Positions 1 through 64,000 of a DNA stretch of 64,000 bases are shown here, piece by piece. Location of the stretch: positions 96,001-160,000 of the forward strand of contig CAWJZV010000025.1 in NCBI GenBank assembly GCA_963847445.1, in the 5' to 3' direction. Both the position numbers and the translations under genes were made by a program. The stretch's first letter is position 1; each line of letters opens with the position of its first letter. A model generated the notes under the pieces. It searched no databases, was not told the origin of the DNA, and saw nothing but the letters and a program-made list of their open reading frames with translations. The stretch is from an uncultured delta proteobacterium. Its GTDB lineage: Bacteria > Desulfobacterota > Binatia > UBA9968.

Positions 1-484
<484 letters not shown>

Positions 485-489
485 GGTCC

Positions 490-723
490 TTAGTGCGAAT
501 TCATGCTCGTATAGTGGCTTTCAGTGTCTTGGAGCCTAGACGCTGCCGGCTCACTCCAGGGTACATTTGGGTCGTTCATTTCTTTTCTGCCTTTGCTCGC
601 CGTCATCTTAAACGCATCTGCGTTAGAATCGCTGATAATCTCGATTATCGTCGAGCTCTCGCTGTCGCCGTGGATTGCCTGCACCCGTCGGGTTCGACGG
701 TGCACGCGCCGAGGATGTTTCAT
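490..723 (-). CDS. Hypothetical 77-aa protein inside che operon
   Basis: ATGA overlap with upstream MCP stop codon; its stop abuts the cheR RBS/start; no recognisable motif. Confidence 0.4.
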
Positions 724-2202
724 CTGGCGGCCGTAATGCGGGTGTGTTTGGACTGGGCGGTGGCGGGCTGCGCCGATCTGTCCGTGCCAAGGTCCTCAGG
801 GTAGATCCGAAACGAGCTCACCAACTTCTGTAGCTCTTGCGCTTGGGTCGCGAGTTCTCCGGCTGTGCTCGTCAGTTCTTCAGCTGCCGCCGCGTTGGTT
901 TGGGTGACTCGGTCCACCTGATTCATCGCCTGATTGACTTGATAGACACCCGTGCCTTGCTCGCGCGACGCCGTTGTCACTTCTTGGACCAACTCCACTG
1001 TCTTCCGAATGGTCGGAACGAGATTCTTCAACAATATCCCGGAACGTTCCGCGACTTTGAGACTGGAAGTCGTTAACGAGCTGATTTCTTGAGCCGCAGT
1101 TTGGCTCCGTTCGGCCAGTTTCCTGACCTCGGTGGCAACCACGGCAAATCCTTTGCCATGTTCGCCGGCGCGGGCCGCCTCAATCGCGGCGTTGAGCGCG
1201 AGCAGATTGGTTTGGTAGGCGATCTCTTCAACGATGGTAATTTTCTCGGCGATGGTATTCATCGCGTCGAGTGACTCCGCCACCGCCTTGCCGGATTCTT
1301 CCACCTGCTTCGCACCGGCGAGCAGCCATCTGTTCCATTTGCCGACTGTTGTCCACGTTTTGACCGATCGAGGCGTTGATTTGCTGCAGACTCGAAGTCG
1401 TTTCCTCAACCGAGGCGGCTTGCTCGTTGGTGCCCTGTGAGAGCACCTCCGCCGCCGATGAGAGTTGATTGGATGCCAGCGCAACTGTGTCCGCCGACAT
1501 GCGGACCTGGGCAATGACGAGAGTGAGCTTATCGACAAACTGATTGAACGAACGCGCGACATCGCCGATTTCGTTGTCGGCGCTATTATAGTCGATGCGC
1601 TTGGTCAAATCGCCGTCGCCTTGGGCGATCTCTTTAAGGCGAGCGGCGACCAGTGACAGCGGCCGGGAAATCTCCCGACGCATCAAAATGGTCAACACGA
1701 TAAAAAGGAAAGCTAGACCAACCGCTTCGCGCAAGATGATGCTCCACCAGCCGCGATTGAGCAATCGTTCAACCGACGCTGTCGAAATCCATATGGTAAC
1801 TGAGCCGACAGCTTCCGTGGTATTGAAAAACACCGGGCGGGTGACGGCTAGCGTTGCCGTCAGGTCCTTTTTCTCCCCACGAAATGTGTTGATCTTTCCA
1901 GAGCTGTCTTTAACCTCGATGTACTTAATAGCCGGATCGTTGCCGAAGGCTGCAACCGTCCCGTTGATTTTGTACTGATTGAACGTGAACATCGAGCTGG
2001 CGATGTTGTTAGCTAAAAGTTCGGCGGTGCGCTCGGCCTGTTTTTCTATTTCCGCCAGCAGCGTCCGGCGCTCGCTGTAACTGGTCACGATCGTCGAAAT
2101 GATGCCGACTACCAGTAAGGCCATGCCGGTTACCAGGCTGAAACGAAAAACCAAACTATTCGTGCGCCGTTCGCGAATCTGATTGAAGTTGAAAACCTTC
2201 AT
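720..2202 (-). CDS. Methyl-accepting chemotaxis protein (2 TM, small periplasmic domain, HAMP; frameshifted near 1300)
   Basis: ORFs 1228..2202 and 720..1562 join; [40 protein letters not shown] signalling hairpin; [20 protein letters not shown]. Confidence 0.93.
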
Positions 2203-2242
2203 AGAGTTGTCTTATTACCGACTTGATGGTCACCTGCGCTTT

Positions 2243-3496
2243 TTATAATTCAGTGCCCCACTGGGAACGTTTGAAACGTGGTCCTCGGGTCACGCTATTT
2301 GGTTCGCCGTGCACCGAAGGCTGGCGGTCACGGCGGGATGGGCCTTGACCGGCACGGCTACCCTCCGGCTCGCCGTCATGGGTCTGAGAAGCGGTGTTGG
2401 TCGGAGTTGAGCCCACGCTGGAGCGCGTTTCGGACTTGCTTTCTCTAAATACGCTCATGAGCAGTTGTACGTTCTCGGCGTGGGCAGCGGTTTGATCGGC
2501 GGTATTTGCGAGCTCTTCCGCCTGCGCCGCGTTGCGTTGGGTCACTTTGTCGACTTGCATCATAGCTCTGTTGACTTGGGCTACACCGCTGGCCTGTTCT
2601 CTCGATGCCGTGGCGACCTCTTGCACCAACTCCGCGGTCTTGCGGATCGACGCTACCAACTCTTTCAAGGCTTTTCCCGAACGTTCCGCAACGCTGACGC
2701 TCGAAGAGGTAAGTGAGCTGATGTCACGCGCCGCGATCTGGCTTCTTTCGGCCAATTTTCTGACTTCGCTGGCGACCACAGCGAAGCCTTTGCCATGTTC
2801 GCCGGCGCGCGCCGCTTCGATGGCGGCGTTCAAAGCCAGGAGGTTGGTCTGATAGGCGATCTCCTCGACGATGGTGATTTTCTCGGCGATAGTTTTCATC
2901 GCGTGCACCGATTCACCGACGACCTGGCTGCAGTGCGCCAGCTCTTGCGCACCATCCAGCGCCATTTGTTCCATCTGGCGGGAGTTAGCCGCGTTCTGGT
3001 TGATCGAAGCGTTGATTTCCTCCAGGCTCGCGGTGGTTTCTTGCACCGCGGCGGCGTGCTCGCTGGCGGTCTGCGTCAGGCTCTGTGCGGAGGCGGCGAT
3101 TTCGTTGGAAGCTTTGGATAAAGCGTCGGCGGTGCCGATCACCCATTCGATCGATTCGTGGAGATTATCGGTAAAACTATTGTAAGCGCGCGCGACGTCG
3201 CCGAGCTCGTCGCCCCGGTCGGTCGCTTTAACCCATCTGAGTAAACCCGATTGGCCGTGATTGTGATTGTTAAAACGGTCGGCGAAATCTAGCAGCGGCC
3301 GGGCGATGCTGGCCGCCAAATACCTGGCTGTCAGGCAATTTAGCATAACCAATGCCGCCCCAGAGCCGAGGATGACTTCGATACTCGCGCCTTGCGCAGC
3401 CAAAGTGCCACAGAAGGCATAGCCAAGCGTGAAAAAAACGCAAACCAAGTAAAACTTTTTTCTGATTGAGAGCTGTCTTTGTAAATGGCGTAACAT
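2243..3496 (-). CDS. Methyl-accepting chemotaxis protein (2 TM with almost no periplasmic loop, HAMP)
   Basis: Intact ORF; MCP signalling-domain consensus; DELGDVA HAMP motif. Confidence 0.95.
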
Positions 3497-3583
3497 AGCG
3501 ACTACCCTCTCACGGTATCGGAATGTTTGATTTCCACGCCGTTGGCGCGTAATTCGGTTGTCCAGGCGGACGGCTTAAATGAA

Positions 3584-5202
3584 CTATCGCCAGCGCCGGG
3601 TACTTGCTCCCCATTGGCTTTTTGCCGTGGCGCCCCGGGTTGCCGTGTCGCCGAGCCAGGATTGTCTCTCAATCGCGTATGGCAGAGGATTACGCTGCAA
3701 TTTTTTTCCGGCATGGGCCGTGTCGATTCGGAACGCTGTCAAGAGTTGTTGCAGGCTCTTTGCCTGATCGGCCATTTGCTCGGCGGTGCTGGAGAGTTGT
3801 TCGGCGGCTGCGGCGTTTCTCTGGGTGACCTGATCCATGTGAGTCATGGCTTTGTTGACTTGGGAAACGCCGACGGACTGTTCTCTGGAGGCGGTGGCGA
3901 CTTCCTGGACCAGCTCGGCGGTTTTTCGGATCGACGGGACCAAATCTTTGAGCACCGTTCCCGAGCGTTCGGCGATTCGCACGCTGCGAAGTGGTGAGCG
4001 AGCCGATCTCCTGGGCGGCTTGCTGACTTCGTTCGGCGAGCTTTCTCACTTCGGTGGCGACCACGGCGAATCCTTTGCCATGTTCGCCGGCGCGCGCCGC
4101 TTCGATGGCGGCGTTCAAAGCGAGGAGGTTGGTCTGGTAAGCGATTTCCTCGACGATGGTAATTTTCTCGGCGATGGAATTCATCGCATCGACCGCTTCG
4201 GAGACGGTTTTGCCACTCTGTTCCACTTCACCGGCGCCCTTGAGTGCCATTTGTTCCATCTGTTTACTGTTGTCGGCGTTCTGCGCGATCGACGCATTCA
4301 TCTGCTCGAGACTAGCGCAGGATTCCTCGACAGAAGCGGCTTGTTCGCTGGTGCCCTGAGAGAGCATTTGCGCCGAGGTACGCAACCTGCGTCGACGCGG
4401 CGGAGATACCATCCGCGGCCGACTTAATCGACTGCACCATTTCACGCAGCTGGGCGACCATGTCGCCACAAGCCAATTGCATCTTGCCAATCTCATCCTC
4501 GCCCTGCACCGTGACGGTCTGACTGAGATCGCCTTTAGAAACAGTTTGGGCGAGAGACACCAGATTGTAGATCGGTCCTGAGATCCACTTTTGAACAATA
4601 AAGAAAACTCCGATTGCGGAAAGCGCCAGCGATACCAACGCCAGGACGACAAAAAGCCCGGTCATTCTTTGCTGCGCCCGGTGCACGGCTTCCGCTCGAT
4701 AAACCAGCGCGACGTACACCGTCCCTTTCTCGTGAATGATCGGATGAAGAATATGGTAGTTGCCGCCAAGTGCCAGTGTGAGGACAGTTTTGGGGTGGTG
4801 CCCTAAACGACTCGGGATGACGCCGTGATTTGCCTGCTTTTGTTCTTCTTTGGCGTCGCGCTGAAGTACCAACTTGCCGGTTTGATCGTACACAGCGATA
4901 TGGGCGATCTCGGAGTTCGCTTTCAGCAATGCCACGACATCGCCTTGCAAAACGATAAAAACGTTCGGGTTATATCCAACTTGCGACAACACGTCTTTGA
5001 CGCGGACTATCAACGGCTGACCGATGACCGCCGAGCGTGCTTCCAGCCATTGGAGATATTCCGTTGTGAAAAACGAAATATTGATCCACGCGCCGGCTCC
5101 TAGTACCACAACTAAAAGTGCGGCAATCGCCAAAGCGACCTTAGCCTTTAGACTATTCTTTATGTGCCGCGTGATCTTTGCTGAGGCCATGAACTGGCTC
5201 AT
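3584..5202 (-). CDS. Methyl-accepting chemotaxis protein (periplasmic sensor, HAMP; 2 frameshifts)
   Basis: ORFs 4312..5202, 3690..4652 and 3584..3982 join; TM helices, GDLSQTV..DEIG HAMP, MCP hairpin consensus. Confidence 0.92.
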
Positions 5203-5287
5203 ACGCGGTACTCCTGCCGGATCATGTGCAACATTCCCTGTTTATGGATGTTTTCCCCTGTCAGCCAACTCGTTGCCTAGGGTCATC

Positions 5288-5807
5288 TTATAAGCCTGCT
5301 TCCGCAGTTGACTCCCGAGCATTGAGACCCGCCGTTACCGGCGCGAGATCGTCGGCGCCTAGGACTTTGTCGATGTCCAGGACCAAGACGAACTTATCGC
5401 CCGATTTCCCCATGCCGCGCAAAAAATCGACGCGTACCTGGGTGCCGAACGCCGGCGCCGGTAAGATGCTGTCGCCGGCCATGCTGATCACTTGGCTGAC
5501 TGAGTCGGCGACGACCCCCATGACCGTCTGCGGTGTCGTTGATATTCGCCTCGACGATAACGATGCAGGTGCGATCGGTTACCGGACTCGCGGCCAAGCC
5601 AAATTTCACGCCGAGGTCGACCACCGGAACCACATTGCCACGCAAATTAATCACGCCGCGGATCGACGCCGGGGTGTGCGGCACCTTAGTCAAAGTTCCA
5701 TAGGTGATGATTTCTTTGACTTGGAGGATGCCCACCGCATATTCCTCGCCGGCCAAATGAAAGGTCAGATATTGGGTCTGGTCGAAGCAAACTTCTTTGT
5801 CATTCAT
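5288..5807 (-). CDS. cheW: Chemotaxis coupling protein CheW (frameshifted)
   Basis: QYLTFHLAGEEYAV..IRGVINLRGNVVPVVDL..MGVVADSVSQV..FVLVLDIDKVL. Confidence 0.95.
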
Positions 5808-5822
5808 ATCAATGGACCTCGC

Positions 5823-7541
5823 CTAAAGGTATTGCGCTGCATTGGCGTTAATTGAGGTGCCTTCGCTGCCGCGGATCGAAGCTCCGCCGCGGGTGCTGAG
5901 GTTTCCCTGGAAACGGATCACCTCGCGCATCAGGGCGGCGACATCGAGGATCAGTGCGACTCTGCCGTTGCCGAGGATCGCCGACCCGGAGATACCCGGA
6001 AGATCTCTAAACTGGTCGCCGAGGGATTTGATCACGGTTTGGCGCGCACCCTGGAGCGAATCCACGGCCAAACCGGTTTTGGCTCCGTCGAGTTCGATGA
6101 CGACGATGTTTTCGCGATGCGGACGGGGGCTGGTGAGTTCAAACCAGTTGCGTAAACGGACGTAGGGAAGTGGTTCGCCGCGCAGATTGATAACGCCTTG
6201 AGCGCGATCATGAGATCGTTCGCTAACCGGCATCTCGATGCACTCGCTAACGGCATGCATCGGCAGGACATAGGTATCCTCGCCGATGCCGACGCCAAAG
6301 CCTTCGATGATCGCCAGGGTCAATGGCAAACGGATGGTGACGGTGCTGCCATTACCCCACTCGCTGTCGATGCCCACTGAGCCGCGCAGGGCTTCGATAT
6401 TACGCCGCACCACGTCCATGCCGACGCCGCGCCCAGACATGTCGGTCACCGCTTCCGCGGTGGAAAAGCCGGGTTCGAAAATCAGACGATAAAGTTCTTG
6501 ATCGACGAGTTTTTCCGGCTCTCCCATCGTACCCATGATCTTCGCTCGTTCGATGATTTTGTTGCGGTTCAGTCCGGCACCATCGTCGCTCACTTGGATA
6601 ACGATGTTGGCGCCTTCGTGAAAGGCCTTAAGCGAAATCGTGCCGCAGGGATCCTTGCCGCGCGCTTTTCTAACCTCAGGCGGCTCGATCCCATGATCGA
6701 TGGCGTTGCGGATCATATGCGTTAGCGGGTCTTTGAGATGTTCGATGACGCTGACATCGACCTCGACGGCTTCGCCGACCAAATTGAGCAGGGCGGTCTT
6801 GCCGTGATCTTGAGCGACGTCGCGGACCGTGCGGTTGTATTGGCGAAAGGTCGGGCCCACGGGCACCATGCGCACCTTCATGATAGTCTCCTGAAGATCG
6901 AGGGAGAGCCGTTCGACTTGGTTCTGGGCTTCAAGCACTTCACTTGTTTCGCTGGCGGATTGATCGATTGCTTGGTGCAGCCGGCCTTGGGCGATGGCGA
7001 TTTCGCCGGCCAAATTGAGCATGCGGTCGAGCTTTTGGGTATCGACGCGAATCGTGCCGGCGCGCTCCATCCACGCGGTGGCGTCGGCTTGGCGCCGTCC
7101 GAAAGGGCGACGCGATGCGGCGGCGGCCTGCGAATTCCGCGCGTCGGCGAGGTCGTCCGCATTGCCGCTAGCCAATTGGTGCAGCAGCTCGACATGGTGG
7201 GTTTGCAGTTCATCGGCGCCGGCGATCGCTTCGGGCACCATCTGGCGCATTGCGTCGAGGGAGCGGAGTAAGAGGGTAATGCGCTCTCGGGTAACCGGTA
7301 ACGCGTGATTGCGAAAGCGCTGGAGCATTTCTTCGAAGCCATGAGCGAAGGCGGCGACTTTGGGATAACCCAGACTTGCCGAGTTGCCTTTGAGGGTATG
7401 CGCACCGCGAAAAATCGCTTCCAGCAGTTTGTCGTCATCCGGGTTGGCTTCCAGAGCGACGAGGGCTTCTTCCATTTTCGCAAAATGCTCGTCGCACTCG
7501 GCCAAGTAGGTTTGTAGGATCGCTTCGAGATCTAATTCCAT
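5823..7541 (-). CDS. cheA: Chemotaxis histidine kinase CheA (no P2 domain)
   Basis: P1 FRGAHTLKG; P3 TIRVDTQKLDRMLNLAGE; P4 HMIRNAIDHGIE, DDGAG, FEPGFSTA, SGRGVGMDVV; P5 CheW-like domain. Confidence 0.97.
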   Translation of the reverse strand: MELDLEAILQTYLAECDEHFAKMEEALVALEANPDDDKLLEAIFRGAHTLKGNSASLGYPKVAAFAHGFEEMLQRFRNHALPVTRERITLLLRSLDAMRQMVPEAIAGADELQTHHVELLHQLASGNADDLADARNSQAAAASRRPFGRRQADATAWMERAGTIRVDTQKLDRMLNLAGEIAIAQGRLHQAIDQSASETSEVLEAQNQVERLSLDLQETIMKVRMVPVGPTFRQYNRTVRDVAQDHGKTALLNLVGEAVEVDVSVIEHLKDPLTHMIRNAIDHGIEPPEVRKARGKDPCGTISLKAFHEGANIVIQVSDDGAGLNRNKIIERAKIMGTMGEPEKLVDQELYRLIFEPGFSTAEAVTDMSGRGVGMDVVRRNIEALRGSVGIDSEWGNGSTVTIRLPLTLAIIEGFGVGIGEDTYVLPMHAVSECIEMPVSERSHDRAQGVINLRGEPLPYVRLRNWFELTSPRPHRENIVVIELDGAKTGLAVDSLQGARQTVIKSLGDQFRDLPGISGSAILGNGRVALILDVAALMREVIRFQGNLSTRGGASIRGSEGTSINANAAQYL

Positions 7542-7548
7542 AATCGTT

Positions 7549-8079
7549 CTACAGAGGTTTGACCCAGGCCGTGCCGTCGTCGGTGTGGAAGATCACCTTG
7601 CGGCCGCGCTGGCCGCCGACATCGTGACCCACCAGCGGGATCGCCTCGGACTCCAGCAGGTCGCGGGCGACCTCGATGTTTTTCGTTCCGAGACGATGTT
7701 CGCGGTTGCGAAAGGCCTCGAGCACACACGCGCCGCCGAACATCTTGGCCAAGAGATTATGTTTTTGGCAGCCCAACTGGGCCAGCTGGTCGAGCAGCGC
7801 GCCAATGGCGATGTTGCCGAAGCGCGGCGATGCGATGCCTTCGCCGCTGAAGCTCGGTAACAAAAAGTGGTTGATGCCGCCGATCTGGGTGACCGGGTCC
7901 CATAGGCAAACCGCGACGCAGGAACCAAGTATGGTGGTTACCGCGTAGCGGTCGGCGGAGACAAACAGCTGGCCTGGGTGCAGATAGGCGGTTGCACGTT
8001 CGGTTGCCTGCTTCGGTGGCGACAATGGCCCTCGGGCGCTGTGAGGTTGCGCTGATGGATTGGCCATGAACTTATTCAA
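7549..8079 (-). CDS. cheD: Chemoreceptor glutamine deamidase CheD
   Basis: TTILGSCVAVCLWDP..GGINHFLLP..AKMFGGA..DVGGQRGRKV. Confidence 0.96.
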   Translation of the reverse strand: MNKFMANPSAQPHSARGPLSPPKQATERATAYLHPGQLFVSADRYAVTTILGSCVAVCLWDPVTQIGGINHFLLPSFSGEGIASPRFGNIAIGALLDQLAQLGCQKHNLLAKMFGGACVLEAFRNREHRLGTKNIEVARDLLESEAIPLVGHDVGGQRGRKVIFHTDDGTAWVKPL

Positions 8080-8448
8080 TCGCCGAGGAGATCGTGCACC
8101 TTGGCGATCAGTTCCATGCTGTCGATGGGCTTGACGATATAGTCGCTACAACCGCTGGCGTAGCCGGTCTCGATACTGTCGGCTTCGGCTTGAGTGGTGA
8201 CCATGACGATTGGCACGGAACTAGTCCGTTGGTTACGGCGCAGCTCGCGCAGACGCTTCAAAGCCGCCCATCCTCGGCATGACGACGTCCAACAGAATCA
8301 GATCTGGATTGGTTTCGAGCGCACGCGCGACGCCCTCAACGCCATCGCGCGCAATCACTAACTCATAGGGCTCGTTAGCGAGAATCATTTGTTCCATCTG
8401 CAGGATGGTTTCCGAGTCATCGACGATTAATATTTTTCGCGCTGCCAT
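8076..8448 (-). CDS. Single-domain response regulator (CheY-like; frameshifted)
   Basis: KILIVDDS..DLILLDVVMP..PIVMVTT..DYIVKP across ORFs 8233..8535 and 8076..8261. Confidence 0.9.
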
Positions 8449-8550
8449 GGCTTTTGCGCCTTTCGTTTTTGCCGGGAATTTTAGCCGTCCGGCTACAGTT
8501 GAACTGGTCCCCATCGGCACTCGTAAACGTCCCAAGAGGTGAAAGTTGCG

Positions 8551-8566
8551 AGCAAGATGGTTGCCA
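8551..8566 (-). promoter_or_regulatory. sigma54 -24/-12 promoter of che operon
   Basis: Minus strand TGGCAACCATCTTGCT (GG-N10-GC), ~100 bp upstream of the first che gene. Confidence 0.75.
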
Positions 8567-8828
8567 GTCGCGAAACTATTAGAAAGAAAGGAAAACTTCG
8601 GAGCAATTCAACGAATTTTGCTGCCGTTGGGGCACAACTCTGTACAGGAGTGAACAGATGGCGTAGGCGATCGCTCAATCAACTCGACAGCTTCGAAATC
8701 GTCGCGCTTTTCCATCGGTGGCTGGTTTCGGTGCCAAAACGGCCAATTACGGCCAAACGCACTTTGAGTGGTGTGGCAGGATTACGCCATCCTTTGGTTT
8801 TGTTGGGGTTTAGACCGCGTCGAGGGGA

Positions 8829-8844
8829 TGGCATGTATTTGGCT
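8829..8844 (+). promoter_or_regulatory. sigma54 -24/-12 promoter of coiled-coil/KaiC-like pair
   Basis: TGGCATGTATTTGGCT (GG-N10-GC), 76 bp upstream of ORF 8920. Confidence 0.6.
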
Positions 8845-8919
8845 TTGTGAAGGCCGAAGACATTTTTCAATCGAGGTAGAACTGCGCCCGGCAATGGCGA
8901 AGGGCGAGGAGCGAGATTC

Positions 8920-10693
8920 GTGGCGAACGAGAAAAACGATCAACCGTTCGGTGGCCAAACGATCGGCCCCGCCAACGGCAAAGACGTGTTGTATGGTTGG
9001 CTGGTCGGCCGCGCCGCTGCCGATCTTGGGTTAGCGCAAGCGATCGCCTCTAGCGAAGCGCAACGGGTTGAACAGATCCGGCGCCTAGAAGAAGCGCTGC
9101 TCGGGCAAATGCGCGAGCTGCAAAACAGCCAAGCCGCCGCCGGGTCAGCTAGCGACAGCGCTGATGTCGACCTGCTACAAGATCAAGTCCAGCAATTTAT
9201 CGAACGGCAAAATGGGCTGGAAGCACAACAACTGACGAGCAGCCGGATCGAAAGCGAGCTAGCGGCTAAAATTCGCGAGTTGGAAGCTTTTATCGAGCAG
9301 CCGCCAACGGCCATTGCCAACCCCGAAGTCTGCGCGTTGCGTGCGCAGGTGGCTGAGCTGGTGGAACGCATCACCGATGCCGAGGCGGCCGCAAGCCGCG
9401 GACCTATACCAGTCGATACGCGGTTGGCGCAAGAGCAAATTGCGCTAGCCGTGCGCGAACAGACCGAAGCGCTGGAAAGCTCTTGGCAAAAAAAGCTCGA
9501 TGGCCTGCAACAGGAAATCCGCGAAAAAGCGGCGTTGCTGCGCCTGCGCGATGGCGAGCTGACCGATGTGCGGGTGCAACTCGCCGGCGTGACGAAACGG
9601 CTTGATTATGTGGCGGCAACGCCACCGTCGGAAGTCAGTGCGAGCGAACGGGAAGCGGAGCGGGCGCTGTGGCAGCGCGACTTTGACGAGCGCTTGACCG
9701 CCCGGTTGCGCGAGTTGGGCGACGAAATTCGCGACAAGCTCCATGGCGTCACCAGCGCCAAGGTCGATCAAGAACAATTTCGCGGCGAGACCCTGGCATT
9801 GACGGCGCGTATCGCTCAGCTGGAACAGTCCCATCAAAATGCCAGCGCCGGCGCGGCCTCTGAAGCACGCGACGCTTATCAAGCCACGGTGGCTTTGCGC
9901 GAGGAGATCGCCGCATTGAAATCCACATTGCTCGAACAGCAAGGCGCACTGCCCAACGAGGCCCTGGTGCGTAGCGTCGAAGCGATGCTACGCGAGCAAA
10001 TTCACGAAGTGCATAAGCAGATCGCGCAGCACCAGCGCGGGACCATTGAATCGGAAAACCAATTCCAAGAATTGCGCGGTGATATCCAGACGCTGATACA
10101 GCGCCAAGTCCAAGCGGAGACCTTTGCCCAGCAGACTCATGCGCTGGTGACGCAAGAGACCGCGCAGATTCGCGGCGCTGTCAAAGCCGACATGGCGGCG
10201 CTCGAAGCGCAATTGAACGAACGGCGCGCGCGCGATGCCGCGCTTTCCGGTGTGGAAGAGACCGTGAATGTGCGCCTGCGCGAGCTGCACAATCAGGTGG
10301 CCCAGGGCATGTTGGCGCTCGACCGACGCGACGGTGAGTTGCGCGAACTCAAAACTCAGCTACAAACTCTCGCTCAACGGGTCGGCGATAATGGTTTGCC
10401 GCCGCCGCTGGCGTCAGTGAGCCGCCCCGATGGATTGACCGAGGGCGGCGCGGCGGCGCCGTTAGGCGAGTTCGCTGCCAGTGCTGCCACCGGTCGAACT
10501 GCGCACGGTGGTAACTTCGGGGAGCATGGATAGCGGGGCTAATTTGCTTCAGCCGGCGCTGTCCGGCGACGGCCTCATGACCGATCCGGTCAAAGTGCCG
10601 GCCATCGATTTACATGACCGCTTGTCCGCGGAGATCGAGCGCAAACGCGCCGAGCTGCGCGAAAAGAGCGGCCGCTGGAAAGTGCGGCAGTAG
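8920..10693 (+). CDS. Long coiled-coil protein (probably ~590 aa; frameshift near 10480)
   Basis: E/Q/L/A/R-rich heptads across 8920..10533; ORF 10481..10693 continues in shifted frame. Confidence 0.75.
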
Positions 10694-10808
10694 CCGCCGG
10701 CCCAGGCGTGGCGACCGGCGAGCGCCGGTTCGACTTTCACGCGAGAAGGAAAATCGCCGGCGCCGCAGCAGATAAATTTACTGCAACCGTCCGAAAGAAT
10801 GATGGGTC

Positions 10809-11525
10809 ATGGTCAACGGGAATAGGGTGCCCACCGGAATCGTCGAACTCGATGCGCTGATCGAAGGCGGTTTGCGGGCCGGTAAAACTTATCTCGTCGT
10901 CGGCGAGCCGGGCACGGGCAAGTCGGTTTTCGGTTTGCAGTTTCTCGTCAACGGTTTGATGGAAAAAGAGAAAGGACTCTACGTCGCCATTGACGAAAAG
11001 CCCGCCGACGTGCTCGAACAGGCGGCGTCCTTGGGCTGGGACCTGGCGCCGTTTATCGAGTCCAAGGAGTTCGTCATTCTCGATGCTTCGGCATACTTTA
11101 GCAGCAGCAGCGACACGCAGAAGAAAATCGACGTGCAACGCGTCGTCACCGATCTTAACGCATACATCGCGCGCATGGGCGCCACCCGCGTGGTGATCGA
11201 TCCGGTGGGACCGCTTTTGTTCAACCGCGAAGCGACCTCGCGGGCGCCGGATCAGGCGCGCACGCTGTTCTACGGCCTCCAGGCCAACGGCAATACCACC
11301 AATCTCCTAACCACCTATTCCGTCGAACGCAATGTCCGCGGTCTCGAGGAGTATCTCGTCGCCGGCACCATCGTTCTAGAAATGGAGTTGGCCAAGAGCC
11401 GCTTCGTGCGCACCTTGACCATTGAAAAAATGCGCAGCACGGCGCTGGAGCCGGCACAGTATTTATTCAAAATCGTTGCCGACCGCGGCATTGTCCTACA
11501 AGGATTGAGCAACGCCGCCGGCTGA
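10809..11525 (+). CDS. Single-domain KaiC/RAD55-family ATPase
   Basis: PTGIVELDALIEGG, Walker A GEPGTGKS, IDE, Walker B VVIDP, R-finger IEKMRST. Confidence 0.93.
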   Translation: MVNGNRVPTGIVELDALIEGGLRAGKTYLVVGEPGTGKSVFGLQFLVNGLMEKEKGLYVAIDEKPADVLEQAASLGWDLAPFIESKEFVILDASAYFSSSSDTQKKIDVQRVVTDLNAYIARMGATRVVIDPVGPLLFNREATSRAPDQARTLFYGLQANGNTTNLLTTYSVERNVRGLEEYLVAGTIVLEMELAKSRFVRTLTIEKMRSTALEPAQYLFKIVADRGIVLQGLSNAAG

Positions 11526-12445
11526 CCAGGTTGCCGCGGCCGGATTGCCTGTCATAGAGAGAGCCATGAAATTCCGTTCCTGGCTGATTGCCCATGGGTT
11601 GCATTTCCGACATTTCCTGCCGCCGCTGATCGGCGCCGCTACGTTGTCTCCTACGTCTTGCACTCACCTGCATCTGCAATTGGACGTTGGCGAAACGCCA
11701 CTCGCCTAAGCGCTGCAGGGCTTGCAGCTAAGCTACTTCATTGATCGAGACGCGCCGGTTCAAGGTTCAACAAGCAGGCAGACTCCGGTGTTTGCCATTT
11801 AATTAATTCATCTGTGCGTAGCGACTCGAAGGTGAACCAGCCGCACAGGCTAGTTGCGGTCAAAGATAATTCTCAGACGCATAAACCAGACATGAAAGCG
11901 CCATCGTCCGGCGCCGTCATTTGCGCTTCAATCTAGAGTTCGGCGAAGCCATCGGTGCTCTAAACGTCGCTCGCCAATGTGCGCGCCATGGTGACCGACC
12001 ATTGATTCGGTATATTTCCGATTCAAAGCTAAGGCGCTCGCTACTTTTTCCGGTGATTTTTGAGCTTATCCATCGGACTATTTTCTGATCGAAGGATTGT
12101 CGACAATTGCAATCAAACTTAACAACGGGGAACTCTTCACAAGTGGCATCGGTGTTTTTTTCGATGGCCGCGTCCTTGGGTCGCGGTACCCGATGCATTT
12201 ATGCCGGTAGTTACCGAATCGATCCTAGAGGAAGGGCTTATGCGACGGTTACGATCGCTCATTGTTGTCAATCTCGGGAGACGTTTTTTAGAAACAACCG
12301 AAAACCCACTCCACGTGCGGGCCGCGCGCAAATCTGCCTGCCTAACCCTCGGGTAGTTGATAAGGATGGTTAGGAAGCGGCCTCTCACCGGAACGATAGA
12401 ATGCCCTGCCACAGTGGCGTTCCCAGCCATCGATGACCAGCCGTC

Positions 12446-12532
12446 CTACCAGCGCCCAACCAGCACTCCCACGGCAAAGACAAAAAGAATGCTGACGATC
12501 GGCCAGCCAATAATTTCAATCAAGCGCGTCAT
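12446..12532 (-). CDS. Putative 28-aa single-TM small protein MTRLIEIIGWPIVSILFVFAVGVLVGRW
   Basis: Read from sequence; GAAGGA RBS 7 nt before ATG; hydrophobic helix. Confidence 0.5.
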   Translation of the reverse strand: MTRLIEIIGWPIVSILFVFAVGVLVGRW

Positions 12533-12602
12533 AGCTTAGTCCTTCGTTAGCTGCCGGCAAATCTCCACCCGGTCGTGAAACGCCGCACTGGCTGCTTGCC
12601 GT

Positions 12603-13477
12603 CTAACAGATTACTTTCTCCGCCAAATGACAGAGACAGCCAAAAAATCGCACTGAGCTTCCATCCGCAGCAGCGGCGCGTCGTACCGAGATTTTCTTCG
12701 TTTCGAAGCTGCGCTGAAATCTCAGATAAAAGGTTGTGCCCTTGCCGGGTTCGCTGCGGTAGGCAATTGTCCCGCCATGGATTTCGACGATATGCCGGGT
12801 GATCGCTAAGCCGAGGCCCATGCCCCGTGGCTTCGATGTGGTAAACGGTTGAAAAGCGTCCAACTCGGGCGGAATGCCGGCGCCGGTGTCGGCAATTTCG
12901 AGCCCCACCGAGCCTGCGCGCGCGCTGGTCCTGACGGTCAAGACTCCCCCGTCCGGCATGGCGTCCGCAGCATTGCGGAAAAGATTGACGAACACCTGTC
13001 TGAGCAGTTTTTCGTCGGCCTGGAGCGCCGGCAGGGCAGCGGCGCTGTCCATGTCGACACGAACGCCGCTGGCGGCAAACCGCGCCGCGTCACTTTGAAC
13101 GACGTCGACGATCAGCGAATTCAAGTCGACCGAGTCCCACGAAGGGTTGATTTGCCAGAGGCTCTCTAGCTGGGACCGTAACGAAGCGACCAGCGAGATC
13201 AATTGATCGACCCCGCCTTTTAGTTCTTGGAGCATCTTGCCGGCGAAGGGATCGCCATAACCGGTGGTCTTGGGCATGTGCGTATCCATCATGTCAGCGG
13301 CCCAGTAAACCGTTTGTAGGGGGGTGTTAATCTCGTGGATGAAGTGCGCCAGGCCGATGCGCAGCGCGTCCGTCGAGACCGTCGCGGCCGACTTCGCCCG
13401 CGATTCGTTTGATTCCGGCGCACCCGCAGACTGGCAAAAATTACCGTGATGTTTCGCTTCCGTCATTCTCGCATGCA
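12603..13477 (-). CDS. Sensor-less histidine kinase (HisKA + HATPase_c); start uncertain
   Basis: H-box [10 protein letters not shown]-box [29 protein letters not shown]. Confidence 0.88.
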
Positions 13478-13782
13478 TTGGCAGGACTCCTTGCATGGGC
13501 CGCGAACATTTGAGGTACTCTGTATATGGAATAACAAAGTAGTGGACTAGTGGGAAATCGATGATTCTGCCGTAGTCTTTCACCTTGCGCGTTTGTCATC
13601 ATTTTAACGACACAAGAGTGCCTTGGCGTTAACCGCGCTGGCTGGAGGGCAAGAGCCCGAAGCCGTGATCTGGGCGAGCTTCACGGCGAGGGGTGATCTC
13701 CCTGGCGGGGAAATTTAAACTACCCGCGGCTCGAAGCCGAGGGATTTCGATGCGTCGACTCGAACGCGATTGGCTCTATCTC

Positions 13783-13888
13783 GTCTTTCCCGCGAACGCG
13801 GGAATCCCGGTTTTGCATTTTCCCACCCAAGTCACCCTGGGATGCCTGCCGGATCGGGTCCGGGGGCAGGCACTGCGTCGGCGTGAGG
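13783..13888. repeat. REP-like palindromic element pair
   Basis: GTCTTTCCCGCGAACGCGGGAATCC hairpin followed by a degenerate inverted mate. Confidence 0.55.
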
Positions 13889-14016
13889 AACTTCTCTTCG
13901 CCTCAAGCAAGCCCTGAGCGTGCTGAGCCGGGCCGACGGACAAGGGCGAGGGATTGCAACCATCCCTGAGAGGACATTAGAATCGCCGTCCGGGCTGGGC
14001 CGGCCAATGCCAGCGG

Positions 14017-14652
14017 TTAGTCGTCGAAGAGCTTATTGGCGATCGCGTATTGGACCAGTTGCGCGTTACTCTTGAAATTAAACTTTTGCAGCAAGCGGGC
14101 GCGATAGGTGCTGACGGTGCGCGGGCTGATGCAGAGCTGGAGGCAAATATCTCTCGGCGCGATTCCCTGGACGATCAGTTTCAGCACTTCGAATTCCCGG
14201 TCGGAGAGCAGTTCATGGGCCGGCTTTTCCGCTCCAGGTTGCAGTTGCGCTAGCGCTTTCTCGGCGATCGACTCGCTGATGTATTTTTTGCCCTGCAGCA
14301 GTCTGGTCAGAGCGCCGATCAATTCTTCCGGCGTGCGACTCTTGGTGAAATAGCCGGAGGCGCCGGCCTTGAGCATGCGCAGAGCATACTGCTCCTCGGC
14401 GTAACCGCTCAAGACGAGCACCGGTAGTTTGGGATAAGCGAGCCGAACTTCCTTTAAAAATTCCAGGCCGCTCTTGCCCGGTAAGTTAATGTCCAGCACC
14501 ACGGCGTCCCAACGTTCTTTACGCAGCAATTCGGCCGCCCGGCTGGCGTCTCCGGCTTCGCCGAAATCGGTAAAGTTGCGGTTGCCGGCCAGAATGTCGC
14601 GCACACCGCGGCGATAAATCGGATGATCTTCGACGATTAAGATTCTGGCCAT
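14017..14652 (-). CDS. NarL/UvrY-family response regulator (REC + LuxR HTH)
   Basis: RILIVEDH, VLDINLP, LSDREFEVL..ISPRTVSTYRARL. Confidence 0.95.
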   Translation of the reverse strand: MARILIVEDHPIYRRGVRDILAGNRNFTDFGEAGDASRAAELLRKERWDAVVLDINLPGKSGLEFLKEVRLAYPKLPVLVLSGYAEEQYALRMLKAGASGYFTKSRTPEELIGALTRLLQGKKYISESIAEKALAQLQPGAEKPAHELLSDREFEVLKLIVQGIAPRDICLQLCISPRTVSTYRARLLQKFNFKSNAQLVQYAIANKLFDD

Positions 14653-14656
14653 GGCA

Positions 14657-16732
14657 CTAAGCTTTTCTCGAGAGCGGTATTTCGACAATCACCGTGGCGC
14701 CGTGAAGGGGCCGGCTCTCGAAGCGAACATGGCCGCCGAAGGCGTAGGCGCGCTCTTGCACGCCGAAGAGACCGAAAGAACGGTCATTCATGGCCGCCTC
14801 GGGGTCGAAGCCGATGCCGTTGTCCTGGACGTCGAGCAACACCTTGCCGCCGTCGATCTGTAAGCCAATGTGAACCTTGGTGGCCTTGGCATGACGCGCC
14901 ACATTGGTGAGAGTCTCTTGCAAAATGCGGTAGAGCGCAGTCGACATCGCCTGATCCAAATCAACTTCCTCGGGCAACCTGGTGACGCACTGGATGGCAG
15001 TTCGCCGCTGAAATTCCGCGGTTTGCCACTCGATGGCCGCCACCAGGCCAAAATCATCCAATAGGCGGGGCCGCAAGAGACTAGCCGTTCGTCGCACCGA
15101 CTCGACAGAGTTGTCGATCAGATCCGACATCACTCGCGCCTTTTCTTCAACCCCATCGACGCTCTTAGGGAGCCGCGCCATGATCCAGTGAAGATCGACT
15201 TTTAGCGCGGTGAATGCGGCGCCGAACTCGTCATGAAGCTCGCGCGCCAGCTGCGCGCGCTCTTCTTCCTGGAGTTCGTGCACACGCTCGGCGAGGGCCC
15301 TGAGCTGCTCTCGCGATGCTCTCAGCTCGGCGGTTCGCGCCGCGACTTGCCGTTCCAGATCCTCGGCAAACTCGCGCAGTTGGTCCTCGGCGCGTTTACG
15401 TTTGCTAATATTCTCGACCACAGAGATGAAATAAAGCGGCACCTGGGTTCGCGCCTCACGAACGAGAGATGTCGTCACGTTGACCCAAACCGCTGAACCA
15501 TCGCTGCGGATATAGCGCTTTTCCATCGCGTAGGTCTCGATCTCCCCAGCCAGTGCTCGCCGCAGCAAGGCCAGATTGGCGCTGACATCATCGGCATGAG
15601 TGATATCTTGGAAAGTCTTAGCCAGTAACTGTTCCCGGCGATAGCCGACAATTTGACAGAACTTGTCGTTCACTCTTAGCCATCGCCCGTCCGGCGCCAC
15701 ATGAGCGATTCCGACAGCGACATTCTCGAAGGTCGACCGGAAACGCTCCTCGCTCTCGCGCAGCGCCTGCTCGGCATGCTTGCTCTCGGTGATGTCAAAA
15801 TCGACGCCGGCGAAACGGATCGCTGCGCCGGCGTCGTTATAGATATAACGCGCAAACGGCGCGAGCCAACGAATCTCGCCGTTGTCGGCGCGAATAATTC
15901 GATGCTCGGGGTTATACAAACCCTGTGTCTCTAGAGCAGACTTCCGCGCCGCCATGACGCGATCGAGATCATCGGGATGAATGCGCGAGCGCCACATCTC
16001 CCAGTTAGGCGGGCCGTTGCTCGGATCAAATCCCATTATTTGATAATGCCGCCGGTTCCACACCGTTACCCCAGTTTTCAATTCCACGTCCCAGGTCCCC
16101 ATGCCGGCGCCGTCAACCGCTAACCGCAGCCGCTCTTCGTTGTCGCGCAACGCCTGCTCTGCCCGGTTGCGCTCGGTGATGTCGATGATCGCGCTGCGGT
16201 AGTGGCAAGCAGCCGAAACGCCGTCGCGGATGCCGATGGTTTCCATTCTCGCTGCGACGGTCTTACCGTCCGCCCGGCGCAGGCGCAGATCGCACTCCTG
16301 GCGCACGTCAGCGCCGAGCACGGCGTGCTGGTGCAGGTAGAGGGCGTCCTGCGCATCGCGGGCGACAAAGCGGGTGAATTTGCCGCCGACGAGTTTGTCC
16401 CGTTCGACGCCGAGCATCGTCGCCAATGTCAGATTGGCCTCCAGCACGGTGCCGTCGGGATCGAGGGTTACGTAGCCGACGGGCGCGAAGTCGTAGAGAT
16501 GATTGAAGCGGTCGCGCGACTGGGCCAGATCCCCCTGGGCCAGTCGCAGTTCCTCGTTCTGCATCTCCAGCTCGATCTGATGGACCTGGAGTTCGTGCAC
16601 CAGTCGCTGCTTTTCCTCCGGTGACATCCGGGCGATGTCGGTGCGGCTGACGCGCATGGCCGCCTCCGCCCGCTGTCGCAGGGGGGTTGGTTTCGCTGGA
16701 GTGGTGCGTTTCTTCGGCATGGCAAGAGTCAC
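14657..16732 (-). CDS. Multi-PAS sensor histidine kinase (HisKA_3)
   Basis: HELQVHQIELEMQNEELR leader; three PAS/PAC; EEERAQLARELHDE; QETLTNVARHA; DNGIGF. Confidence 0.95.
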   Translation of the reverse strand: MTLAMPKKRTTPAKPTPLRQRAEAAMRVSRTDIARMSPEEKQRLVHELQVHQIELEMQNEELRLAQGDLAQSRDRFNHLYDFAPVGYVTLDPDGTVLEANLTLATMLGVERDKLVGGKFTRFVARDAQDALYLHQHAVLGADVRQECDLRLRRADGKTVAARMETIGIRDGVSAACHYRSAIIDITERNRAEQALRDNEERLRLAVDGAGMGTWDVELKTGVTVWNRRHYQIMGFDPSNGPPNWEMWRSRIHPDDLDRVMAARKSALETQGLYNPEHRIIRADNGEIRWLAPFARYIYNDAGAAIRFAGVDFDITESKHAEQALRESEERFRSTFENVAVGIAHVAPDGRWLRVNDKFCQIVGYRREQLLAKTFQDITHADDVSANLALLRRALAGEIETYAMEKRYIRSDGSAVWVNVTTSLVREARTQVPLYFISVVENISKRKRAEDQLREFAEDLERQVAARTAELRASREQLRALAERVHELQEEERAQLARELHDEFGAAFTALKVDLHWIMARLPKSVDGVEEKARVMSDLIDNSVESVRRTASLLRPRLLDDFGLVAAIEWQTAEFQRRTAIQCVTRLPEEVDLDQAMSTALYRILQETLTNVARHAKATKVHIGLQIDGGKVLLDVQDNGIGFDPEAAMNDRSFGLFGVQERAYAFGGHVRFESRPLHGATVIVEIPLSRKA

Positions 16733-16951
16733 TCAGGCAACGAGATGCTTCGCGATCATGCAGATGGCGTCCGGCTGGCCGATGTCGGTCTGGATCAGAT
16801 TGATCAATTGCCGGGCCGGCTCGGTGTAGCGTTTGATCTTGAGTTCGTTGTCGAGAAAGAGGGTGGCGACCTCGGTGCTGTTGAGCAGGTTTTGCATGTC
16901 GTCGTTGGTCCGGGACAAGTCCTCAGCGGCCGGACGCGTTGCCATAGCCAT
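16733..16951 (-). pseudogene. Remnant of CheB/CheR-fusion C-terminal PAS region
   Basis: DLSRTNDDMQNLLNSTEVATLFLDNELKIKRYTEPA..LIQTDIGQP is typical of CheBR fusion C-termini; only ~70 aa present. Confidence 0.7.
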
Positions 16952-17800
16952 ACTCCTTGCGACTATTGGTTCGCCGCGAGAAATCGCCGATCCGTTGAAG
17001 ACTCTAGGCGAAAAGCATTAATGCTAAAGGTCATTACCCAGCTCAATGTTGTTGTCAAGAAATTCTTCGCGCGAATGCCAATAACGGAGAAAAATTCCGC
17101 GCCCAGATAGCGCTTTGTCGTCAACCCTAGCGCGGCAGAGCCGCAAGCGAAACTCGGAATATCTCGCGCCAAGCACTCAAAGGGACAGAAAAAATACCAA
17201 GAGCGATTCATCAATCGCCCTTGGCTTGGCGTCTTTGGCGCGAGGAATATTCGATTCCGAGACGCTCGGAGCTGAGAAAATTTGCGCGAGTCGCGCAAAC
17301 TGTCAAGCATTACCAAAGCACCCTACGCTGGCGCCACCGGCCATCCTGTCCGAGAAAAAATGATTTTGCTGTAGTGAAGATAACGACAACGCCAATGCAG
17401 CGTCGCAGTTGGCCATGCAGAAGAGGCCAACTATAAGACGGCGCTGCTCAATGGGTGTTGGCGGTGAGGACTTGGTTCCGCGGTAATGGAAAGGTCCGAC
17501 CTGGTGGTGCCAATTGCCGATTCGACGCAAGCCGATTGCCCATGTAAGCGCGGCGTGACGGCGTTGTCCCACCCGCTTCCTCGAACATGGAGCGATGCTT
17601 GATGACGACCGTTCCGCCGGCAGGTTTGGGACGGGAGATTCTTTCCGACACGCGTCAAAAGTTCAATCAAGCACCTGGCACCGGACTCTGTCCTCTTGGA
17701 AACAAGCTAGGCTAGGAGCCGTCGTGCATATTTCCCGCCCCTGCCGGTGCGCCCGAGCGGTGAATCGAGTGGTGATTAAGTCTGGCTATTCCCAACGCGG

Positions 17801-17855
17801 TTGACATAATCCAGTAAGTATTTTATATCTTGTCACGATATTATCGTAATACGAT
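17801..17855 (+). promoter_or_regulatory. sigma70 promoter with tandem MarR-type operators
   Basis: TTGACA-N17-TATATC overlapped by palindromes ATATCTTGTCACGATAT and ATCGTAATACGAT just before the marR ATG. Confidence 0.7.
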
Positions 17856-17862
17856 CTAAATT

Positions 17863-18336
17863 ATGCCAAACAACTCCAACCTTCCCGACTTCAAAGCCAT
17901 GGCGGAGTTGCGCTATCAAATTCGTCGTTTCTTGCGCTTTAGTGAAACCGCTGCTCGCCAGGCAGGGATCGAGCCGCAACAGCACCAGCTGCTTTTGGCG
18001 GTGAAGGGTTTACCTAAGACCTTGAAACCCACCATCGGCGTGCTCGCCGAACGGATGCAGTTGCAGCACCACAGTACAGTTGAGCTTGTCGACCGGCTGG
18101 CCGACCGAGGGTTTCTTTTGCGCTTGCGCGCCAGCGACGACCGACGCCAAGTCCTGGTCAAACTGACTCACGACGGCGAAGAGTTTCTCAAAACACTCTC
18201 ACTGCATCATTTGCAAGAATTGCAGTCCTCCGGTCCGAAGTTCGTGAAGATATTACAGGGTTTGATCGAAGGTCTCGAAGCGCCGCTTAACACCGCAGTT
18301 AATATACCGCCGACTAAATCAACAAACGCCGAATAA
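17863..18336 (+). CDS. MarR-family transcriptional regulator
   Basis: QQHQLLLAVKG..TIGVLAERMQLQHHSTVELVDRL..DRRQVLVKLT. Confidence 0.92.
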   Translation: MPNNSNLPDFKAMAELRYQIRRFLRFSETAARQAGIEPQQHQLLLAVKGLPKTLKPTIGVLAERMQLQHHSTVELVDRLADRGFLLRLRASDDRRQVLVKLTHDGEEFLKTLSLHHLQELQSSGPKFVKILQGLIEGLEAPLNTAVNIPPTKSTNAE

Positions 18337-18356
18337 ACAACGAAAGGAAGAAAACC

Positions 18357-19204
18357 ATGGCTAATCACCACCGAAGAACTACTTTTAGATGTGCGCGTCG
18401 CTGAGGCGTCGCGCTTTGTTCAAATTCTACCTGAACCAGGAAAAGAAAATTCTCGGCACCATTTCGGTTGCCATCTTTTCCTGACTCTATGGGAGCTGGT
18501 TGGAAATACCTTTCAGTTGATCAATCCGATGTTCATGAGCGCGCCATCGTTGGTTGGGAAGGCGGCTATTCGAGATGTTTTCTTCCGGCGAAATCTATAA
18601 TGACCTTTACGTCAGCGGTATCGAACTTGCCGGGGGCTATTTGTTATCGGTCGTCGTTGCCGTTCCCTTTGGCATCGCCATCGGCTGGTACAAGAAAGTA
18701 GCCTACATATTCGATCCCTTTGTCAACGCGATGAACGCGACCCCGCGCGTGGCGCTTTTACCGCTAGTCATCATCTGGTTGGGGATCGGCATACTCTCCA
18801 AGGTCGGTATTATCTTTCTCGGCGCGGTTTTCCCCATATTGATCAATGCGCGCGACGGGGTGAAGACCACACCGTCGAATCTACTTACCGCCGCCCGGAG
18901 TTTTGGCGCTTCCGAGTGGATGCTCTTCAAGACCGTGGTGCTTCCCTCTACGGTTCCTTTTATCCTGACTGGATTGAGGCTCGGACTTGGCAGAGCGATT
19001 GTCGGTGTCATGGTTGGCGAGCTTTATGCCGCGACCGCCGGCATCGGTTTTATGATTACGGTTGCCGGCGCCACCTTCCAGACCGATAAAGTCTTTGTCG
19101 GCGTGCTCATATTCGCGCTTACGGGCATGATCGGAACGGAGGCAATCACTCGGGTGGAAAAGCGCTTTAATCGCTGGCGTCCCGCTGTGGGGTCTGCGGA
19201 ATAG
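18357..19204 (+). CDS. NitT/TauT-family ABC transporter permease (frameshifted 5' part)
   Basis: TPRVALLPLVIIWLGIG, AARSFGAS EAA-like motif, ILTGLRLG..GELYAATAGIG. Confidence 0.9.
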
Positions 19205-19504
19205 TCGTGCGCGTCGTCTTCAGTTGCCATAGTGACGGCACAACAATCAGACCAAGGAGGGAACAGGGCAGGTCCGTCCCTACCAAGAAGAAGATCATCC
19301 CTCGCCGGCCGCTGCGGAAATCTGATGAGAAGCGCGACTAACCCACGAAGGGGTTGGCGACAGGTATGCTATACCCGGGAAAGCGTGCGCCAGCTGCCGC
19401 AATAGGCGCTGAGACAACTGCGCCACGGTAATCTCGTTGAACATGCCGATCTTTATCCCTAAGGAACCGGCCGGTGATAACGGCGACGAGAGCAACCATC
19501 TGCT

Positions 19505-20912
19505 TCATCCGCTGGTTAACTCGGCTTTGATGCCACCTTGCGTGAGTGCGCGCGGATCCAACAATCGGTTGAGTTCATCCGCTGAGAGCGTTGTGGTTTC
19601 CGCCGCTACGTCTTTAATGGGTCGGCCTTCGGCGTAAGCTCGTTTGGCGATTTCGGCGGCTTTGTCATAGCCAACGATGGGGTTCAGCGCGGTTACCAGG
19701 ATTGGGTTCTTTTCGACCTGTGCGGCGATTGCCGCTCGGTTTACGGTAAACCCAGCTATCGCTTTATCGGCCAGGAGGCGGCTGGCGTTGGCGAGGATTT
19801 GCAGGCTTTGCAGTAAACTATGCGCTATCACCGGCAACATCGTTTGCAGTTCAAAATTACCGTGGCTCGCAGCCACGGCGATGGTTGCGTCGTTGCCGAC
19901 CACCTGAGCCGCAACCATCATGACCGACTCCGGAATTACCGGATTGATCTTGCCCGGCATGATTGAGCTGCCTGGCTGTAAGGCCGGCAGAACAATCTCG
20001 CCGAGTCCTGCCTGCGGTCCGGAGTTCATCCAGCGCAGGTCATTGGCAATTTTCAATAACGCGAGCGCCAGGGCTTTTAACTGGCCGCTGAGCTCGACGG
20101 CGCTGTCTTGCGTCGATTGCGACGCGAAGTGATTTGAACTTTCAAGCGAAACTAAATCCTGTCATGAGCGAGATTTGAGCGGCGACGCGAGCGCCAAACT
20201 CAGGATGGGCATTGATGCCGGTGCCGACTGCCGTGCCGCCGAGCGCGAGTTCGCTCAGGCGTGGCTGCGTAGCGATCAGGCGATCCATGGCCAGGTAGAT
20301 TTGTGCCGCCCAACCGCCGATTTGCTGGCTCAATCGAATCGGCATCGCGTCCATTAAATGGGTCCGACCGGTCTTGACCACGTCGTCATGATCTCGCGCT
20401 CTGCGCAAGAGCTCTTCGTGCAGGTGGCGGAGCGCTGGCAGCAGACGCTCTTGCAGCTCGATCACGGCGGCGAGATGGATCACCGCAGGAAATACGTCAT
20501 TCGACGACTGGCACATGTTCACATGATCGTTGGGATGCACCGCTTGACTGTCCATGATCTGTCGAGCGCGAGTGGCGATCACTTCATTGGCGTTCATGTT
20601 GGTCGACGTGCCCGAGCCGGTTTGAAAAATGTCGACGGGAAAATGGCCGTCGTGCTGCCCTTCGGCGACTTCCGCCGATGCCTTTACGATCGCTGATGCT
20701 ATCGACGTGTCAAGTAATCCTAACTCGCCATTCACTGCTGCTGCGGCTGATTTAACGACACCCAGCGCGCGAATGAACGTGCGCCCAAAGCGCAGACCGC
20801 TAATCGGAAAGTTCTCGACGGCTCTCTGGGTCTGCGCCATGTACAGCGAGTCCAGCGGAACGCGCACTTCACCCAGACTGTCTTTCTCGATTCGATAAAG
20901 CTCATCGGTCAT
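19505..20912 (-). CDS. fumC: Class II fumarate hydratase (frameshift near 20140)
   Basis: [36 protein letters not shown] signature. Confidence 0.95.
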
Positions 20913-21518
20913 ACAGTGCTCCTTTCGCCGATCGATCCGGTTCGTCGCCGCTACTTTGCTAAGGCGCCGTCGTTGCGCAGAGATCGCGTCACGATCATCT
21001 TGCCCTGACCGGGCGCGAGATCACTTGTCTTCGCGGCCAATACAAGCTCGATTATGATTCAATTCCTGGAAAAGTCGCATGCACGTATTTGCGACTTTCC
21101 CGCCTAATATCTACTTTTGTCAGGCATGCCTGACAGGAGCAGAAGGGGCGCTAAAAAACAAATTCATAGTCACCGGTATGATCTCCATGGGCCCAGGCAA
21201 TTGTTAATTCGCTGTCGCTGATAGGATCGATTCTGTGCCCCAAAAAATCATTGCCGCAAAGCGACGAGGCGTGTCGCTCGCGGCACTGCAAATCACACCG
21301 ATTGCGTCTCAGGCTGGCGGGGGGAGATATCGTTCTGACGACCCAAAGCGGACTGTCAGGTCTGGCTGATTGCGCCAAGAAAGACGGTGGGCGGCCGATG
21401 GCGTGGGCGGCAAAAGCAGAACTAGGAAGCCAACCGCGCCGAGAAATTGGCCGACCATGAGGATCTCCTGGGCGCTTGCTCTATTCGGCAAGGATGAGAA
21501 TTACCGTACGTTGTTTTA

Positions 21519-22547
21519 TTATGGCAACTCAATCTGCCGGTCTGGGCTGGCCGGTTCTGGGTATGGCTTGCGCGGCGCCGTTGGTTCGCTGACGCTTTTC
21601 ATGCAACGCGCTCGCTCCAGCAACTCCAGGGTCTGCACCAGGCGATCCGGCGAGCCCCAGTCGCTCCAGTAGACTTCGAGCACCGGCAGGACCGCGATGG
21701 TCGCCGGCATGCGGTCGCTGACTTTTTCCAGGAAATCCTTGGAAAAGTTCATCGGCTCGATCTTTTCATAAAGCGCCTCGACCGCCTGTGCCTCCATCGG
21801 CGTGCCGATGGCGTCCAAGATGCCAATAAAATGATAATAGGTCGCCGGGCAAAGCCGCTGCATCATCTCCAACACCGTTCGCACTTTGAACACCATGATC
21901 ATGGTGTTCCACAGGCCGCCGGCCTTGACCAGTTCCTGAGCTAGGCGGCAGTCGGGCTTTTCGACAAACTGGGCGACCTGGCGCGTGCCCCACAGATTGA
22001 ATAGCCCCTCGCTTCCCTGGGGCAGGATGTAACCATATTCGACTTCCGGCGCTTGCGCTTCCATGGCGAGAAGGACGATACGCGACGGCTCACGGGCCAC
22101 GGCTCGGGCGGCGAGGTCGACATGGTCCATGAAGCGGCCTTCGTCAAGGATGAAATGGTCCGATGGAAAGACCGCGACGATCGCTTCCGGGTTGCGTTTG
22201 TAGAGGTGGAGCAACGGCAGAAGAATCCCCGGACCGGTTTCTTTGTTGGCCGGCTGGACGATCACCGTGTCGGCACGGCGGTCTCGGAGCTGCCGCCGCA
22301 CTTCGGGGTGGCGCAGATGTTGTTTGCTGACGATGGTCAGGACGCGCCGGGCCGGGATCAGCAATTGGCAGCGTCGGTAGGTATGTTCGAGCATCGAATG
22401 GCGCCCGACAAAATTGACATATTGCTTGGGCAGGTCGGTGCCGCGGGTTTCGCGAATATAGGGTTGCAGCCGTCTGCCATCGCCCGCCGCCAGCACCAAG
22501 CCCCAAAGCGCTGTTTGAATTTGTTCCTGCTGACGCAATTCAAGCAT
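21519..22547 (-). CDS. Sugar-phosphate nucleotidyltransferase (mannose-1-P guanylyltransferase-like, no isomerase domain)
   Basis: LAAGDGRRL, PKQY, FPSDH, FVEKP, WSDWG. Confidence 0.88.
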   Translation of the reverse strand: MLELRQQEQIQTALWGLVLAAGDGRRLQPYIRETRGTDLPKQYVNFVGRHSMLEHTYRRCQLLIPARRVLTIVSKQHLRHPEVRRQLRDRRADTVIVQPANKETGPGILLPLLHLYKRNPEAIVAVFPSDHFILDEGRFMDHVDLAARAVAREPSRIVLLAMEAQAPEVEYGYILPQGSEGLFNLWGTRQVAQFVEKPDCRLAQELVKAGGLWNTMIMVFKVRTVLEMMQRLCPATYYHFIGILDAIGTPMEAQAVEALYEKIEPMNFSKDFLEKVSDRMPATIAVLPVLEVYWSDWGSPDRLVQTLELLERARCMKSVSEPTAPRKPYPEPASPDRQIELP

Positions 22548-22640
22548 GAGGGTTCTCCTGATTGCAAAGCACAGCGCCGATTGGATTGTGTTACCGCTCG
22601 CTAAATCACCCGACAGTGATCGGGTTTAATAATTTCGCGC

Positions 22641-22656
22641 CGCAAATGTCATGCCG
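22641..22656 (-). promoter_or_regulatory. sigma54 promoter of nucleotidyltransferase
   Basis: Minus strand CGGCATGACATTTGCG (GG-N10-GC). Confidence 0.7.
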
Positions 22657-22707
22657 CCAGTTGCCGCTGCGCGATCGCCAATGGTTCGCGGCTTTCGCAG
22701 AAAAACC

Positions 22708-22754
22708 TTCGCAGATTCGACAGCGGGTCGGCGATTATTTCGCAGGTCTGACAA
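22708..22754. promoter_or_regulatory. Tandem enhancer (UAS) pair, 31-bp spacing
   Basis: TTCGCAGATTCGACAG (22708) and TTCGCAGGTCTGACAA (22739). Confidence 0.7.
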
Positions 22755-22835
22755 ACGCCGAATTAGCAGCGGCGAACGATCCGAGAATTCCGTAGCAATC
22801 CAAGGCCTCGTGGCTGGGCGCAGCGCCGCTGTTGT

Positions 22836-22851
22836 GGGCACGTCCTTTGCC
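22836..22851 (+). promoter_or_regulatory. sigma54 promoter of USP operon
   Basis: GGGCACGTCCTTTGCC (GGCACG-N4-TTGC). Confidence 0.8.
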
Positions 22852-22902
22852 TAATGATTCAGTGAGCGGGGCGAAAGCAGTAACGGTAAACCATTAAGGA
22901 GG

Positions 22903-23424
22903 ATGGCGATGAGCGAATTCAAACGCATACTTTGTCCGGTCGATCTATCCGAGTTTTCGTTGGAGGCGTTGCGCTTGGCAGCGCAACTGGCCGACCGTAA
23001 CAGCGCGGTGTTGGATATTTTGCACGTTATCCATAATCCCTTCGACGAGCTCTACATGACGTCGATTACTTCGACCGATCCGGCGCTGCTCGACGCCTAT
23101 GCCGCCGAGTCGCGCGAGCGCGCTAAGATCGTCCGTGCCACCGAGGAACACGCCGAGGTTCTGCTTAAGCAGTTCTGCCGCGACGAAGTCAAAGGTGTCG
23201 CCAAAGTCCACTATCACGTTCGCCAGGGCGATCCTTTCGAAAACATCCTCGATGGCGCCGAAGATTTTCTCACCGATCTGATTGTTTTGGCGACCCACGG
23301 ACGCACCGGCATTAAGCGCTTGGTGATCGGCAACGTCGCCGAGAAAGTCGTGCGCCACGCACCCTGCCCGGTGCTGACGGTGAAGCCCAAGAGTTTGCCG
23401 AGAGTGGCAGACGCCGCAGCGTAA
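22903..23424 (+). CDS. Universal stress protein
   Basis: KRILCPVDLS..DLIVLATHGRTG..IGNVAEKVVRHAPCPVLTV; AGGAGG RBS. Confidence 0.95.
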   Translation: MAMSEFKRILCPVDLSEFSLEALRLAAQLADRNSAVLDILHVIHNPFDELYMTSITSTDPALLDAYAAESRERAKIVRATEEHAEVLLKQFCRDEVKGVAKVHYHVRQGDPFENILDGAEDFLTDLIVLATHGRTGIKRLVIGNVAEKVVRHAPCPVLTVKPKSLPRVADAAA

Positions 23425-23434
23425 GGAGGTTGCC

Positions 23435-24308
23435 ATGGGTGTCGCCCATGTCGCGGCGGGTCCGCCGCTCATGCGCATCGTTCATCCCTCGGATTTCTCG
23501 CGTTTGAGCCAAGTCGCCTTTGCCCATGCGCTCAAGATCGCCTTGCTGGCGAAAGCCGAGCTGGAAATCGTTCATGTGCACGGACACAAGATCGGTAAAG
23601 AGAAAGATGTCCATTGGAGCGATTTTCCCGGTGTCCGGGAGACTTTAGCGCGCTGGCAGGTGGTGCCGCCAAGCGCCACCCGCGAAGAAGTTGATAGTAC
23701 CGGATTGCGCGTACGGAAAATTCTCAACTCGGAGGATGATCCGTTGGAGTCGATGGTGCGTTACTGCGCCGACCATCCGCCTGACCTGCTGGTGTTGGCG
23801 ACTTATCAAAGGGAAGGTCTCAACCGCTGGCTGCACCGGGCGGTGGCCGAGCCGCTGGCGCGCCGTTCGCGCGCCATGACGCTGTTCGTGCCAAGCCATG
23901 GCCGGCAATTTGTTTCACCCGCCAATGGCGCTGTGCAGCTCAGCAAAATTCTTCTGCCGGTGGATCATCAGCCTAACGCGCAGGCGGCAGTGGAGGAGGC
24001 GTTTTTTTCTCGCCGAAGGTTTGGGTTGCCGCGACGTCGAGTTCAAGTTGCTCCATATCGGCACCGACAAAGGTATGCCGACGCTATTTTTGCCGCACCA
24101 GTCCGATTACCGATGGAAAGAACGCTTGGTGAACGGCGATGTGGTGCAGACGATTGAAAGGGAAGCCGAGCAGTGGACCCCGGATTTGATCGTGTTTACG
24201 ACCGAGGGCCATCGGGACTTTCTCGATGCGCTGCGCGGCAGCACCACGGAGCGAGTGCTGCGCGCCGCCCACTGCCCGGTGCTCGCCGTGCCGGCGAAAG
24301 CGAGTTAG
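23435..24308 (+). CDS. Tandem-domain universal stress protein (frameshift in poly-T near 24005)
   Basis: IVHPSDFS..DLLVLAT; second domain ILLPVD..GSTTERVLRAAHCPVLAV. Confidence 0.9.
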
Positions 24309-24339
24309 TGCCGCTGCGGAGATCGCAGGGAATTCGAGG

Positions 24340-24650
24340 TTTCGGCACAGAGCACACAGAGACCACAGAGTAGAAGATTCGGAGCCGGAGAATTGCCGCG
24401 CCTTCGACGGCTCAGGGCGATCGGGACGCATAGAACCTAGCGCGGCACAACGTAACGAAACATTCGCGCCAAGGTAGAGGGCGGGTTGGAAACCCGTGTG
24501 GCTTTTCATTTCCCGCTTGGGATGGTTGCAATCCCTTGCCTTCACGCTAAGCGCAGTGCCGTCATCCCCGTGACAACGAGGATCTAGGGTTTTCGTAGCG
24601 GCGGGGCGCGACCTGCACTTCGCTGGATTGCCGTTCTGCGCGGGAATTAT
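24340..24650. repeat. Intergenic mosaic of short repeats/REP-like elements
   Basis: CACAGAG x3, CCTTCGACGGCTCAGGGCGA, GTAGAGGGCGGGTTGGAAACCCG, GTCATCCCCG...GCGGGAATTATC. Confidence 0.55.
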
Positions 24651-24716
24651 CGGCAAAGAGAAAATCGACCTCGAGTCGACGCAATCAGAATCCCTCGGTT
24701 TATGGCCGACGAATGT

Positions 24717-25835
24717 TCAATGGATCAATTCCAATGCGATGGAGAAGGCGATTAGTAGAACGATCACCCATTCCAATATTTCCATGCGCCGGTTGGAGGC
24801 CTGATCGGAAATCTTTTCGTAGATGCTCTCCAGGGTTTGCAGTTTTCGCAGAATGCTGGTGTCCCACTCGTCCAGGTGAAAACGCCGGTTGATCAAGCGA
24901 TAGACGCGGGCGAGATACTGGTCGCCCAAAAGTTTCAGGGTGTTGTTGACGCCTTCGAAGAGGATCGCATTGTCGACCTGGAGCTCGGCGACGCTGCGCA
25001 GATCGGCGCCGTAATAGCCTAACAGGCGCGGCAGGCTGAACGCGCGCTTTGAAAGCGTATCGTAGGCTTGATCCAGGGCGCGGTCGAGTTTTTGATCGAG
25101 ATAGCGCATTTCCAATAGCTCGACATTGGCATATTCGAGAACCGCGCGGATATCGTCGCCGTCGCGATCGATGAGCAGAGCGGCATTCCAATCGACGATG
25201 GTCAGGTCTTCCATTCCGTAGGAAATCCGCGCGCCGAATGCCTCGGAGACTTCCTGCTCCGACAAGAGCCGCCGTTCGGCGCGCAGAATCCGCGCGATTT
25301 CCTGACCATGCTGGGCATGGAAAAGGTTGAAGTCGATCGCTTCGGCAAAAGACGCGATGTGAAAGACGATATAGTCTTCCACCACCGACGAGAGCCAGGC
25401 TTGCGCCGCTGCGTCGCCGATGACGTGCAGCAACTGACCGACCCGCAGCCGCGAGTCGGCAAGCAAAGGCTCGTTGTCGTAGAGTTCCTCGCTCAGCGTC
25501 AGCAGTTCGCTAAATGGTCCGGCAATGTCGACCGTATAGGTCACCGCCACCGCGCCGAAATCGTAGAACTGGAGATCGACGCTCGGCCGGGTGAGATAAT
25601 TCCCAAGCTTGATTGCTTCGGTATCTTGAGTCAGACGGAGCGGCGCTGGCTGATACTCGAAGTAGCTAGGAGCAGGCCGTTTGTGCCGCAGGGTTGAACG
25701 TTGCGTCGCTTCATGAATGCGTGCTTCTGCCTTATTGAGATCGATGGAACGCGCCGCGTCATAGGCAAAGGTGATGTAACACAAGCCGTTTAGGATATTG
25801 AGTGTTGGACTGGTTTCCGTCGTCGGTGATGTCAC
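24717..25835 (-). CDS. RMD1/DUF155-like protein with C-terminal TM; start approximate
   Basis: DWNAALL..VLEYANVELLEMRYLD..GDQYLARVY..LEWVIVLLIAFSI; the longer 481-aa ORF overlaps ndvB and is an extension. Confidence 0.75.
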   Translation of the reverse strand: MTSPTTETSPTLNILNGLCYITFAYDAARSIDLNKAEARIHEATQRSTLRHKRPAPSYFEYQPAPLRLTQDTEAIKLGNYLTRPSVDLQFYDFGAVAVTYTVDIAGPFSELLTLSEELYDNEPLLADSRLRVGQLLHVIGDAAAQAWLSSVVEDYIVFHIASFAEAIDFNLFHAQHGQEIARILRAERRLLSEQEVSEAFGARISYGMEDLTIVDWNAALLIDRDGDDIRAVLEYANVELLEMRYLDQKLDRALDQAYDTLSKRAFSLPRLLGYYGADLRSVAELQVDNAILFEGVNNTLKLLGDQYLARVYRLINRRFHLDEWDTSILRKLQTLESIYEKISDQASNRRMEILEWVIVLLIAFSIALELIH

Positions 25836-25980
25836 GGCTATGCTCGGATCAAGTTCAAGATTGGCAATCAACTCGCGAATTATCGCCCCGCTCGCAGATT
25901 GGCAAGCGCTATATCTAGTTCCGTTCTCAGCGCGGGCAATTTTGCCATTGGCTTGAGCGGGCCGCCGTTTGCTCGCGTGG

Positions 25981-28900
25981 TCACAGCGGCATCGCAGCTT
26001 GGAGCGCGACTGAGGCACTCTCTGAGCCAAGAACAACCCGTACCAGATGGGTTGCGCCGTCGTCGGCGAGCTGGATGTGCATGCTGCCGCCTGCGAGCGA
26101 TGCGCCATCGAGATCGATGGATAACACCCCGCGCGCAACGCCTTGTGGGTTCTCGACGGCAATTATGTAGCGCGCCGAGTGATAGCAGAATGCGATGTCA
26201 AAGCGCTTCCATGCACGCGGAATACAAGGGTCGAGATAAAGCCTCGTGCCGCGCACCCGAAAGCCGAGGATCCACTCGATGCCGGCCCGATACATCCAAC
26301 CCGCTGATCCGGTGTACCAGGTCCAGCCGCCGCGACCGACATGTGGCGGTTCGGCATAAATATCAGCGGCGACGACATAGGGTTCGACCTTGTACCGGTA
26401 AACGCCAGTGCGGCTGCTGGCATGATTGATCGGGTTCAAGAGCGCGAAAAGCTCGCCGGCCTTATCGCCGTCGCCGAGCGCGGCGAAGGCGAGGACGGAC
26501 CAGATCGCCGCATGGGTATATTGGCCACCGTTTTCGCGCACGCCGGGCAGGTATCCTTTGATGTAACCCGGGTCCGGGCTTGCTTGGTCAAAGGGCGGGG
26601 TAAATAGCAGGACGAGGTCGTCGCCCCGGCGCACGAGGTACTTCTCAACCGCCGCCATGGCGCGCGCGCCGCGAGCCGGTTCAGCGGCGCCGGAGAGAAC
26701 TCCCCAGGATTGGGCGATCGAATCGATGCGGCATTCCGTGTTGGTGGCGGAGCCGAGCGGGCTGCCATCGTCAAAGTAGGCGCGCCGATACCACTCGCCA
26801 TCCCACGCCCTCGCGTTCGAGCGCTGCTTTCAGCGCGCTGACATGCAGCCGCCAGATTTCGGCGCGCCGATGCTCGCCGCGGGCGTCGGCCACCCGGGCA
26901 AATTCCCAGAGTATGGTGTGAAGAAACCAGCCGAGCCAGACGCTCTCGCCTTTGCCCGCAGATCCGACCCGGTTCATCCCGTCGTTCCAATCTCCCGTGC
27001 CGATCAGCGGCAGGCCATGGCTGCCAACCGCTAGACTACGGTCGAGCGCGCGCGCGCAATGCTCGAACAGGGTAGCGCTTTGCGCGGAGACACGCGGCGC
27101 GAAATATGACTCGTCTTGCCCAGCCTCGAGGGTCGGCCCATCAAGGAAGGGAACGACCTCATCGAGGACTGTGATGTCGCCGGTAACTTCAAGGTATTGG
27201 TTGACCGCGTACGGCAGCCATAGAAGATCGTCGGAAATGCGGGTCCGCACACCCCGGCCGGACGGCGGATGCCACCAGTGCTGGACATCACCCTCGACGA
27301 ACTGCCGTGCGGCGGCGCGCAATAACTGCGCCCGCGCGACGTCTCGATTCGCCACCATGAGCGCCATCACGTCTTGCAGCTGATCGCGAAAGCCATAGGC
27401 ACCGCCCGCCTGATAAAACGCCGCGCGCGCCCAGACGCGACAGGCCAGCGTCTGGTAAAGCAGCCAGCGATTGAGCATCAGGTTCATCGCCCGATCAGGG
27501 GTTGTCACCTGGACCGCGCCAAGCAGGTTGTTCCAGCGCTCCATGACCGCGCGCAGGATTCCATCAAGGTCAGCCCCGCGGTAGAGGGCGATCAGCACCC
27601 GCGCTTCTTCCGCGGTCACCGCCTCGCCGAGGAAAAAGTCGATCTCCGCACGGCCACCGGGACGCAACTCCACCGTCGTCTGCAGGGCAGCGCACGGATC
27701 GAGGCCGGCACCGACCTTGCCTGAGAGTCGGTTGCCTCGTTCGAGCGCGATGGGGTGATCGAGGCTGCCATTGCGACCGAGAAACTCCGTCCGATCACTC
27801 GTCCACTCGGTTTGGCGCCCGCTGAGATCGGCAAACGCGACGCGGCCAGCGAACTCGCTGTTCCAAGCGTTGCGCGCGAGCATGGCCCCTGTTTCCATGT
27901 CGATCTCGGTGACAATAAAAGGCGCGGAGGCGCTCCGCGAAACGCCAAGCACCCACTCGACATACGCGGTCACCGAGAGACGCCTGGATCGACCCGAGTG
28001 ATTCTCGATAGTGAGGCGGGAGATTTTGATTGGGTCCGCCAGCGGTACGAACTGCAAGAGGTCGAGCGAGACCCCATGTGACAGGTGCTCGAAGCGGCTG
28101 TAGCCCTGGCCGTGTCGGGCGGTGTAGGGCGAAGTCTCCTCGCGGATCGGCAGCACCGTCGGGCTCCACAACTCGCCAGTGTCTTCGTCCCGCACGTAGA
28201 TCGTCTCGCCTGGCGGGTCGCTGACCGGGTCATTGGACCACGGCGTGAGCTGGTTCTCACGGCTGTTTAGCGACCAGGTGTAACCCGAACCCGATTCAGA
28301 GACCTGAAAGCCAAAGGTAGGGTTCGCGATCACGTTAATCCAGGGCGCCGGCGTCCATTGCCCCGCGCCGAGAATCGTCACGTATTCACGGCCGTCGGCG
28401 CTGAAGCCGCCGAGGCCGTTGAAGAACTCCAGATCCGGCCGCGGCGGCAAGACTTCCAATGGCTTAGTCGCCGGCGGACGTCGTTGCAGCGCAAGCGCAG
28501 GGGCTTGGGATCGTTGCTGACGTTCTACCTGCTCGGCCAGGGTACCGCGGCGGCTCAAGAGCACAGCTCGCGCCGCGGTCTGGAGTAGCGTGCGATCCTC
28601 AGCCGAAATTAGATCTCCTCGAGAATAAAAACGCGGCCCGACGGTTCCGGCCCATCGTGCGGCAAACGTGACTGGCTAGCCCGGAGCTGGCTCTCCAACA
28701 GGCCCTGGAGATCTTGGGCGTAGGATGGGGCCTGTTCGTTCAGAATAACCAGATCGACCGCTAATTGCTTCATGCGCCAGTATTCGTGGGCGCGGAGCAG
28801 CTGACGTACGATACCCTGGTCCTCAGCCTCATCGATGCGCACGAGGACAATTGGCAGATCGCCGGAAATTCCGTGCCGCCATAGTGCCGCGGGGCCGCGA

Positions 28901-31900
28901 GTATTACCGCGTGAGCACCGCAGATGATCGGCCGCAGTGCAGGGTCGGAGTACAGGATACGGCTGGCGAGATCCTGGAAGAGATGGGCCTCATCGGCGTC
29001 GATGCCGAGATGGCGCAGCTGCACCTGGGCCTGCGTCCACGCCAGTGTGGCGGCGCGCTCAAATGTTGCTGGATTGTTGTACTCGTCGGCCAGGTCGAGC
29101 GCCTCGTCGCGCGATTGCGCGATCAGCGTCGAGAAGGTGACCCGCGCGGAGGCGCCCGGCGCGAGCCGTGACACAGCGCCGGAGACTGAAGATCGGGTCG
29201 AGCACCGCGCCGACCGTGTTGGAGAGCGGGTGGCCATCAATGACCGACATCGGCGTTCGGATGCCGCGCCCGCGACCGAGAAACCGGGCGCGGTCGGTCT
29301 CGTATTCCATGTCGCCGACGGTTTCCCCTTCGGCGACGATGACGTGCGCCGCCCATACTTGCGGCTCGCTCGGTGACCGTGGCCGGCGTGTCGCGAGCAG
29401 GGCGCCGAGTTCGGCAGCAAATTCCGTCTGCACGAACAGATTGGAAAACGCCGGGTGAGCGGCATCGGCTGCCGGCGTCGCCAGGACGATTTCGGCGTAC
29501 GATGTCAGCTCGATCTCTCGGCTTCGCGCTCCGAGATTGGTGATCGACACCCGGCGCACTTCCGCGTCGTGCTCCGGCGAGACGACGATTTCAAGGGTGG
29601 TCGCGATCGCGCCATCGCGCCGCCGGATCTCTACGCGATCTTCGGAAAAAGCCACTTCATAGGTGTCCGGTTCGACGCCGCTCGGTTGGTATGCAGCCGA
29701 CCAGACCTGGCCGCTGTGCCGGTCGCGAAGAAAAAAGTATGTCCCCCAGGCGTCACGCGTGCGGTCCTCGCGCCACCGTGTGACGGCAAGGTCGCGCCAC
29801 CGGCTGTATCCGGAGCCCGCCGTCGTCACCATCACCGCGTATCGCCCATTCGAGAGCAGGTGGGTGGCGGGAGTCAGGTCGTGTGGAGAAGTGAAGCGAC
29901 GCAGGAGCGGTGGCACGAGATCGCGGACGTTGGCGACCGCCCGCACCTCCTCGACTCTGGGCCGGGTGACCAAGACGTCCCGCGGCGTCCGTTCCTGCAA
30001 GCAGCAGCTCGGTGGCTTGCATGCGCGGCTCGGCGTGAAAGCGCGCGCGCATCACGCCATCATGGAGGACATTTGCGAGCGCCACGAGCGACATCCCCTG
30101 GTGATGCGCCATATAGGCGTGCACGACGGCCACGGCTTGGTTCTCGGGCAGGCGCGTGGCGGTGTAATCGAGCGCTTCGTAAAAGCCATAGCGGCCGCTC
30201 GCGCCGGCCTCGGCAAGACGCGCGAAATTCTCTGCCGCCGACTTCGGGTCAATCATCGCCGCCAGCGCCGTCGCGTAGGGCGCGATGACCACGTCTTCAC
30301 TCAGCCCGCGTTTGAGCCCCAGGCCCGGAACGCCAAAATTCGAGTACTGGTAGGTGAGCTCCAGATCGCGTGCGTTGTAGGCCGATTCTGATACTCCCCA
30401 CGGCACGCCACGCTCGTTGCCATAATTTCTCTGACGGCGGACGACGAGAGCGCAGGTCTGGCCTAACAGACTGCCCGACGGCGAATGCATGACGAGCATG
30501 GGCATGAGGTACTCGAACATCGAGCCGGACCAGGAGACCAGCGCAGATCCCCGATCCACGGGCGTCAAAGCGCGACCAAGGTGAAACCAATGGGTCGGCG
30601 GGACGTCACCCTTGGCAATGGCAATAAAGCTTGCGAGGCGCGCCTCAGACGCCAGCAGATCGTAACAACTCGGGTCGAGGCTGTTATCGGCAACGCGGTA
30701 GCCGATCGAGAAGAGCTTGCGGGTCGGGTCGAAGAGAAAGCCAAACTCCATCGCGTCGAACATCGTTTTCGTGTGCGTTACGAGCGTCCAAGGCGGCGGA
30801 GCAACGCTTCGGCTGCTGCGGTCGAGCGCTTGAGGCATCTCAATGACAGTATCGATTCGCGCAAGGGAGTCCCTCGCTGCGGCGCTATCGGACGCCAAGC
30901 GTTCGCGCGCAGCTTCGTCAGTTCGCCTATGACGGTCTCGCACCATTCCGGCGTGTCGGACAGGGTTGGAAACGATGGAAACAAGCGCGATCCCGTCGAA
31001 CCCAACTCTTGTTCGGGAATCGTCGGGCGATTGCTCGGAGTCATTGCCAAAGACCAGCCGCGCCCAGGGAATTGCCGCGTCGAGATCGCGCGCATGACTT
31101 TCGATGGCCACTCGCACAGCTTCCGCCCAGGCGACCAACTCCGCCTCGGCGCTGTCGCCTCGTTCCGCGGTCAGCGTGCGCGCAATGTCCGCCATCGTAT
31201 GAGCCCGGGCCTCGAGCTCAGTGAGGCATGTGACCCATTCGCCTGGAGTCATAGGGACCGGTTCTAGAGCGGCGGTCAGGGCATCGAGCGCCTCATCCAA
31301 GTGTTTGCGGGTGACCGTTTGGGTGCGCCGGTCGTCAACGACTGCGCGTGCCGATTGGCGCAGGAGTAAGATGGCATCGGCGATCCCCGAGAGCGCACGC
31401 GGGCCGAGCAGCGGGCGCTCGATGATCTCTTGGCACGCCTGTCCGAGCGCGATGAGGTGACCGGCGAGGTTGCCACTATCGACCGAGGATATGTATTTGG
31501 GTTCAAGCGGACGCAGGTCACGGGTATCATACCAGTTATAGAAGTGACCGCGAAAACGCTCGAGGTCGTTCATGGTGCCGAGGGTCGCTTCGAGCCGCTC
31601 GATGGCCGCCACCGTGCCGATCCAGCCGAAATCGTGCGCCGCGATGATCGAGAGCAGATACAGCCCGAGGTTGGTCGGCGAGGTGCGGTGGGCCACGACC
31701 GGCAGTCGGTTCTTCCTGAAAATTGTCGGGAGGAAGCGCGTGGTCTTGCGGGCTGACAAAGGTTTCGAAGAATCGCCAGGTCCGCCGCGCGGTCAAGCGC
31801 AGCGTACGGAGGTCATCCTGCCGAGAGCGGCTGAGCCGCAGCTGCGCGCGGTGGCAGGCTGATCCAATAAGCCACCATCGGGCGACAGCGCCCAGAGAAG

Positions 31901-34865
31901 AGCGAAGGGCGCCGCAATCGGCCAGACTTCCGGCGGTTGGAGGGCAACAAGGATGGCTACCAAAGCAGCGAGGGCTACGGTGCCGTTCATGCGGCGATAG
32001 AAGCTGACAAGGCTGAGGTCCAAACCGGACTGCGCTTGCGCTGCCGTCACCCATTCAAGCAGCTTTCGGCGGGTCACATAGACGCGCCAGAGAGTCCGGA
32101 TGATCGCGTCGGTCATCAACCATGCCTGGTCGGCAAGTAATGTGACCGTGAGTCCGACATGCGAAGCGGCAAGCACTAGATCCGTGCCCACCGCCCGTGC
32201 GTGGCTGCGTTTTGAAATTCCGCGGCGATGCGGGATCAGCCCAGTCAAGACCGGACAATAGGGGAGGGATGGCGATGCAGGCGAGCACGAATGTGGTCCA
32301 GATCACCGGCGAAGCGAACGGCAGCGTCCAACCGGCAATCAAGGTCACAAGGGCGGCCGGGGCCGACAGCGTGCGGCGGAGATTATCGAGCATCTTCCAG
32401 CGGCCGATCAGCGGAATCGAGGTACGGACCCGACCGCGGCCCATGTCCGGTGCGTGTCCTATGATCCACGGCAGCAACTGCCAGTCACCGCGCGCCCAGC
32501 GGTGCTGGCGGACCACGGCGACCTCGTAGTGCGCGGGAAACTCCTCGAAGAACTCGATATCGGTGACCAGTCCCGCCCGCGCAAAGATGCCTTCAAAGAG
32601 GTCATGACTTAATAAAGCATTCTCCGGCACCCTGCCGGCGAGGGCGGCCTCAAATGCATCGACGTCGTAGATCCCCTTGCCGATGTAAGAACCTTCGCCG
32701 AAAAGATCCTGATAAACGTCGGAGACGGCCGCGGCGTACGGGTCAATGCCAGCCGGCCCCGAGGAGATCCTCTGAAAAAGTGAACCCTCGCGATCGGTCG
32801 GGAGGGTCGGCGTGACGCGCGGTTGAAGCAAGGCGTAGCCCTCAACGACCCGGCCGACAAGAGGGTCAAACCGAGGCCGATTGAGGGGATGCGCCATTGT
32901 GCCGACCAATCGGCAAGCGGCCCCCCTTGGCAACCGCGTGTCGGCATCCAGGGTGATGACGTAGCGGACGCCGGAAGGAACGATAGGCGCTCGACCGTCC
33001 GCTGACACAAAGGTGGTATCCGTGGCGCCGCGCAACAAGCGATTCAGTTCATGAAGTTTGCCGCGTTTGCGCTCCCAGCCGATCCACTTGCGCTCGCTCT
33101 CGTTCCAGCCGCGCCGGCGGTGGAAAACGAAAAATCGCTCGTTCCCATCCGGCGCGGGCCCATGGCGTCGGTTCAACCGCGCGATGCCGTCGATGGTCGC
33201 GGCCAGCAGTTCGTCGTCTCCCGGCATGTTTTCCTGAGGCGCGTCTGTCCAGTCGGAAAGCAGCGCGAAACGAAGATCGCCATCTGAATTCGCCAGATAG
33301 TGCACTTCCAGCCGCTCGATCTGCTCGGCAATCTGGGCCTGACCGGTCAGGAGCGTCGGGACGACGACCAGGGTCCGCAGATCCGCTGGCACACCATCAC
33401 GGAGCGCGAGCCTCGGCAGCGCCCGCGGCCCAAGCATCTCCGTGACCTCACGATTGACTAGTGCGATCGCCAGATCCGACGCCGGGATGAGAGCAAGAAG
33501 CGCGAGTAAAAAGCACACCCACGACTCCACCTTCGGCTGCGCCGGAATTGAACAGGAACAAACCGAGGATAACAGCGCTGACAATCGCGATAGTTCCAAG
33601 GTAGCGAGGCGTCGCTTGAGTCACATAAGCGCGGCGAAGCCAAGTTTTGACCGGCATGCGAAAGCCGAGTTCCTGTTCGAAGGCGACACGCCCGTTGGCG
33701 ATCAGATAATAGCCGGGATCCGCGCGGCGGTCCGCAGCTGGGTCGCTGGCCCCTGGCGCTTCGACCCTGGACCTGTTTCGCTTGAAAAACCGCCCGCCGG
33801 GCAACTTCACGCTCATCGTGCGGTGAGCGCCGCGAGAGTTCCTCGATGGCACGCCGGTAACGATCTCGGGTCGCGAAGTCCGGCGCGGCAAAGCCGGTGT
33901 CGGCCCAGAGGATTGCGTCGACAAGACTGACGCTCTCGAAGAATTCCGCCCAGTCGAAGGCGGAAATCACGCGCATGCTGGTGATCACGTTGCGCACGGT
34001 CACGTTCATCGCCGCCTGCCGCTGGTGCTCGACCCGGACAATCTCATCGGCCGTTGTGCCCTGAGCTGCCAGGCGTTCCTCAATCCAGCGAAGAGCCGGC
34101 GTGACCACCGGATCCTGGTCGCGCAAGCGCTGGACGAGCTGCACGATGAAGGACGCCGCCAACGGGGCTCCCTCGAACTGCCGCAGGACCGTCGCCGCGG
34201 GCTCGATTGATCGTCCGCCAAGTCCGAGCAGGCGGTCGGCCACCGCGTCAGCCTCCTGGCGTGCCGCTCGGTCATGCGACGATGCGCTCCGCCAGGCGGC
34301 GGAGATTCTCCACGAGCACCACCCGCAAGGTGATCGCGACCGCCCAGAGCTCGCCGATCGTCAACGGCTGCACGCGCTGGTAAGCGCGCACGAACCGACG
34401 AAGCATTTCGGGGTCAAACCGGCTGTCGGTATGGGCGACGAATGCCCAGGCCAGCCCATAGACGCGCGGATACCCCTGGAGTGGACCCTCGGCCAGCTTA
34501 GGCAGTTCTCGGTAATAGCCGGATGGCAGGTCGTCATGGATCTCGCGCAGCTGTTCGTCGACGATGTGATAATTGTCGACCAGCCATTCCGCCGCAGGTG
34601 TGATGGCGCGCTCATCCGGATCGCCTGGGCAATCGCATCGATACGATTCGAGCAGCACCCGCCCGTTGTCCAGCACGCGCGGCAACAGCGGACGACCTTT
34701 GCGCGGCGTGGTCGTGACACGCTGGGCGGCGGCAAGGCTTTCAGCGTGCTGCTCAAGACGCTCGGCGCTGAAGAGTTCAGCCCGAATCGGTTCTTCGAGC
34801 TGCGAAAGAACAACGGCGTCTGAAAGGAGCTTTCGTCGCAGGTTTTGCAGAAATAGTGTTTTCAA
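25981..34865 (-). CDS. ndvB: Cyclic beta-1,2-glucan synthase (Cgs/NdvB; GT84 + glucanase-like + GH94 domains; many frameshifts)
   Basis: PIRAELFSAERL, WERKRGKL, LDADT, SHDLFEG, RQHRWARGDWQ, SWSGSMFEYLMP, YQAGGAYGFRDQLQD, GTGDWNDG, RENGGQYTHAA, in order across ~9 ORF pieces. Confidence 0.95.
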
Positions 34866-35052
34866 TCCATATACCTCACGGTCATCCTGGCTGGCTCGGG
34901 CTCATTCACAGGCTATCAAGTTCAGCCGTCAGGCGGAACAAGTAGAGGCGGAAACGTTGAACCTAAAAATGCACGAAAGTTTTGACGCTAGTATTGTCAA
35001 TGACGGATTGGCGCAGCACGGCGCTGGGGTGGTCTGGTATTTGGGTCAGGAT

Positions 35053-35598
35053 TTACTCTCGTGCTAACACTTTTAATAGCAGCTTCACATCATTGATTTC
35101 CTTAGTGGTGACCTCGCCCGAGGTAAAAAATCTAATACTTCCACCCTTATCTATGATGACGATGTTGCTCACGTCGGCTTTCATCTTGTAGTCGGAGGAC
35201 ATCTTGCCGTCCCAGTCACAGTAAATGGCCATGCCCTCTTTCTTAGAGTGTTCCCTGAGTTTGTGTTTCCATAACCCGCGGAAGGGCCAGAATGCCTCCG
35301 AACAATCGATAATGGGGAGTCTTACCAGGATGCTTTTTAGCGCGTCCGTTTGCTCGGAATACATTTTATTTAGTTCATTCTTCAGTCTCTTATTGGCGTC
35401 GACAATGTCTTTGTTCTCATAGAATATCGCAGTGACTTTGCCCTTGAGCATGTCTAAGGTCAGTTCCTGGTCATCGCCAGATTGAACTCTAAAGTGGGGC
35501 GCTGCGGAGCCTATCAAGCCGCTGGCTGCTAGAGCTGAACTTTGGAAAACTGGCAGGCTGAGCAGAGCGACCACAAGTATGAGATTCTTTGCGAACAT
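35053..35598 (-). CDS. Exported YtfJ-like/thioredoxin-fold protein
   Basis: Signal peptide; AP.F......TLDMLKGKV..IYCDWDG..IVIIDKGG redoxin-like pattern without CxxC. Confidence 0.65.
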   Translation of the reverse strand: MFAKNLILVVALLSLPVFQSSALAASGLIGSAAPHFRVQSGDDQELTLDMLKGKVTAIFYENKDIVDANKRLKNELNKMYSEQTDALKSILVRLPIIDCSEAFWPFRGLWKHKLREHSKKEGMAIYCDWDGKMSSDYKMKADVSNIVIIDKGGSIRFFTSGEVTTKEINDVKLLLKVLARE

Positions 35599-35808
35599 TT
35601 TCTGGCCTGACTATTGTTCTTCAAATAATCCCTCGGATTGCGTTGTTTTATAACCTGCTCGCGGCTGGTCTGGGTGATGCCCGGGCGAGCAAGAGCCACG
35701 ACCGGGAGAAAAATCAGCGCATCCCAACGAGGGTTATGGGATTGATACGCGCAAGGACTGCTTCTTTCGTTTTCGACCACGAGTCACGAACACGAACAAC
35801 TGCGCCAT

Positions 35809-36480
35809 CTATGGCGATTTCCGCAAAGCGGCGATTCTTTCCTCTGTCGCCGGGTGAGTGGACAAGAAACCACCACCACTGTCGCCTCCTGCGGTCTTCG
35901 TCAGCCATGTCAGCGTGTCGATCATTACCTCTTTGGAATATCCGGCCCGGCGCAAGATCTCGACACCGTGACGGTCCGCTTCGAGTTCCTCTGAGCGGCT
36001 GTAGCTATTTGCAATCAGCGCTCCCGCGATCGGCGTCACCACGCTGCTGCCCGGAAAAAACTGTTCGAGCAGAATCACGCCAATATTGATACCCGTGCCC
36101 AAAGTCTGTGCTCTGGCCACATGGCCAAGATCGTCGTGAGCAATCTCGTGTGCCAGCACCCCTCTAAGGTGCTCATCGTTGGCCTTTTGCAGAAGACCGG
36201 TCGTCACTTGAAACTCGCCACCGCCGGCATTGGCCGCGTTGATGTTGGGATCGTCAAGAACACGGACGCGGATCTCGTTTAAACGGCGCGGGTTATTGGT
36301 CGCGCGCATTAGCGGCATCATGATCCGCTGCACTCGCTCGGTCTGCCTCGCATCAAGCGGTCGGCTGCTCGCAGTGGGACGGCCTCCCTGCGGCGCGGGC
36401 CGGCGAGACGAAGTCTCCAGGGCGCAGCCGGCGGGCAATCCGACCAAGATCAAAATGGCTATAGTCCGAAGGCATCTCAT
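35809..36480 (-). CDS. M48-family Zn metalloprotease lipoprotein
   Basis: Lipobox PAGC; INAAN; HEIAH; YSRSEELEAD; FLSTHP. Confidence 0.92.
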   Translation of the reverse strand: MRCLRTIAILILVGLPAGCALETSSRRPAPQGGRPTASSRPLDARQTERVQRIMMPLMRATNNPRRLNEIRVRVLDDPNINAANAGGGEFQVTTGLLQKANDEHLRGVLAHEIAHDDLGHVARAQTLGTGINIGVILLEQFFPGSSVVTPIAGALIANSYSRSEELEADRHGVEILRRAGYSKEVMIDTLTWLTKTAGGDSGGGFLSTHPATEERIAALRKSP

Positions 36481-36705
36481 GGTTTTTCCCCTCGTCGTCG
36501 GCTCAAGCCGCGCCGATGATCAATCCGTTATCGGTTGTCGCGCAGGAAAGTAGGGATCTCAAATCGTTGTCGATCGAGAAATCTCCCCTCGACTCGGACT
36601 TAATCGCCATCCCGAAGCGCGCGGAACGATCCACCGCGCCTTTGGTAAGGCTTTTTGCGACCTGATTGTCGGTGTCAACGGCTGGCCGTACCAGGCTGAA
36701 CACAC

Positions 36706-36855
36706 TCAGATTCGGCCCAGCAGGAACAGAATCAGGACGATAATCAATATCGTCCCGACAATGCCCGAGGGACCGTAGCCATACGAGTGATAGCCCCAGT
36801 TAGGCAGACCGCCAAACAGGAGCAGAATCAAGACGATCAACAATATTAGTCCCAT
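36706..36855 (-). CDS. DUF3309-family small membrane protein (49 aa)
   Basis: MGLILLIVLILLLFGGLPNWGYHSYGYGPSGIVGTILIIVLILFLLGRI; AGGAG RBS; absent from ORF track. Confidence 0.88.
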   Translation of the reverse strand: MGLILLIVLILLLFGGLPNWGYHSYGYGPSGIVGTILIIVLILFLLGRI

Positions 36856-36973
36856 AATAAGCTAGCTCCTTTTTGATTCGATTTGACGTTCGGCTAGTTT
36901 GGCAAAGAGCCTGGGTCTAATAATTGGACGGGGCTGAACCGCGGGCGGCTGACCTGCTCCTAGATATTTCTCT

Positions 36974-37051
36974 TTAGATTCGTCCCCTCAAGATCTGCAC
37001 GGCCAGCCAAGTGGCGACGATTACGATCGCCACAATCCAAAGTAAATTCAT
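36974..37051 (-). CDS. 25-aa membrane peptide MNLLWIVAIVIVATWLAVQILRGRI (copy 1)
   Basis: GGAGG RBS; frame conserved in second copy at 40041. Confidence 0.65.
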   Translation of the reverse strand: MNLLWIVAIVIVATWLAVQILRGRI

Positions 37052-37136
37052 TTCATCGTTACCTCCATCTCGTGTCCAACTCGTCGCAGTTTCATCCAAG
37101 GCTGATTGCGGCCAAGACCTTGCACCCCAAGTTGAA

Positions 37137-37364
37137 CTACGCCTTCTTGGCTCCGACCACCACCAAGACAATCCCGCCGACAAGCGCCAACCCGCCCAAG
37201 AGAGGGGAGAGCGGGATGGTCTTCTGGGTGTCGGCGGTGGCATGGATGGGACCGATATCGATAATCTTCTCGCGGCTGGTATAGGTGATGCCCTGGTAAG
37301 CAAAAGCGACGATTCCCAGAACGATCAGAGCGATCCCGACAAGCGTTATCGGATTGATGCGCAT
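37137..37364 (-). CDS. DUF3185-like small membrane protein (copy 1)
   Basis: LVGIALIVLGIVAFAYQGITYTSREKIIDIGP..IPLSPLLGGLALVGG. Confidence 0.85.
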   Translation of the reverse strand: MRINPITLVGIALIVLGIVAFAYQGITYTSREKIIDIGPIHATADTQKTIPLSPLLGGLALVGGIVLVVVGAKKA

Positions 37365-37400
37365 AAGAATCCATTCCTTGTCACAACGCCGAAATGGCTC

Positions 37401-37547
37401 CTAGACTCTGCGTCCCTGAACCAAATTGATCACTAGCATCACCAGGGCAATGACCAATAGGATGTGCACGAATCCACCCATCGTGTACGAAGTGACCAAT
37501 CCCAGCGCCCACAGGACCAAAAGAATCACAAAAATAGTCCAAAGCAT
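37401..37547 (-). CDS. lmo0937/DUF5670-family membrane protein (48 aa, copy 1)
   Basis: MLWTIFVILLVLWALGLVTSYTMGGFVHILLVIALVMLVINLVQGRRV; AGGAG RBS. Confidence 0.9.
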   Translation of the reverse strand: MLWTIFVILLVLWALGLVTSYTMGGFVHILLVIALVMLVINLVQGRRV

Positions 37548-37608
37548 GGTTCAACTCCTTTCTCTACTAATGTCTTCATTGGAACTTCTCCGTTTGGTAA
37601 GGCCAATG

Positions 37609-37626
37609 AGCAAGATTGATGCACAG
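37609..37626 (-). promoter_or_regulatory. Non-canonical sigma54-like promoter (TG at -24)
   Basis: Minus strand CTGTGCATCAATCTTGCT; same variant at 41682. Confidence 0.55.
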
Positions 37627-37676
37627 TTCTTCATCTCTGCAACTCGTTGACGCGACTTGAATTTATTTTTTAGGAA

Positions 37677-37723
37677 GTCGCATCGCTGACAATTACCCAA
37701 GGGTAATTTTGCGAGAATGCGAA
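37677..37723. promoter_or_regulatory. Tandem UAS pair, 31-bp spacing
   Basis: GTCGCATCGCTGACAA (37677) and TTTGCGAGAATGCGAA (37708). Confidence 0.7.
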
Positions 37724-37885
37724 TCTGCTAAGACTAGGCGAGCCGCTCAATTGTGTGAAACGCGGAGCTGAACAATTGGGTTCTCGTAATATCTACGCTT
37801 ACGCGGGCGGGGAATTGTCGTGCAAACGCCATTACACTTCTGGGCAATGTTCTGAGAATCACCGCGCGCATAAAAACATCTGCGC

Positions 37886-37901
37886 TGGCATGGCTTGTGC
37901 C
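37886..37901 (+). promoter_or_regulatory. sigma54 promoter with no clear downstream CDS
   Basis: TGGCATGGCTTGTGCC (GG-N10-GC). Confidence 0.6.
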
Positions 37902-38118
37902 TTTCCAAGGGTTAAGAAGAAAGCGTAACTGAATGAAAGGGGATTATCATGATACGAGCAAATGGTTCCTTAGGATGACGGGCGGGACCGCGTGATGATT
38001 GACGCGCAGCTAAAGCGACCTTTGAAATAACCAAAAAATAGCCAGCGCAATGAGAGTCGTGATCGCCGGTATAGTAAGCGCCATGCTGGTCGCAGGGAGA
38101 AAAGGCTATGGACCGAGG

Positions 38119-38140
38119 GGGCGGGGCAATTGCCCCGCCC
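38119..38140. terminator. Perfect 22-bp palindrome (terminator or REP-like)
   Basis: GGGCGGGGCAATTGCCCCGCCC, ~20 bp downstream of the minus-strand gene ending at 38162; no clear U-tract. Confidence 0.5.
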
Positions 38141-38161
38141 GCGAAGACGAGCGACGCGAGT

Positions 38162-38398
38162 TTACTTGCCCTTCGCCTCTTCGATCGCCTTGTCGACCTG
38201 CTTGCCGGCTTTTTCGACGGGTCCCTCGGGGTTGATCTTGTCCTTTGCAGCCTCGACCGCCTGGTCGACCTGCTTGCCAGCCTTCTCGACGGTTCCTTCG
38301 CGCTCGCAGCCGACACCCACTAACGCGCCACCCAGCACCAGCAACGCGCTAGCAACTACTCGGATCATTTTTTGTTGAACTCCACTGTATGTATTCAT
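38162..38398 (-). CDS. Small lipoprotein with internal EG-x-VEKAGKQVD repeat (LEA/CsbD-like)
   Basis: Lipobox GVGC; two copies of EGxVEKAGKQVDxA. Confidence 0.8.
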   Translation of the reverse strand: MNTYSGVQQKMIRVVASALLVLGGALVGVGCEREGTVEKAGKQVDQAVEAAKDKINPEGPVEKAGKQVDKAIEEAKGK

Positions 38399-38466
38399 GG
38401 ATTTTTTTCCTCTAGGAACAATAACCACGTTGGTTATTTGGCTTTAATTCTAAAAGATGTTGTCGG

Positions 38467-38658
38467 TCAGGCGTCCTTCACCTTATCGACCGCCTTCTCC
38501 GCGGCATCTTTCACCTTATCCACCACCTTCTCCGCTGCTACCTTCACCTTGCCCACCGCCTGATCGAGCTTCCCCTCTCGTTTCAAGCGTTCGTCATCCG
38601 TCAGCGCCCCCGCTGCCTCTTTGATCCGCCCTTTGATCTGGTCGGTTTTTCCACTCAT
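38467..38658 (-). CDS. csbD: CsbD-family general stress protein
   Basis: MSGKTDQIKGRIKEAAGALTDDERLKREGKLDQAVGKVK; AAGGAG RBS. Confidence 0.92.
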   Translation of the reverse strand: MSGKTDQIKGRIKEAAGALTDDERLKREGKLDQAVGKVKVAAEKVVDKVKDAAEKAVDKVKDA

Positions 38659-38859
38659 TGCCGTGCTCCTTTCGTTCACTGAGGCGCCCGCTCGTGCGCT
38701 CGCCTCGTGTGGTTGTGCGGCACCGGGCCGCGTAGTTAATAAGGTCCTGTCTTTGTGCAACTGTCTGTCATGTTTAACCCTTCAGCATTGTCCAGTATTC
38801 ATGCAGGCGAGCGGTAAGTGGCTGAGCGCGCTTGTTTTAGCGGACTATCGTCTCGGTCG

Positions 38860-39828
38860 TCAGCGAAGATTCTGGAAACCTAAAATTTGTGCCAAAATCG
38901 TCTCCAAGATGGAATAATTTCCGTTATCGAAGCGGCCATATCGATAACGGCTATTGTAACCATCCTCATAACCGCGCCGGAAGCCCTCACGGAAGTAGTG
39001 GTTGTAATCGGCCCGGCTTACGTAATAGCCGTTGTAACCGTAGTTTGCGTCCCGATAGGCATAAGAGTCTTTGTAGTTGGAACGCCAACGGTCGTCGTGG
39101 TCGGCTATGCCGGCGCGGAAGCCTTCTTCATAACCATACCTGACCGCTTGGCGTAGCGCCCGCGCGCCATATTCGTTGATTTGGTAGTACATGCCGCCGC
39201 GATTGTAACGATAGATCGGCGGGGTGTAAAAATACGGATCATTGTCGTAGTCGAACCGATGGTCCCGTAAATAGATCTGCTGCTGCCGTAGGCGCTCAAG
39301 ATACTCTTGCTGAAAGCGATACTGAGCCCTGCGCCTTTCCTGCTGTAGCCGCGCTGCATGCTCTCGGGCGAGACGCTCCTGCTGTTCCAAATGTAGCCGG
39401 TACTGCTCTGCCTGTTGTCGCTGCTCTTTGATCCGCTGTTGCTGCTGCTGCTGTGACAGACGCTGTTGTTGTCTCTGTTCCTGAATTTGCTCTTGCTTCT
39501 GTTGCTGCACGCGCTGCTGCTGGATTTGCTCCGATTGGCGCTCAATCCGCTCGCGCTGCTGCTCCTGCCACGCGCGTATTTCATTCCGCTCCCGCTCAGA
39601 TTCTCGCTGCGCTTTCTCCTGTTGCTGCTGCTTTTGCTCTTGCTCGGATTTTTTTTGCGCCCTGTCTTGCTGCTGGTCTTCTTTGCGTTGTTGCTGCTTT
39701 TCGTCCTTTTCACGTTTTTGCTGTTCTGGCGATTGTCGCTGGCCATCGGCCGCTATGCCGATCCCCGCCAATGACAGGGTGCTGATAACCAGCGCCATCG
39801 CGAGCTGATCCCGAATATTAAGTTTCAT
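38860..39828 (-). CDS. Exported Gln-rich coiled-coil protein with Tyr/Gly-rich C-terminus
   Basis: Signal peptide; poly-Q/E/R tract; GYEEG and GFRRGYEDGY motifs; GGAGGAG RBS. Confidence 0.85.
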   Translation of the reverse strand: MKLNIRDQLAMALVISTLSLAGIGIAADGQRQSPEQQKREKDEKQQQRKEDQQQDRAQKKSEQEQKQQQQEKAQRESERERNEIRAWQEQQRERIERQSEQIQQQRVQQQKQEQIQEQRQQQRLSQQQQQQRIKEQRQQAEQYRLHLEQQERLAREHAARLQQERRRAQYRFQQEYLERLRQQQIYLRDHRFDYDNDPYFYTPPIYRYNRGGMYYQINEYGARALRQAVRYGYEEGFRAGIADHDDRWRSNYKDSYAYRDANYGYNGYYVSRADYNHYFREGFRRGYEDGYNSRYRYGRFDNGNYSILETILAQILGFQNLR

Positions 39829-40040
39829 GATACTCCTCCGAATGCTTAAGGCGCGTAACTTCTAGATCACGCGAAGTTATGTTTGTTTCTACGAGTCGCT
39901 ATATCTTGATGAAGATGCTTTTGATCCCCAGGAGGGTTACAGGAGCAGTACACTTCTCCAGCGGCCTGGTCGGTGATTTTTTGTGCACGCGACCAACCGC
40001 GCCGGGTGACGTGCCTCTATTGCACGCTAGACCGTTCTCG

Positions 40041-40118
40041 CTAGATTTGTCCCCTCATGAACTCCACGGCCAGCCAAGTGGCGACGATTACGATCGCCAA
40101 TATCCAAAGTAGATCCAT
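40041..40118 (-). CDS. 25-aa membrane peptide MDLLWILAIVIVATWLAVEFMRGQI (copy 2)
   Basis: Same length and frame as copy 1, conservative substitutions, GGAGG RBS. Confidence 0.65.
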   Translation of the reverse strand: MDLLWILAIVIVATWLAVEFMRGQI

Positions 40119-40201
40119 TTCTCTTACCTCCATCTCGTGTCCAACTCGTCGCAGTTTCATCCAAGGCTGATTGCGGCCAAGACCTTGCACCCCAAGTTGA
40201 A

Positions 40202-40429
40202 CTACGCCTTCTTGGCTCCGACCACCACCAAGACAATCCCGCCGACAAGCGCCAACCCGCCCAAGAGAGGGGAGAGCGGGATGGTCTTCTGGGTGTCGGC
40301 GGTGGCATGGATGGGACCAATATCGATAACCGTCTCGCGGCTGGTGTAGGTGATGCCCTGGTAAGCAAAAGCGACGATCCCCAGAACGATCAGAGCGATC
40401 CCGACAAGCGTTATCGGATTGATGCGCAT
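40202..40429 (-). CDS. DUF3185-like small membrane protein (copy 2)
   Basis: Differs from copy 1 at 2 of 75 aa. Confidence 0.85.
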   Translation of the reverse strand: MRINPITLVGIALIVLGIVAFAYQGITYTSRETVIDIGPIHATADTQKTIPLSPLLGGLALVGGIVLVVVGAKKA

Positions 40430-40465
40430 AAGATTCCTTTCTTCGTCAGAACGCCGAGATCGCTA

Positions 40466-40612
40466 CTAGATTCTGCGTCCCTGAACCAAATTGACCACTA
40501 GCATCACCAGGGCAATGACCAATAGGATGTGAACGAATCCACCCATCGTGTACGAAGTGACCAATCCCAGCGCCCACATGACCAAAAGAATCACAAAAAT
40601 AGTCCAAAGCAT
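40466..40612 (-). CDS. lmo0937/DUF5670-family membrane protein (copy 2)
   Basis: Differs from copy 1 at 3 of 48 aa. Confidence 0.9.
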   Translation of the reverse strand: MLWTIFVILLVMWALGLVTSYTMGGFVHILLVIALVMLVVNLVQGRRI

Positions 40613-40654
40613 GTTTCAACTCCTTTCTATAAAGAACTCACCCTGTCGGGTTTC

Positions 40655-40954
40655 CTATCCGCCCAATGTCTCTCGCCGTTCTTGCTTTTCAACCTTCTCT
40701 TGGGCCTCCGCAGCGGCGTCACCTGAGCAGCAACCATGGCTCAAAAGTTCCTTGCCTTTTTCGACGATTGCTTCGCTGGTCTCGCGCAGCTTGTTGCTCT
40801 GCTGACTTAGGTAGTCGAGGGCCTCAGTGCTGCGCTCACGAAGCAATTCCCGGGTCTCTTTACGCGCGAGCAGCGCGGCCACCAGCGCACCGATGGCCCC
40901 TAAACCCAGACCGATCAGCAATAAGGAGAATCTAGATTCACCGTTGGTTCTCAT
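40655..40954 (-). CDS. YtxH-like protein
   Basis: LLIGLGLGAIGALVAALLARKETRE TM followed by amphipathic helix. Confidence 0.78.
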   Translation of the reverse strand: MRTNGESRFSLLLIGLGLGAIGALVAALLARKETRELLRERSTEALDYLSQQSNKLRETSEAIVEKGKELLSHGCCSGDAAAEAQEKVEKQERRETLGG

Positions 40955-41001
40955 CCGTTTATCCTCCTCTCTTGTTACGCTCACGCCGATACCGTCTGTC
41001 T

Positions 41002-41313
41002 CTAACGCTTGATCACTTGCAGGTTATTGACGACCTGTCTGACGCCCTTTACCTGCCCGGCAACCGTTCCAGCGCGCGACTTCTCCTGGGCGGTCTCGAC
41101 TTCGCCGGTAAGGACGACAATGCCGTTGTTGGTCTCGACGCCCACACGGGTCAGGGTGTTAACCCGCTCTCCTGCGAGTGCGGTCTTCACATAGGTCGTC
41201 AGGGTGCCGTCATCGATGTTCTGTCCCGCGGTCTCACCGGTCATGGCTTGGCAGCCGGCTATCAAGAGTAGAAATGCCACCATCGCGGTAAACTTTTTCA
41301 ATGCCCGTATCAT
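41002..41313 (-). CDS. BON-domain (OsmY-like) lipoprotein
   Basis: Lipobox IAGC; DDGTLTTYVKTAL..VETNNGIVVLTGEV..VKGVRQVVNNL. Confidence 0.92.
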   Translation of the reverse strand: MIRALKKFTAMVAFLLLIAGCQAMTGETAGQNIDDGTLTTYVKTALAGERVNTLTRVGVETNNGIVVLTGEVETAQEKSRAGTVAGQVKGVRQVVNNLQVIKR

Positions 41314-41404
41314 AAATAACTCCTTTTCCCTGTTACTTGTTTCTTGGTTACCCGCTCGATTCGCTTAAACGAACAGAACGGATATGCGAAAATCTCCTCG
41401 GCCG

Positions 41405-41632
41405 CTAGTAAATGAGCGATCCTGACTCGATCTGTTTCTTACGCTCTTCGTATTCTCGACGCGATATTCTTTCGGCTTTGTAGTCCTCCTCGAGCTGCTG
41501 CATCTCGCGATAGGCGTTATATTCGTAAGCCGCTCCTGTTCCGCCAGCCCCCACCGCTGCTCCACCCAAGAATGCGCAACCGCTTTGACCGAGAGCTACT
41601 AGCATCACTAACAGCAACATTAATTTTTTCAT
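41405..41632 (-). CDS. Small glycine-zipper lipoprotein
   Basis: Lipobox QSGC; GGAAVGAGGTGAAYEY; strong AAGGAGGAGG RBS. Confidence 0.8.
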   Translation of the reverse strand: MKKLMLLLVMLVALGQSGCAFLGGAAVGAGGTGAAYEYNAYREMQQLEEDYKAERISRREYEERKKQIESGSLIY

Positions 41633-41681
41633 TTTAGACCTCCTCCTTAGTTAGGTCTTGCGCCTCTGGAAATTTACCTAA

Positions 41682-41699
41682 TGCAATTTCGATGCACAG
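41682..41699 (-). promoter_or_regulatory. Non-canonical sigma54-like promoter (TG at -24)
   Basis: Minus strand CTGTGCATCGAAATTGCA. Confidence 0.55.
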
Positions 41700-41749
41700 G
41701 TTTTGATGATTGGATTTGCGCGGTTCTCACGATGTTTATGTTCTGGGAT

Positions 41750-41796
41750 TTTTCATTCTTGGCAATTATGAGGGGGACGATTCGCAAGGTTGGAAA
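41750..41796. promoter_or_regulatory. Tandem UAS pair, 31-bp spacing
   Basis: TTTTCATTCTTGGCAA (41750) and TTCGCAAGGTTGGAAA (41781). Confidence 0.65.
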
Positions 41797-41868
41797 ATTT
41801 TACAGTTCAAGTAGTCACGGTCAGGGTGAAAACCGCGTGCAATCGAACCTGCTAATGCGCCGTAGGCG

Positions 41869-41884
41869 TGGCACGTCCGTTGCT
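41869..41884 (+). promoter_or_regulatory. sigma54 promoter (full consensus)
   Basis: TGGCACGTCCGTTGCT. Confidence 0.85.
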
Positions 41885-41922
41885 CAATTGCTTCAGTAGA
41901 GAAAGGAGCTACCGAGATCGTT

Positions 41923-42538
41923 ATGAGCGATGGTTTAAACAGCGCTGGTGATTCAAACTTCTACAAGCGACGCATGATCAGATTAGCGGCGCCGGTGTTG
42001 CTGTTTTTCATTCTGTTTTCTGGCTGCGGGATACCGGTTTCGCGAACGACGATTATTCCTAAAGGAGTTGCGGAAAGCCCAGAACACTTAATGGCAAAGC
42101 TCGATTTGCTGAAAACGGGAATGGAAATCGGCGAAGTGTTTGAACTGCTCGATATCAAGCGAACCACACCAGGGGTGCGGGAATTCGTGACCGCTGAAGA
42201 AAAACAAAGACTCTTGTATGGCGCCAGCCAGATGATCGGCTCTCCAAACGAACTCGAACAATTCCGGGGTCACCTGGGCAAAGCATCGAATTTTCGAAAT
42301 AAAGTTCCGCGATATTGAGAATCGTTTGCTTTTCGATTCCGCTGTTTCTGTGCTCACCACGAAAGCCGGGCCGGATTTCATCAGCTATGTGGTCTTTTAT
42401 GAAGGCAAGCTGATCAATCCGCCGAGTAAGCCTGACAATTTCTATCAGGAAGAGGCGACAAGGATTTATATAAGCGACTTGTTCGGAACCATTTTCAGGG
42501 TTGGGGCGACACGAGGAGTCGGTTCGCTCGGCAACTAG
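41923..42538 (+). CDS. Hypothetical lipoprotein (frameshift near 42290)
   Basis: Lipobox FSGC; ORFs 41923..42318 and 42326..42538 join; AAGGAG RBS. Confidence 0.7.
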
Positions 42539-42833
42539 AATTTGCCGTACTAGCGGCGCTTTCGTGGGAGTTCAAAGTACCCGGTCTCAACAGTCATCAC
42601 GTTGGAGCACTTTCACCGGTGCTGAGCAAATTGAAACCACTGATCAGGCGCAAAACGGATAGCTATATTCCGTTCATCCCGAGCGCTGCTGCGCCGATGA
42701 GAAAACCCCTGGTGTTTTTGCGCGCCACTGCTCGCTGCAAAAAAGTCGCCGTAGAGCGTTTTGCAGCTGCTATCGACTACCGCTTTGAGGCACCAATTTG
42801 GGCGTGTCAGTGTCACTCTTGGCCGGACCGATG

Positions 42834-43685
42834 CTACGCATGGGCACGTAAATAACCGAAGGCCGGCGCGGGTTTGGCCTGGTGATAGAAATCCATGAGT
42901 TGGTACACTCGCCGTGGCATGTCGGTGCTTACCGGAAAGCCCAACTTTTGCGCGGCTTGCACGGTAATCGGAAAGTCATGGGTCCAGCGGCCTTCGCTCA
43001 ACACGACTGCCAGTTCCTCGGCCTTTTTACGGGGCAGGCGCTTAGTCAAAATATCCGCGATAAAGCTGGCTACCTGCACCCGGGCTTTCACCGCCATATC
43101 AGCTATCATCAACGTTTCGTCGCTCGCGGTGTGCTTTTTTATCTCAACGACCTTGAGAATAGATGAAGCAGCGACTTCGCCGATTTGCGGATCGACGGGC
43201 CCGAGCACGGCGTTGCGATCCATGACGATCTCGGCGGCCGCCAATGCGATCATCGTGCCGCCACTCATCGCATAATGGGGAATGAACACAGTGACCTTAC
43301 CCTTATGCTCGGAAAGCGCCTTGGCAATTTGCTCAGCGGCCAGCACGAGCCCGCCGGGCGTGTGCAGGATCAGATCGATCGGCTGCTCGTCAGGAGTAAG
43401 TCGAATCGCGCGCAAGACTGCTTCAGAGTCTTCGATGTTGATGTAGCTTGACACTTGCACGCCGAAGATACTCTGGCTGTCCTGCCTGTGGATGAGCGCA
43501 ATCACCCGCGACTTACGCTCGCTCTGAAACTGATCGAAGACGCTATCGCGCGCTTTCTGGGTGGTGTCGCGCTGGCCGAATACTTGAAGCAGCACCACAC
43601 CGGTAAGCACCAGCCAGAAAATCATACGTGCTGTTTGCGCGAGCTTGAACCAGATACTCGTTCTGGCCTGGGTTTCACTAGTCAT
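42834..43685 (-). CDS. SDH/ClpP-fold membrane serine protease (DUF114-like)
   Basis: LHTPGG, AMSGGTMIALAA, LGPVDPQI, WTHD. Confidence 0.88.
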   Translation of the reverse strand: MTSETQARTSIWFKLAQTARMIFWLVLTGVVLLQVFGQRDTTQKARDSVFDQFQSERKSRVIALIHRQDSQSIFGVQVSSYINIEDSEAVLRAIRLTPDEQPIDLILHTPGGLVLAAEQIAKALSEHKGKVTVFIPHYAMSGGTMIALAAAEIVMDRNAVLGPVDPQIGEVAASSILKVVEIKKHTASDETLMIADMAVKARVQVASFIADILTKRLPRKKAEELAVVLSEGRWTHDFPITVQAAQKLGFPVSTDMPRRVYQLMDFYHQAKPAPAFGYLRAHA

Positions 43686-44772
43686 GGTTCTGTGAGAGCC
43701 TTAAGGCGCCAAAGCTAACCAGTTTTTTCTGGTCTTCGTCGTACAGACTCAGCCACGCCGAATTGAGGCTGGTACGGATAGTCAACGGTTCGACTGCCTG
43801 GAACGCCGGGACGTTATCGTAACAGCGCTGCAGATTGTAATTGGGAATAGTCGGCCGGGCGTGATGAATATGATGCAGACCGATGTTGCCGGTGAACCAC
43901 TGGAGAATTTTCGGCAGCTTCAAATAGGAGCTGCCTTGCAGTGCTACTCTCGCCGGATCCCAAGATTCATGGCGCGCCCAATAGACGTTCTCAAACTGGT
44001 GCTGGAGATAGAACAACCACAAGCCCAAAGAGCCGGCAATCGCGATCACGGGAAACTGAATCAACAGATATGTCCTTAGACCGATCGTTAAACTCGCGAC
44101 AACGACAACGAGCAGAATCGCCAGGTTAGTGAACGCCACACTGATGCGCTCGCGCTTTTTGGCAGCGTTGCTGGAAAATCGCTGAACGAACAAAAACAGC
44201 AGTACCGGACCGGGAATAAACAGGATGAACGGATTGCGATAGATTCGATAGGCGAGCCGCTTGCGTCGGGGCGCGGCCAAATATTCCTCTGTCGTCATCG
44301 TCCAAATATCGCCGGTGCCGCGCCGGTCGAGGTCGCCGGCCGTGGCGTGATGCACGGCGTGAGTATAGCGCCAGTCTGCAAACGGTGTAAAAATCAAGAT
44401 GCCTGAGATATAACCCAGGATTGTATTTGCCCGCCGGGATGGCAAGAAAGAACCATGACAACAGTCATGGAACAAAATAAAAATACGGACAAGGAGTCCT
44501 GCCGCGATCACGGCCAAAGCCAGAGTGATCCAATAGGGATACTCCTGCCGCACGGCATGGAGCATTAAAGCCCAGAGGACACCATAAGGAATAAACGTGT
44601 CGAGGAGTTGCCAGCACGCTTTTCGGAAATTCGCCTGAGCGTACTTGCGCGTGATCTCCGATAAATCGTAATTGGATGGCTTAGCTTTTCCCGAGTCGTC
44701 AGCCGTGCGATCTCTAACGACTTCAGGAATCGGCTGGCCGACCAGCACGTCTTGATTCACGACAGTGCCCAC
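43678..44772 (-). CDS. des: Membrane fatty-acid desaturase (Bacillus Des-like)
   Basis: His boxes HDCCH, HAVHH, HHIHH; FYLQHQFE. Confidence 0.92.
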   Translation of the reverse strand: MGTVVNQDVLVGQPIPEVVRDRTADDSGKAKPSNYDLSEITRKYAQANFRKACWQLLDTFIPYGVLWALMLHAVRQEYPYWITLALAVIAAGLLVRIFILFHDCCHGSFLPSRRANTILGYISGILIFTPFADWRYTHAVHHATAGDLDRRGTGDIWTMTTEEYLAAPRRKRLAYRIYRNPFILFIPGPVLLFLFVQRFSSNAAKKRERISVAFTNLAILLVVVVASLTIGLRTYLLIQFPVIAIAGSLGLWLFYLQHQFENVYWARHESWDPARVALQGSSYLKLPKILQWFTGNIGLHHIHHARPTIPNYNLQRCYDNVPAFQAVEPLTIRTSLNSAWLSLYDEDQKKLVSFGALRLSQNHD

Positions 44773-44788
44773 AGTGGAACGCGATCAT

Positions 44789-45091
44789 CTATCCGCCCAC
44801 GCCTTCGCGCTTTTCTTCTTCGTAAGCCTGCCTTTCGCCTTCGGCACGGGACTGCACCGACTCGTGGCCTTGGCAGGCAATGAAGTTTCGGCCTTTTTTC
44901 ACGGCTGCTTTACTGCTCTCTCGAAGCTTTTGTCCTTGCTCCTTGAGGTAATCAAGGCTCTTGGCTCCGCGCTCCAGTACTTTCTCACGCGTCTCTTTGC
45001 GCGCCAGCAGCGCAGCGATGAGCGCACCGACGGCGCCGATGCCAATGCCAACTAGCAAGGTGGGGATTCTAGGTTCAGCTTCGGTTCTCAT
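44789..45091 (-). CDS. YtxH-like protein (paralogue of 40655)
   Basis: LLVGIGIGAVGALIAALLARKETRE; aligns with 40655..40954 over its length. Confidence 0.78.
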   Translation of the reverse strand: MRTEAEPRIPTLLVGIGIGAVGALIAALLARKETREKVLERGAKSLDYLKEQGQKLRESSKAAVKKGRNFIACQGHESVQSRAEGERQAYEEEKREGVGG

Positions 45092-45180
45092 GTCTCTTCT
45101 CCGTCGGGCGTTTTCGTTTAAACATGACCGCCCTGAACATGTTCAGCTTTTCCTCCGCTGAATATCGCAAAACATATGCC

Positions 45181-45437
45181 TCAGACTGTCGGCGAATTGG
45201 GCAAAAACTCAAGCCGGCGTAGCCGTTGGTAAAAGCGCGCTTGCCAGTAGCTGACATCATCGCCGTATGCGTCCAGCCGGTTGGGCCACCGCCGCGGCGA
45301 CGCGCTCGAACATGCCGTCGGGCTGTCTCGATCAGCGCGCCGTTACCGTCGCGCCGCAGATAACGCTGGCGCAGAACTTCCATGGCGGTTCGGAAAGCCG
45401 CTGGCGGTTCAGGCTCAGCTCGCGTCGACACTGACAT
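45181..45437 (-). CDS. Stand-alone ribonucleotide reductase N-terminal domain mini-protein (or nrd remnant); 2 frameshifts
   Basis: Reconstructed EVLRQRYLRRDGNGALIET-PDGMFERVAAAVA..AYGDDVSYWQARFYQRLRRLEFLPNSPTV-stop matches the NrdJ/NrdA N-terminus. Confidence 0.72.
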
Positions 45438-45476
45438 GGCCTGCAAAGATTTCTCCTTGTCCGATAGCTTGGCTGA

Positions 45477-45492
45477 CGCAATCCTGGTGCCT
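45477..45492 (-). promoter_or_regulatory. sigma54 promoter
   Basis: Minus strand AGGCACCAGGATTGCG. Confidence 0.75.
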
Positions 45493-45542
45493 CGCGGCCA
45501 GGGCAATTTCTCCGAGCCATTGACGATAGCAGCTGATCACAC

Positions 45543-45589
45543 TTGTCATTTCCGCGACGACGGCTGGCGGCGTTTCTCAGGGTTGCAAA
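45543..45589. promoter_or_regulatory. Tandem UAS pair, 31-bp spacing
   Basis: TTGTCATTTCCGCGAC (45543) and TTCTCAGGGTTGCAAA (45574). Confidence 0.7.
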
Positions 45590-45649
45590 TCGCTGGCGTC
45601 GATAGCGGGGCGCACCGGTTACTACCAGGCAATCCTCAATAAAGCCGGC

Positions 45650-45665
45650 TGGTTCGTCCTTTGCT
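45650..45665 (+). promoter_or_regulatory. sigma54 promoter of ferritin-like gene
   Basis: TGGTTCGTCCTTTGCT (GG-N10-GC). Confidence 0.7.
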
Positions 45666-45723
45666 AACTCTCTTAGTGCGAGACGATGTTGTGAGCGACC
45701 GCAATGCAGAAAGGGCGATTCCT

Positions 45724-46212
45724 ATGACTTATGAAAAGAGCTGGTCGGATTGGTGGCGGCAGTTTCTCGGTGTCTCTGCCGGGGGTTACGACCACGTTGT
45801 CAAGATTCTTTGCGCCCGTTACGTGGAAGAGATGCAGCATGTGCAGCGCTATACCGAGCACGCCGAACGCATGCAGTATCCGCAGTTTCGCGAGAAACTC
45901 TTGCGCATCGCCGCGGATGAGGCGCGCCACGCCGAGTGGCTGGCGGAAAAGATCACACTCTTTGGCGGCAAGATTCCCAACGTGCCGAAAGAGCCGCCGA
46001 CGACGAAAAACAGCTGGCAATATTTACTGGGCGATCTCGAAGAAGAAAAGCACTGCTCGGACGATCTGATTGAAGTAATGCAGACCGTCCGCAACGAGCT
46101 CCCGGATATCGCCGCGATGCTCGAACGGATCTACGAAGACAGCGAAAGACATCGCAGCGAGATTCGCGGCATGCTGATGCGCAGCGACCCGCAGTCGATC
46201 TGGCCGGCGTGA
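45724..46212 (+). CDS. Ferritin-like di-iron domain protein
   Basis: ExxH motifs EEMQH, DEARHAEWL, EEEKH, SERH. Confidence 0.85.
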   Translation: MTYEKSWSDWWRQFLGVSAGGYDHVVKILCARYVEEMQHVQRYTEHAERMQYPQFREKLLRIAADEARHAEWLAEKITLFGGKIPNVPKEPPTTKNSWQYLLGDLEEEKHCSDDLIEVMQTVRNELPDIAAMLERIYEDSERHRSEIRGMLMRSDPQSIWPA

Positions 46213-46559
46213 GCAGAAGGATTTGGCCGCAAAGAGCGCAGCGTCGGCACAGCTGCAACCAAGAGAAGAGTGTCGCAACGGGAATTGGTCACAACTGACA
46301 CGAAGGCGCGGAAGTTCTACACCGAGTTCGGAAGTTTATCGTTCACTCGCAAAACTCTGTTGGCATCTCGCAGTATCTGCGGGTCCGATGGCTGCAAGCG
46401 CAGTGCAGTGCATCCTAGAACCGATCTTAGCTGCAGAGGTTTGCCAGCGATCACGGCATCAACCTCCCTGAATTGACACCCTTCGTTTCGCCAGACTTCA
46501 GCTGGCGGCAAGACGCGAGGTCCATTCCGCTACTCGGATAGAGCCACCAGGTTCATCGC

Positions 46560-46965
46560 ATCGCAGGCAAGCGCGCTCAATGATGCCATCGCTAGGTCCG
46601 AGCGAGAGCAGTGATGCGCTCGCCAGATGCCGAGAGAATCGCCGATCACATGTTCGCGAACGCTCCTACGCATCGCGGCAAGATGCGTGCATCGCCGATC
46701 CATGACGAACATGAGTGACTGCGAGCTCCCGACGCTGAGTCGATATGCACAGCCACGCCGAACTTGGCGTATTTGCGCCTTGGCGAGAGGAATTGCCGGA
46801 ATCGGAGAATCGAATCAGGAAACCCGGAATATAGAGCCGACTTCCCGGACATCGTCAGGTTGCTCGATCGGATCGAGGCGGACGCCGAAAAAAATTGCGC
46901 AGGAAATCCGCGCGCTGCTGTTGACGGCGCGACTACCCGGTCGCCCGGGCAGCTTAGTCGCGTGA
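46560..46965 (+). pseudogene. Degenerate paralogue of the ferritin-like gene; boundaries approximate
   Basis: RADFPDIVRLLDRIEADAEK..QEIRALLL parallels RNELPDIAAMLERIYEDSER..SEIRGMLM; broken frames. Confidence 0.5.
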
Positions 46966-47018
46966 ATGGCTGCTTGGAAGATGGGGCAGTTTTCGGCGCC
47001 GTCCTTTTCCCGGTCTTG

Positions 47019-47694
47019 TTAGCTTGGTCTTTTGCCGCCGAGGTGGCGCTTGAACCAATTGCGCAGCCAGTCGCGCCACTTCATGCAAAGTCCCGGGCTC
47101 CTCAAACAGATGGGTCGCTCCCTCGACGATCGCCAGATGTTTTTCAGCTTGAGTATTTTCATAAGCCTGCCTATTCAGTTCGATGACGACATCGTCCAGA
47201 CTGCCGACGATGAGTAAAGTCGGTGCTTGCACATTGGCCAGGGCGGGCAGCGCCAGATCCGGCCGGCCGCCGCGCGAGACCACGGCGCCAATGGCCGAGC
47301 CCAAGGTCGCCGCGGCATTGAGCGCCGCCGCCGCGCCGGTGCTAGCGCCGAAGTAACCGACATCGAGGGCGGAGCAACGCGGTTGCTCCATCACCCACTG
47401 AGTCGCGCGTTCAAGACGCCAGGTCAGCAGATCGATATCGAAGCGATTCCCGTAGGTGATGTCTTCCTGTTTGGTGAGCAGGTCCATGAGCAAGGTGGCG
47501 ATTCCCGACTCGTGCAGATTGTTCGCGACGAAAGTGTTTCTTGGGCTCAGCCGGCTACTGCCGCTGCCATGGGCGAACAGCACCACGCCCTTGGCGTGGC
47601 GCGGGACCACGAGCATGCCTTCGAGTTCGATGCCATTCACGGGTATCTTGACCAGTGCGTCAAAGTGGCTTTTCTCAAGCGCCAAGCTATTCAT
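47019..47694 (-). CDS. Dienelactone-hydrolase-family alpha/beta hydrolase
   Basis: FAHGSGSSRLSPRN, GYFGASTG, VSRGGRPDLA, GATHLFEEPG; 3' frameshift. Confidence 0.92.
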
Positions 47695-47713
47695 GGTCTC
47701 CTCCGGGTTGACC

Positions 47714-48223
47714 TCAGTGAAGAAGGTGATGCGCCTCGTGGTGGGCGATTTCGGCGATTTTATGGAAAAGTTCGTGGGCGTCGTCTTCGCTGAGGTGGTT
47801 ATCCAGTATGGGCAAATAAATCTCCTCCTCTTTAGCGAAGTGAAGCTTCACTACGCTGTAAAGGCCATAGAGCACCCGCCGCAATTCCGTCGCGGTGACC
47901 CTGTCGAAGTCAGGCTGAAAAATGCGCGAGCGCAAGATTCTAAGTTGTTCCGTCAGGCGGCTTACTTCGACGTGATCCCGGCTCATGGGGGTCGTCGCTT
48001 GCGGTGTGCCCAAAGCCTTGCCGACCGCAGGATACAGCACCGCTTCGTCCGCCGCGGCATGGGGAATCAGACTATGCGCAAGAAAGTCGTAGACCTCGTC
48101 AATGCTCCGTTGCAGATGGTCGCGCGAGAATTCACCGACGCAATCCGCGACCACACGAAGCTTTTCGATCTGTGGCAACATGAGATGATGTTTCTCTCGG
48201 AAAGGCTCTGTGACATCGGACAT
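47714..48223 (-). CDS. Hemerythrin-domain protein
   Basis: EKH, HAAADE..LYP, DHVE, HFAKEEEIYLP. Confidence 0.88.
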   Translation of the reverse strand: MSDVTEPFREKHHLMLPQIEKLRVVADCVGEFSRDHLQRSIDEVYDFLAHSLIPHAAADEAVLYPAVGKALGTPQATTPMSRDHVEVSRLTEQLRILRSRIFQPDFDRVTATELRRVLYGLYSVVKLHFAKEEEIYLPILDNHLSEDDAHELFHKIAEIAHHEAHHLLH

Positions 48224-48275
48224 GATCGACCTCCTTCGTTCAACCCTAATGGCGTGCTCTTCGATCGGCTTGGAG

Positions 48276-48705
48276 CTAGGCGTTGCCCCGCGGAAACTCT
48301 TCGGAGATCACTTTGCCGATATCGCGCCATCTCGTCGCCCAACTGGGCGATCAAATCGTCGAGCGTAACGATGCCCAAGGTGGTGTCGAAGCCATTGACG
48401 ATCGGTACGCGCCGGACATGGTAGGCATGCATCAGCGCGGTCAAATGATGCAGATCTTTATCGACCGAGATGCGAATCGGATCCGGCGTCATGATGTCTT
48501 TGACGGCGGTCTTGTCCGGATCGCGCTTGGCCCCGGCGACCCGCAGGGCGATGTCGCGGTCGGTGACGATGCCGCAGAGTTTGCCGTTCTCCTCAGCGAC
48601 CAGAGAGCCGACGTTGTTTTGCTCCATTAAGTGACAGGCTTCGGTGATGTTGGTATCGGGCGCGACTTTGATCAGCGGTTTACGACAGTAGGTTTGTAGC
48701 GACAT
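48276..48705 (-). CDS. CBS-pair protein
   Basis: NVGSLV..GIVTDRDI..IMTPDP..VRRVPIV..GIVTLDDL; 3' frameshift. Confidence 0.92.
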
Positions 48706-48727
48706 GATTTCCTCCTGACGCTTGTGG

Positions 48728-48766
48728 GTTCAAACCGTTCAAGTAGTTCAAAACGTTCAAGTCGTT
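48728..48766. repeat. 9-bp tandem repeat GTTCAANNN x4
   Basis: GTTCAAACC GTTCAAGTA GTTCAAAAC GTTCAAGTC GTT. Confidence 0.85.
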
Positions 48767-48780
48767 AGCACTGCAGATCT

Positions 48781-49394
48781 TTAGCCGCCGATTTTATGAA
48801 CGCCCAACACGTTGAAGCCGCTGCTGCGCAGGGCTTTGGCGATGGTATCCGGGTCGCCGGCGAGCAGGCGGAGATAGCACAGCGGATTGTCGCCGAGATT
48901 TCTCGCGATAGGTGCCGACGCCTAGGATTTCACCGCCTTCGCGGGCGACGATGCGGGTGGCTTGGTTGAAGCCATGCTCTTCGCCTTCAAGGACAAAATC
49001 GATGCGCGTGCTGCCGCCGTGCGAGGCGCCCATCACGTCGAGAAAAGCCCGCATGATATCGCTTGTCGTAATCATGCCGACCAAACGCCCGTCGGCGACC
49101 ACCGGCAGGCCGCCGATCTGCCGTTCCAGCATGATCTGCGCGGCCTCTTCGATGGTGGTCGCCGGCGTCACGGTGACCGGTCTTTCAGTCATGATGCCGC
49201 TGATTTTGACCTGTTCCAGATGGCCGCGGTGCTCGCGCAGATCGCGATCGCTGACGATGCCGACGAGTTTGCCGTCGCTCACCACCGGCAGGCGGCGAAA
49301 GCCGCCGGCTTGCATCTTATGCGCGGCGCGGATCGATAAATCCTCCGGTTCGACGGTGAATCGGTTCCTTGGTCATGCGGTTGCCAACAATCAT
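48781..49394 (-). CDS. CBS + ACT domain protein (AcuB-like; frameshifted)
   Basis: FRRLPVV..GIVSDRDL..IGGLPVV..ITTSDIMRAF followed by ACT-like tail. Confidence 0.85.
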
Positions 49395-49413
49395 AATTCG
49401 GCTCCTTCCGGGT

Positions 49414-49850
49414 TCAGCGTCTGGCCAGCTCGCGGAGCAAATCGGTCCGCGTCACCAGGCCAAGTAGTTTTTCACCGTCGCACCACCAACAAGGCTTCGA
49501 TGCCTCTTTCGACCATGGTTTCGGCGGCGGCACGGATCGAAGTGTCCGGACGGACGGTGGTTGCCGCTTTCATGATATCTTTGATCGCAACCGCGCCGAG
49601 AGCTTCGCGCGGCGAGTCTTTGGGATGGCGCACCAAGGACGCCATCGAGGCATGCAGCAGGTCGTCGTGATTGACGATGCCGGCGACCCGGTCGCCGTCG
49701 AGGACCGGAAAGTGGCGCACCTGTGCCAGGTTGAGCATGTCGTCGGCCAAACGCAGGGTGTCGTTGAGCTTCAAAGTCAGTAGATCCGTGCTCATCACGT
49801 CGGCGACGGTTCTATCGGCGACTTGCCGTCGTGGTCGGTCCGTTCATCAT
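49414..49850 (-). CDS. CBS-pair protein (frameshifted)
   Basis: VADVMST..VRHFPVL..GIVNHDDL..KDIM. Confidence 0.85.
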
Positions 49851-49860
49851 AATCGCCTCA

Positions 49861-50034
49861 TCAGCTTTTCTTCGAGGTTTTTACTTGCACCATGGATATC
49901 GCTCTGACCACTCGGGTGCTGCCGCAGGACGGACATTTTTGCGTCTTCTTGACCTTGCGGTCGTACTCCGCCAGCGACCAAACTAGCTCGAACAACTTCG
50001 AGCACTTCTCGCAGCGAAACTCATAGGTTGGCAT
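49861..50034 (-). CDS. FmdB-family zinc-ribbon protein (57 aa)
   Basis: MPTYEFRCEKC..CPSCGS; GGAGG RBS; absent from ORF track. Confidence 0.9.
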   Translation of the reverse strand: MPTYEFRCEKCSKLFELVWSLAEYDRKVKKTQKCPSCGSTRVVRAISMVQVKTSKKS

Positions 50035-50052
50035 TGCCGTTCCTCCCGCTTT

Positions 50053-50825
50053 TCACCATTTGACCGCGATCTTGTTGACGACTTCGCGAACCCCGAGGAC
50101 GTACCAAGCATCGCGCTCGGCCATCCGCCTCATGGTTTCGTTAGGTACCAAGCCCTCCAATGTGACGACACCATCTTTGCTCGTGACCCGCGTCTTGGTG
50201 GCATTGACGAAGGGGTCTTTTGCCAAAGCCAGACGTACTGCGTCGGTGAGTTCGTCGTCGTTGTCTTGCTGCGCCGGCACCTCCGCCAAACCATTGATCA
50301 CGTCACGACATCCCGCAACCCACCAGGCGAGCACGCCGGCGAGGCGCTTGTGGGAGAGGCTCGGTACTTCGCCGTTGAGCGTGACCACGCCATCGCGGAC
50401 TTCGACCACGATGGTGCCGATGGGCTCCGGGATACGCGCCACGATGAGGTTAGCAATTGTTTCGGCAGCCGGCTGTGCAGCAAGCAACGCTCCAGCGCCG
50501 GTTCTTCGAGCAACGCTTTGATCACATGATCGCACAGTTGAGCGTCACTCATGAATTCTGCCGGCTTTACTCTCAACCGATCGACGATAGCCGTCCCGGG
50601 CGCGATCGCCGCGGCCAATTCGAGAGCGACCTTTTTCGCGGCGATATCTTCCAGCTCGCCGGTGAGCACGAGATCGTTGCCGGCAAACGCCAGGGTTATC
50701 GGATAGCGATGCAGATCGATCCGGCTATTCTTTTCGAGCGCTGCGCGGAGACGGTCGATGGTTTTGCCACGCTTGATTGCTGGCTCACCGGATTGTTGGC
50801 TCGCTGACCCGGCCTCGGTGAACAT
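50053..50825 (-). CDS. Triple BON-domain protein (frameshifted)
   Basis: LVLTGEL..VDRL; DGVVTLNGEV..DVINGL; DGVVTLEG..VREVVNKI. Confidence 0.88.
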
Positions 50826-50852
50826 TTCTCGCTTTCCTCCACAGAGAGACTG

Positions 50853-50868
50853 TGCAGGACCCATGCCA
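50853..50868 (-). promoter_or_regulatory. sigma54 promoter of BON/CBS/hemerythrin/DLH operon
   Basis: Minus strand TGGCATGGGTCCTGCA. Confidence 0.7.
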
Positions 50869-50966
50869 TGGGAACTTGACGATGGGGCTAATTACTGTCC
50901 TTGAGAACTTTCGTGCCTCACGCAAATTGTCCGGAGTCGAAGACTCGCGGATTCGAACATTCCTCC

Positions 50967-51125
50967 CGCCAAGGCGCAAAGACGTTAAGTGAAAGGCTGC
51001 GCCCGTCATTCCGAGCCGAGACGAGGAATCGAGAAAGATTTCTCGCTTCGGTCGAAATGACAATCAACTCATTCCTTTGCGCCTTGGCGTCCCTTCGACT
51101 TTGCTCAGGACATGCTTTGCGGGAG
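50967..51125. repeat. Nested REP-like elements
   Basis: Perfect 15-bp IR CGCCAAGGCGCAAAG (50967)/CTTTGCGCCTTGGCG (51075) enclosing GTCATTCCGAG...CGAAATGAC (51005..51061); then CCCTTCGACTTTGCTCAGGAC. Confidence 0.8.
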
Positions 51126-51201
51126 ATCTTCCGGTTTTCGCTTGTGTCGGCGCCGCGCCGGTCGTCAGAAATGAGAATCTTCGGCATCACTGTTTGCGCT
51201 G

Positions 51202-51579
51202 ATGGGAAATTTGCGCGGGCACTTGATGTTGGATAGCCGCTCGTTCGGCAATATAGCTCCCTCACGAAGCTGGCCCATGATCTTCGACGCACTGCGCCGT
51301 CATATCGCCCAGCAGCAGCCCGAGCGGTTGCGCGAGGTCGTCGATTTATCGATCAAGGACCGCGTGCGGCTGTGGCGATTGCCGAACACGGTTCATGAAA
51401 AATCACAGCTCTATAAAATCAGTCTGACGCATTTGGATCTGAAGAATCTCAATGCCGATGAGATTCGCGATAGTTGTCACGATGCCGTGCTCAGACGCTA
51501 CTGTCCCCTGGCGAACGACGCAGCTTGCCAAGCGTTTGTCGCAAGTAAAGCCGCGCCGCATCGCCAATCCGGTCGTTGA
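51202..51579 (+). pseudogene. Fragment of an archaeo-eukaryotic primase-like gene
   Basis: GHLMLD..FG..VDLSIKDRVRLWRLPNTVHEKSQLYK resembles AEP motif II/III and the RLPNxxHxKSxLYK region; lacks N-terminus. Confidence 0.45.
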
Positions 51580-51607
51580 CCAGTTCTCAGGATCCCGCCG
51601 CAAGAAT

Positions 51608-51718
51608 CTAGCTAGCCTTACCGTTTGGCCGCGGCCCTTTTGTGGCGAGGATGACGTGCATGATCAAGGTCAGGACGACGATCAGTACCAAGATAAACAG
51701 TTCGCTTTCGTTTGCCAT
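51608..51718 (-). CDS. 36-aa single-TM small protein MANESELFILVLIVVLTLIMHVILATKGPRPNGKAS
   Basis: GGAGG RBS; own sigma54 promoter 54 bp upstream. Confidence 0.7.
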   Translation of the reverse strand: MANESELFILVLIVVLTLIMHVILATKGPRPNGKAS

Positions 51719-51771
51719 AACTACCTCCGGTTTAAAACCACCGGTATTAACACTGCTGCTCAATTTATAGT

Positions 51772-51787
51772 CGCAAACTCGATGCCA
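51772..51787 (-). promoter_or_regulatory. sigma54 promoter
   Basis: Minus strand TGGCATCGAGTTTGCG. Confidence 0.75.
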
Positions 51788-51794
51788 GCCGCGT

Positions 51795-52202
51795 TTAAGT
51801 CTTGATCTGCGATCGACCGGTGAGGAATCGTTGGATCCACTGATTCACATCGGCAAATTCTAATGGTTTAACGAGATATGCTTGGGCGCCGAGGCGTTGC
51901 GCTTCGCGGCCGTTGGCGACGGCGCCGTAGCGCACCATGCCGAGAATCAATGAATTCGGCAGTTGGCTGCGCGCCTGTTTGACGATGGTGGCCCAGGAAG
52001 GCATTTCCAGATCGGAAAGGATGACTTTGATACTCGGATCGCGGTTAAGCTGAATCAACGCCGTGCCGCTGTCGGCAGCTTCGACGACGTGGTAACCCTC
52101 TTCGCGCAGGAGATCGCTCAAGCTCGTCCGTGAAGTTGGCTCTCTTTCCGCGACGAGAATCCAGGGTGCTACCGTTTGATTTCTCGCTGTGCCATCATCC
52201 AT
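51795..52202 (-). CDS. Atypical single-domain response regulator
   Basis: WILVAERE, VILSDLEMP, YLVKP. Confidence 0.85.
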   Translation of the reverse strand: MDDGTARNQTVAPWILVAEREPTSRTSLSDLLREEGYHVVEAADSGTALIQLNRDPSIKVILSDLEMPSWATIVKQARSQLPNSLILGMVRYGAVANGREAQRLGAQAYLVKPLEFADVNQWIQRFLTGRSQIKT

Positions 52203-52285
52203 TCTCGACTGTGGGAAAATAAACTGCTTTAGATTCCCACTTCTCCTAACGTTAGTTGCGTTAAACCGCTGTCGTTGCACAATGG

Positions 52286-52301
52286 AGCAAGATTGGGTCC
52301 A
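52286..52301 (-). promoter_or_regulatory. sigma54 promoter of receiver gene
   Basis: Minus strand TGGACCCAATCTTGCT. Confidence 0.6.
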
Positions 52302-52327
52302 TTGCGATCAGGTTGGTCCGTTGGCCT

Positions 52328-52343
52328 TGGCAAGAAGAATGCG
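52328..52343 (+). promoter_or_regulatory. sigma54 promoter of cytochrome lipoprotein
   Basis: TGGCAAGAAGAATGCG. Confidence 0.6.
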
Positions 52344-52391
52344 TAGTGCACTTGATGGAGGTGGTTATCTGATGAAATCCGGGAGGCGGCA

Positions 52392-52818
52392 GTGAGTTAT
52401 CGTTTAATGTTGGCAATGGTGATTGCCGTGCAATTGTCAGGCTGCTCTGACCTGGCCCGCTGGGTGCGCCAGTTTACCTATCCGCCTGAGTTCCGCTATG
52501 TCGAACGCGATGAAGTGCGCGGCACCATGCGCGTGCTGGCGGCTCATGCGCGCGAAGTCAATCAATTGATTGCGCCAAGACGACGCGCCGCAGGAGCATC
52601 GCGCCGAGATCGTCGAGCACCTGCGCGCCATGGAACAGGCGGCGGAGAAGCTCGACCAGTCGGGCTGGCCGACCAACCATCCGCAGGTCGATATGAATCT
52701 ACCGACGTTTCGGCGCGATCTAAAGTTTGCCCGCGAAGCCATCGAGCACGAGCCGCCGAATTATCTCCTCGCCGGTCCAGTGACCGGCGCATGCGTCAGG
52801 TGTCATGGCGCCAAGTGA
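52392..52818 (+). CDS. Cytochrome c'-like lipoprotein (C-terminal CxxCH; frameshifted)
   Basis: Lipobox LSGC; helical body; GACVRCHGAK at C-terminus. Confidence 0.78.
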
Positions 52819-52860
52819 TTCCAAGTCTTTAGTTCCGATGCCACTGACCTGTGATTCTTG

Positions 52861-52907
52861 TTTTCAGCGACGAGAATGGGTTTGTATTCATTTCGCGACA
52901 GTGCGAA
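52861..52907. promoter_or_regulatory. Tandem UAS pair, 31-bp spacing, before kinase
   Basis: TTTTCAGCGACGAGAA (52861) and TTCGCGACAGTGCGAA (52892). Confidence 0.7.
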
Positions 52908-52916
52908 ATATATCGC

Positions 52917-55327
52917 GTGGCGCAGATCGACTCCCCCAACCACCATCCGACGAAGAGCTTACCTGGCGACTCCGAGGCGCAAAGCTTTGGCAGTCGCGCT
53001 GCTTGTCCTCGTTGCGCTTATGGGAGTCTGGTGGGGCGCTCATGTCCGGTATCGCAACATGCTGCTCACCGAACTTCGCGGCGATGTGTTGGCTGAGCTT
53101 GATCCATACGGCAACGCGCTGACTATCGATCTGCGGCGACGCTTCGATTTGATCTATGGGTTGCGCGGCTGGGTGATAACCAATTCTTCGACGACGGAAC
53201 TCGGCGCCAATTTCGAGACCTTCGCCCGCCAGCTTAGCGAAGGCATCGGCTGGCGTACGCAACTTTAGTCGTCGCGCCGGCGGGGTGGTGCGATTCGTTT
53301 ATCCACGAGCCGGCAACGAGGCGATCCTCGGACGTGATCTTGGTCAACGATCCCCGCGCAGAAGTCCGCGCGGACGCGTCGCGGGCGATGCAATCGGGCA
53401 AGATCGTCATTAGCGGTCCATATGAATTGATAGTCGGCGGCTTTGGCGCAGTAGCGCGATTGGCGATTTTTCGCGAAGAGAAGTTTTGGGGTCATGGTCA
53501 ATGTCACTCTCGACCTGCCGCCGATCTTGGCGGAGGCGGGGATAACTTCTCAAAAAAATTTACAATTGGCGCTGCGCGATGGCCGCGGCCGGGTGTTATT
53601 CGGAGCACCGGCCGTCTTCGATTCTCATCCGGTTATCCATCGCGATCGAATTGCCGGACGGCCACTGGGAACTCGCGGCGATTCCGATTGACGGGTGGAG
53701 CGGCGCCATTCGTCGCGATTTAGCGATATTCGACAGCGGCGCGCTCGCCAGTGCGCTGCTCCTCAGCGCGATCGCCTATTTACTGTCTTTTCGCGATGCG
53801 CGCCTGGCCTTGCGTGTGGCGGAGGGAACCCGCGCGCTTACGAGCTGAGCTCCAGCACCGAACAACCGTTGAAACGGAACTCAGAGCGGCGCGGTCGCGC
53901 TATCAAACTCTCGTCGAGGTCAACCCGGACGCGATGCTGGTTAACTTCAATAAAAAAATTGTCTACGCCAACGACGCGGCGGCCCGTCTGCTCGGCGCGG
54001 CTTCTCCGGAGGATCTACTTGGCCGCTCACCGTTCGAGTTCGTCGAACCGGAACGAAGAGCCGAAGTCGAACAGCGCTACGAGCGGGCAATGGCCTCGGG
54101 CCAGCCCAACCCGCCGAGTATTCAACGCCGGGTCCGTCTCGACGGTTCGTTTGTCTATGCCGAGACCGTCGCCGCGCCGCTGGCGTGGGATGACGGCACA
54201 GCGGTCCAAGTGATCATGCGCGACGTCACCGAACAGCGGCGCGCCGAAGCCTGGGTGCGCAGTCTGATCGATACCACCCAAGACGCGGTGGTGTCCATCG
54301 ATCGGCAGGCGCGAATCGTCCTGTTCAATCCTGCGGCGCAACGAATCTTCGGCTATCGGCCGGAAGAGGTTGTCGGTCAGAAAGTCAACATGCTCATGCC
54401 CGAACCCTACACCTCGGAGCATGATGGCTACATCGAACGGTACGAACGGACCGGCGAAGCTCATGCCATCGGCCGCATCCGCACGGTAACCGCGAAGCGC
54501 AAAAACGGCGAAACCTTTCCGATCGAATTATCGGTGGCGAAGATTACCAGCGACCAGGAAGCTCAATACGGCGCGTTCATCCGCGATATTTCCGATAAGG
54601 TGAGATTGCAACAACAAGCCATCGAAAGCGATCGCTTGGCGACCATCGGCACCATGGCGGCGAAGTTTGGCCATGAGCTCGGTAATCCACTGAACGGGAT
54701 GTCGTTGACCGTTCAGCTTTTGGAGCAACGGCTGAGAAAACAATCGCCGACCCTCGACGAGCAGGCAACTTCAACCCTGGCGCGCTTGAAGACTGAAATA
54801 TCCCGGCTCAACACGCTGCTGCAAGATTTTCGTTCGTTGTCGCGCAAGGAGACCTACAATTTTGAGCCCGCCCAATTGGCCGAACTCGTCGCCGAGGCGA
54901 TCGAGATCGAGTTGCCGGAATATGCCGAACGGGGTGTGAAGGTCGAAGCGCAATTCGCCCCGGACCTGCCGAAAGTACGCGTCGATATCGACAAGATGAA
55001 ACAGGTGATTTTAAACCTGGCCAAGAACGCCGTCGAGGCGATGCCCAACGGCGGCAAACTTTTGTTCACCGGATCGGCCGACAAGGCGGCGGTGATTTTG
55101 GAAGTTACCGACAGCGGTGCGGGTATCCGGCCGAGGTCGATGTCTTCGAGCCGTTCTTTACGACAAAGTCCTTCGGCACCGGTATCGGCATGACCATCGT
55201 CCGGCAAATCCTCGCCGCCCATGGTGGCAGCATCAGTTACAAGAGCGAAGTGGGCAAGGGCACGACATTTACGGTCCGATTGCCGCTGGCCGATGACGGC
55301 AATCCCACAAGCCGCGCTGGCCTGTGA
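52917..55327 (+). CDS. CHASE-PAS-PAS(FixL-type heme)-HisKA sensor kinase (several frameshifts; start approximate)
   Basis: TM, CHASE-like ISGPYELIVGGFGAVARLAIF, TM, PAS, MPEPYTSEHDGYIERYERTGEAHAIGRIRTV, GHELGNPL, NLAKNAVEAM, FFTTKSFGTGIG. Confidence 0.9.
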
Positions 55328-55377
55328 TTTGCTGAAATCTTTGCTCAAGAAAGGATCGCGCAGGTGAACGCCTATTC

Positions 55378-55422
55378 TTTGCAAATTTGCGAAACATGAC
55401 GGCGATTTTGCACTTGTGCGAA
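55378..55422. promoter_or_regulatory. Tandem UAS-like pair (29-bp spacing) before regulator
   Basis: TTTGCAAATTTGCGAA (55378) and TTTGCACTTGTGCGAA (55407). Confidence 0.65.
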
Positions 55423-55433
55423 AGAGCAATTCG

Positions 55434-56793
55434 ATGAGTTCGAACGGCACCATACTCGTAGTCGAAGATCAGGAGAGCGCCCGTGACAGTCTCGTCGAGC
55501 TGCTTGCGCGGCGAGGGTTACGACGTCCATGAGGCGGCGGATGGCAATGAAGGGATCGCCAAGATAAATCAGCTCGATCTCGATGTCGTGCTGACCGATC
55601 TGATGATGCCGGGAGCGGACGGCCTGGCGGTGCTGAAGCATGTCAGCGAGCTGTCGCCGCAGACTATGGTCGTTCTCATGACCGCCCACGCATCGGTGGA
55701 GACGGCCATCGAGGCGATTCGTGCCGGCGCCCAGGATTACCTGCTCAAGCCGTTGGTTTTCGACGATGTCTTGCGCAAGATTCAAAACCTCATGAGCCAT
55801 CGGCAGCTAGCTTGGGAGAACCAGCTGCTCCGGCGCGAAGTCAGCGGCCATTTCGCGCCGGACCGGCCGCTCGGGCGCAGCCCGGCGATGCAGGAGATCG
55901 TCAAGATGATCATGAAGGTGGCGCCGACGCCGACCACGGTGTTGATCAGCGGCGAGAGCGGCGTCGGCAAGGAAGTCGTCGCCCGCACCATCCACGCCAA
56001 CAGTCCGGCCAAAGACAATGTCTTTCTGCCGGTCAACTGTAGCGCGATCCCGGAGAATTTATTGGAGAGCCAGCTCTTCGGCCACATGAAAGGCTCGTTT
56101 ACCGGCGCGGTCAATTCCCAGGAAGGTTTGTTTCAGCGCGCCCGCGGCGGGACGATTTTTCTCGACGAGATCGGCGAGATGCCGATGAGCTTGCAGCCGA
56201 AACTCTTGCGCGTCCTGGAAGAAAAAACCGTCTTGCCGGTGGGCTCGACCAATCCGGTGAAAGTCAACGTGCGCATCCTGGCCGCGTCCAACCGCGACTT
56301 GAAAGCGGAAGTCGAGGCGGGCCGCTTTCGCGAAGATCTTTACTACCGGCTTTGTGTTTTTGAAATCGACATCCCGCCGCTGCGTAAACGGCTGGAAGAT
56401 CTGCCGGCGCTGGTCGAGCATCTGATTCACCGCCATAACCTGGAGATGAAAACCGCCTACAAAGGCGTCGACAGCGCGACCATGCGCATCCTCATGTCGC
56501 TGCCGTGGAAGGGCAACATCCGCGAGCTCGATAACGTGCTCGAGCGGGCGATGATTCTCGGCAACGGCGAATGGATCGCGCCAGCGGATCTGCCGGGCCA
56601 CAGTTCCGCCGCTGCCGACGGCGACTATCGATTGGAAGATAACCTGACCAAAGCGATCGAACTCTATGAAAAAACCCATATCGAACGAACGCTCGGCAAG
56701 ACCGCCGGCGACAAGATCCGCGCGGCGGAGTTGCTGGGCCTGAGTCTGTCGACGCTCTATCGCAAGATCGAAAAGTTGGAAATCGAAGGGTAA
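55434..56793 (+). CDS. NtrC-family sigma54-dependent response regulator (5' frameshift)
   Basis: TILVVED..TDLMMP REC; GESGVGKE, ESQLFGHMKGSFTGA, FLDEIGE, FREDLYYRL, WKGNIREL; Fis HTH AAELLGLSLSTLYRK. Confidence 0.96.
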
Positions 56794-56812
56794 GCGCGCG
56801 GCTTCGCCGCGG

Positions 56813-56852
56813 GTTCAAATCGTTCAAATCGTTCAAGTCGTTCAAAACGTTC
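56813..56852. repeat. 9-bp tandem repeat GTTCAANNC x4
   Basis: GTTCAAATC GTTCAAATC GTTCAAGTC GTTCAAAAC GTTC. Confidence 0.85.
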
Positions 56853-56878
56853 GGATTCAGTCCCCCTTCTCGGAGACT

Positions 56879-56925
56879 TTCGCAATCCTAACAGGCTTCG
56901 TCGGGAAAATTCTCGGCGCTGCGAA
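56879..56925. promoter_or_regulatory. Tandem UAS pair, 31-bp spacing
   Basis: TTCGCAATCCTAACAG (56879) and TTCTCGGCGCTGCGAA (56910). Confidence 0.7.
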
Positions 56926-56982
56926 ATGTGCCGATCCTCCCGCCATTTTACATTGGTATTTCAGCATGCGGCCCGGTCTGCG

Positions 56983-56998
56983 TGGCACACTCTATGCG
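56983..56998 (+). promoter_or_regulatory. sigma54 promoter of SHOCT/CBS/PRTase operon
   Basis: TGGCACACTCTATGCG. Confidence 0.78.
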
Positions 56999-57052
56999 TT
57001 TATCGTGAATGTCGGACTTGTATTTTGACCAACGTCGCCCGCGGAGGTGGTT

Positions 57053-57371
57053 ATGAATGCCATCGAATTGGCGCTGTAGCTACGTCTCGATGATTTCATT
57101 CCTGTCGCTTCTCACCCTGCAGGGGCCTTACGAGTGGGGCTGGCGCATGCATCCGATGTGGGGCTGGGGTTGGGGCATCGGCATGATGACGATGATGCTG
57201 CTGTTCTGGGGTGCGATATCTTGCCGGTGTATGCGGGGCATCCGCTGGTTTGTCGGTCAAAGCAAACCGTCGCGCGGCAGACTCGGCGATGGAATATCCT
57301 GCAGAGAACGATTTGCCAGCGGCGAGATCGACAAGGATGAATTTGAGACCAAGAAACGCGAACTAACGTAA
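57053..57371 (+). CDS. SHOCT-domain membrane protein (frameshifted)
   Basis: WGWGWGIGMMTMMLLFWG; ERFASGEIDKDEFETKK. Confidence 0.82.
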
Positions 57372-57411
57372 GCGCGCTGCCGGCAAGCGCAAACAAACGG
57401 GAGGTGATTCA

Positions 57412-57696
57412 GTGGAAGATTCGGATCTCAAGCATCGTTTTCATTTGATGCAGACGGAAATCGAGGCGACGGCATCGTTGTTGAAGGATGCCAAGATCGA
57501 TCTCACGTCGGCGCTCGACTCGATCAAAATCGAGGTGGAGATCTTGAAGAGCTACATGGAGCGTAATCATCCGGAGTTTCGCCAAGACTTATGCGGCTCT
57601 CCGGGAAGAAGCGATCCAGGCGATCGATCCCGAATGGCCGGGCGCGGAACCGACGCGGAAACAATGAAGCGGGGTGACTTATGGCGAAGTCGATAA
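57412..57696 (+). CDS. Hypothetical helical protein
   Basis: GGAGG RBS; in operon; 3' end probably frameshifted. Confidence 0.6.
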   Translation: MEDSDLKHRFHLMQTEIEATASLLKDAKIDLTSALDSIKIEVEILKSYMERNHPEFRQDLCGSPGRSDPGDRSRMAGRGTDAETMKRGDLWRSR

Positions 57697-58119
57697 AGAG
57701 GTTGACGGTCGGCGACTGCATGTCCGTCGATCCGGTGACGGTGGCACCGAAGGATTCCCTGCAGCGGGTGATGGAGTTGCTGCGCCGGCGCGATATTCGC
57801 GCGGTGCCGGTGGTGGAGGACGGCAGACTTATCGGCATCGTCACCGACCGCGATGTGCGCCAGGTGGCGCCGGCCTATCCGTTGTTTCGCGATGAAGACG
57901 AGATTCGCCGCTACACCGAGAATCTCACGGTCACGGCGGCGATGACCGCCGACCCATGACGGTTACCGCCGATACGCCGTTGGTCGATGCCGCAAAGATT
58001 CTCGAAACCTATCGTATCAGTTCGTTGCCGGTGGTCGAAGGCACGGGTCGTCGGCATGCTTTCGGTGACCGATTTGTTGCGCGTGTTTGTCGCAGCAAAA
58101 CACGGAGATCGCCGCATGA
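57681..58119 (+). CDS. CBS-pair protein (frameshifted)
   Basis: IRAVPVV..GIVTDRDV..ISSLPVV..SVTDLLR. Confidence 0.88.
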
Positions 58120-58662
58120 AATTGCAGGAATCATGGTGAAGGATGTGTCCAGGCCGCGCCCGACGAAACCATCGGCGTGGCCGGAAAGCGCATGCGCGAA
58201 AGCGCGGTGGGCTGCTTGGTGATTACCGTGGCGGGCGCGGTTAAAGGAATCATCACCGACCGCGATCTGCTCGCTTGTCTCGCCGCCGAGCATGATCCTT
58301 ATCGCTGCCAGATCGCCACGCATATGCGCCGGCCGGTGCATGTGCTGCGCCCGGACGAGGATCATGCCAGCGCGGCGGCAGGTGATGCGGGATCGGCGCA
58401 TCAAGCGCTTGCCGATCGCGCAGAACGGCAAGCTGTTGGGCATCGTCTCGCTATCGGATCTCGCCGCCATTGCCGGTGGGGAGGCGGAACAACTGCGCGC
58501 TGCGCTGCAATTCTTCACCGCCGTCGTGCGCACTCAGGCCTCGCAGAGCGAGCCGACCAGAGCAGCGATACTGACAGGCCGCGCGGGTATCGCCGCCGGC
58601 GGAATTTGCCAACGACGACCGGGAAGTTCTCGACACCGGCGGCCCTGGATAGGGACTGGTGA
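58116..58662 (+). CDS. CBS-pair protein (frameshifted)
   Basis: VGCLVI..GIITDRDL..IKRLPI..GIVSLSDL. Confidence 0.85.
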
Positions 58663-58680
58663 GGTGCGCCGAGGTGAACC

Positions 58681-59331
58681 ATGCGATTTAAAAATCGACA
58701 ACATGCCGCGGAGTTACTCGTCCAACGGCTAAGAACAGCTTATAAGAACAAAAATCCTCTAGTGCTCGGCGTGCCGCGGGGCGCCGTGCCGATGGCAAAG
58801 ATCATCGCCGACGCTTTTGGCGGCGAATTGGATGTCGTGCTGGTGCATAAGCTGACCCACCCAGAGCAAGCCGGAGCTCGCCATCGGCGCCATCGATGAG
58901 CAGGGCAAGGCGTTCGTTTCCGAATGGGCCGCGGACTTAGATCCTGAGTATCTTGAGGCGGAAAAACAGCGCCAGCTGGCCGTGCTGCGCAAACGGCGCG
59001 CGACATATACGCCGCTGCGGCAACCGATCGATCCCGCATGACCGCATCGTTATCGTCGTCGATGACGGCATCGCCACCGGTTCGACGATGACCGCGGCGC
59101 TGCGCGCGTTGCGCGCGCGCAAACCCAAGAAGCTCATTGGCGCGGTGGCGGTGGCGTCGCCGGAAGCGGCGCGGGCGATGCTGCACGAGTGCGACGCCAT
59201 GGTCTGTTTGAGCGTGCCGGCTGAATTTTACGCCGTCGGCCAGTTCTTCGACGACTTCGAGCCAGGTCAGCGATGACGAAGTCGTCGCGATCTTGAAGCA
59301 AGATGTCGGAAACGTCTCGGCTGTGGGATAA
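58681..59331 (+). CDS. Phosphoribosyltransferase-family protein (frameshifted)
   Basis: VLGVPRGAVP, VIVVDDGIATGSTM PRPP loop, FYAVGQFF. Confidence 0.92.
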
Positions 59332-59502
59332 GCGGGCCCGGCTCTTTTCGCGGCATTGGCCAGGGTTCAGCTCTTTTTCGCGGTTTTCACCTCGAAGACG
59401 GGACATGCGCCGAACCACTCGCGCTGCTATTACAATTGGGACACCGGATCGGTCTAATGTTTTTCCGGATACTTGCCGAAGGAAAACATCAGCGATGATC
59501 TC

Positions 59503-59725
59503 TTTCCCCACTTTCGTAAACAGACTGTGTCGCAACTGTCATTCCGAGGTGAAGCCGAGGAATCTCTTCTTCGTATGTGGCTGAAAATACGAGATCCCTC
59601 GCCGCGCTCGGGATGACAGATGTGGGGCATTTGCGCATTACGACACAGCCTCGAAGTGGGGAAGGGGGGATTTTCATGCGTGCCCGGCAAATCCCCCTCG
59701 ATCCCCGCTTTCTCAAAGGGGGAAG
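59503..59725. repeat. Nested REP-like elements
   Basis: GTCATTCCGAG...CTCGGGATGAC (59538..59617) inside IR GACTGTGTCGCAA/TTACGACACAGCC, inside TTCCCCACTTTCG/CGAAGTGGGGAA; then AAATCCCCCTC..CAAAGGGGG. Confidence 0.75.
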
Positions 59726-59860
59726 GCCGGAACAACTTGGCGATTTTCAGCGCCTGCTTCAAAGGAAGTTTTTCTGCGGCGCAAACTCCTAGCTCTTTTT
59801 TGAGGTTTTCACCTCGATATAAAGGGCTCGCTGCTGGATATTTTCGCACCCGCCGATCGC

Positions 59861-60946
59861 TTGATGACGATCCCTTGGTCCTTCGCCGAAAAATGCCGAT
59901 TGCTTACCCAACTCTGGTCGATCCCGGCACCGACCTACGCCCGGACCGGCCTTTTCGCCGGGTTCGGTAACGCTGGTGCGCAAGGTTCCCTGGGGCGGAC
60001 TCGCGCCGCGGTGAATTACCACTACGATCATCCAGTGGAATTCTGGCGCTTATGGCTCGACGAATCGCTGTCCTATAGCTGTGCCTATTTCCAATCGCCG
60101 GATGATTCGCTGGCGGTGGCGCAAAAAGCCAAGCTCGACTACATCTGCCGCAAGCTGCGGCTGCGGCCGGGGATGCGCTTGCTCGACATGGGTTGCGGTT
60201 GGGGTGCTCTGATCGTTCATGCTGCCACTCATTACGGTGTCGAGGCGGTGGGCTTGACGGTGAGCCCCGAGCAAGCCGAAGTGGCGCGCCAACGGATTCA
60301 CCAAGCGGGGGTGGAGCGCCAATGTCGTATCGAGGTAGAAAACTTTTTCGCCTGGCGTGAAGCCGAGGGTTTCGATCGGGTGAGCAGTATTGGCGCCGCC
60401 GAACATGTGCCGGAAATCCGCTTCGAAGAATATTTTAAGTTAGCCGTCGCCTCGCTGCGGCCCGGCGGTCAATTTCTCCATCACGCGATCACGCGCACAC
60501 CGAGCGCTCTAGATCGCCCCGGCCGATCCTATAGCCATCGCTATGTTTTTCCGGATTACTTTCTGGCGACTATCGGCCAAACCACGCGTGCGGCGGAAGC
60601 GGCGGGTTTTGAAATCCGCGACGTCGAGAGTTTGCGGGAACATTATGCACTGACTCTAAGACATTGGCTGCAACGTTTCGAAGCCGCGCAGGACGCTTTA
60701 CAAAAACAAACTGACGAACTGAGTTGCCGAGTGTTTCGGCTTTATCTCGCCGGGTCGGCTTACGAGTTCCAATCCGGGCGGATGAATTTGCATCAATCAT
60801 TGCTGGTCAAGCCTGACCGAGGCCGGAGTGGCGTGCCGCTGACGCGGCAGGATTGGTATCGGACCGACGACTCGCTGGCAGGGGCGCTTTCTCATTCTCA
60901 TTATGGCAAGGACGCTGTGAACGGCACCGCCAAATTGGCGGACTGA
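59861..60946 (+). CDS. cfa: Cyclopropane-fatty-acyl-phospholipid synthase-family methyltransferase
   Basis: YHYD, YSCAYF, LLDMGCGWG, VESLREHYALTL. Confidence 0.9.
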   Translation: MMTIPWSFAEKCRLLTQLWSIPAPTYARTGLFAGFGNAGAQGSLGRTRAAVNYHYDHPVEFWRLWLDESLSYSCAYFQSPDDSLAVAQKAKLDYICRKLRLRPGMRLLDMGCGWGALIVHAATHYGVEAVGLTVSPEQAEVARQRIHQAGVERQCRIEVENFFAWREAEGFDRVSSIGAAEHVPEIRFEEYFKLAVASLRPGGQFLHHAITRTPSALDRPGRSYSHRYVFPDYFLATIGQTTRAAEAAGFEIRDVESLREHYALTLRHWLQRFEAAQDALQKQTDELSCRVFRLYLAGSAYEFQSGRMNLHQSLLVKPDRGRSGVPLTRQDWYRTDDSLAGALSHSHYGKDAVNGTAKLAD

Positions 60947-60998
60947 CGGACCGATGAGCCACGAAAAATGGATCGGACCGTCAGACCAGGCACCAAGC

Positions 60999-61442
60999 CT
61001 ACTTGGCCTGCAGGCGGTAGATGTACTCTGTCAGCGCAAGGATGCGGCTGCGGACATAAGCTTCGGCTTCGTAAGGGAATTCCATATTGGACTCCCGAGC
61101 CTTCCCTAGGTAATCGAGGCCCCAAATCGGCATTTCGCTCGGACCGTGAGCTCTGAAGCTTCGCCTGCCATCAATGATTTCCTGCACCCACAGCACCGGA
61201 AACATGCCGTGGTTCCGTTGAGCAAGAGTCGTCAAGTCAGAGACCTTGGTGTTGAGCATTCCAGCGTAGGGCCCATCGCCCTTGCCTGCGCTGCCGTGGC
61301 AGATGGCGCATTTTGAATCGTATTCACGTTTGCCGAAATCGAATTTTGCCGGTGCTGATTTGTCCGCGCCGTTAGCGACCATGGCTGGACCAGCGATCAT
61401 GGTCATCGCCAGTATTACGGCTGCAAGTTTGATTACTCTCAT
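60999..61442 (-). CDS. Monoheme class I cytochrome c
   Basis: Signal peptide; CAICHG; EMPIWG distal Met. Confidence 0.9.
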   Translation of the reverse strand: MRVIKLAAVILAMTMIAGPAMVANGADKSAPAKFDFGKREYDSKCAICHGSAGKGDGPYAGMLNTKVSDLTTLAQRNHGMFPVLWVQEIIDGRRSFRAHGPSEMPIWGLDYLGKARESNMEFPYEAEAYVRSRILALTEYIYRLQAK

Positions 61443-61494
61443 ATCAAGCCTCCCTATCAACGACTCGTAAACTAAGGATAAGATCTCTGACCGG

Positions 61495-64000
61495 CTAGAG
61501 TCGCACTTCTTGTGCCGGCCATGCCTCAACGCGCGACAATGGCCGCAAATGGTGATCGAGCACCTGTTGCGTATGAACTTCGACTTGCCGTAAGAACGAC
61601 GGCGACACCGCGTAACCGTCGCTTTCATAGGTGAGGATCGGCATGCCGCGTTGGATGCTGAGCGGTTTCAAGATCGCTTCGGCGATGCGGAAGGGGAGAC
61701 AGTTAAACGGGCCGATTATAATGATGCCATCATAGCCCGCAACCTCGGCGCGTACGCCGTCGCCCACTGTCGGAATCAACTCGCCGTAGATTTTCGGTGA
61801 GATATGCTCAGCCGCGTCGGTGAATGTCGCCGACGCATCGCCGTTTGGTGTCAGCAAATAGCCGCTCTGGTGAAAGAGTCTGCGATAATACTCCTCCGAT
61901 CTTTTCTCCGTCTGATAGGCAAGCCAACGACGCAGATACTCTTTGCCATCGGGCTGGAAAATTCTCGTGCAAGCTTTGGCCAGTGCTGCGCCGCCCGGTT
62001 TCAATCCCCAACCGCCCGCCGCTTCATGGACCATGTTGTAAGCACCGTAAAGCAGCAGGCCGTTCAGGTCGACCGGTTTGAGAATGATGCCGCAATCGTT
62101 ATAGATCTCACGCACGCCTTCCATGAAAAGCGGATTGAAGCGTGTGAAGAAATCGCCGGTCACCAAGACCCGCGGACAATCCAGTGGATCGCGTTTGCGC
62201 GGCAGCGCTGCCAGGCGTTCGACCAAGCCGGGGAGCGCGGCATGAAATTGTTCCAGTGAAGTTGCGCTGGCGATGAAGCGCTGCCATTCCTGTCTGAACC
62301 TCGCGCTGGCGTCGCCATCGCCGACCACATGAATCACCTGTTCGATTTCGACCATGATGTCAGCTACCACCAATGCCGGCAGGGTATACTTTGCCAGGGT
62401 CATCTGGTCGTAGCCGCAGTGATCATTGTCGGCGCCCGGGATAAGCAGGAAGAGATCGTCCAGGTGCTGTTCGGCGATAAAGCGCTCCAGATAGCCCATG
62501 TAGGCATCGATGACGCAAGGCGCGCCGCCTTCCAGCATGTAGAATCCGGCGATCTCGCCGGCCGCGCGCTGCTCGTGAATATCCAACAACTGGCCGATGC
62601 AAATCGGCAACGGCAGGCACTCCCGTCCCGACGTGTATTGCAAACCTCTGCCCAGATGACGGCGCTCAAGGGGCGTCACCGCTCCCGCGTGTAAGCCCAA
62701 CCAGCCAACCGACATCGCCAGAGATTCCGAGTGGTGCTGCGAAAAATTGGGGAAATAGAGCTTGACCCGCGGGTCGGTGAGCGCAACTTGCTCGCCGTTG
62801 CTGCGGATAACTTGCCGGCCGGCGATAAGTCGAGCCGGGTTGAATCGATCGGCATGGCTGCTCTGACCGACCCGGAAGTTTCTCACGATGTCGAGGAAGG
62901 CTTCCAATCGGGTTTGCACACCAGCGTCGGCGGTGTGGGCGTCGATTTCGAGAATCAGATAGGGCTTGGTGCCCAACTCGGAAGCGAGCATCGATTGGGT
63001 GAAGGCGTCAATGGTGCAACTAAAATTGCTCACGCAGAGGAGAAACAGATTGGCATGCTGTTTGACGACGTTTACCGCATTCATCACCTGGTTGGCGAAG
63101 TGCCACGAGGTCGGCCCGGCGCCTTCCGGCATAAGGCAGTCTGCGGGAATCGCCGCCACACCCATGCTCGAGAGTTTCTTGCCCACTGACTGCGAGCCTT
63201 CCGGAGTGAAAGCATTGTAGCTGTGGCCCGCCAGAACGATCGCCGGCTTGCTCGCAGCGATGGCTTCTGCCAAGGCGGCTTGTCCCAACTTTTGCACTTC
63301 GGACTCGGCTTCGGTTTGCGCCTGGACGGCCGCCGTCCACTGCCGCTCCGCGAACGCGCGCGTTTGTCCTAGCTCATTCACGGCCATTTCCACCAAGGCG
63401 GAGCTGGCGGCATAACCGTCGCTGAAGTCCAGCAGTGGCGAGAGCAGATGAATCTGCGGGTAAGCCTTGGCCAGGAAGTAGGGGCTCGCCTGGGTGATCG
63501 GACATAAGTAAGATTCTTTCCAAGCTTCGCGCGCCGGCATGCGCATCACGTGGGGCAGGAAGATCAGCTCGACACCCCGTTGCACCAAGTCCAAGACCGC
63601 ACCGTGGGCGATCTGCGCGGGAAAACAAAAGCCGGCATTCGACTTGAGTTCGCCGCGCGGGTCGATGTTCGACAGGACCACGTCCATGCCCAAACCGGCG
63701 AAGAACGTCGAATAGAGGGGAAACAGCGAGTGCGCGGTCAGCGCCTTGGGGATACCGATGCGGCTGCCGTTGACTGGGTGATCACCATCGGGCCGGCCAA
63801 AAAGTAGTTTGCTTCGCTTCTCAACCAGATCGGGCGCCGCCACCATGCGGGTTTTTCGCTTCCAAACATTCTCATACAGACTGCAACGCCCGCCGAAGGG
63901 AAAGCGCCGTCCGGCCACTTCGAAATGGTCGATGCTGCAATACATCGTACAGGCGCCGCAGGTGAATCGACTGGTGCGCTGCATGTCCGGCGCCGCCAGG
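61495..64000 (-). CDS. Acyl-CoA dehydratase activase-related protein (DUF2229/HgdD-like; 5' end off window)
   Basis: FTCGAC..FGGRC, IGIPKAL, CFPAQIAHG, NFSCTID, LEIDAHTADAGVQTRLEAF, GRECLP, GPFNCLP. Confidence 0.9.
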   Translation of the reverse strand, partial: LAAPDMQRTSRFTCGACTMYCSIDHFEVAGRRFPFGGRCSLYENVWKRKTRMVAAPDLVEKRSKLLFGRPDGDHPVNGSRIGIPKALTAHSLFPLYSTFFAGLGMDVVLSNIDPRGELKSNAGFCFPAQIAHGAVLDLVQRGVELIFLPHVMRMPAREAWKESYLCPITQASPYFLAKAYPQIHLLSPLLDFSDGYAASSALVEMAVNELGQTRAFAERQWTAAVQAQTEAESEVQKLGQAALAEAIAASKPAIVLAGHSYNAFTPEGSQSVGKKLSSMGVAAIPADCLMPEGAGPTSWHFANQVMNAVNVVKQHANLFLLCVSNFSCTIDAFTQSMLASELGTKPYLILEIDAHTADAGVQTRLEAFLDIVRNFRVGQSSHADRFNPARLIAGRQVIRSNGEQVALTDPRVKLYFPNFSQHHSESLAMSVGWLGLHAGAVTPLERRHLGRGLQYTSGRECLPLPICIGQLLDIHEQRAAGEIAGFYMLEGGAPCVIDAYMGYLERFIAEQHLDDLFLLIPGADNDHCGYDQMTLAKYTLPALVVADIMVEIEQVIHVVGDGDASARFRQEWQRFIASATSLEQFHAALPGLVERLAALPRKRDPLDCPRVLVTGDFFTRFNPLFMEGVREIYNDCGIILKPVDLNGLLLYGAYNMVHEAAGGWGLKPGGAALAKACTRIFQPDGKEYLRRWLAYQTEKRSEEYYRRLFHQSGYLLTPNGDASATFTDAAEHISPKIYGELIPTVGDGVRAEVAGYDGIIIIGPFNCLPFRIAEAILKPLSIQRGMPILTYESDGYAVSPSFLRQVEVHTQQVLDHHLRPLSRVEAWPAQEVRL

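Follow-up and report, generated by a model that had tools for sequence, protein, structure and literature searches.

A tandem palindrome beside sigma-54 promoters, and the activator and FixL-like kinase that appear to act with it, in an uncultured soil bacterium (Binatota)

A 64,000-nucleotide stretch of DNA from an uncultured soil bacterium (Binatota), hereafter the window, carries a palindrome that recurs as closely spaced tandem pairs, raising the question of what these pairs do, which protein reads them and which signal they answer. Our analysis points to an activator and a FixL-like kinase that appear to switch on about 35 promoters of stress and dormancy type. As judged from sequence, the pairs are probably best explained overall as enhancers of an NtrC-family activator, with the window's regulator and FixL-type kinase serving a low-oxygen regulon.

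Paired palindromes and sigma-54 promoters

The consensus of the motif is TTCGCA-N4-TGCGAA, a palindrome of 16 bp, and the paired sites lie about three helical turns apart. The eight pairs listed in the preliminary description were all recovered with correct coordinates and spacings (31 bp in six, 29 bp in one and 32 bp in one), while its degenerate pattern fitted 11 of the 16 sites, with those at 22708, 37677, 45543, 56879 and 52234 deviating. Most window pairs combine one strong and one weak site, as revealed by their PWM scores. The degenerate pattern matched the window 24 times (both strands, 14 positions), a count reached by none of 100 dinucleotide shuffles of the window (mean 4.81, sd 2.85, maximum 11). 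The pairing also extended to the whole genome. Among sites with at most three mismatches from the consensus, spacings of 30, 31 and 32 bp were seen 7, 10 and 6 times, and most neighbouring distances 0–2 times, giving 23 pairs, whereas three control spacings together yield about 4.5; of 40 permuted palindromes, none displayed a comparable rise at 30–32 bp over its own control spacings. In the same scan, another repeat family gave a spurious peak at 43 bp.

The association with sigma-54 promoters emerged from tests that used neither the motif of the preliminary description nor a promoter matrix. Upstream of 414 sigma-54-like regex hits, no 6-mer was enriched as strongly as TGCGAA (74 observed versus 29.2 expected), and a pair scoring at least 16 lay upstream of 34 of these hits and downstream of 2, the corresponding number at spacings of 25–27 being 0. 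A strong −24/−12 element (promoter PWM at least 12, sought 25–175 bp from the pair) was found near 29 of 60 matrix-scored pairs at spacings of 30–32 bp, compared with 54 of 5000 random positions, and 35 distinct promoters at that threshold adjoin pairs genome-wide; these matrix-based counts are partly circular because the site matrix was trained on 30–32-bp pairs and the promoter matrix on promoters found beside pairs. The four control spacings gave 16, 13, 24 and 27 pairs, with promoter scores of at least 12 at 0, 3, 2 and 3 of them, respectively. The spacing scan, the permuted palindromes, the 6-mer enrichment and the regex-hit pair counts are the less circular tests. Furthermore, the site-to-promoter distance was phased at a period of 10.5 bp (Rayleigh R 0.61, p about 1e-6, n=37), with distances of 59–89 bp from site centre to the −24 T in the window. 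A single rpoN was identified in the genome (one PF04552 match, E 1.7e-62, C9:43597-44070).

What computation shows here is the motif with its spacing, how it is linked and phased to sigma-54 promoters, how far it is conserved, and which domains the encoded proteins contain. Together, 6-mer enrichment, promoter proximity and helical phasing bear out the proposal that the pairs act like tandem sites of a sigma-54 activator, and we regard the paired palindromes as very likely the enhancer of a sigma-54 regulon. The features of the first part of the locus are as follows (PWM, promoter score):

22708..22754, no strand: enhancer pair, 31-bp spacing, with two divergent sigma-54 promoters (pair score 26.6)
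22836..22851, + strand: sigma-54 promoter GGGCACGTCCTTTGCC (PWM 13.4; 89 bp from site centre)
22641..22656, − strand: sigma-54 promoter CGGCATGACATTTGCG (PWM 16.5; 60 bp from site centre)
37677..37723, no strand: enhancer pair, 31-bp spacing (pair score 27.9)
41750..41796, no strand: enhancer pair, 31-bp spacing (pair score 26.3)
41869..41884, + strand: the window's strongest sigma-54 promoter TGGCACGTCCGTTGCT (PWM 17.8; 80 bp from site centre)
45543..45589, no strand: enhancer pair between divergent units (pair score 27.0)
51162..51208, no strand: extra enhancer-like pair, missed by the preliminary description (pair score 23.1)

The promoter at 22836 would serve a USP gene (22903-23424) and a second, frameshift-split USP gene (23435-24308), and its divergent counterpart a nucleotidyl transferase gene (21519-22547). 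The promoter at 41869 would serve a 131-aa protein (41923-42318) with no Pfam match; RNA-library contigs span 41972-42537, a weak hint only, as such contigs indicate the presence of two target genes in these libraries and nothing more. The 45543 pair faces weak promoters at 45650 (+, 10.4) and 45492 (−, 10.7), with a rubrerythrin/ferritin-like gene (45661-46212) on the + side and, on the − side (45506 down to 42834), an uncharacterised gene, YtxH, a desaturase and an SDH-type protease.

That five of the six exactly spaced pairs lie near a −24/−12 element, as had been claimed, holds only approximately: strong elements (PWM at least 12) follow 22708 (both strands) and 41750, and weaker ones (10.4–10.7) follow 45543 (both strands) and 56879, but 37677 has only TGTGCAT..CTTGC at 37624 (−), in which the −24 GG reads TG (11.5), and 52861 has only a match of 8.4 inside the kinase frame. 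Four window pairs have no convincing promoter (37677, 51162, 52202 and 52861). The extra pair, with sites at 51162 and 51193, is conserved in the relative G014 and has no promoter within 175 bp. Among the units previously assigned to the regulon, the CsbD/BON/YtxH block has a doubtful promoter, and the ribonucleotide reductase fragment was not upheld, as no PF02867 domain is found in the window.

The regulon is also not confined to the roughly 35 kb first proposed. Its 35 promoters are spread genome-wide, and the biggest cluster (12 pairs) is located on contig C28, outside this region. Its targets include USPs, Hsp20, a ribosome hibernation factor, Lon, FtsH, DnaJ and CBS proteins, as well as pyruvate:ferredoxin oxidoreductase, a formate/nitrite transporter and hemerythrin; class II reductase, phosphoribosyltransferase, nitroreductase and phosphofructokinase are targets in relatives.

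The activator, its kinase and the signal

The regulatory genes at the end of the locus, with their pairs and promoters, are the following:

51798..52180, − strand: single-domain response regulator, receiver only (Response_reg E 5.7e-12)
52202..52249, no strand: enhancer-like pair, 32-bp spacing (pair score 21.5)
52861..52907, no strand: enhancer-like pair over the likely 5′ end of the kinase gene (pair score 30.2)
~52876..55327, + strand: sensor kinase with CHASE, PAS, FixL-type haem PAS, HisKA and HATPase; start uncertain
55318..55333, + strand: sigma-54 promoter of the activator gene TGGCCTGTGATTTGC (PWM 12.0)
55378..55422, no strand: the window's best pair, 29-bp spacing (pair score 37.2)
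55434..56793, + strand: NtrC-family enhancer-binding protein with receiver, AAA+ with GSFTGA loop, and HTH_8
56879..56925, no strand: enhancer pair, 31-bp spacing (pair score 24.1), kept in G014, G003 and L033
56983..56998, + strand: weak sigma-54 promoter TGGCACACTCTATGCG (PWM 10.5; 65 bp from site centre)

The regulator at 55434 was confirmed as an NtrC-family activator, comprising REC, Sigma54_activat (E 7.6e-70), an AAA lid and HTH_8 (E 1.1e-10) and carrying the loop GSFTGA. Near 55515, a run of Gs carries a one-base shift that separates the start of the gene from the ORF at 55483; the intact orthologue in G003 has 452 aa. Its promoter overlaps the stop codon of the kinase gene, and the best pair of the window lies downstream of this promoter, 12 nt ahead of the activator ATG. 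Both are conserved: TGGC and TTGC of the promoter are invariant in 11/11 aligned genomes and the double site is kept in 10/10 loci of relatives (spacing 29–32), although counts across relatives, here and below, overstate independence owing to their kinship. A sigma-54 promoter of its own with two sites downstream makes self-feedback of the activator probable. Beyond the activator gene, the promoter at 56983 would serve a SHOCT gene (57057-57371), CBS genes and a phosphoribosyltransferase, and the same element is found in G014 and G003. Within the genus, matches to model R1 number 14–33 in the 10 genomes with an activator orthologue versus 1–17 in the 7 without, while 10 of 12 genomes from other families have 0. 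These observations suggest that the window's activator probably binds the paired sites.

The kinase gene is split into several frames by one-base shifts, and its domains are intact in the 812-aa G003 orthologue (CHASE, PAS, FixL-type haem PAS, HisKA and HATPase). Its second PAS aligns with the haem domains of FixL (1d06, E 1.4e-30; 1dp6, E 3.9e-29) and displays an EHDGY segment identical to that of the Rhizobium FixL chain, the His of which is presumably the proximal haem ligand. This FixL-type haem PAS is unique in the genome and was found in 9/10 genomes with an activator orthologue versus 0/19 other relatives, the exception being G013 (93% complete), where the activator is present and the haem PAS was not found. 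Kinase and activator are adjacent in G002, G003, G009, G014, G015, G018 and L035 and on separate contigs in G008, G006 and G011, with flanking DNA also examined for G008. The adjoining regulator is of REC-AAA+-HTH_8 type, not FixJ-type (LuxR-family). The pair at 52861, whose best sigma-54 match (8.4, at 52988) falls inside the reading frame, is kept in G003 and was not found in G014. The pair at 52202 lies just upstream of the likely start of the receiver gene and 86 bp ahead of a weak + promoter at 52328; it is accompanied by both weak promoters in G014 and by the + promoter in G003.

The presence of a FixL-type haem PAS kinase next to the activator favours the preliminary reading of the locus in terms of hypoxia, and we lean towards oxygen or hypoxia as the regulon's signal. 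A less probable reading, still to be reckoned with, is that the regulon is real and answers another signal, such as NO, CO or redox state at the haem, a CHASE ligand or energy stress. Haem PAS domains may also sense NO, CO or redox state, the intact orthologous kinase places an extracytoplasmic CHASE ahead of its PAS domains, a more distant orthologue has GAF instead, and the target list is as much general stress as anaerobic. Against this, only one sensor module, the FixL-type PAS with EHDGY, is shared by every orthologous kinase examined, and targets of anaerobic type are present (pyruvate:ferredoxin oxidoreductase, formate/nitrite transporter and hemerythrin; in a relative, class II reductase and nitroreductase).

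We infer the binding protein, the direction in which it acts and the role of oxygen as signal, and propose the following low-oxygen mechanism. At low oxygen, the kinase (~52876-55327) would become more active through its FixL-type haem PAS and phosphorylate the response regulator at 55434-56793, the likeliest binder. Dimers on both sites of a pair would nucleate an AAA+ ring, which would loop to RNA polymerase–sigma-54 at a −24/−12 promoter on the same helix face, 37–92 bp away, one pair often serving promoters on both sides. About 35 promoters genome-wide would thereby be switched on, for nucleotide-binding stress proteins (USP, CBS), proteostasis, ribosome hibernation and anaerobic metabolism. 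The activator would probably feed back on its own gene, and a second, sensor-less activator encoded on C28 would be a target that may read the same sites.

Alternative readers of the sites

The claim that one activator controls these units is undercut by this paralogue, which has nearly the same recognition helix and sits inside the regulon. The short C28 activator is AAA+ from its start and HTH_8 at its end, with no sensor domain; its operon also encodes a DoxX-like protein and two rubrerythrin-like proteins, and it shares a near-identical recognition helix with a 61%-identical paralogue on C7. Pairs persist in same-genus genomes that lack the orthologue of the window activator (17 matches in G016, 9 in G007, 8 in G012 and 6 in G004), and therefore another protein can use the motif. 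Judging by its helix, the C28 activator may do so.

Rather unlikely, in our assessment, is that this short activator is the main reader, with the window regulator merely triggering it or binding a subset of sites. In 11/11 loci with upstream sequence, a pair (score 20–34) and a strong sigma-54 promoter (16.8–20.3), at 57–62 bp, lie ahead of its operon, and its recognition helix, LS(S/T)LYRKIE, matches that of the window activator. Moreover, genomes with the short activator alone keep pairs: the sole match in G017 lies upstream of this operon, and the two best matches in G007 flank it. However, genomes with a window-type activator and no short one found (G002, G003, G011 and G018) still have 14–28 matches, match counts are higher with the window-type activator (14–33) than with the short one alone (1–17), and the window activator has conserved sites of its own. 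The two readings are not mutually exclusive.

It is highly improbable that the palindrome is recognised by something other than an enhancer-binding protein, such as a repressor or nucleoid protein, and lies close to sigma-54 promoters by coincidence. Sites do lie over or just ahead of the gene start at two regulator genes and the kinase gene, as for a repressor, but the two sites of a pair are spaced by three helical turns, and no other regulator gene is consistently linked to pairs. Two further features, the 10.5-bp phase of the sites relative to the −24 element and pairs shared between divergent promoters, are hallmarks of a looping activator. Finally, chance matches or copies of a dispersed repeat can be set aside almost entirely: despite the degenerate motif and the 43-bp peak made by another repeat family, they are contradicted by the permuted palindromes, the regex-hit pair counts, the shuffles (0/100) and positional conservation. 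Pair copies differ in spacers and flanks, and site positions are conserved in aligned relatives amid diverging DNA.

Returning to the preferred NtrC-type reading, we tentatively raise a further possibility, doubtful as it stands, that the locus triggers a two-tier, self-locking sigma-54 dormancy switch, in which the kinase would act on the receiver-type activator and this in turn on a sensor-less paralogue that reads the shared enhancer, its own copy included. If true, the stress and hibernation programme would persist after the signal fades, and the switch would represent an independently evolved sigma-54 counterpart of the mycobacterial DosR programme in an uncultured phylum, as well as the first instance of enhancer-dependent transcription placed under a FixL-type oxygen sensor.

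Comparison with known systems

At glnAp2 of enteric bacteria, NtrC dimers occupy a pair of sites separated by about three turns, ahead of a −24/−12 promoter; NtrC forms a phosphorylation-driven AAA+ ring, acts by DNA looping and has sites at its own operon. The paired sites, the −24/−12 promoters and the sites at the regulator's own gene recur here, as would the phosphorylation-driven ring and the looping, whereas the motif, signal and regulon differ, one pair is often shared by two divergent promoters, and the sites at the activator gene lie downstream of its promoter. Activators of the PspF and HrpRS type have no regulatory domain, and the C28 activator likewise begins directly with AAA+ and ends in HTH_8; however, its gene follows two small rubrerythrin-like genes and has no PspA- or HrpV-type partner next to it.

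With FixL/FixJ, the locus shares a kinase PAS that aligns with solved FixL haem domains and keeps EHDGY, but the partner is an NtrC-type sigma-54 activator instead of the LuxR-type FixJ, and the kinase has an extra CHASE. Our literature search found no paper on a FixL-type kinase paired with an NtrC-type sigma-54 activator. The DosR/DevR regulon of Mycobacterium tuberculosis is controlled by haem kinases, responds to hypoxia and includes many USPs along with Hsp20, CBS proteins and a factor of ribosome hibernation type. Its regulator, of NarL type, recognises a different box and works with the housekeeping sigma factor, and its kinases bind haem in GAF domains. USPs, Hsp20, CBS proteins and a hibernation factor are likewise found here, to which relatives add class II reductase, phosphoribosyltransferase, nitroreductase and phosphofructokinase, but with an NtrC-type regulator and a PAS-haem kinase in place of a NarL/LuxR-type regulator and GAF-haem kinases. 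The likeness to DosR is one of content, not of descent.

The earlier statement that this is not a described regulon needs qualification, as a comparable hypoxia-linked NtrC-type regulon has been published, namely the NmpRSTU/NmpR oxygen-utilisation regulon of Myxococcus xanthus, which appears to be the closest described system (PMC11841059). NmpR is an NtrC-like response regulator that acts at sigma-54 promoters through two inverted-repeat sites (GCGCA-N5-TGCGC), activates its own promoter, has targets including CBS, USP and hemerythrin genes, and is tied to hypoxia by NmpU, a protoglobin kinase that passes its signal into a hybrid kinase relay (PMC11841059). By description, the two systems thus share an NtrC-type regulator, paired sites, an own promoter, CBS/USP/hemerythrin targets and a haem kinase, together with a CGCA half-site core and a similar gap between sites (14–15 bp for NmpR versus 15 bp here). 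In contrast, the site here is TTCGCA-N4-TGCGAA, with an internal spacer of N4 instead of N5 and outer bases TT/AA, and the sensor is a single FixL-type PAS kinase instead of a protoglobin kinase with a hybrid relay; the protoglobin domain PF11563 has no match in this genome (91.8% complete). The regulon described here also has about 35 promoters versus 7 for NmpR (PMC11841059), and proteostasis, ribosome-hibernation and fermentative genes are prominent among its targets.

Paired sites and their spacing

In the window, a direct check confirmed the coordinates of all eight pairs named in the preliminary description, a pair being two palindromic sites TTCGCA-N4-TGCGAA about 31 bp apart, designated here by its first start. 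The degenerate pattern offered there fitted 11 of the 16 sites, with the partner sites being weaker, and its enrichment over shuffled DNA was borne out by 24 matches in the window, counting both strands, as compared with 4.8 ± 2.9 in shuffles, none of 100 of which reached 24. Genome-wide, 3,775 sites lay within three mismatches of TTCGCA-N4-TGCGAA, and site-to-site distances of 30, 31, and 32 bp occurred 7, 10, and 6 times, respectively, while most nearby distances occurred 0–2 times. These 23 pairs at 30–32 bp compare with 4.5 at control spacings, and when the palindrome was permuted 40 times with its composition unchanged, no version displayed a comparable rise at 30–32 bp. On contig C28 of the source genome (11544–11622), three consecutive sites with spacings of 31 and 32 bp are flanked by divergent sigma-54 promoters.

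A further distance peak, at 43 bp, was rejected as part of the system, as its source is an unrelated dispersed repeat, TTCGCC-N4-GGCGAA followed 43 bp on by CTCGCAAAGGCGCTAA, with copies in the source genome at C3:109943, C4:58961, C7:200738, C9:131063, C23:114922, and C45:24230. Another palindrome, ACCGTT-N4-AACGGT, is present in 51 copies in this genome (e.g. C1:29378, C2:19634, C2:62517) and in none in the window; all six copies examined sit within a longer conserved, REP- or MITE-like element with nested hairpins.

The source assembly, in which the window occupies C25:96001–160000, comprises 7.19 Mb in 48 contigs (57.5% G+C; completeness 91.8%, contamination 6.9%), and in a protein atlas most of the cluster holding one of the regulon proteins belongs to Candidatus Binatota. 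Between 21000 and 59000 of the window, one-base shifts, often at short single-base runs, split many genes, among them the kinase, CBS genes, and a giant GH94 gene; examples by position are the following:

55434/55483, activator start
53265–53751
23435–24308, USP gene
57681–58730

Since the orthologues are intact in other assemblies, these splits look like assembly error rather than decay, and domain content was read off intact orthologues where possible. The giant GH94/glucoamylase/glycosyltransferase gene (24717–34243, minus strand), of the cyclic beta-1,2-glucan synthase type, lies in at least six pieces, and the G+C content across it is 63–65%, above its surroundings.

Association with sigma-54 promoters

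In a motif-independent test covering the 150 bp 5′ of 414 loose −24/−12 regular-expression matches, the most enriched 6-mer was the half-site TGCGAA (74 observed, 29.2 expected). Pairs scoring at least 16 were located upstream of 34 of these 414 matches and downstream of two, and at a spacing of 25–27 bp there were none. With weight matrices, 60 pairs were identified at 30–32 bp, as compared with 16, 13, 24, and 27 at the four spacings used as controls. A promoter scoring at least 12 within 25–175 bp accompanied 29 of the 60 pairs, against 0 of 16, 3 of 13, 2 of 24, and 3 of 27 controls and 54 of 5000 random positions; 35 distinct promoters are predicted beside pairs, with seven pairs serving both sides. 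Because the pairs and their promoters themselves served to train the matrices, the spacing, 6-mer, permutation, and regex-pair counts are the cleaner tests. Iteration of the matrix at a loose threshold drifted to AT-rich noise (242 pairs in the fourth round, 159.5 in the controls), and the first-round matrix was used.

Measured to the −24 T from whichever site centre was nearer, the distances fell into classes near 37, 47, 59, 68, 80, and 90 bp and were in helical phase (Rayleigh R 0.61 at 10.5 bp, p ~1e-6, n = 37), as would be expected if the activator works by looping. The source genome encodes one copy of rpoN and gave 36 Pfam matches to the sigma-54 interaction domain, including several that represent one half of a split gene.

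Elements of the form T(G/T)TGCA(C/T)-N5-TTGC, in which TG replaces the −24 GG, stand 53–61 bp from the site centre, where a −24/−12 promoter is expected:

37609–37624, minus strand
41682–41697, minus strand
source genome contig C30, near 157280

These elements may represent a variant promoter or a chance half-site likeness; those at 37624 and 41697 were weighed as promoters but, lacking the −24 GG, were classed as doubtful.

Two candidate activators and a haem PAS kinase

The gene at 55434–56793 (hereafter, the window activator) encodes an NtrC-family REC-AAA+-HTH_8 regulator with a GSFTGA loop, and its orthologues, 80–98% identical, were found in 10 same-genus relatives, a set from which genome G005 was left out. 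In all 10 orthologue loci a double site (spacing 29–32 bp) directly precedes the start codon, and about 55 bp farther upstream lies an invariant TGGC-N7-TTGC (alignment of 11 genomes, mean identity 48%), which in the window is found at 55318, scores 12.0, and overlaps the kinase stop codon. A scan of the kinase–activator gap returned no sigma-70 promoter and no terminator match. By virtue of the invariant upstream element, the gene of the window activator has a predicted sigma-54 promoter of its own, with the sites downstream in the leader. This arrangement points to self-activation from a downstream enhancer; the bound protein may instead exert feedback repression on the gene.

The distribution of R1, the profile of the pair, was compared across relatives: R1 matched 14–33 times per genome in the 10 orthologue genomes, and 1–17 times in seven same-genus genomes without an orthologue; of 12 genomes from two other families, 10 had no match.

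The second PAS domain of the adjoining sensor kinase (~52876–55327) matches the haem structures of FixL (1d06, E 1.4e-30; 1dp6, E 3.9e-29) and also E. coli DosP, and it keeps the EHDGY segment, which we take to be the carrier of the proximal histidine. This FixL-type haem PAS domain occurs only once in the source genome, and it was found in nine of the 10 genomes with an activator orthologue, whereas the remaining relatives in the count, 19 in all, yielded none. The kinase adjoins the activator in genomes G002, G003, G009, G014, G015, and G018 and at locus L035; the intact G003 kinase has a CHASE-PAS-PAS-HisKA-HATPase architecture, and in that of L035 a GAF domain replaces CHASE. In genome G008, the activator orthologue (locus L119, 10893–12389) lies beside sigma-70-family and TetR genes, one of each, with the haem PAS kinase on another contig. 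The FixL likeness, distribution, and domain content of the kinase speak for oxygen as the signal but fall short of proof.

A second, sensor-less activator (314–324 aa, AAA+ and HTH without a regulatory domain) is encoded on contig C28 after a DoxX-like gene and two rubrerythrin-like genes:

C28:37696–40082 (locus L003, 1697–4082), two rubrerythrin-like genes and the enhancer-binding protein, preceded by a sigma-54 promoter with its pair

The DoxX-like gene precedes the rubrerythrin-like genes in six relatives' loci, and a pair with a strong promoter, at 57–62 bp, was identified upstream of the operon in all 11 loci with upstream sequence. The recognition helix of this short activator is nearly identical to that of the window activator, and genomes with the short activator alone retain some pairs. 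Based on the upstream pair and promoter, the likeness of the helices, and the pairs in these short-only genomes, the short activator is a predicted regulon target that probably reads the motif as well.

Regulon content and comparison with known systems

Twelve of the 29 promoter-linked pairs are located on contig C28 and only two within the window.

First genes of the predicted regulon
Stress: several USPs (one tandem), two Hsp20s, a ribosome hibernation factor fused to a cold-shock domain
Proteostasis and related: LonC-like and Lon proteases, FtsH, a DksA-like protein, DnaJ
CBS and DUF2267: CBS proteins, DUF2267
Metabolism: alanine dehydrogenase, class V fructose bisphosphatase, two pyruvate:ferredoxin oxidoreductases, a formate/nitrite transporter
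Membrane and transport: MgtE, a Band 7 protein, TctCBA, an efflux pump
Others: many small proteins without known family

Units behind pairs in the window
22708, clear: USP-USP and nucleotidyl transferase
41750, clear: 131-aa protein
45543, weaker promoters: ferritin-like gene, and a unit of family-less gene-YtxH-desaturase-protease
56879, weaker promoter: SHOCT-CBS-phosphoribosyltransferase

A protein-atlas search with the 131-aa protein returned only clusters without names. Of the units listed in the preliminary description, the CsbD/BON/YtxH block (38–41.6 kb) has only the TGTGCAT-type element, and the ribonucleotide reductase fragment was not recovered, as the 64-kb window gave no PF02867 match. 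At locus L035, where the activator is 70% identical, the adjoining units encode a class II ribonucleotide reductase, RtcA, CBS, phosphoribosyltransferase, USPs, and a nitroreductase. Contigs from two metatranscriptome runs cover 41972–42537 and 45808–46190, both starting inside a reading frame; such contigs carry no start, strand, or level information, and an uncovered promoter region is no evidence.

At the window's edge (61495–63999 and beyond, minus strand; locus L034, 16155–20333), a protein of ~1390 aa with two BcrAD/BadFG ATPase domains and DUF2229, by domain type an activase of oxygen-sensitive dehydratases, is encoded with a cytochrome c gene. This unit sits behind a pair just past the window, with a promoter scoring 10.9 in the source genome and 13.9 in G014.

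As judged from sequence, the regulon is real, conserved, and genome-wide, and by prediction sigma-54-dependent; that it has an oxygen sensor is plausible. Binatota are widespread, uncultured bacteria of soil and sediment, and we know of nothing on their gene regulation. As judged from the result listings of full-text word searches of open papers, none pairs a FixL-type kinase with an NtrC-type activator, and none among the top results concerns sigma-54 in Binatota. The gain is a concrete motif and ~35 predicted promoters, together with one candidate for the sensor and two for the activator, open to in vitro tests without culturing. If the oxygen link is true, a large stress, proteostasis, and ribosome-hibernation programme falls under sigma-54 and a FixL-type sensor. 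Furthermore, the strict helical phasing and the single enhancer common to divergent promoters offer clean natural data on the geometry of enhancers.

Among described systems, NmpR of M. xanthus (PMC11841059) comes closest: it acts with sigma-54 through two inverted repeats GCGCA-N5-TGCGC 14–15 bp apart, activates itself, has CBS, USP, and hemerythrin genes among its targets, and is linked to hypoxia. The present system departs from it in the spacer within the site, in the sensor, and in how large the regulon is and what it contains, and no protoglobin domain was found in the source genome (91.8% complete). The machinery is textbook and its wiring new. In content the regulon parallels those of DosR and NmpR, whereas the parts are different.
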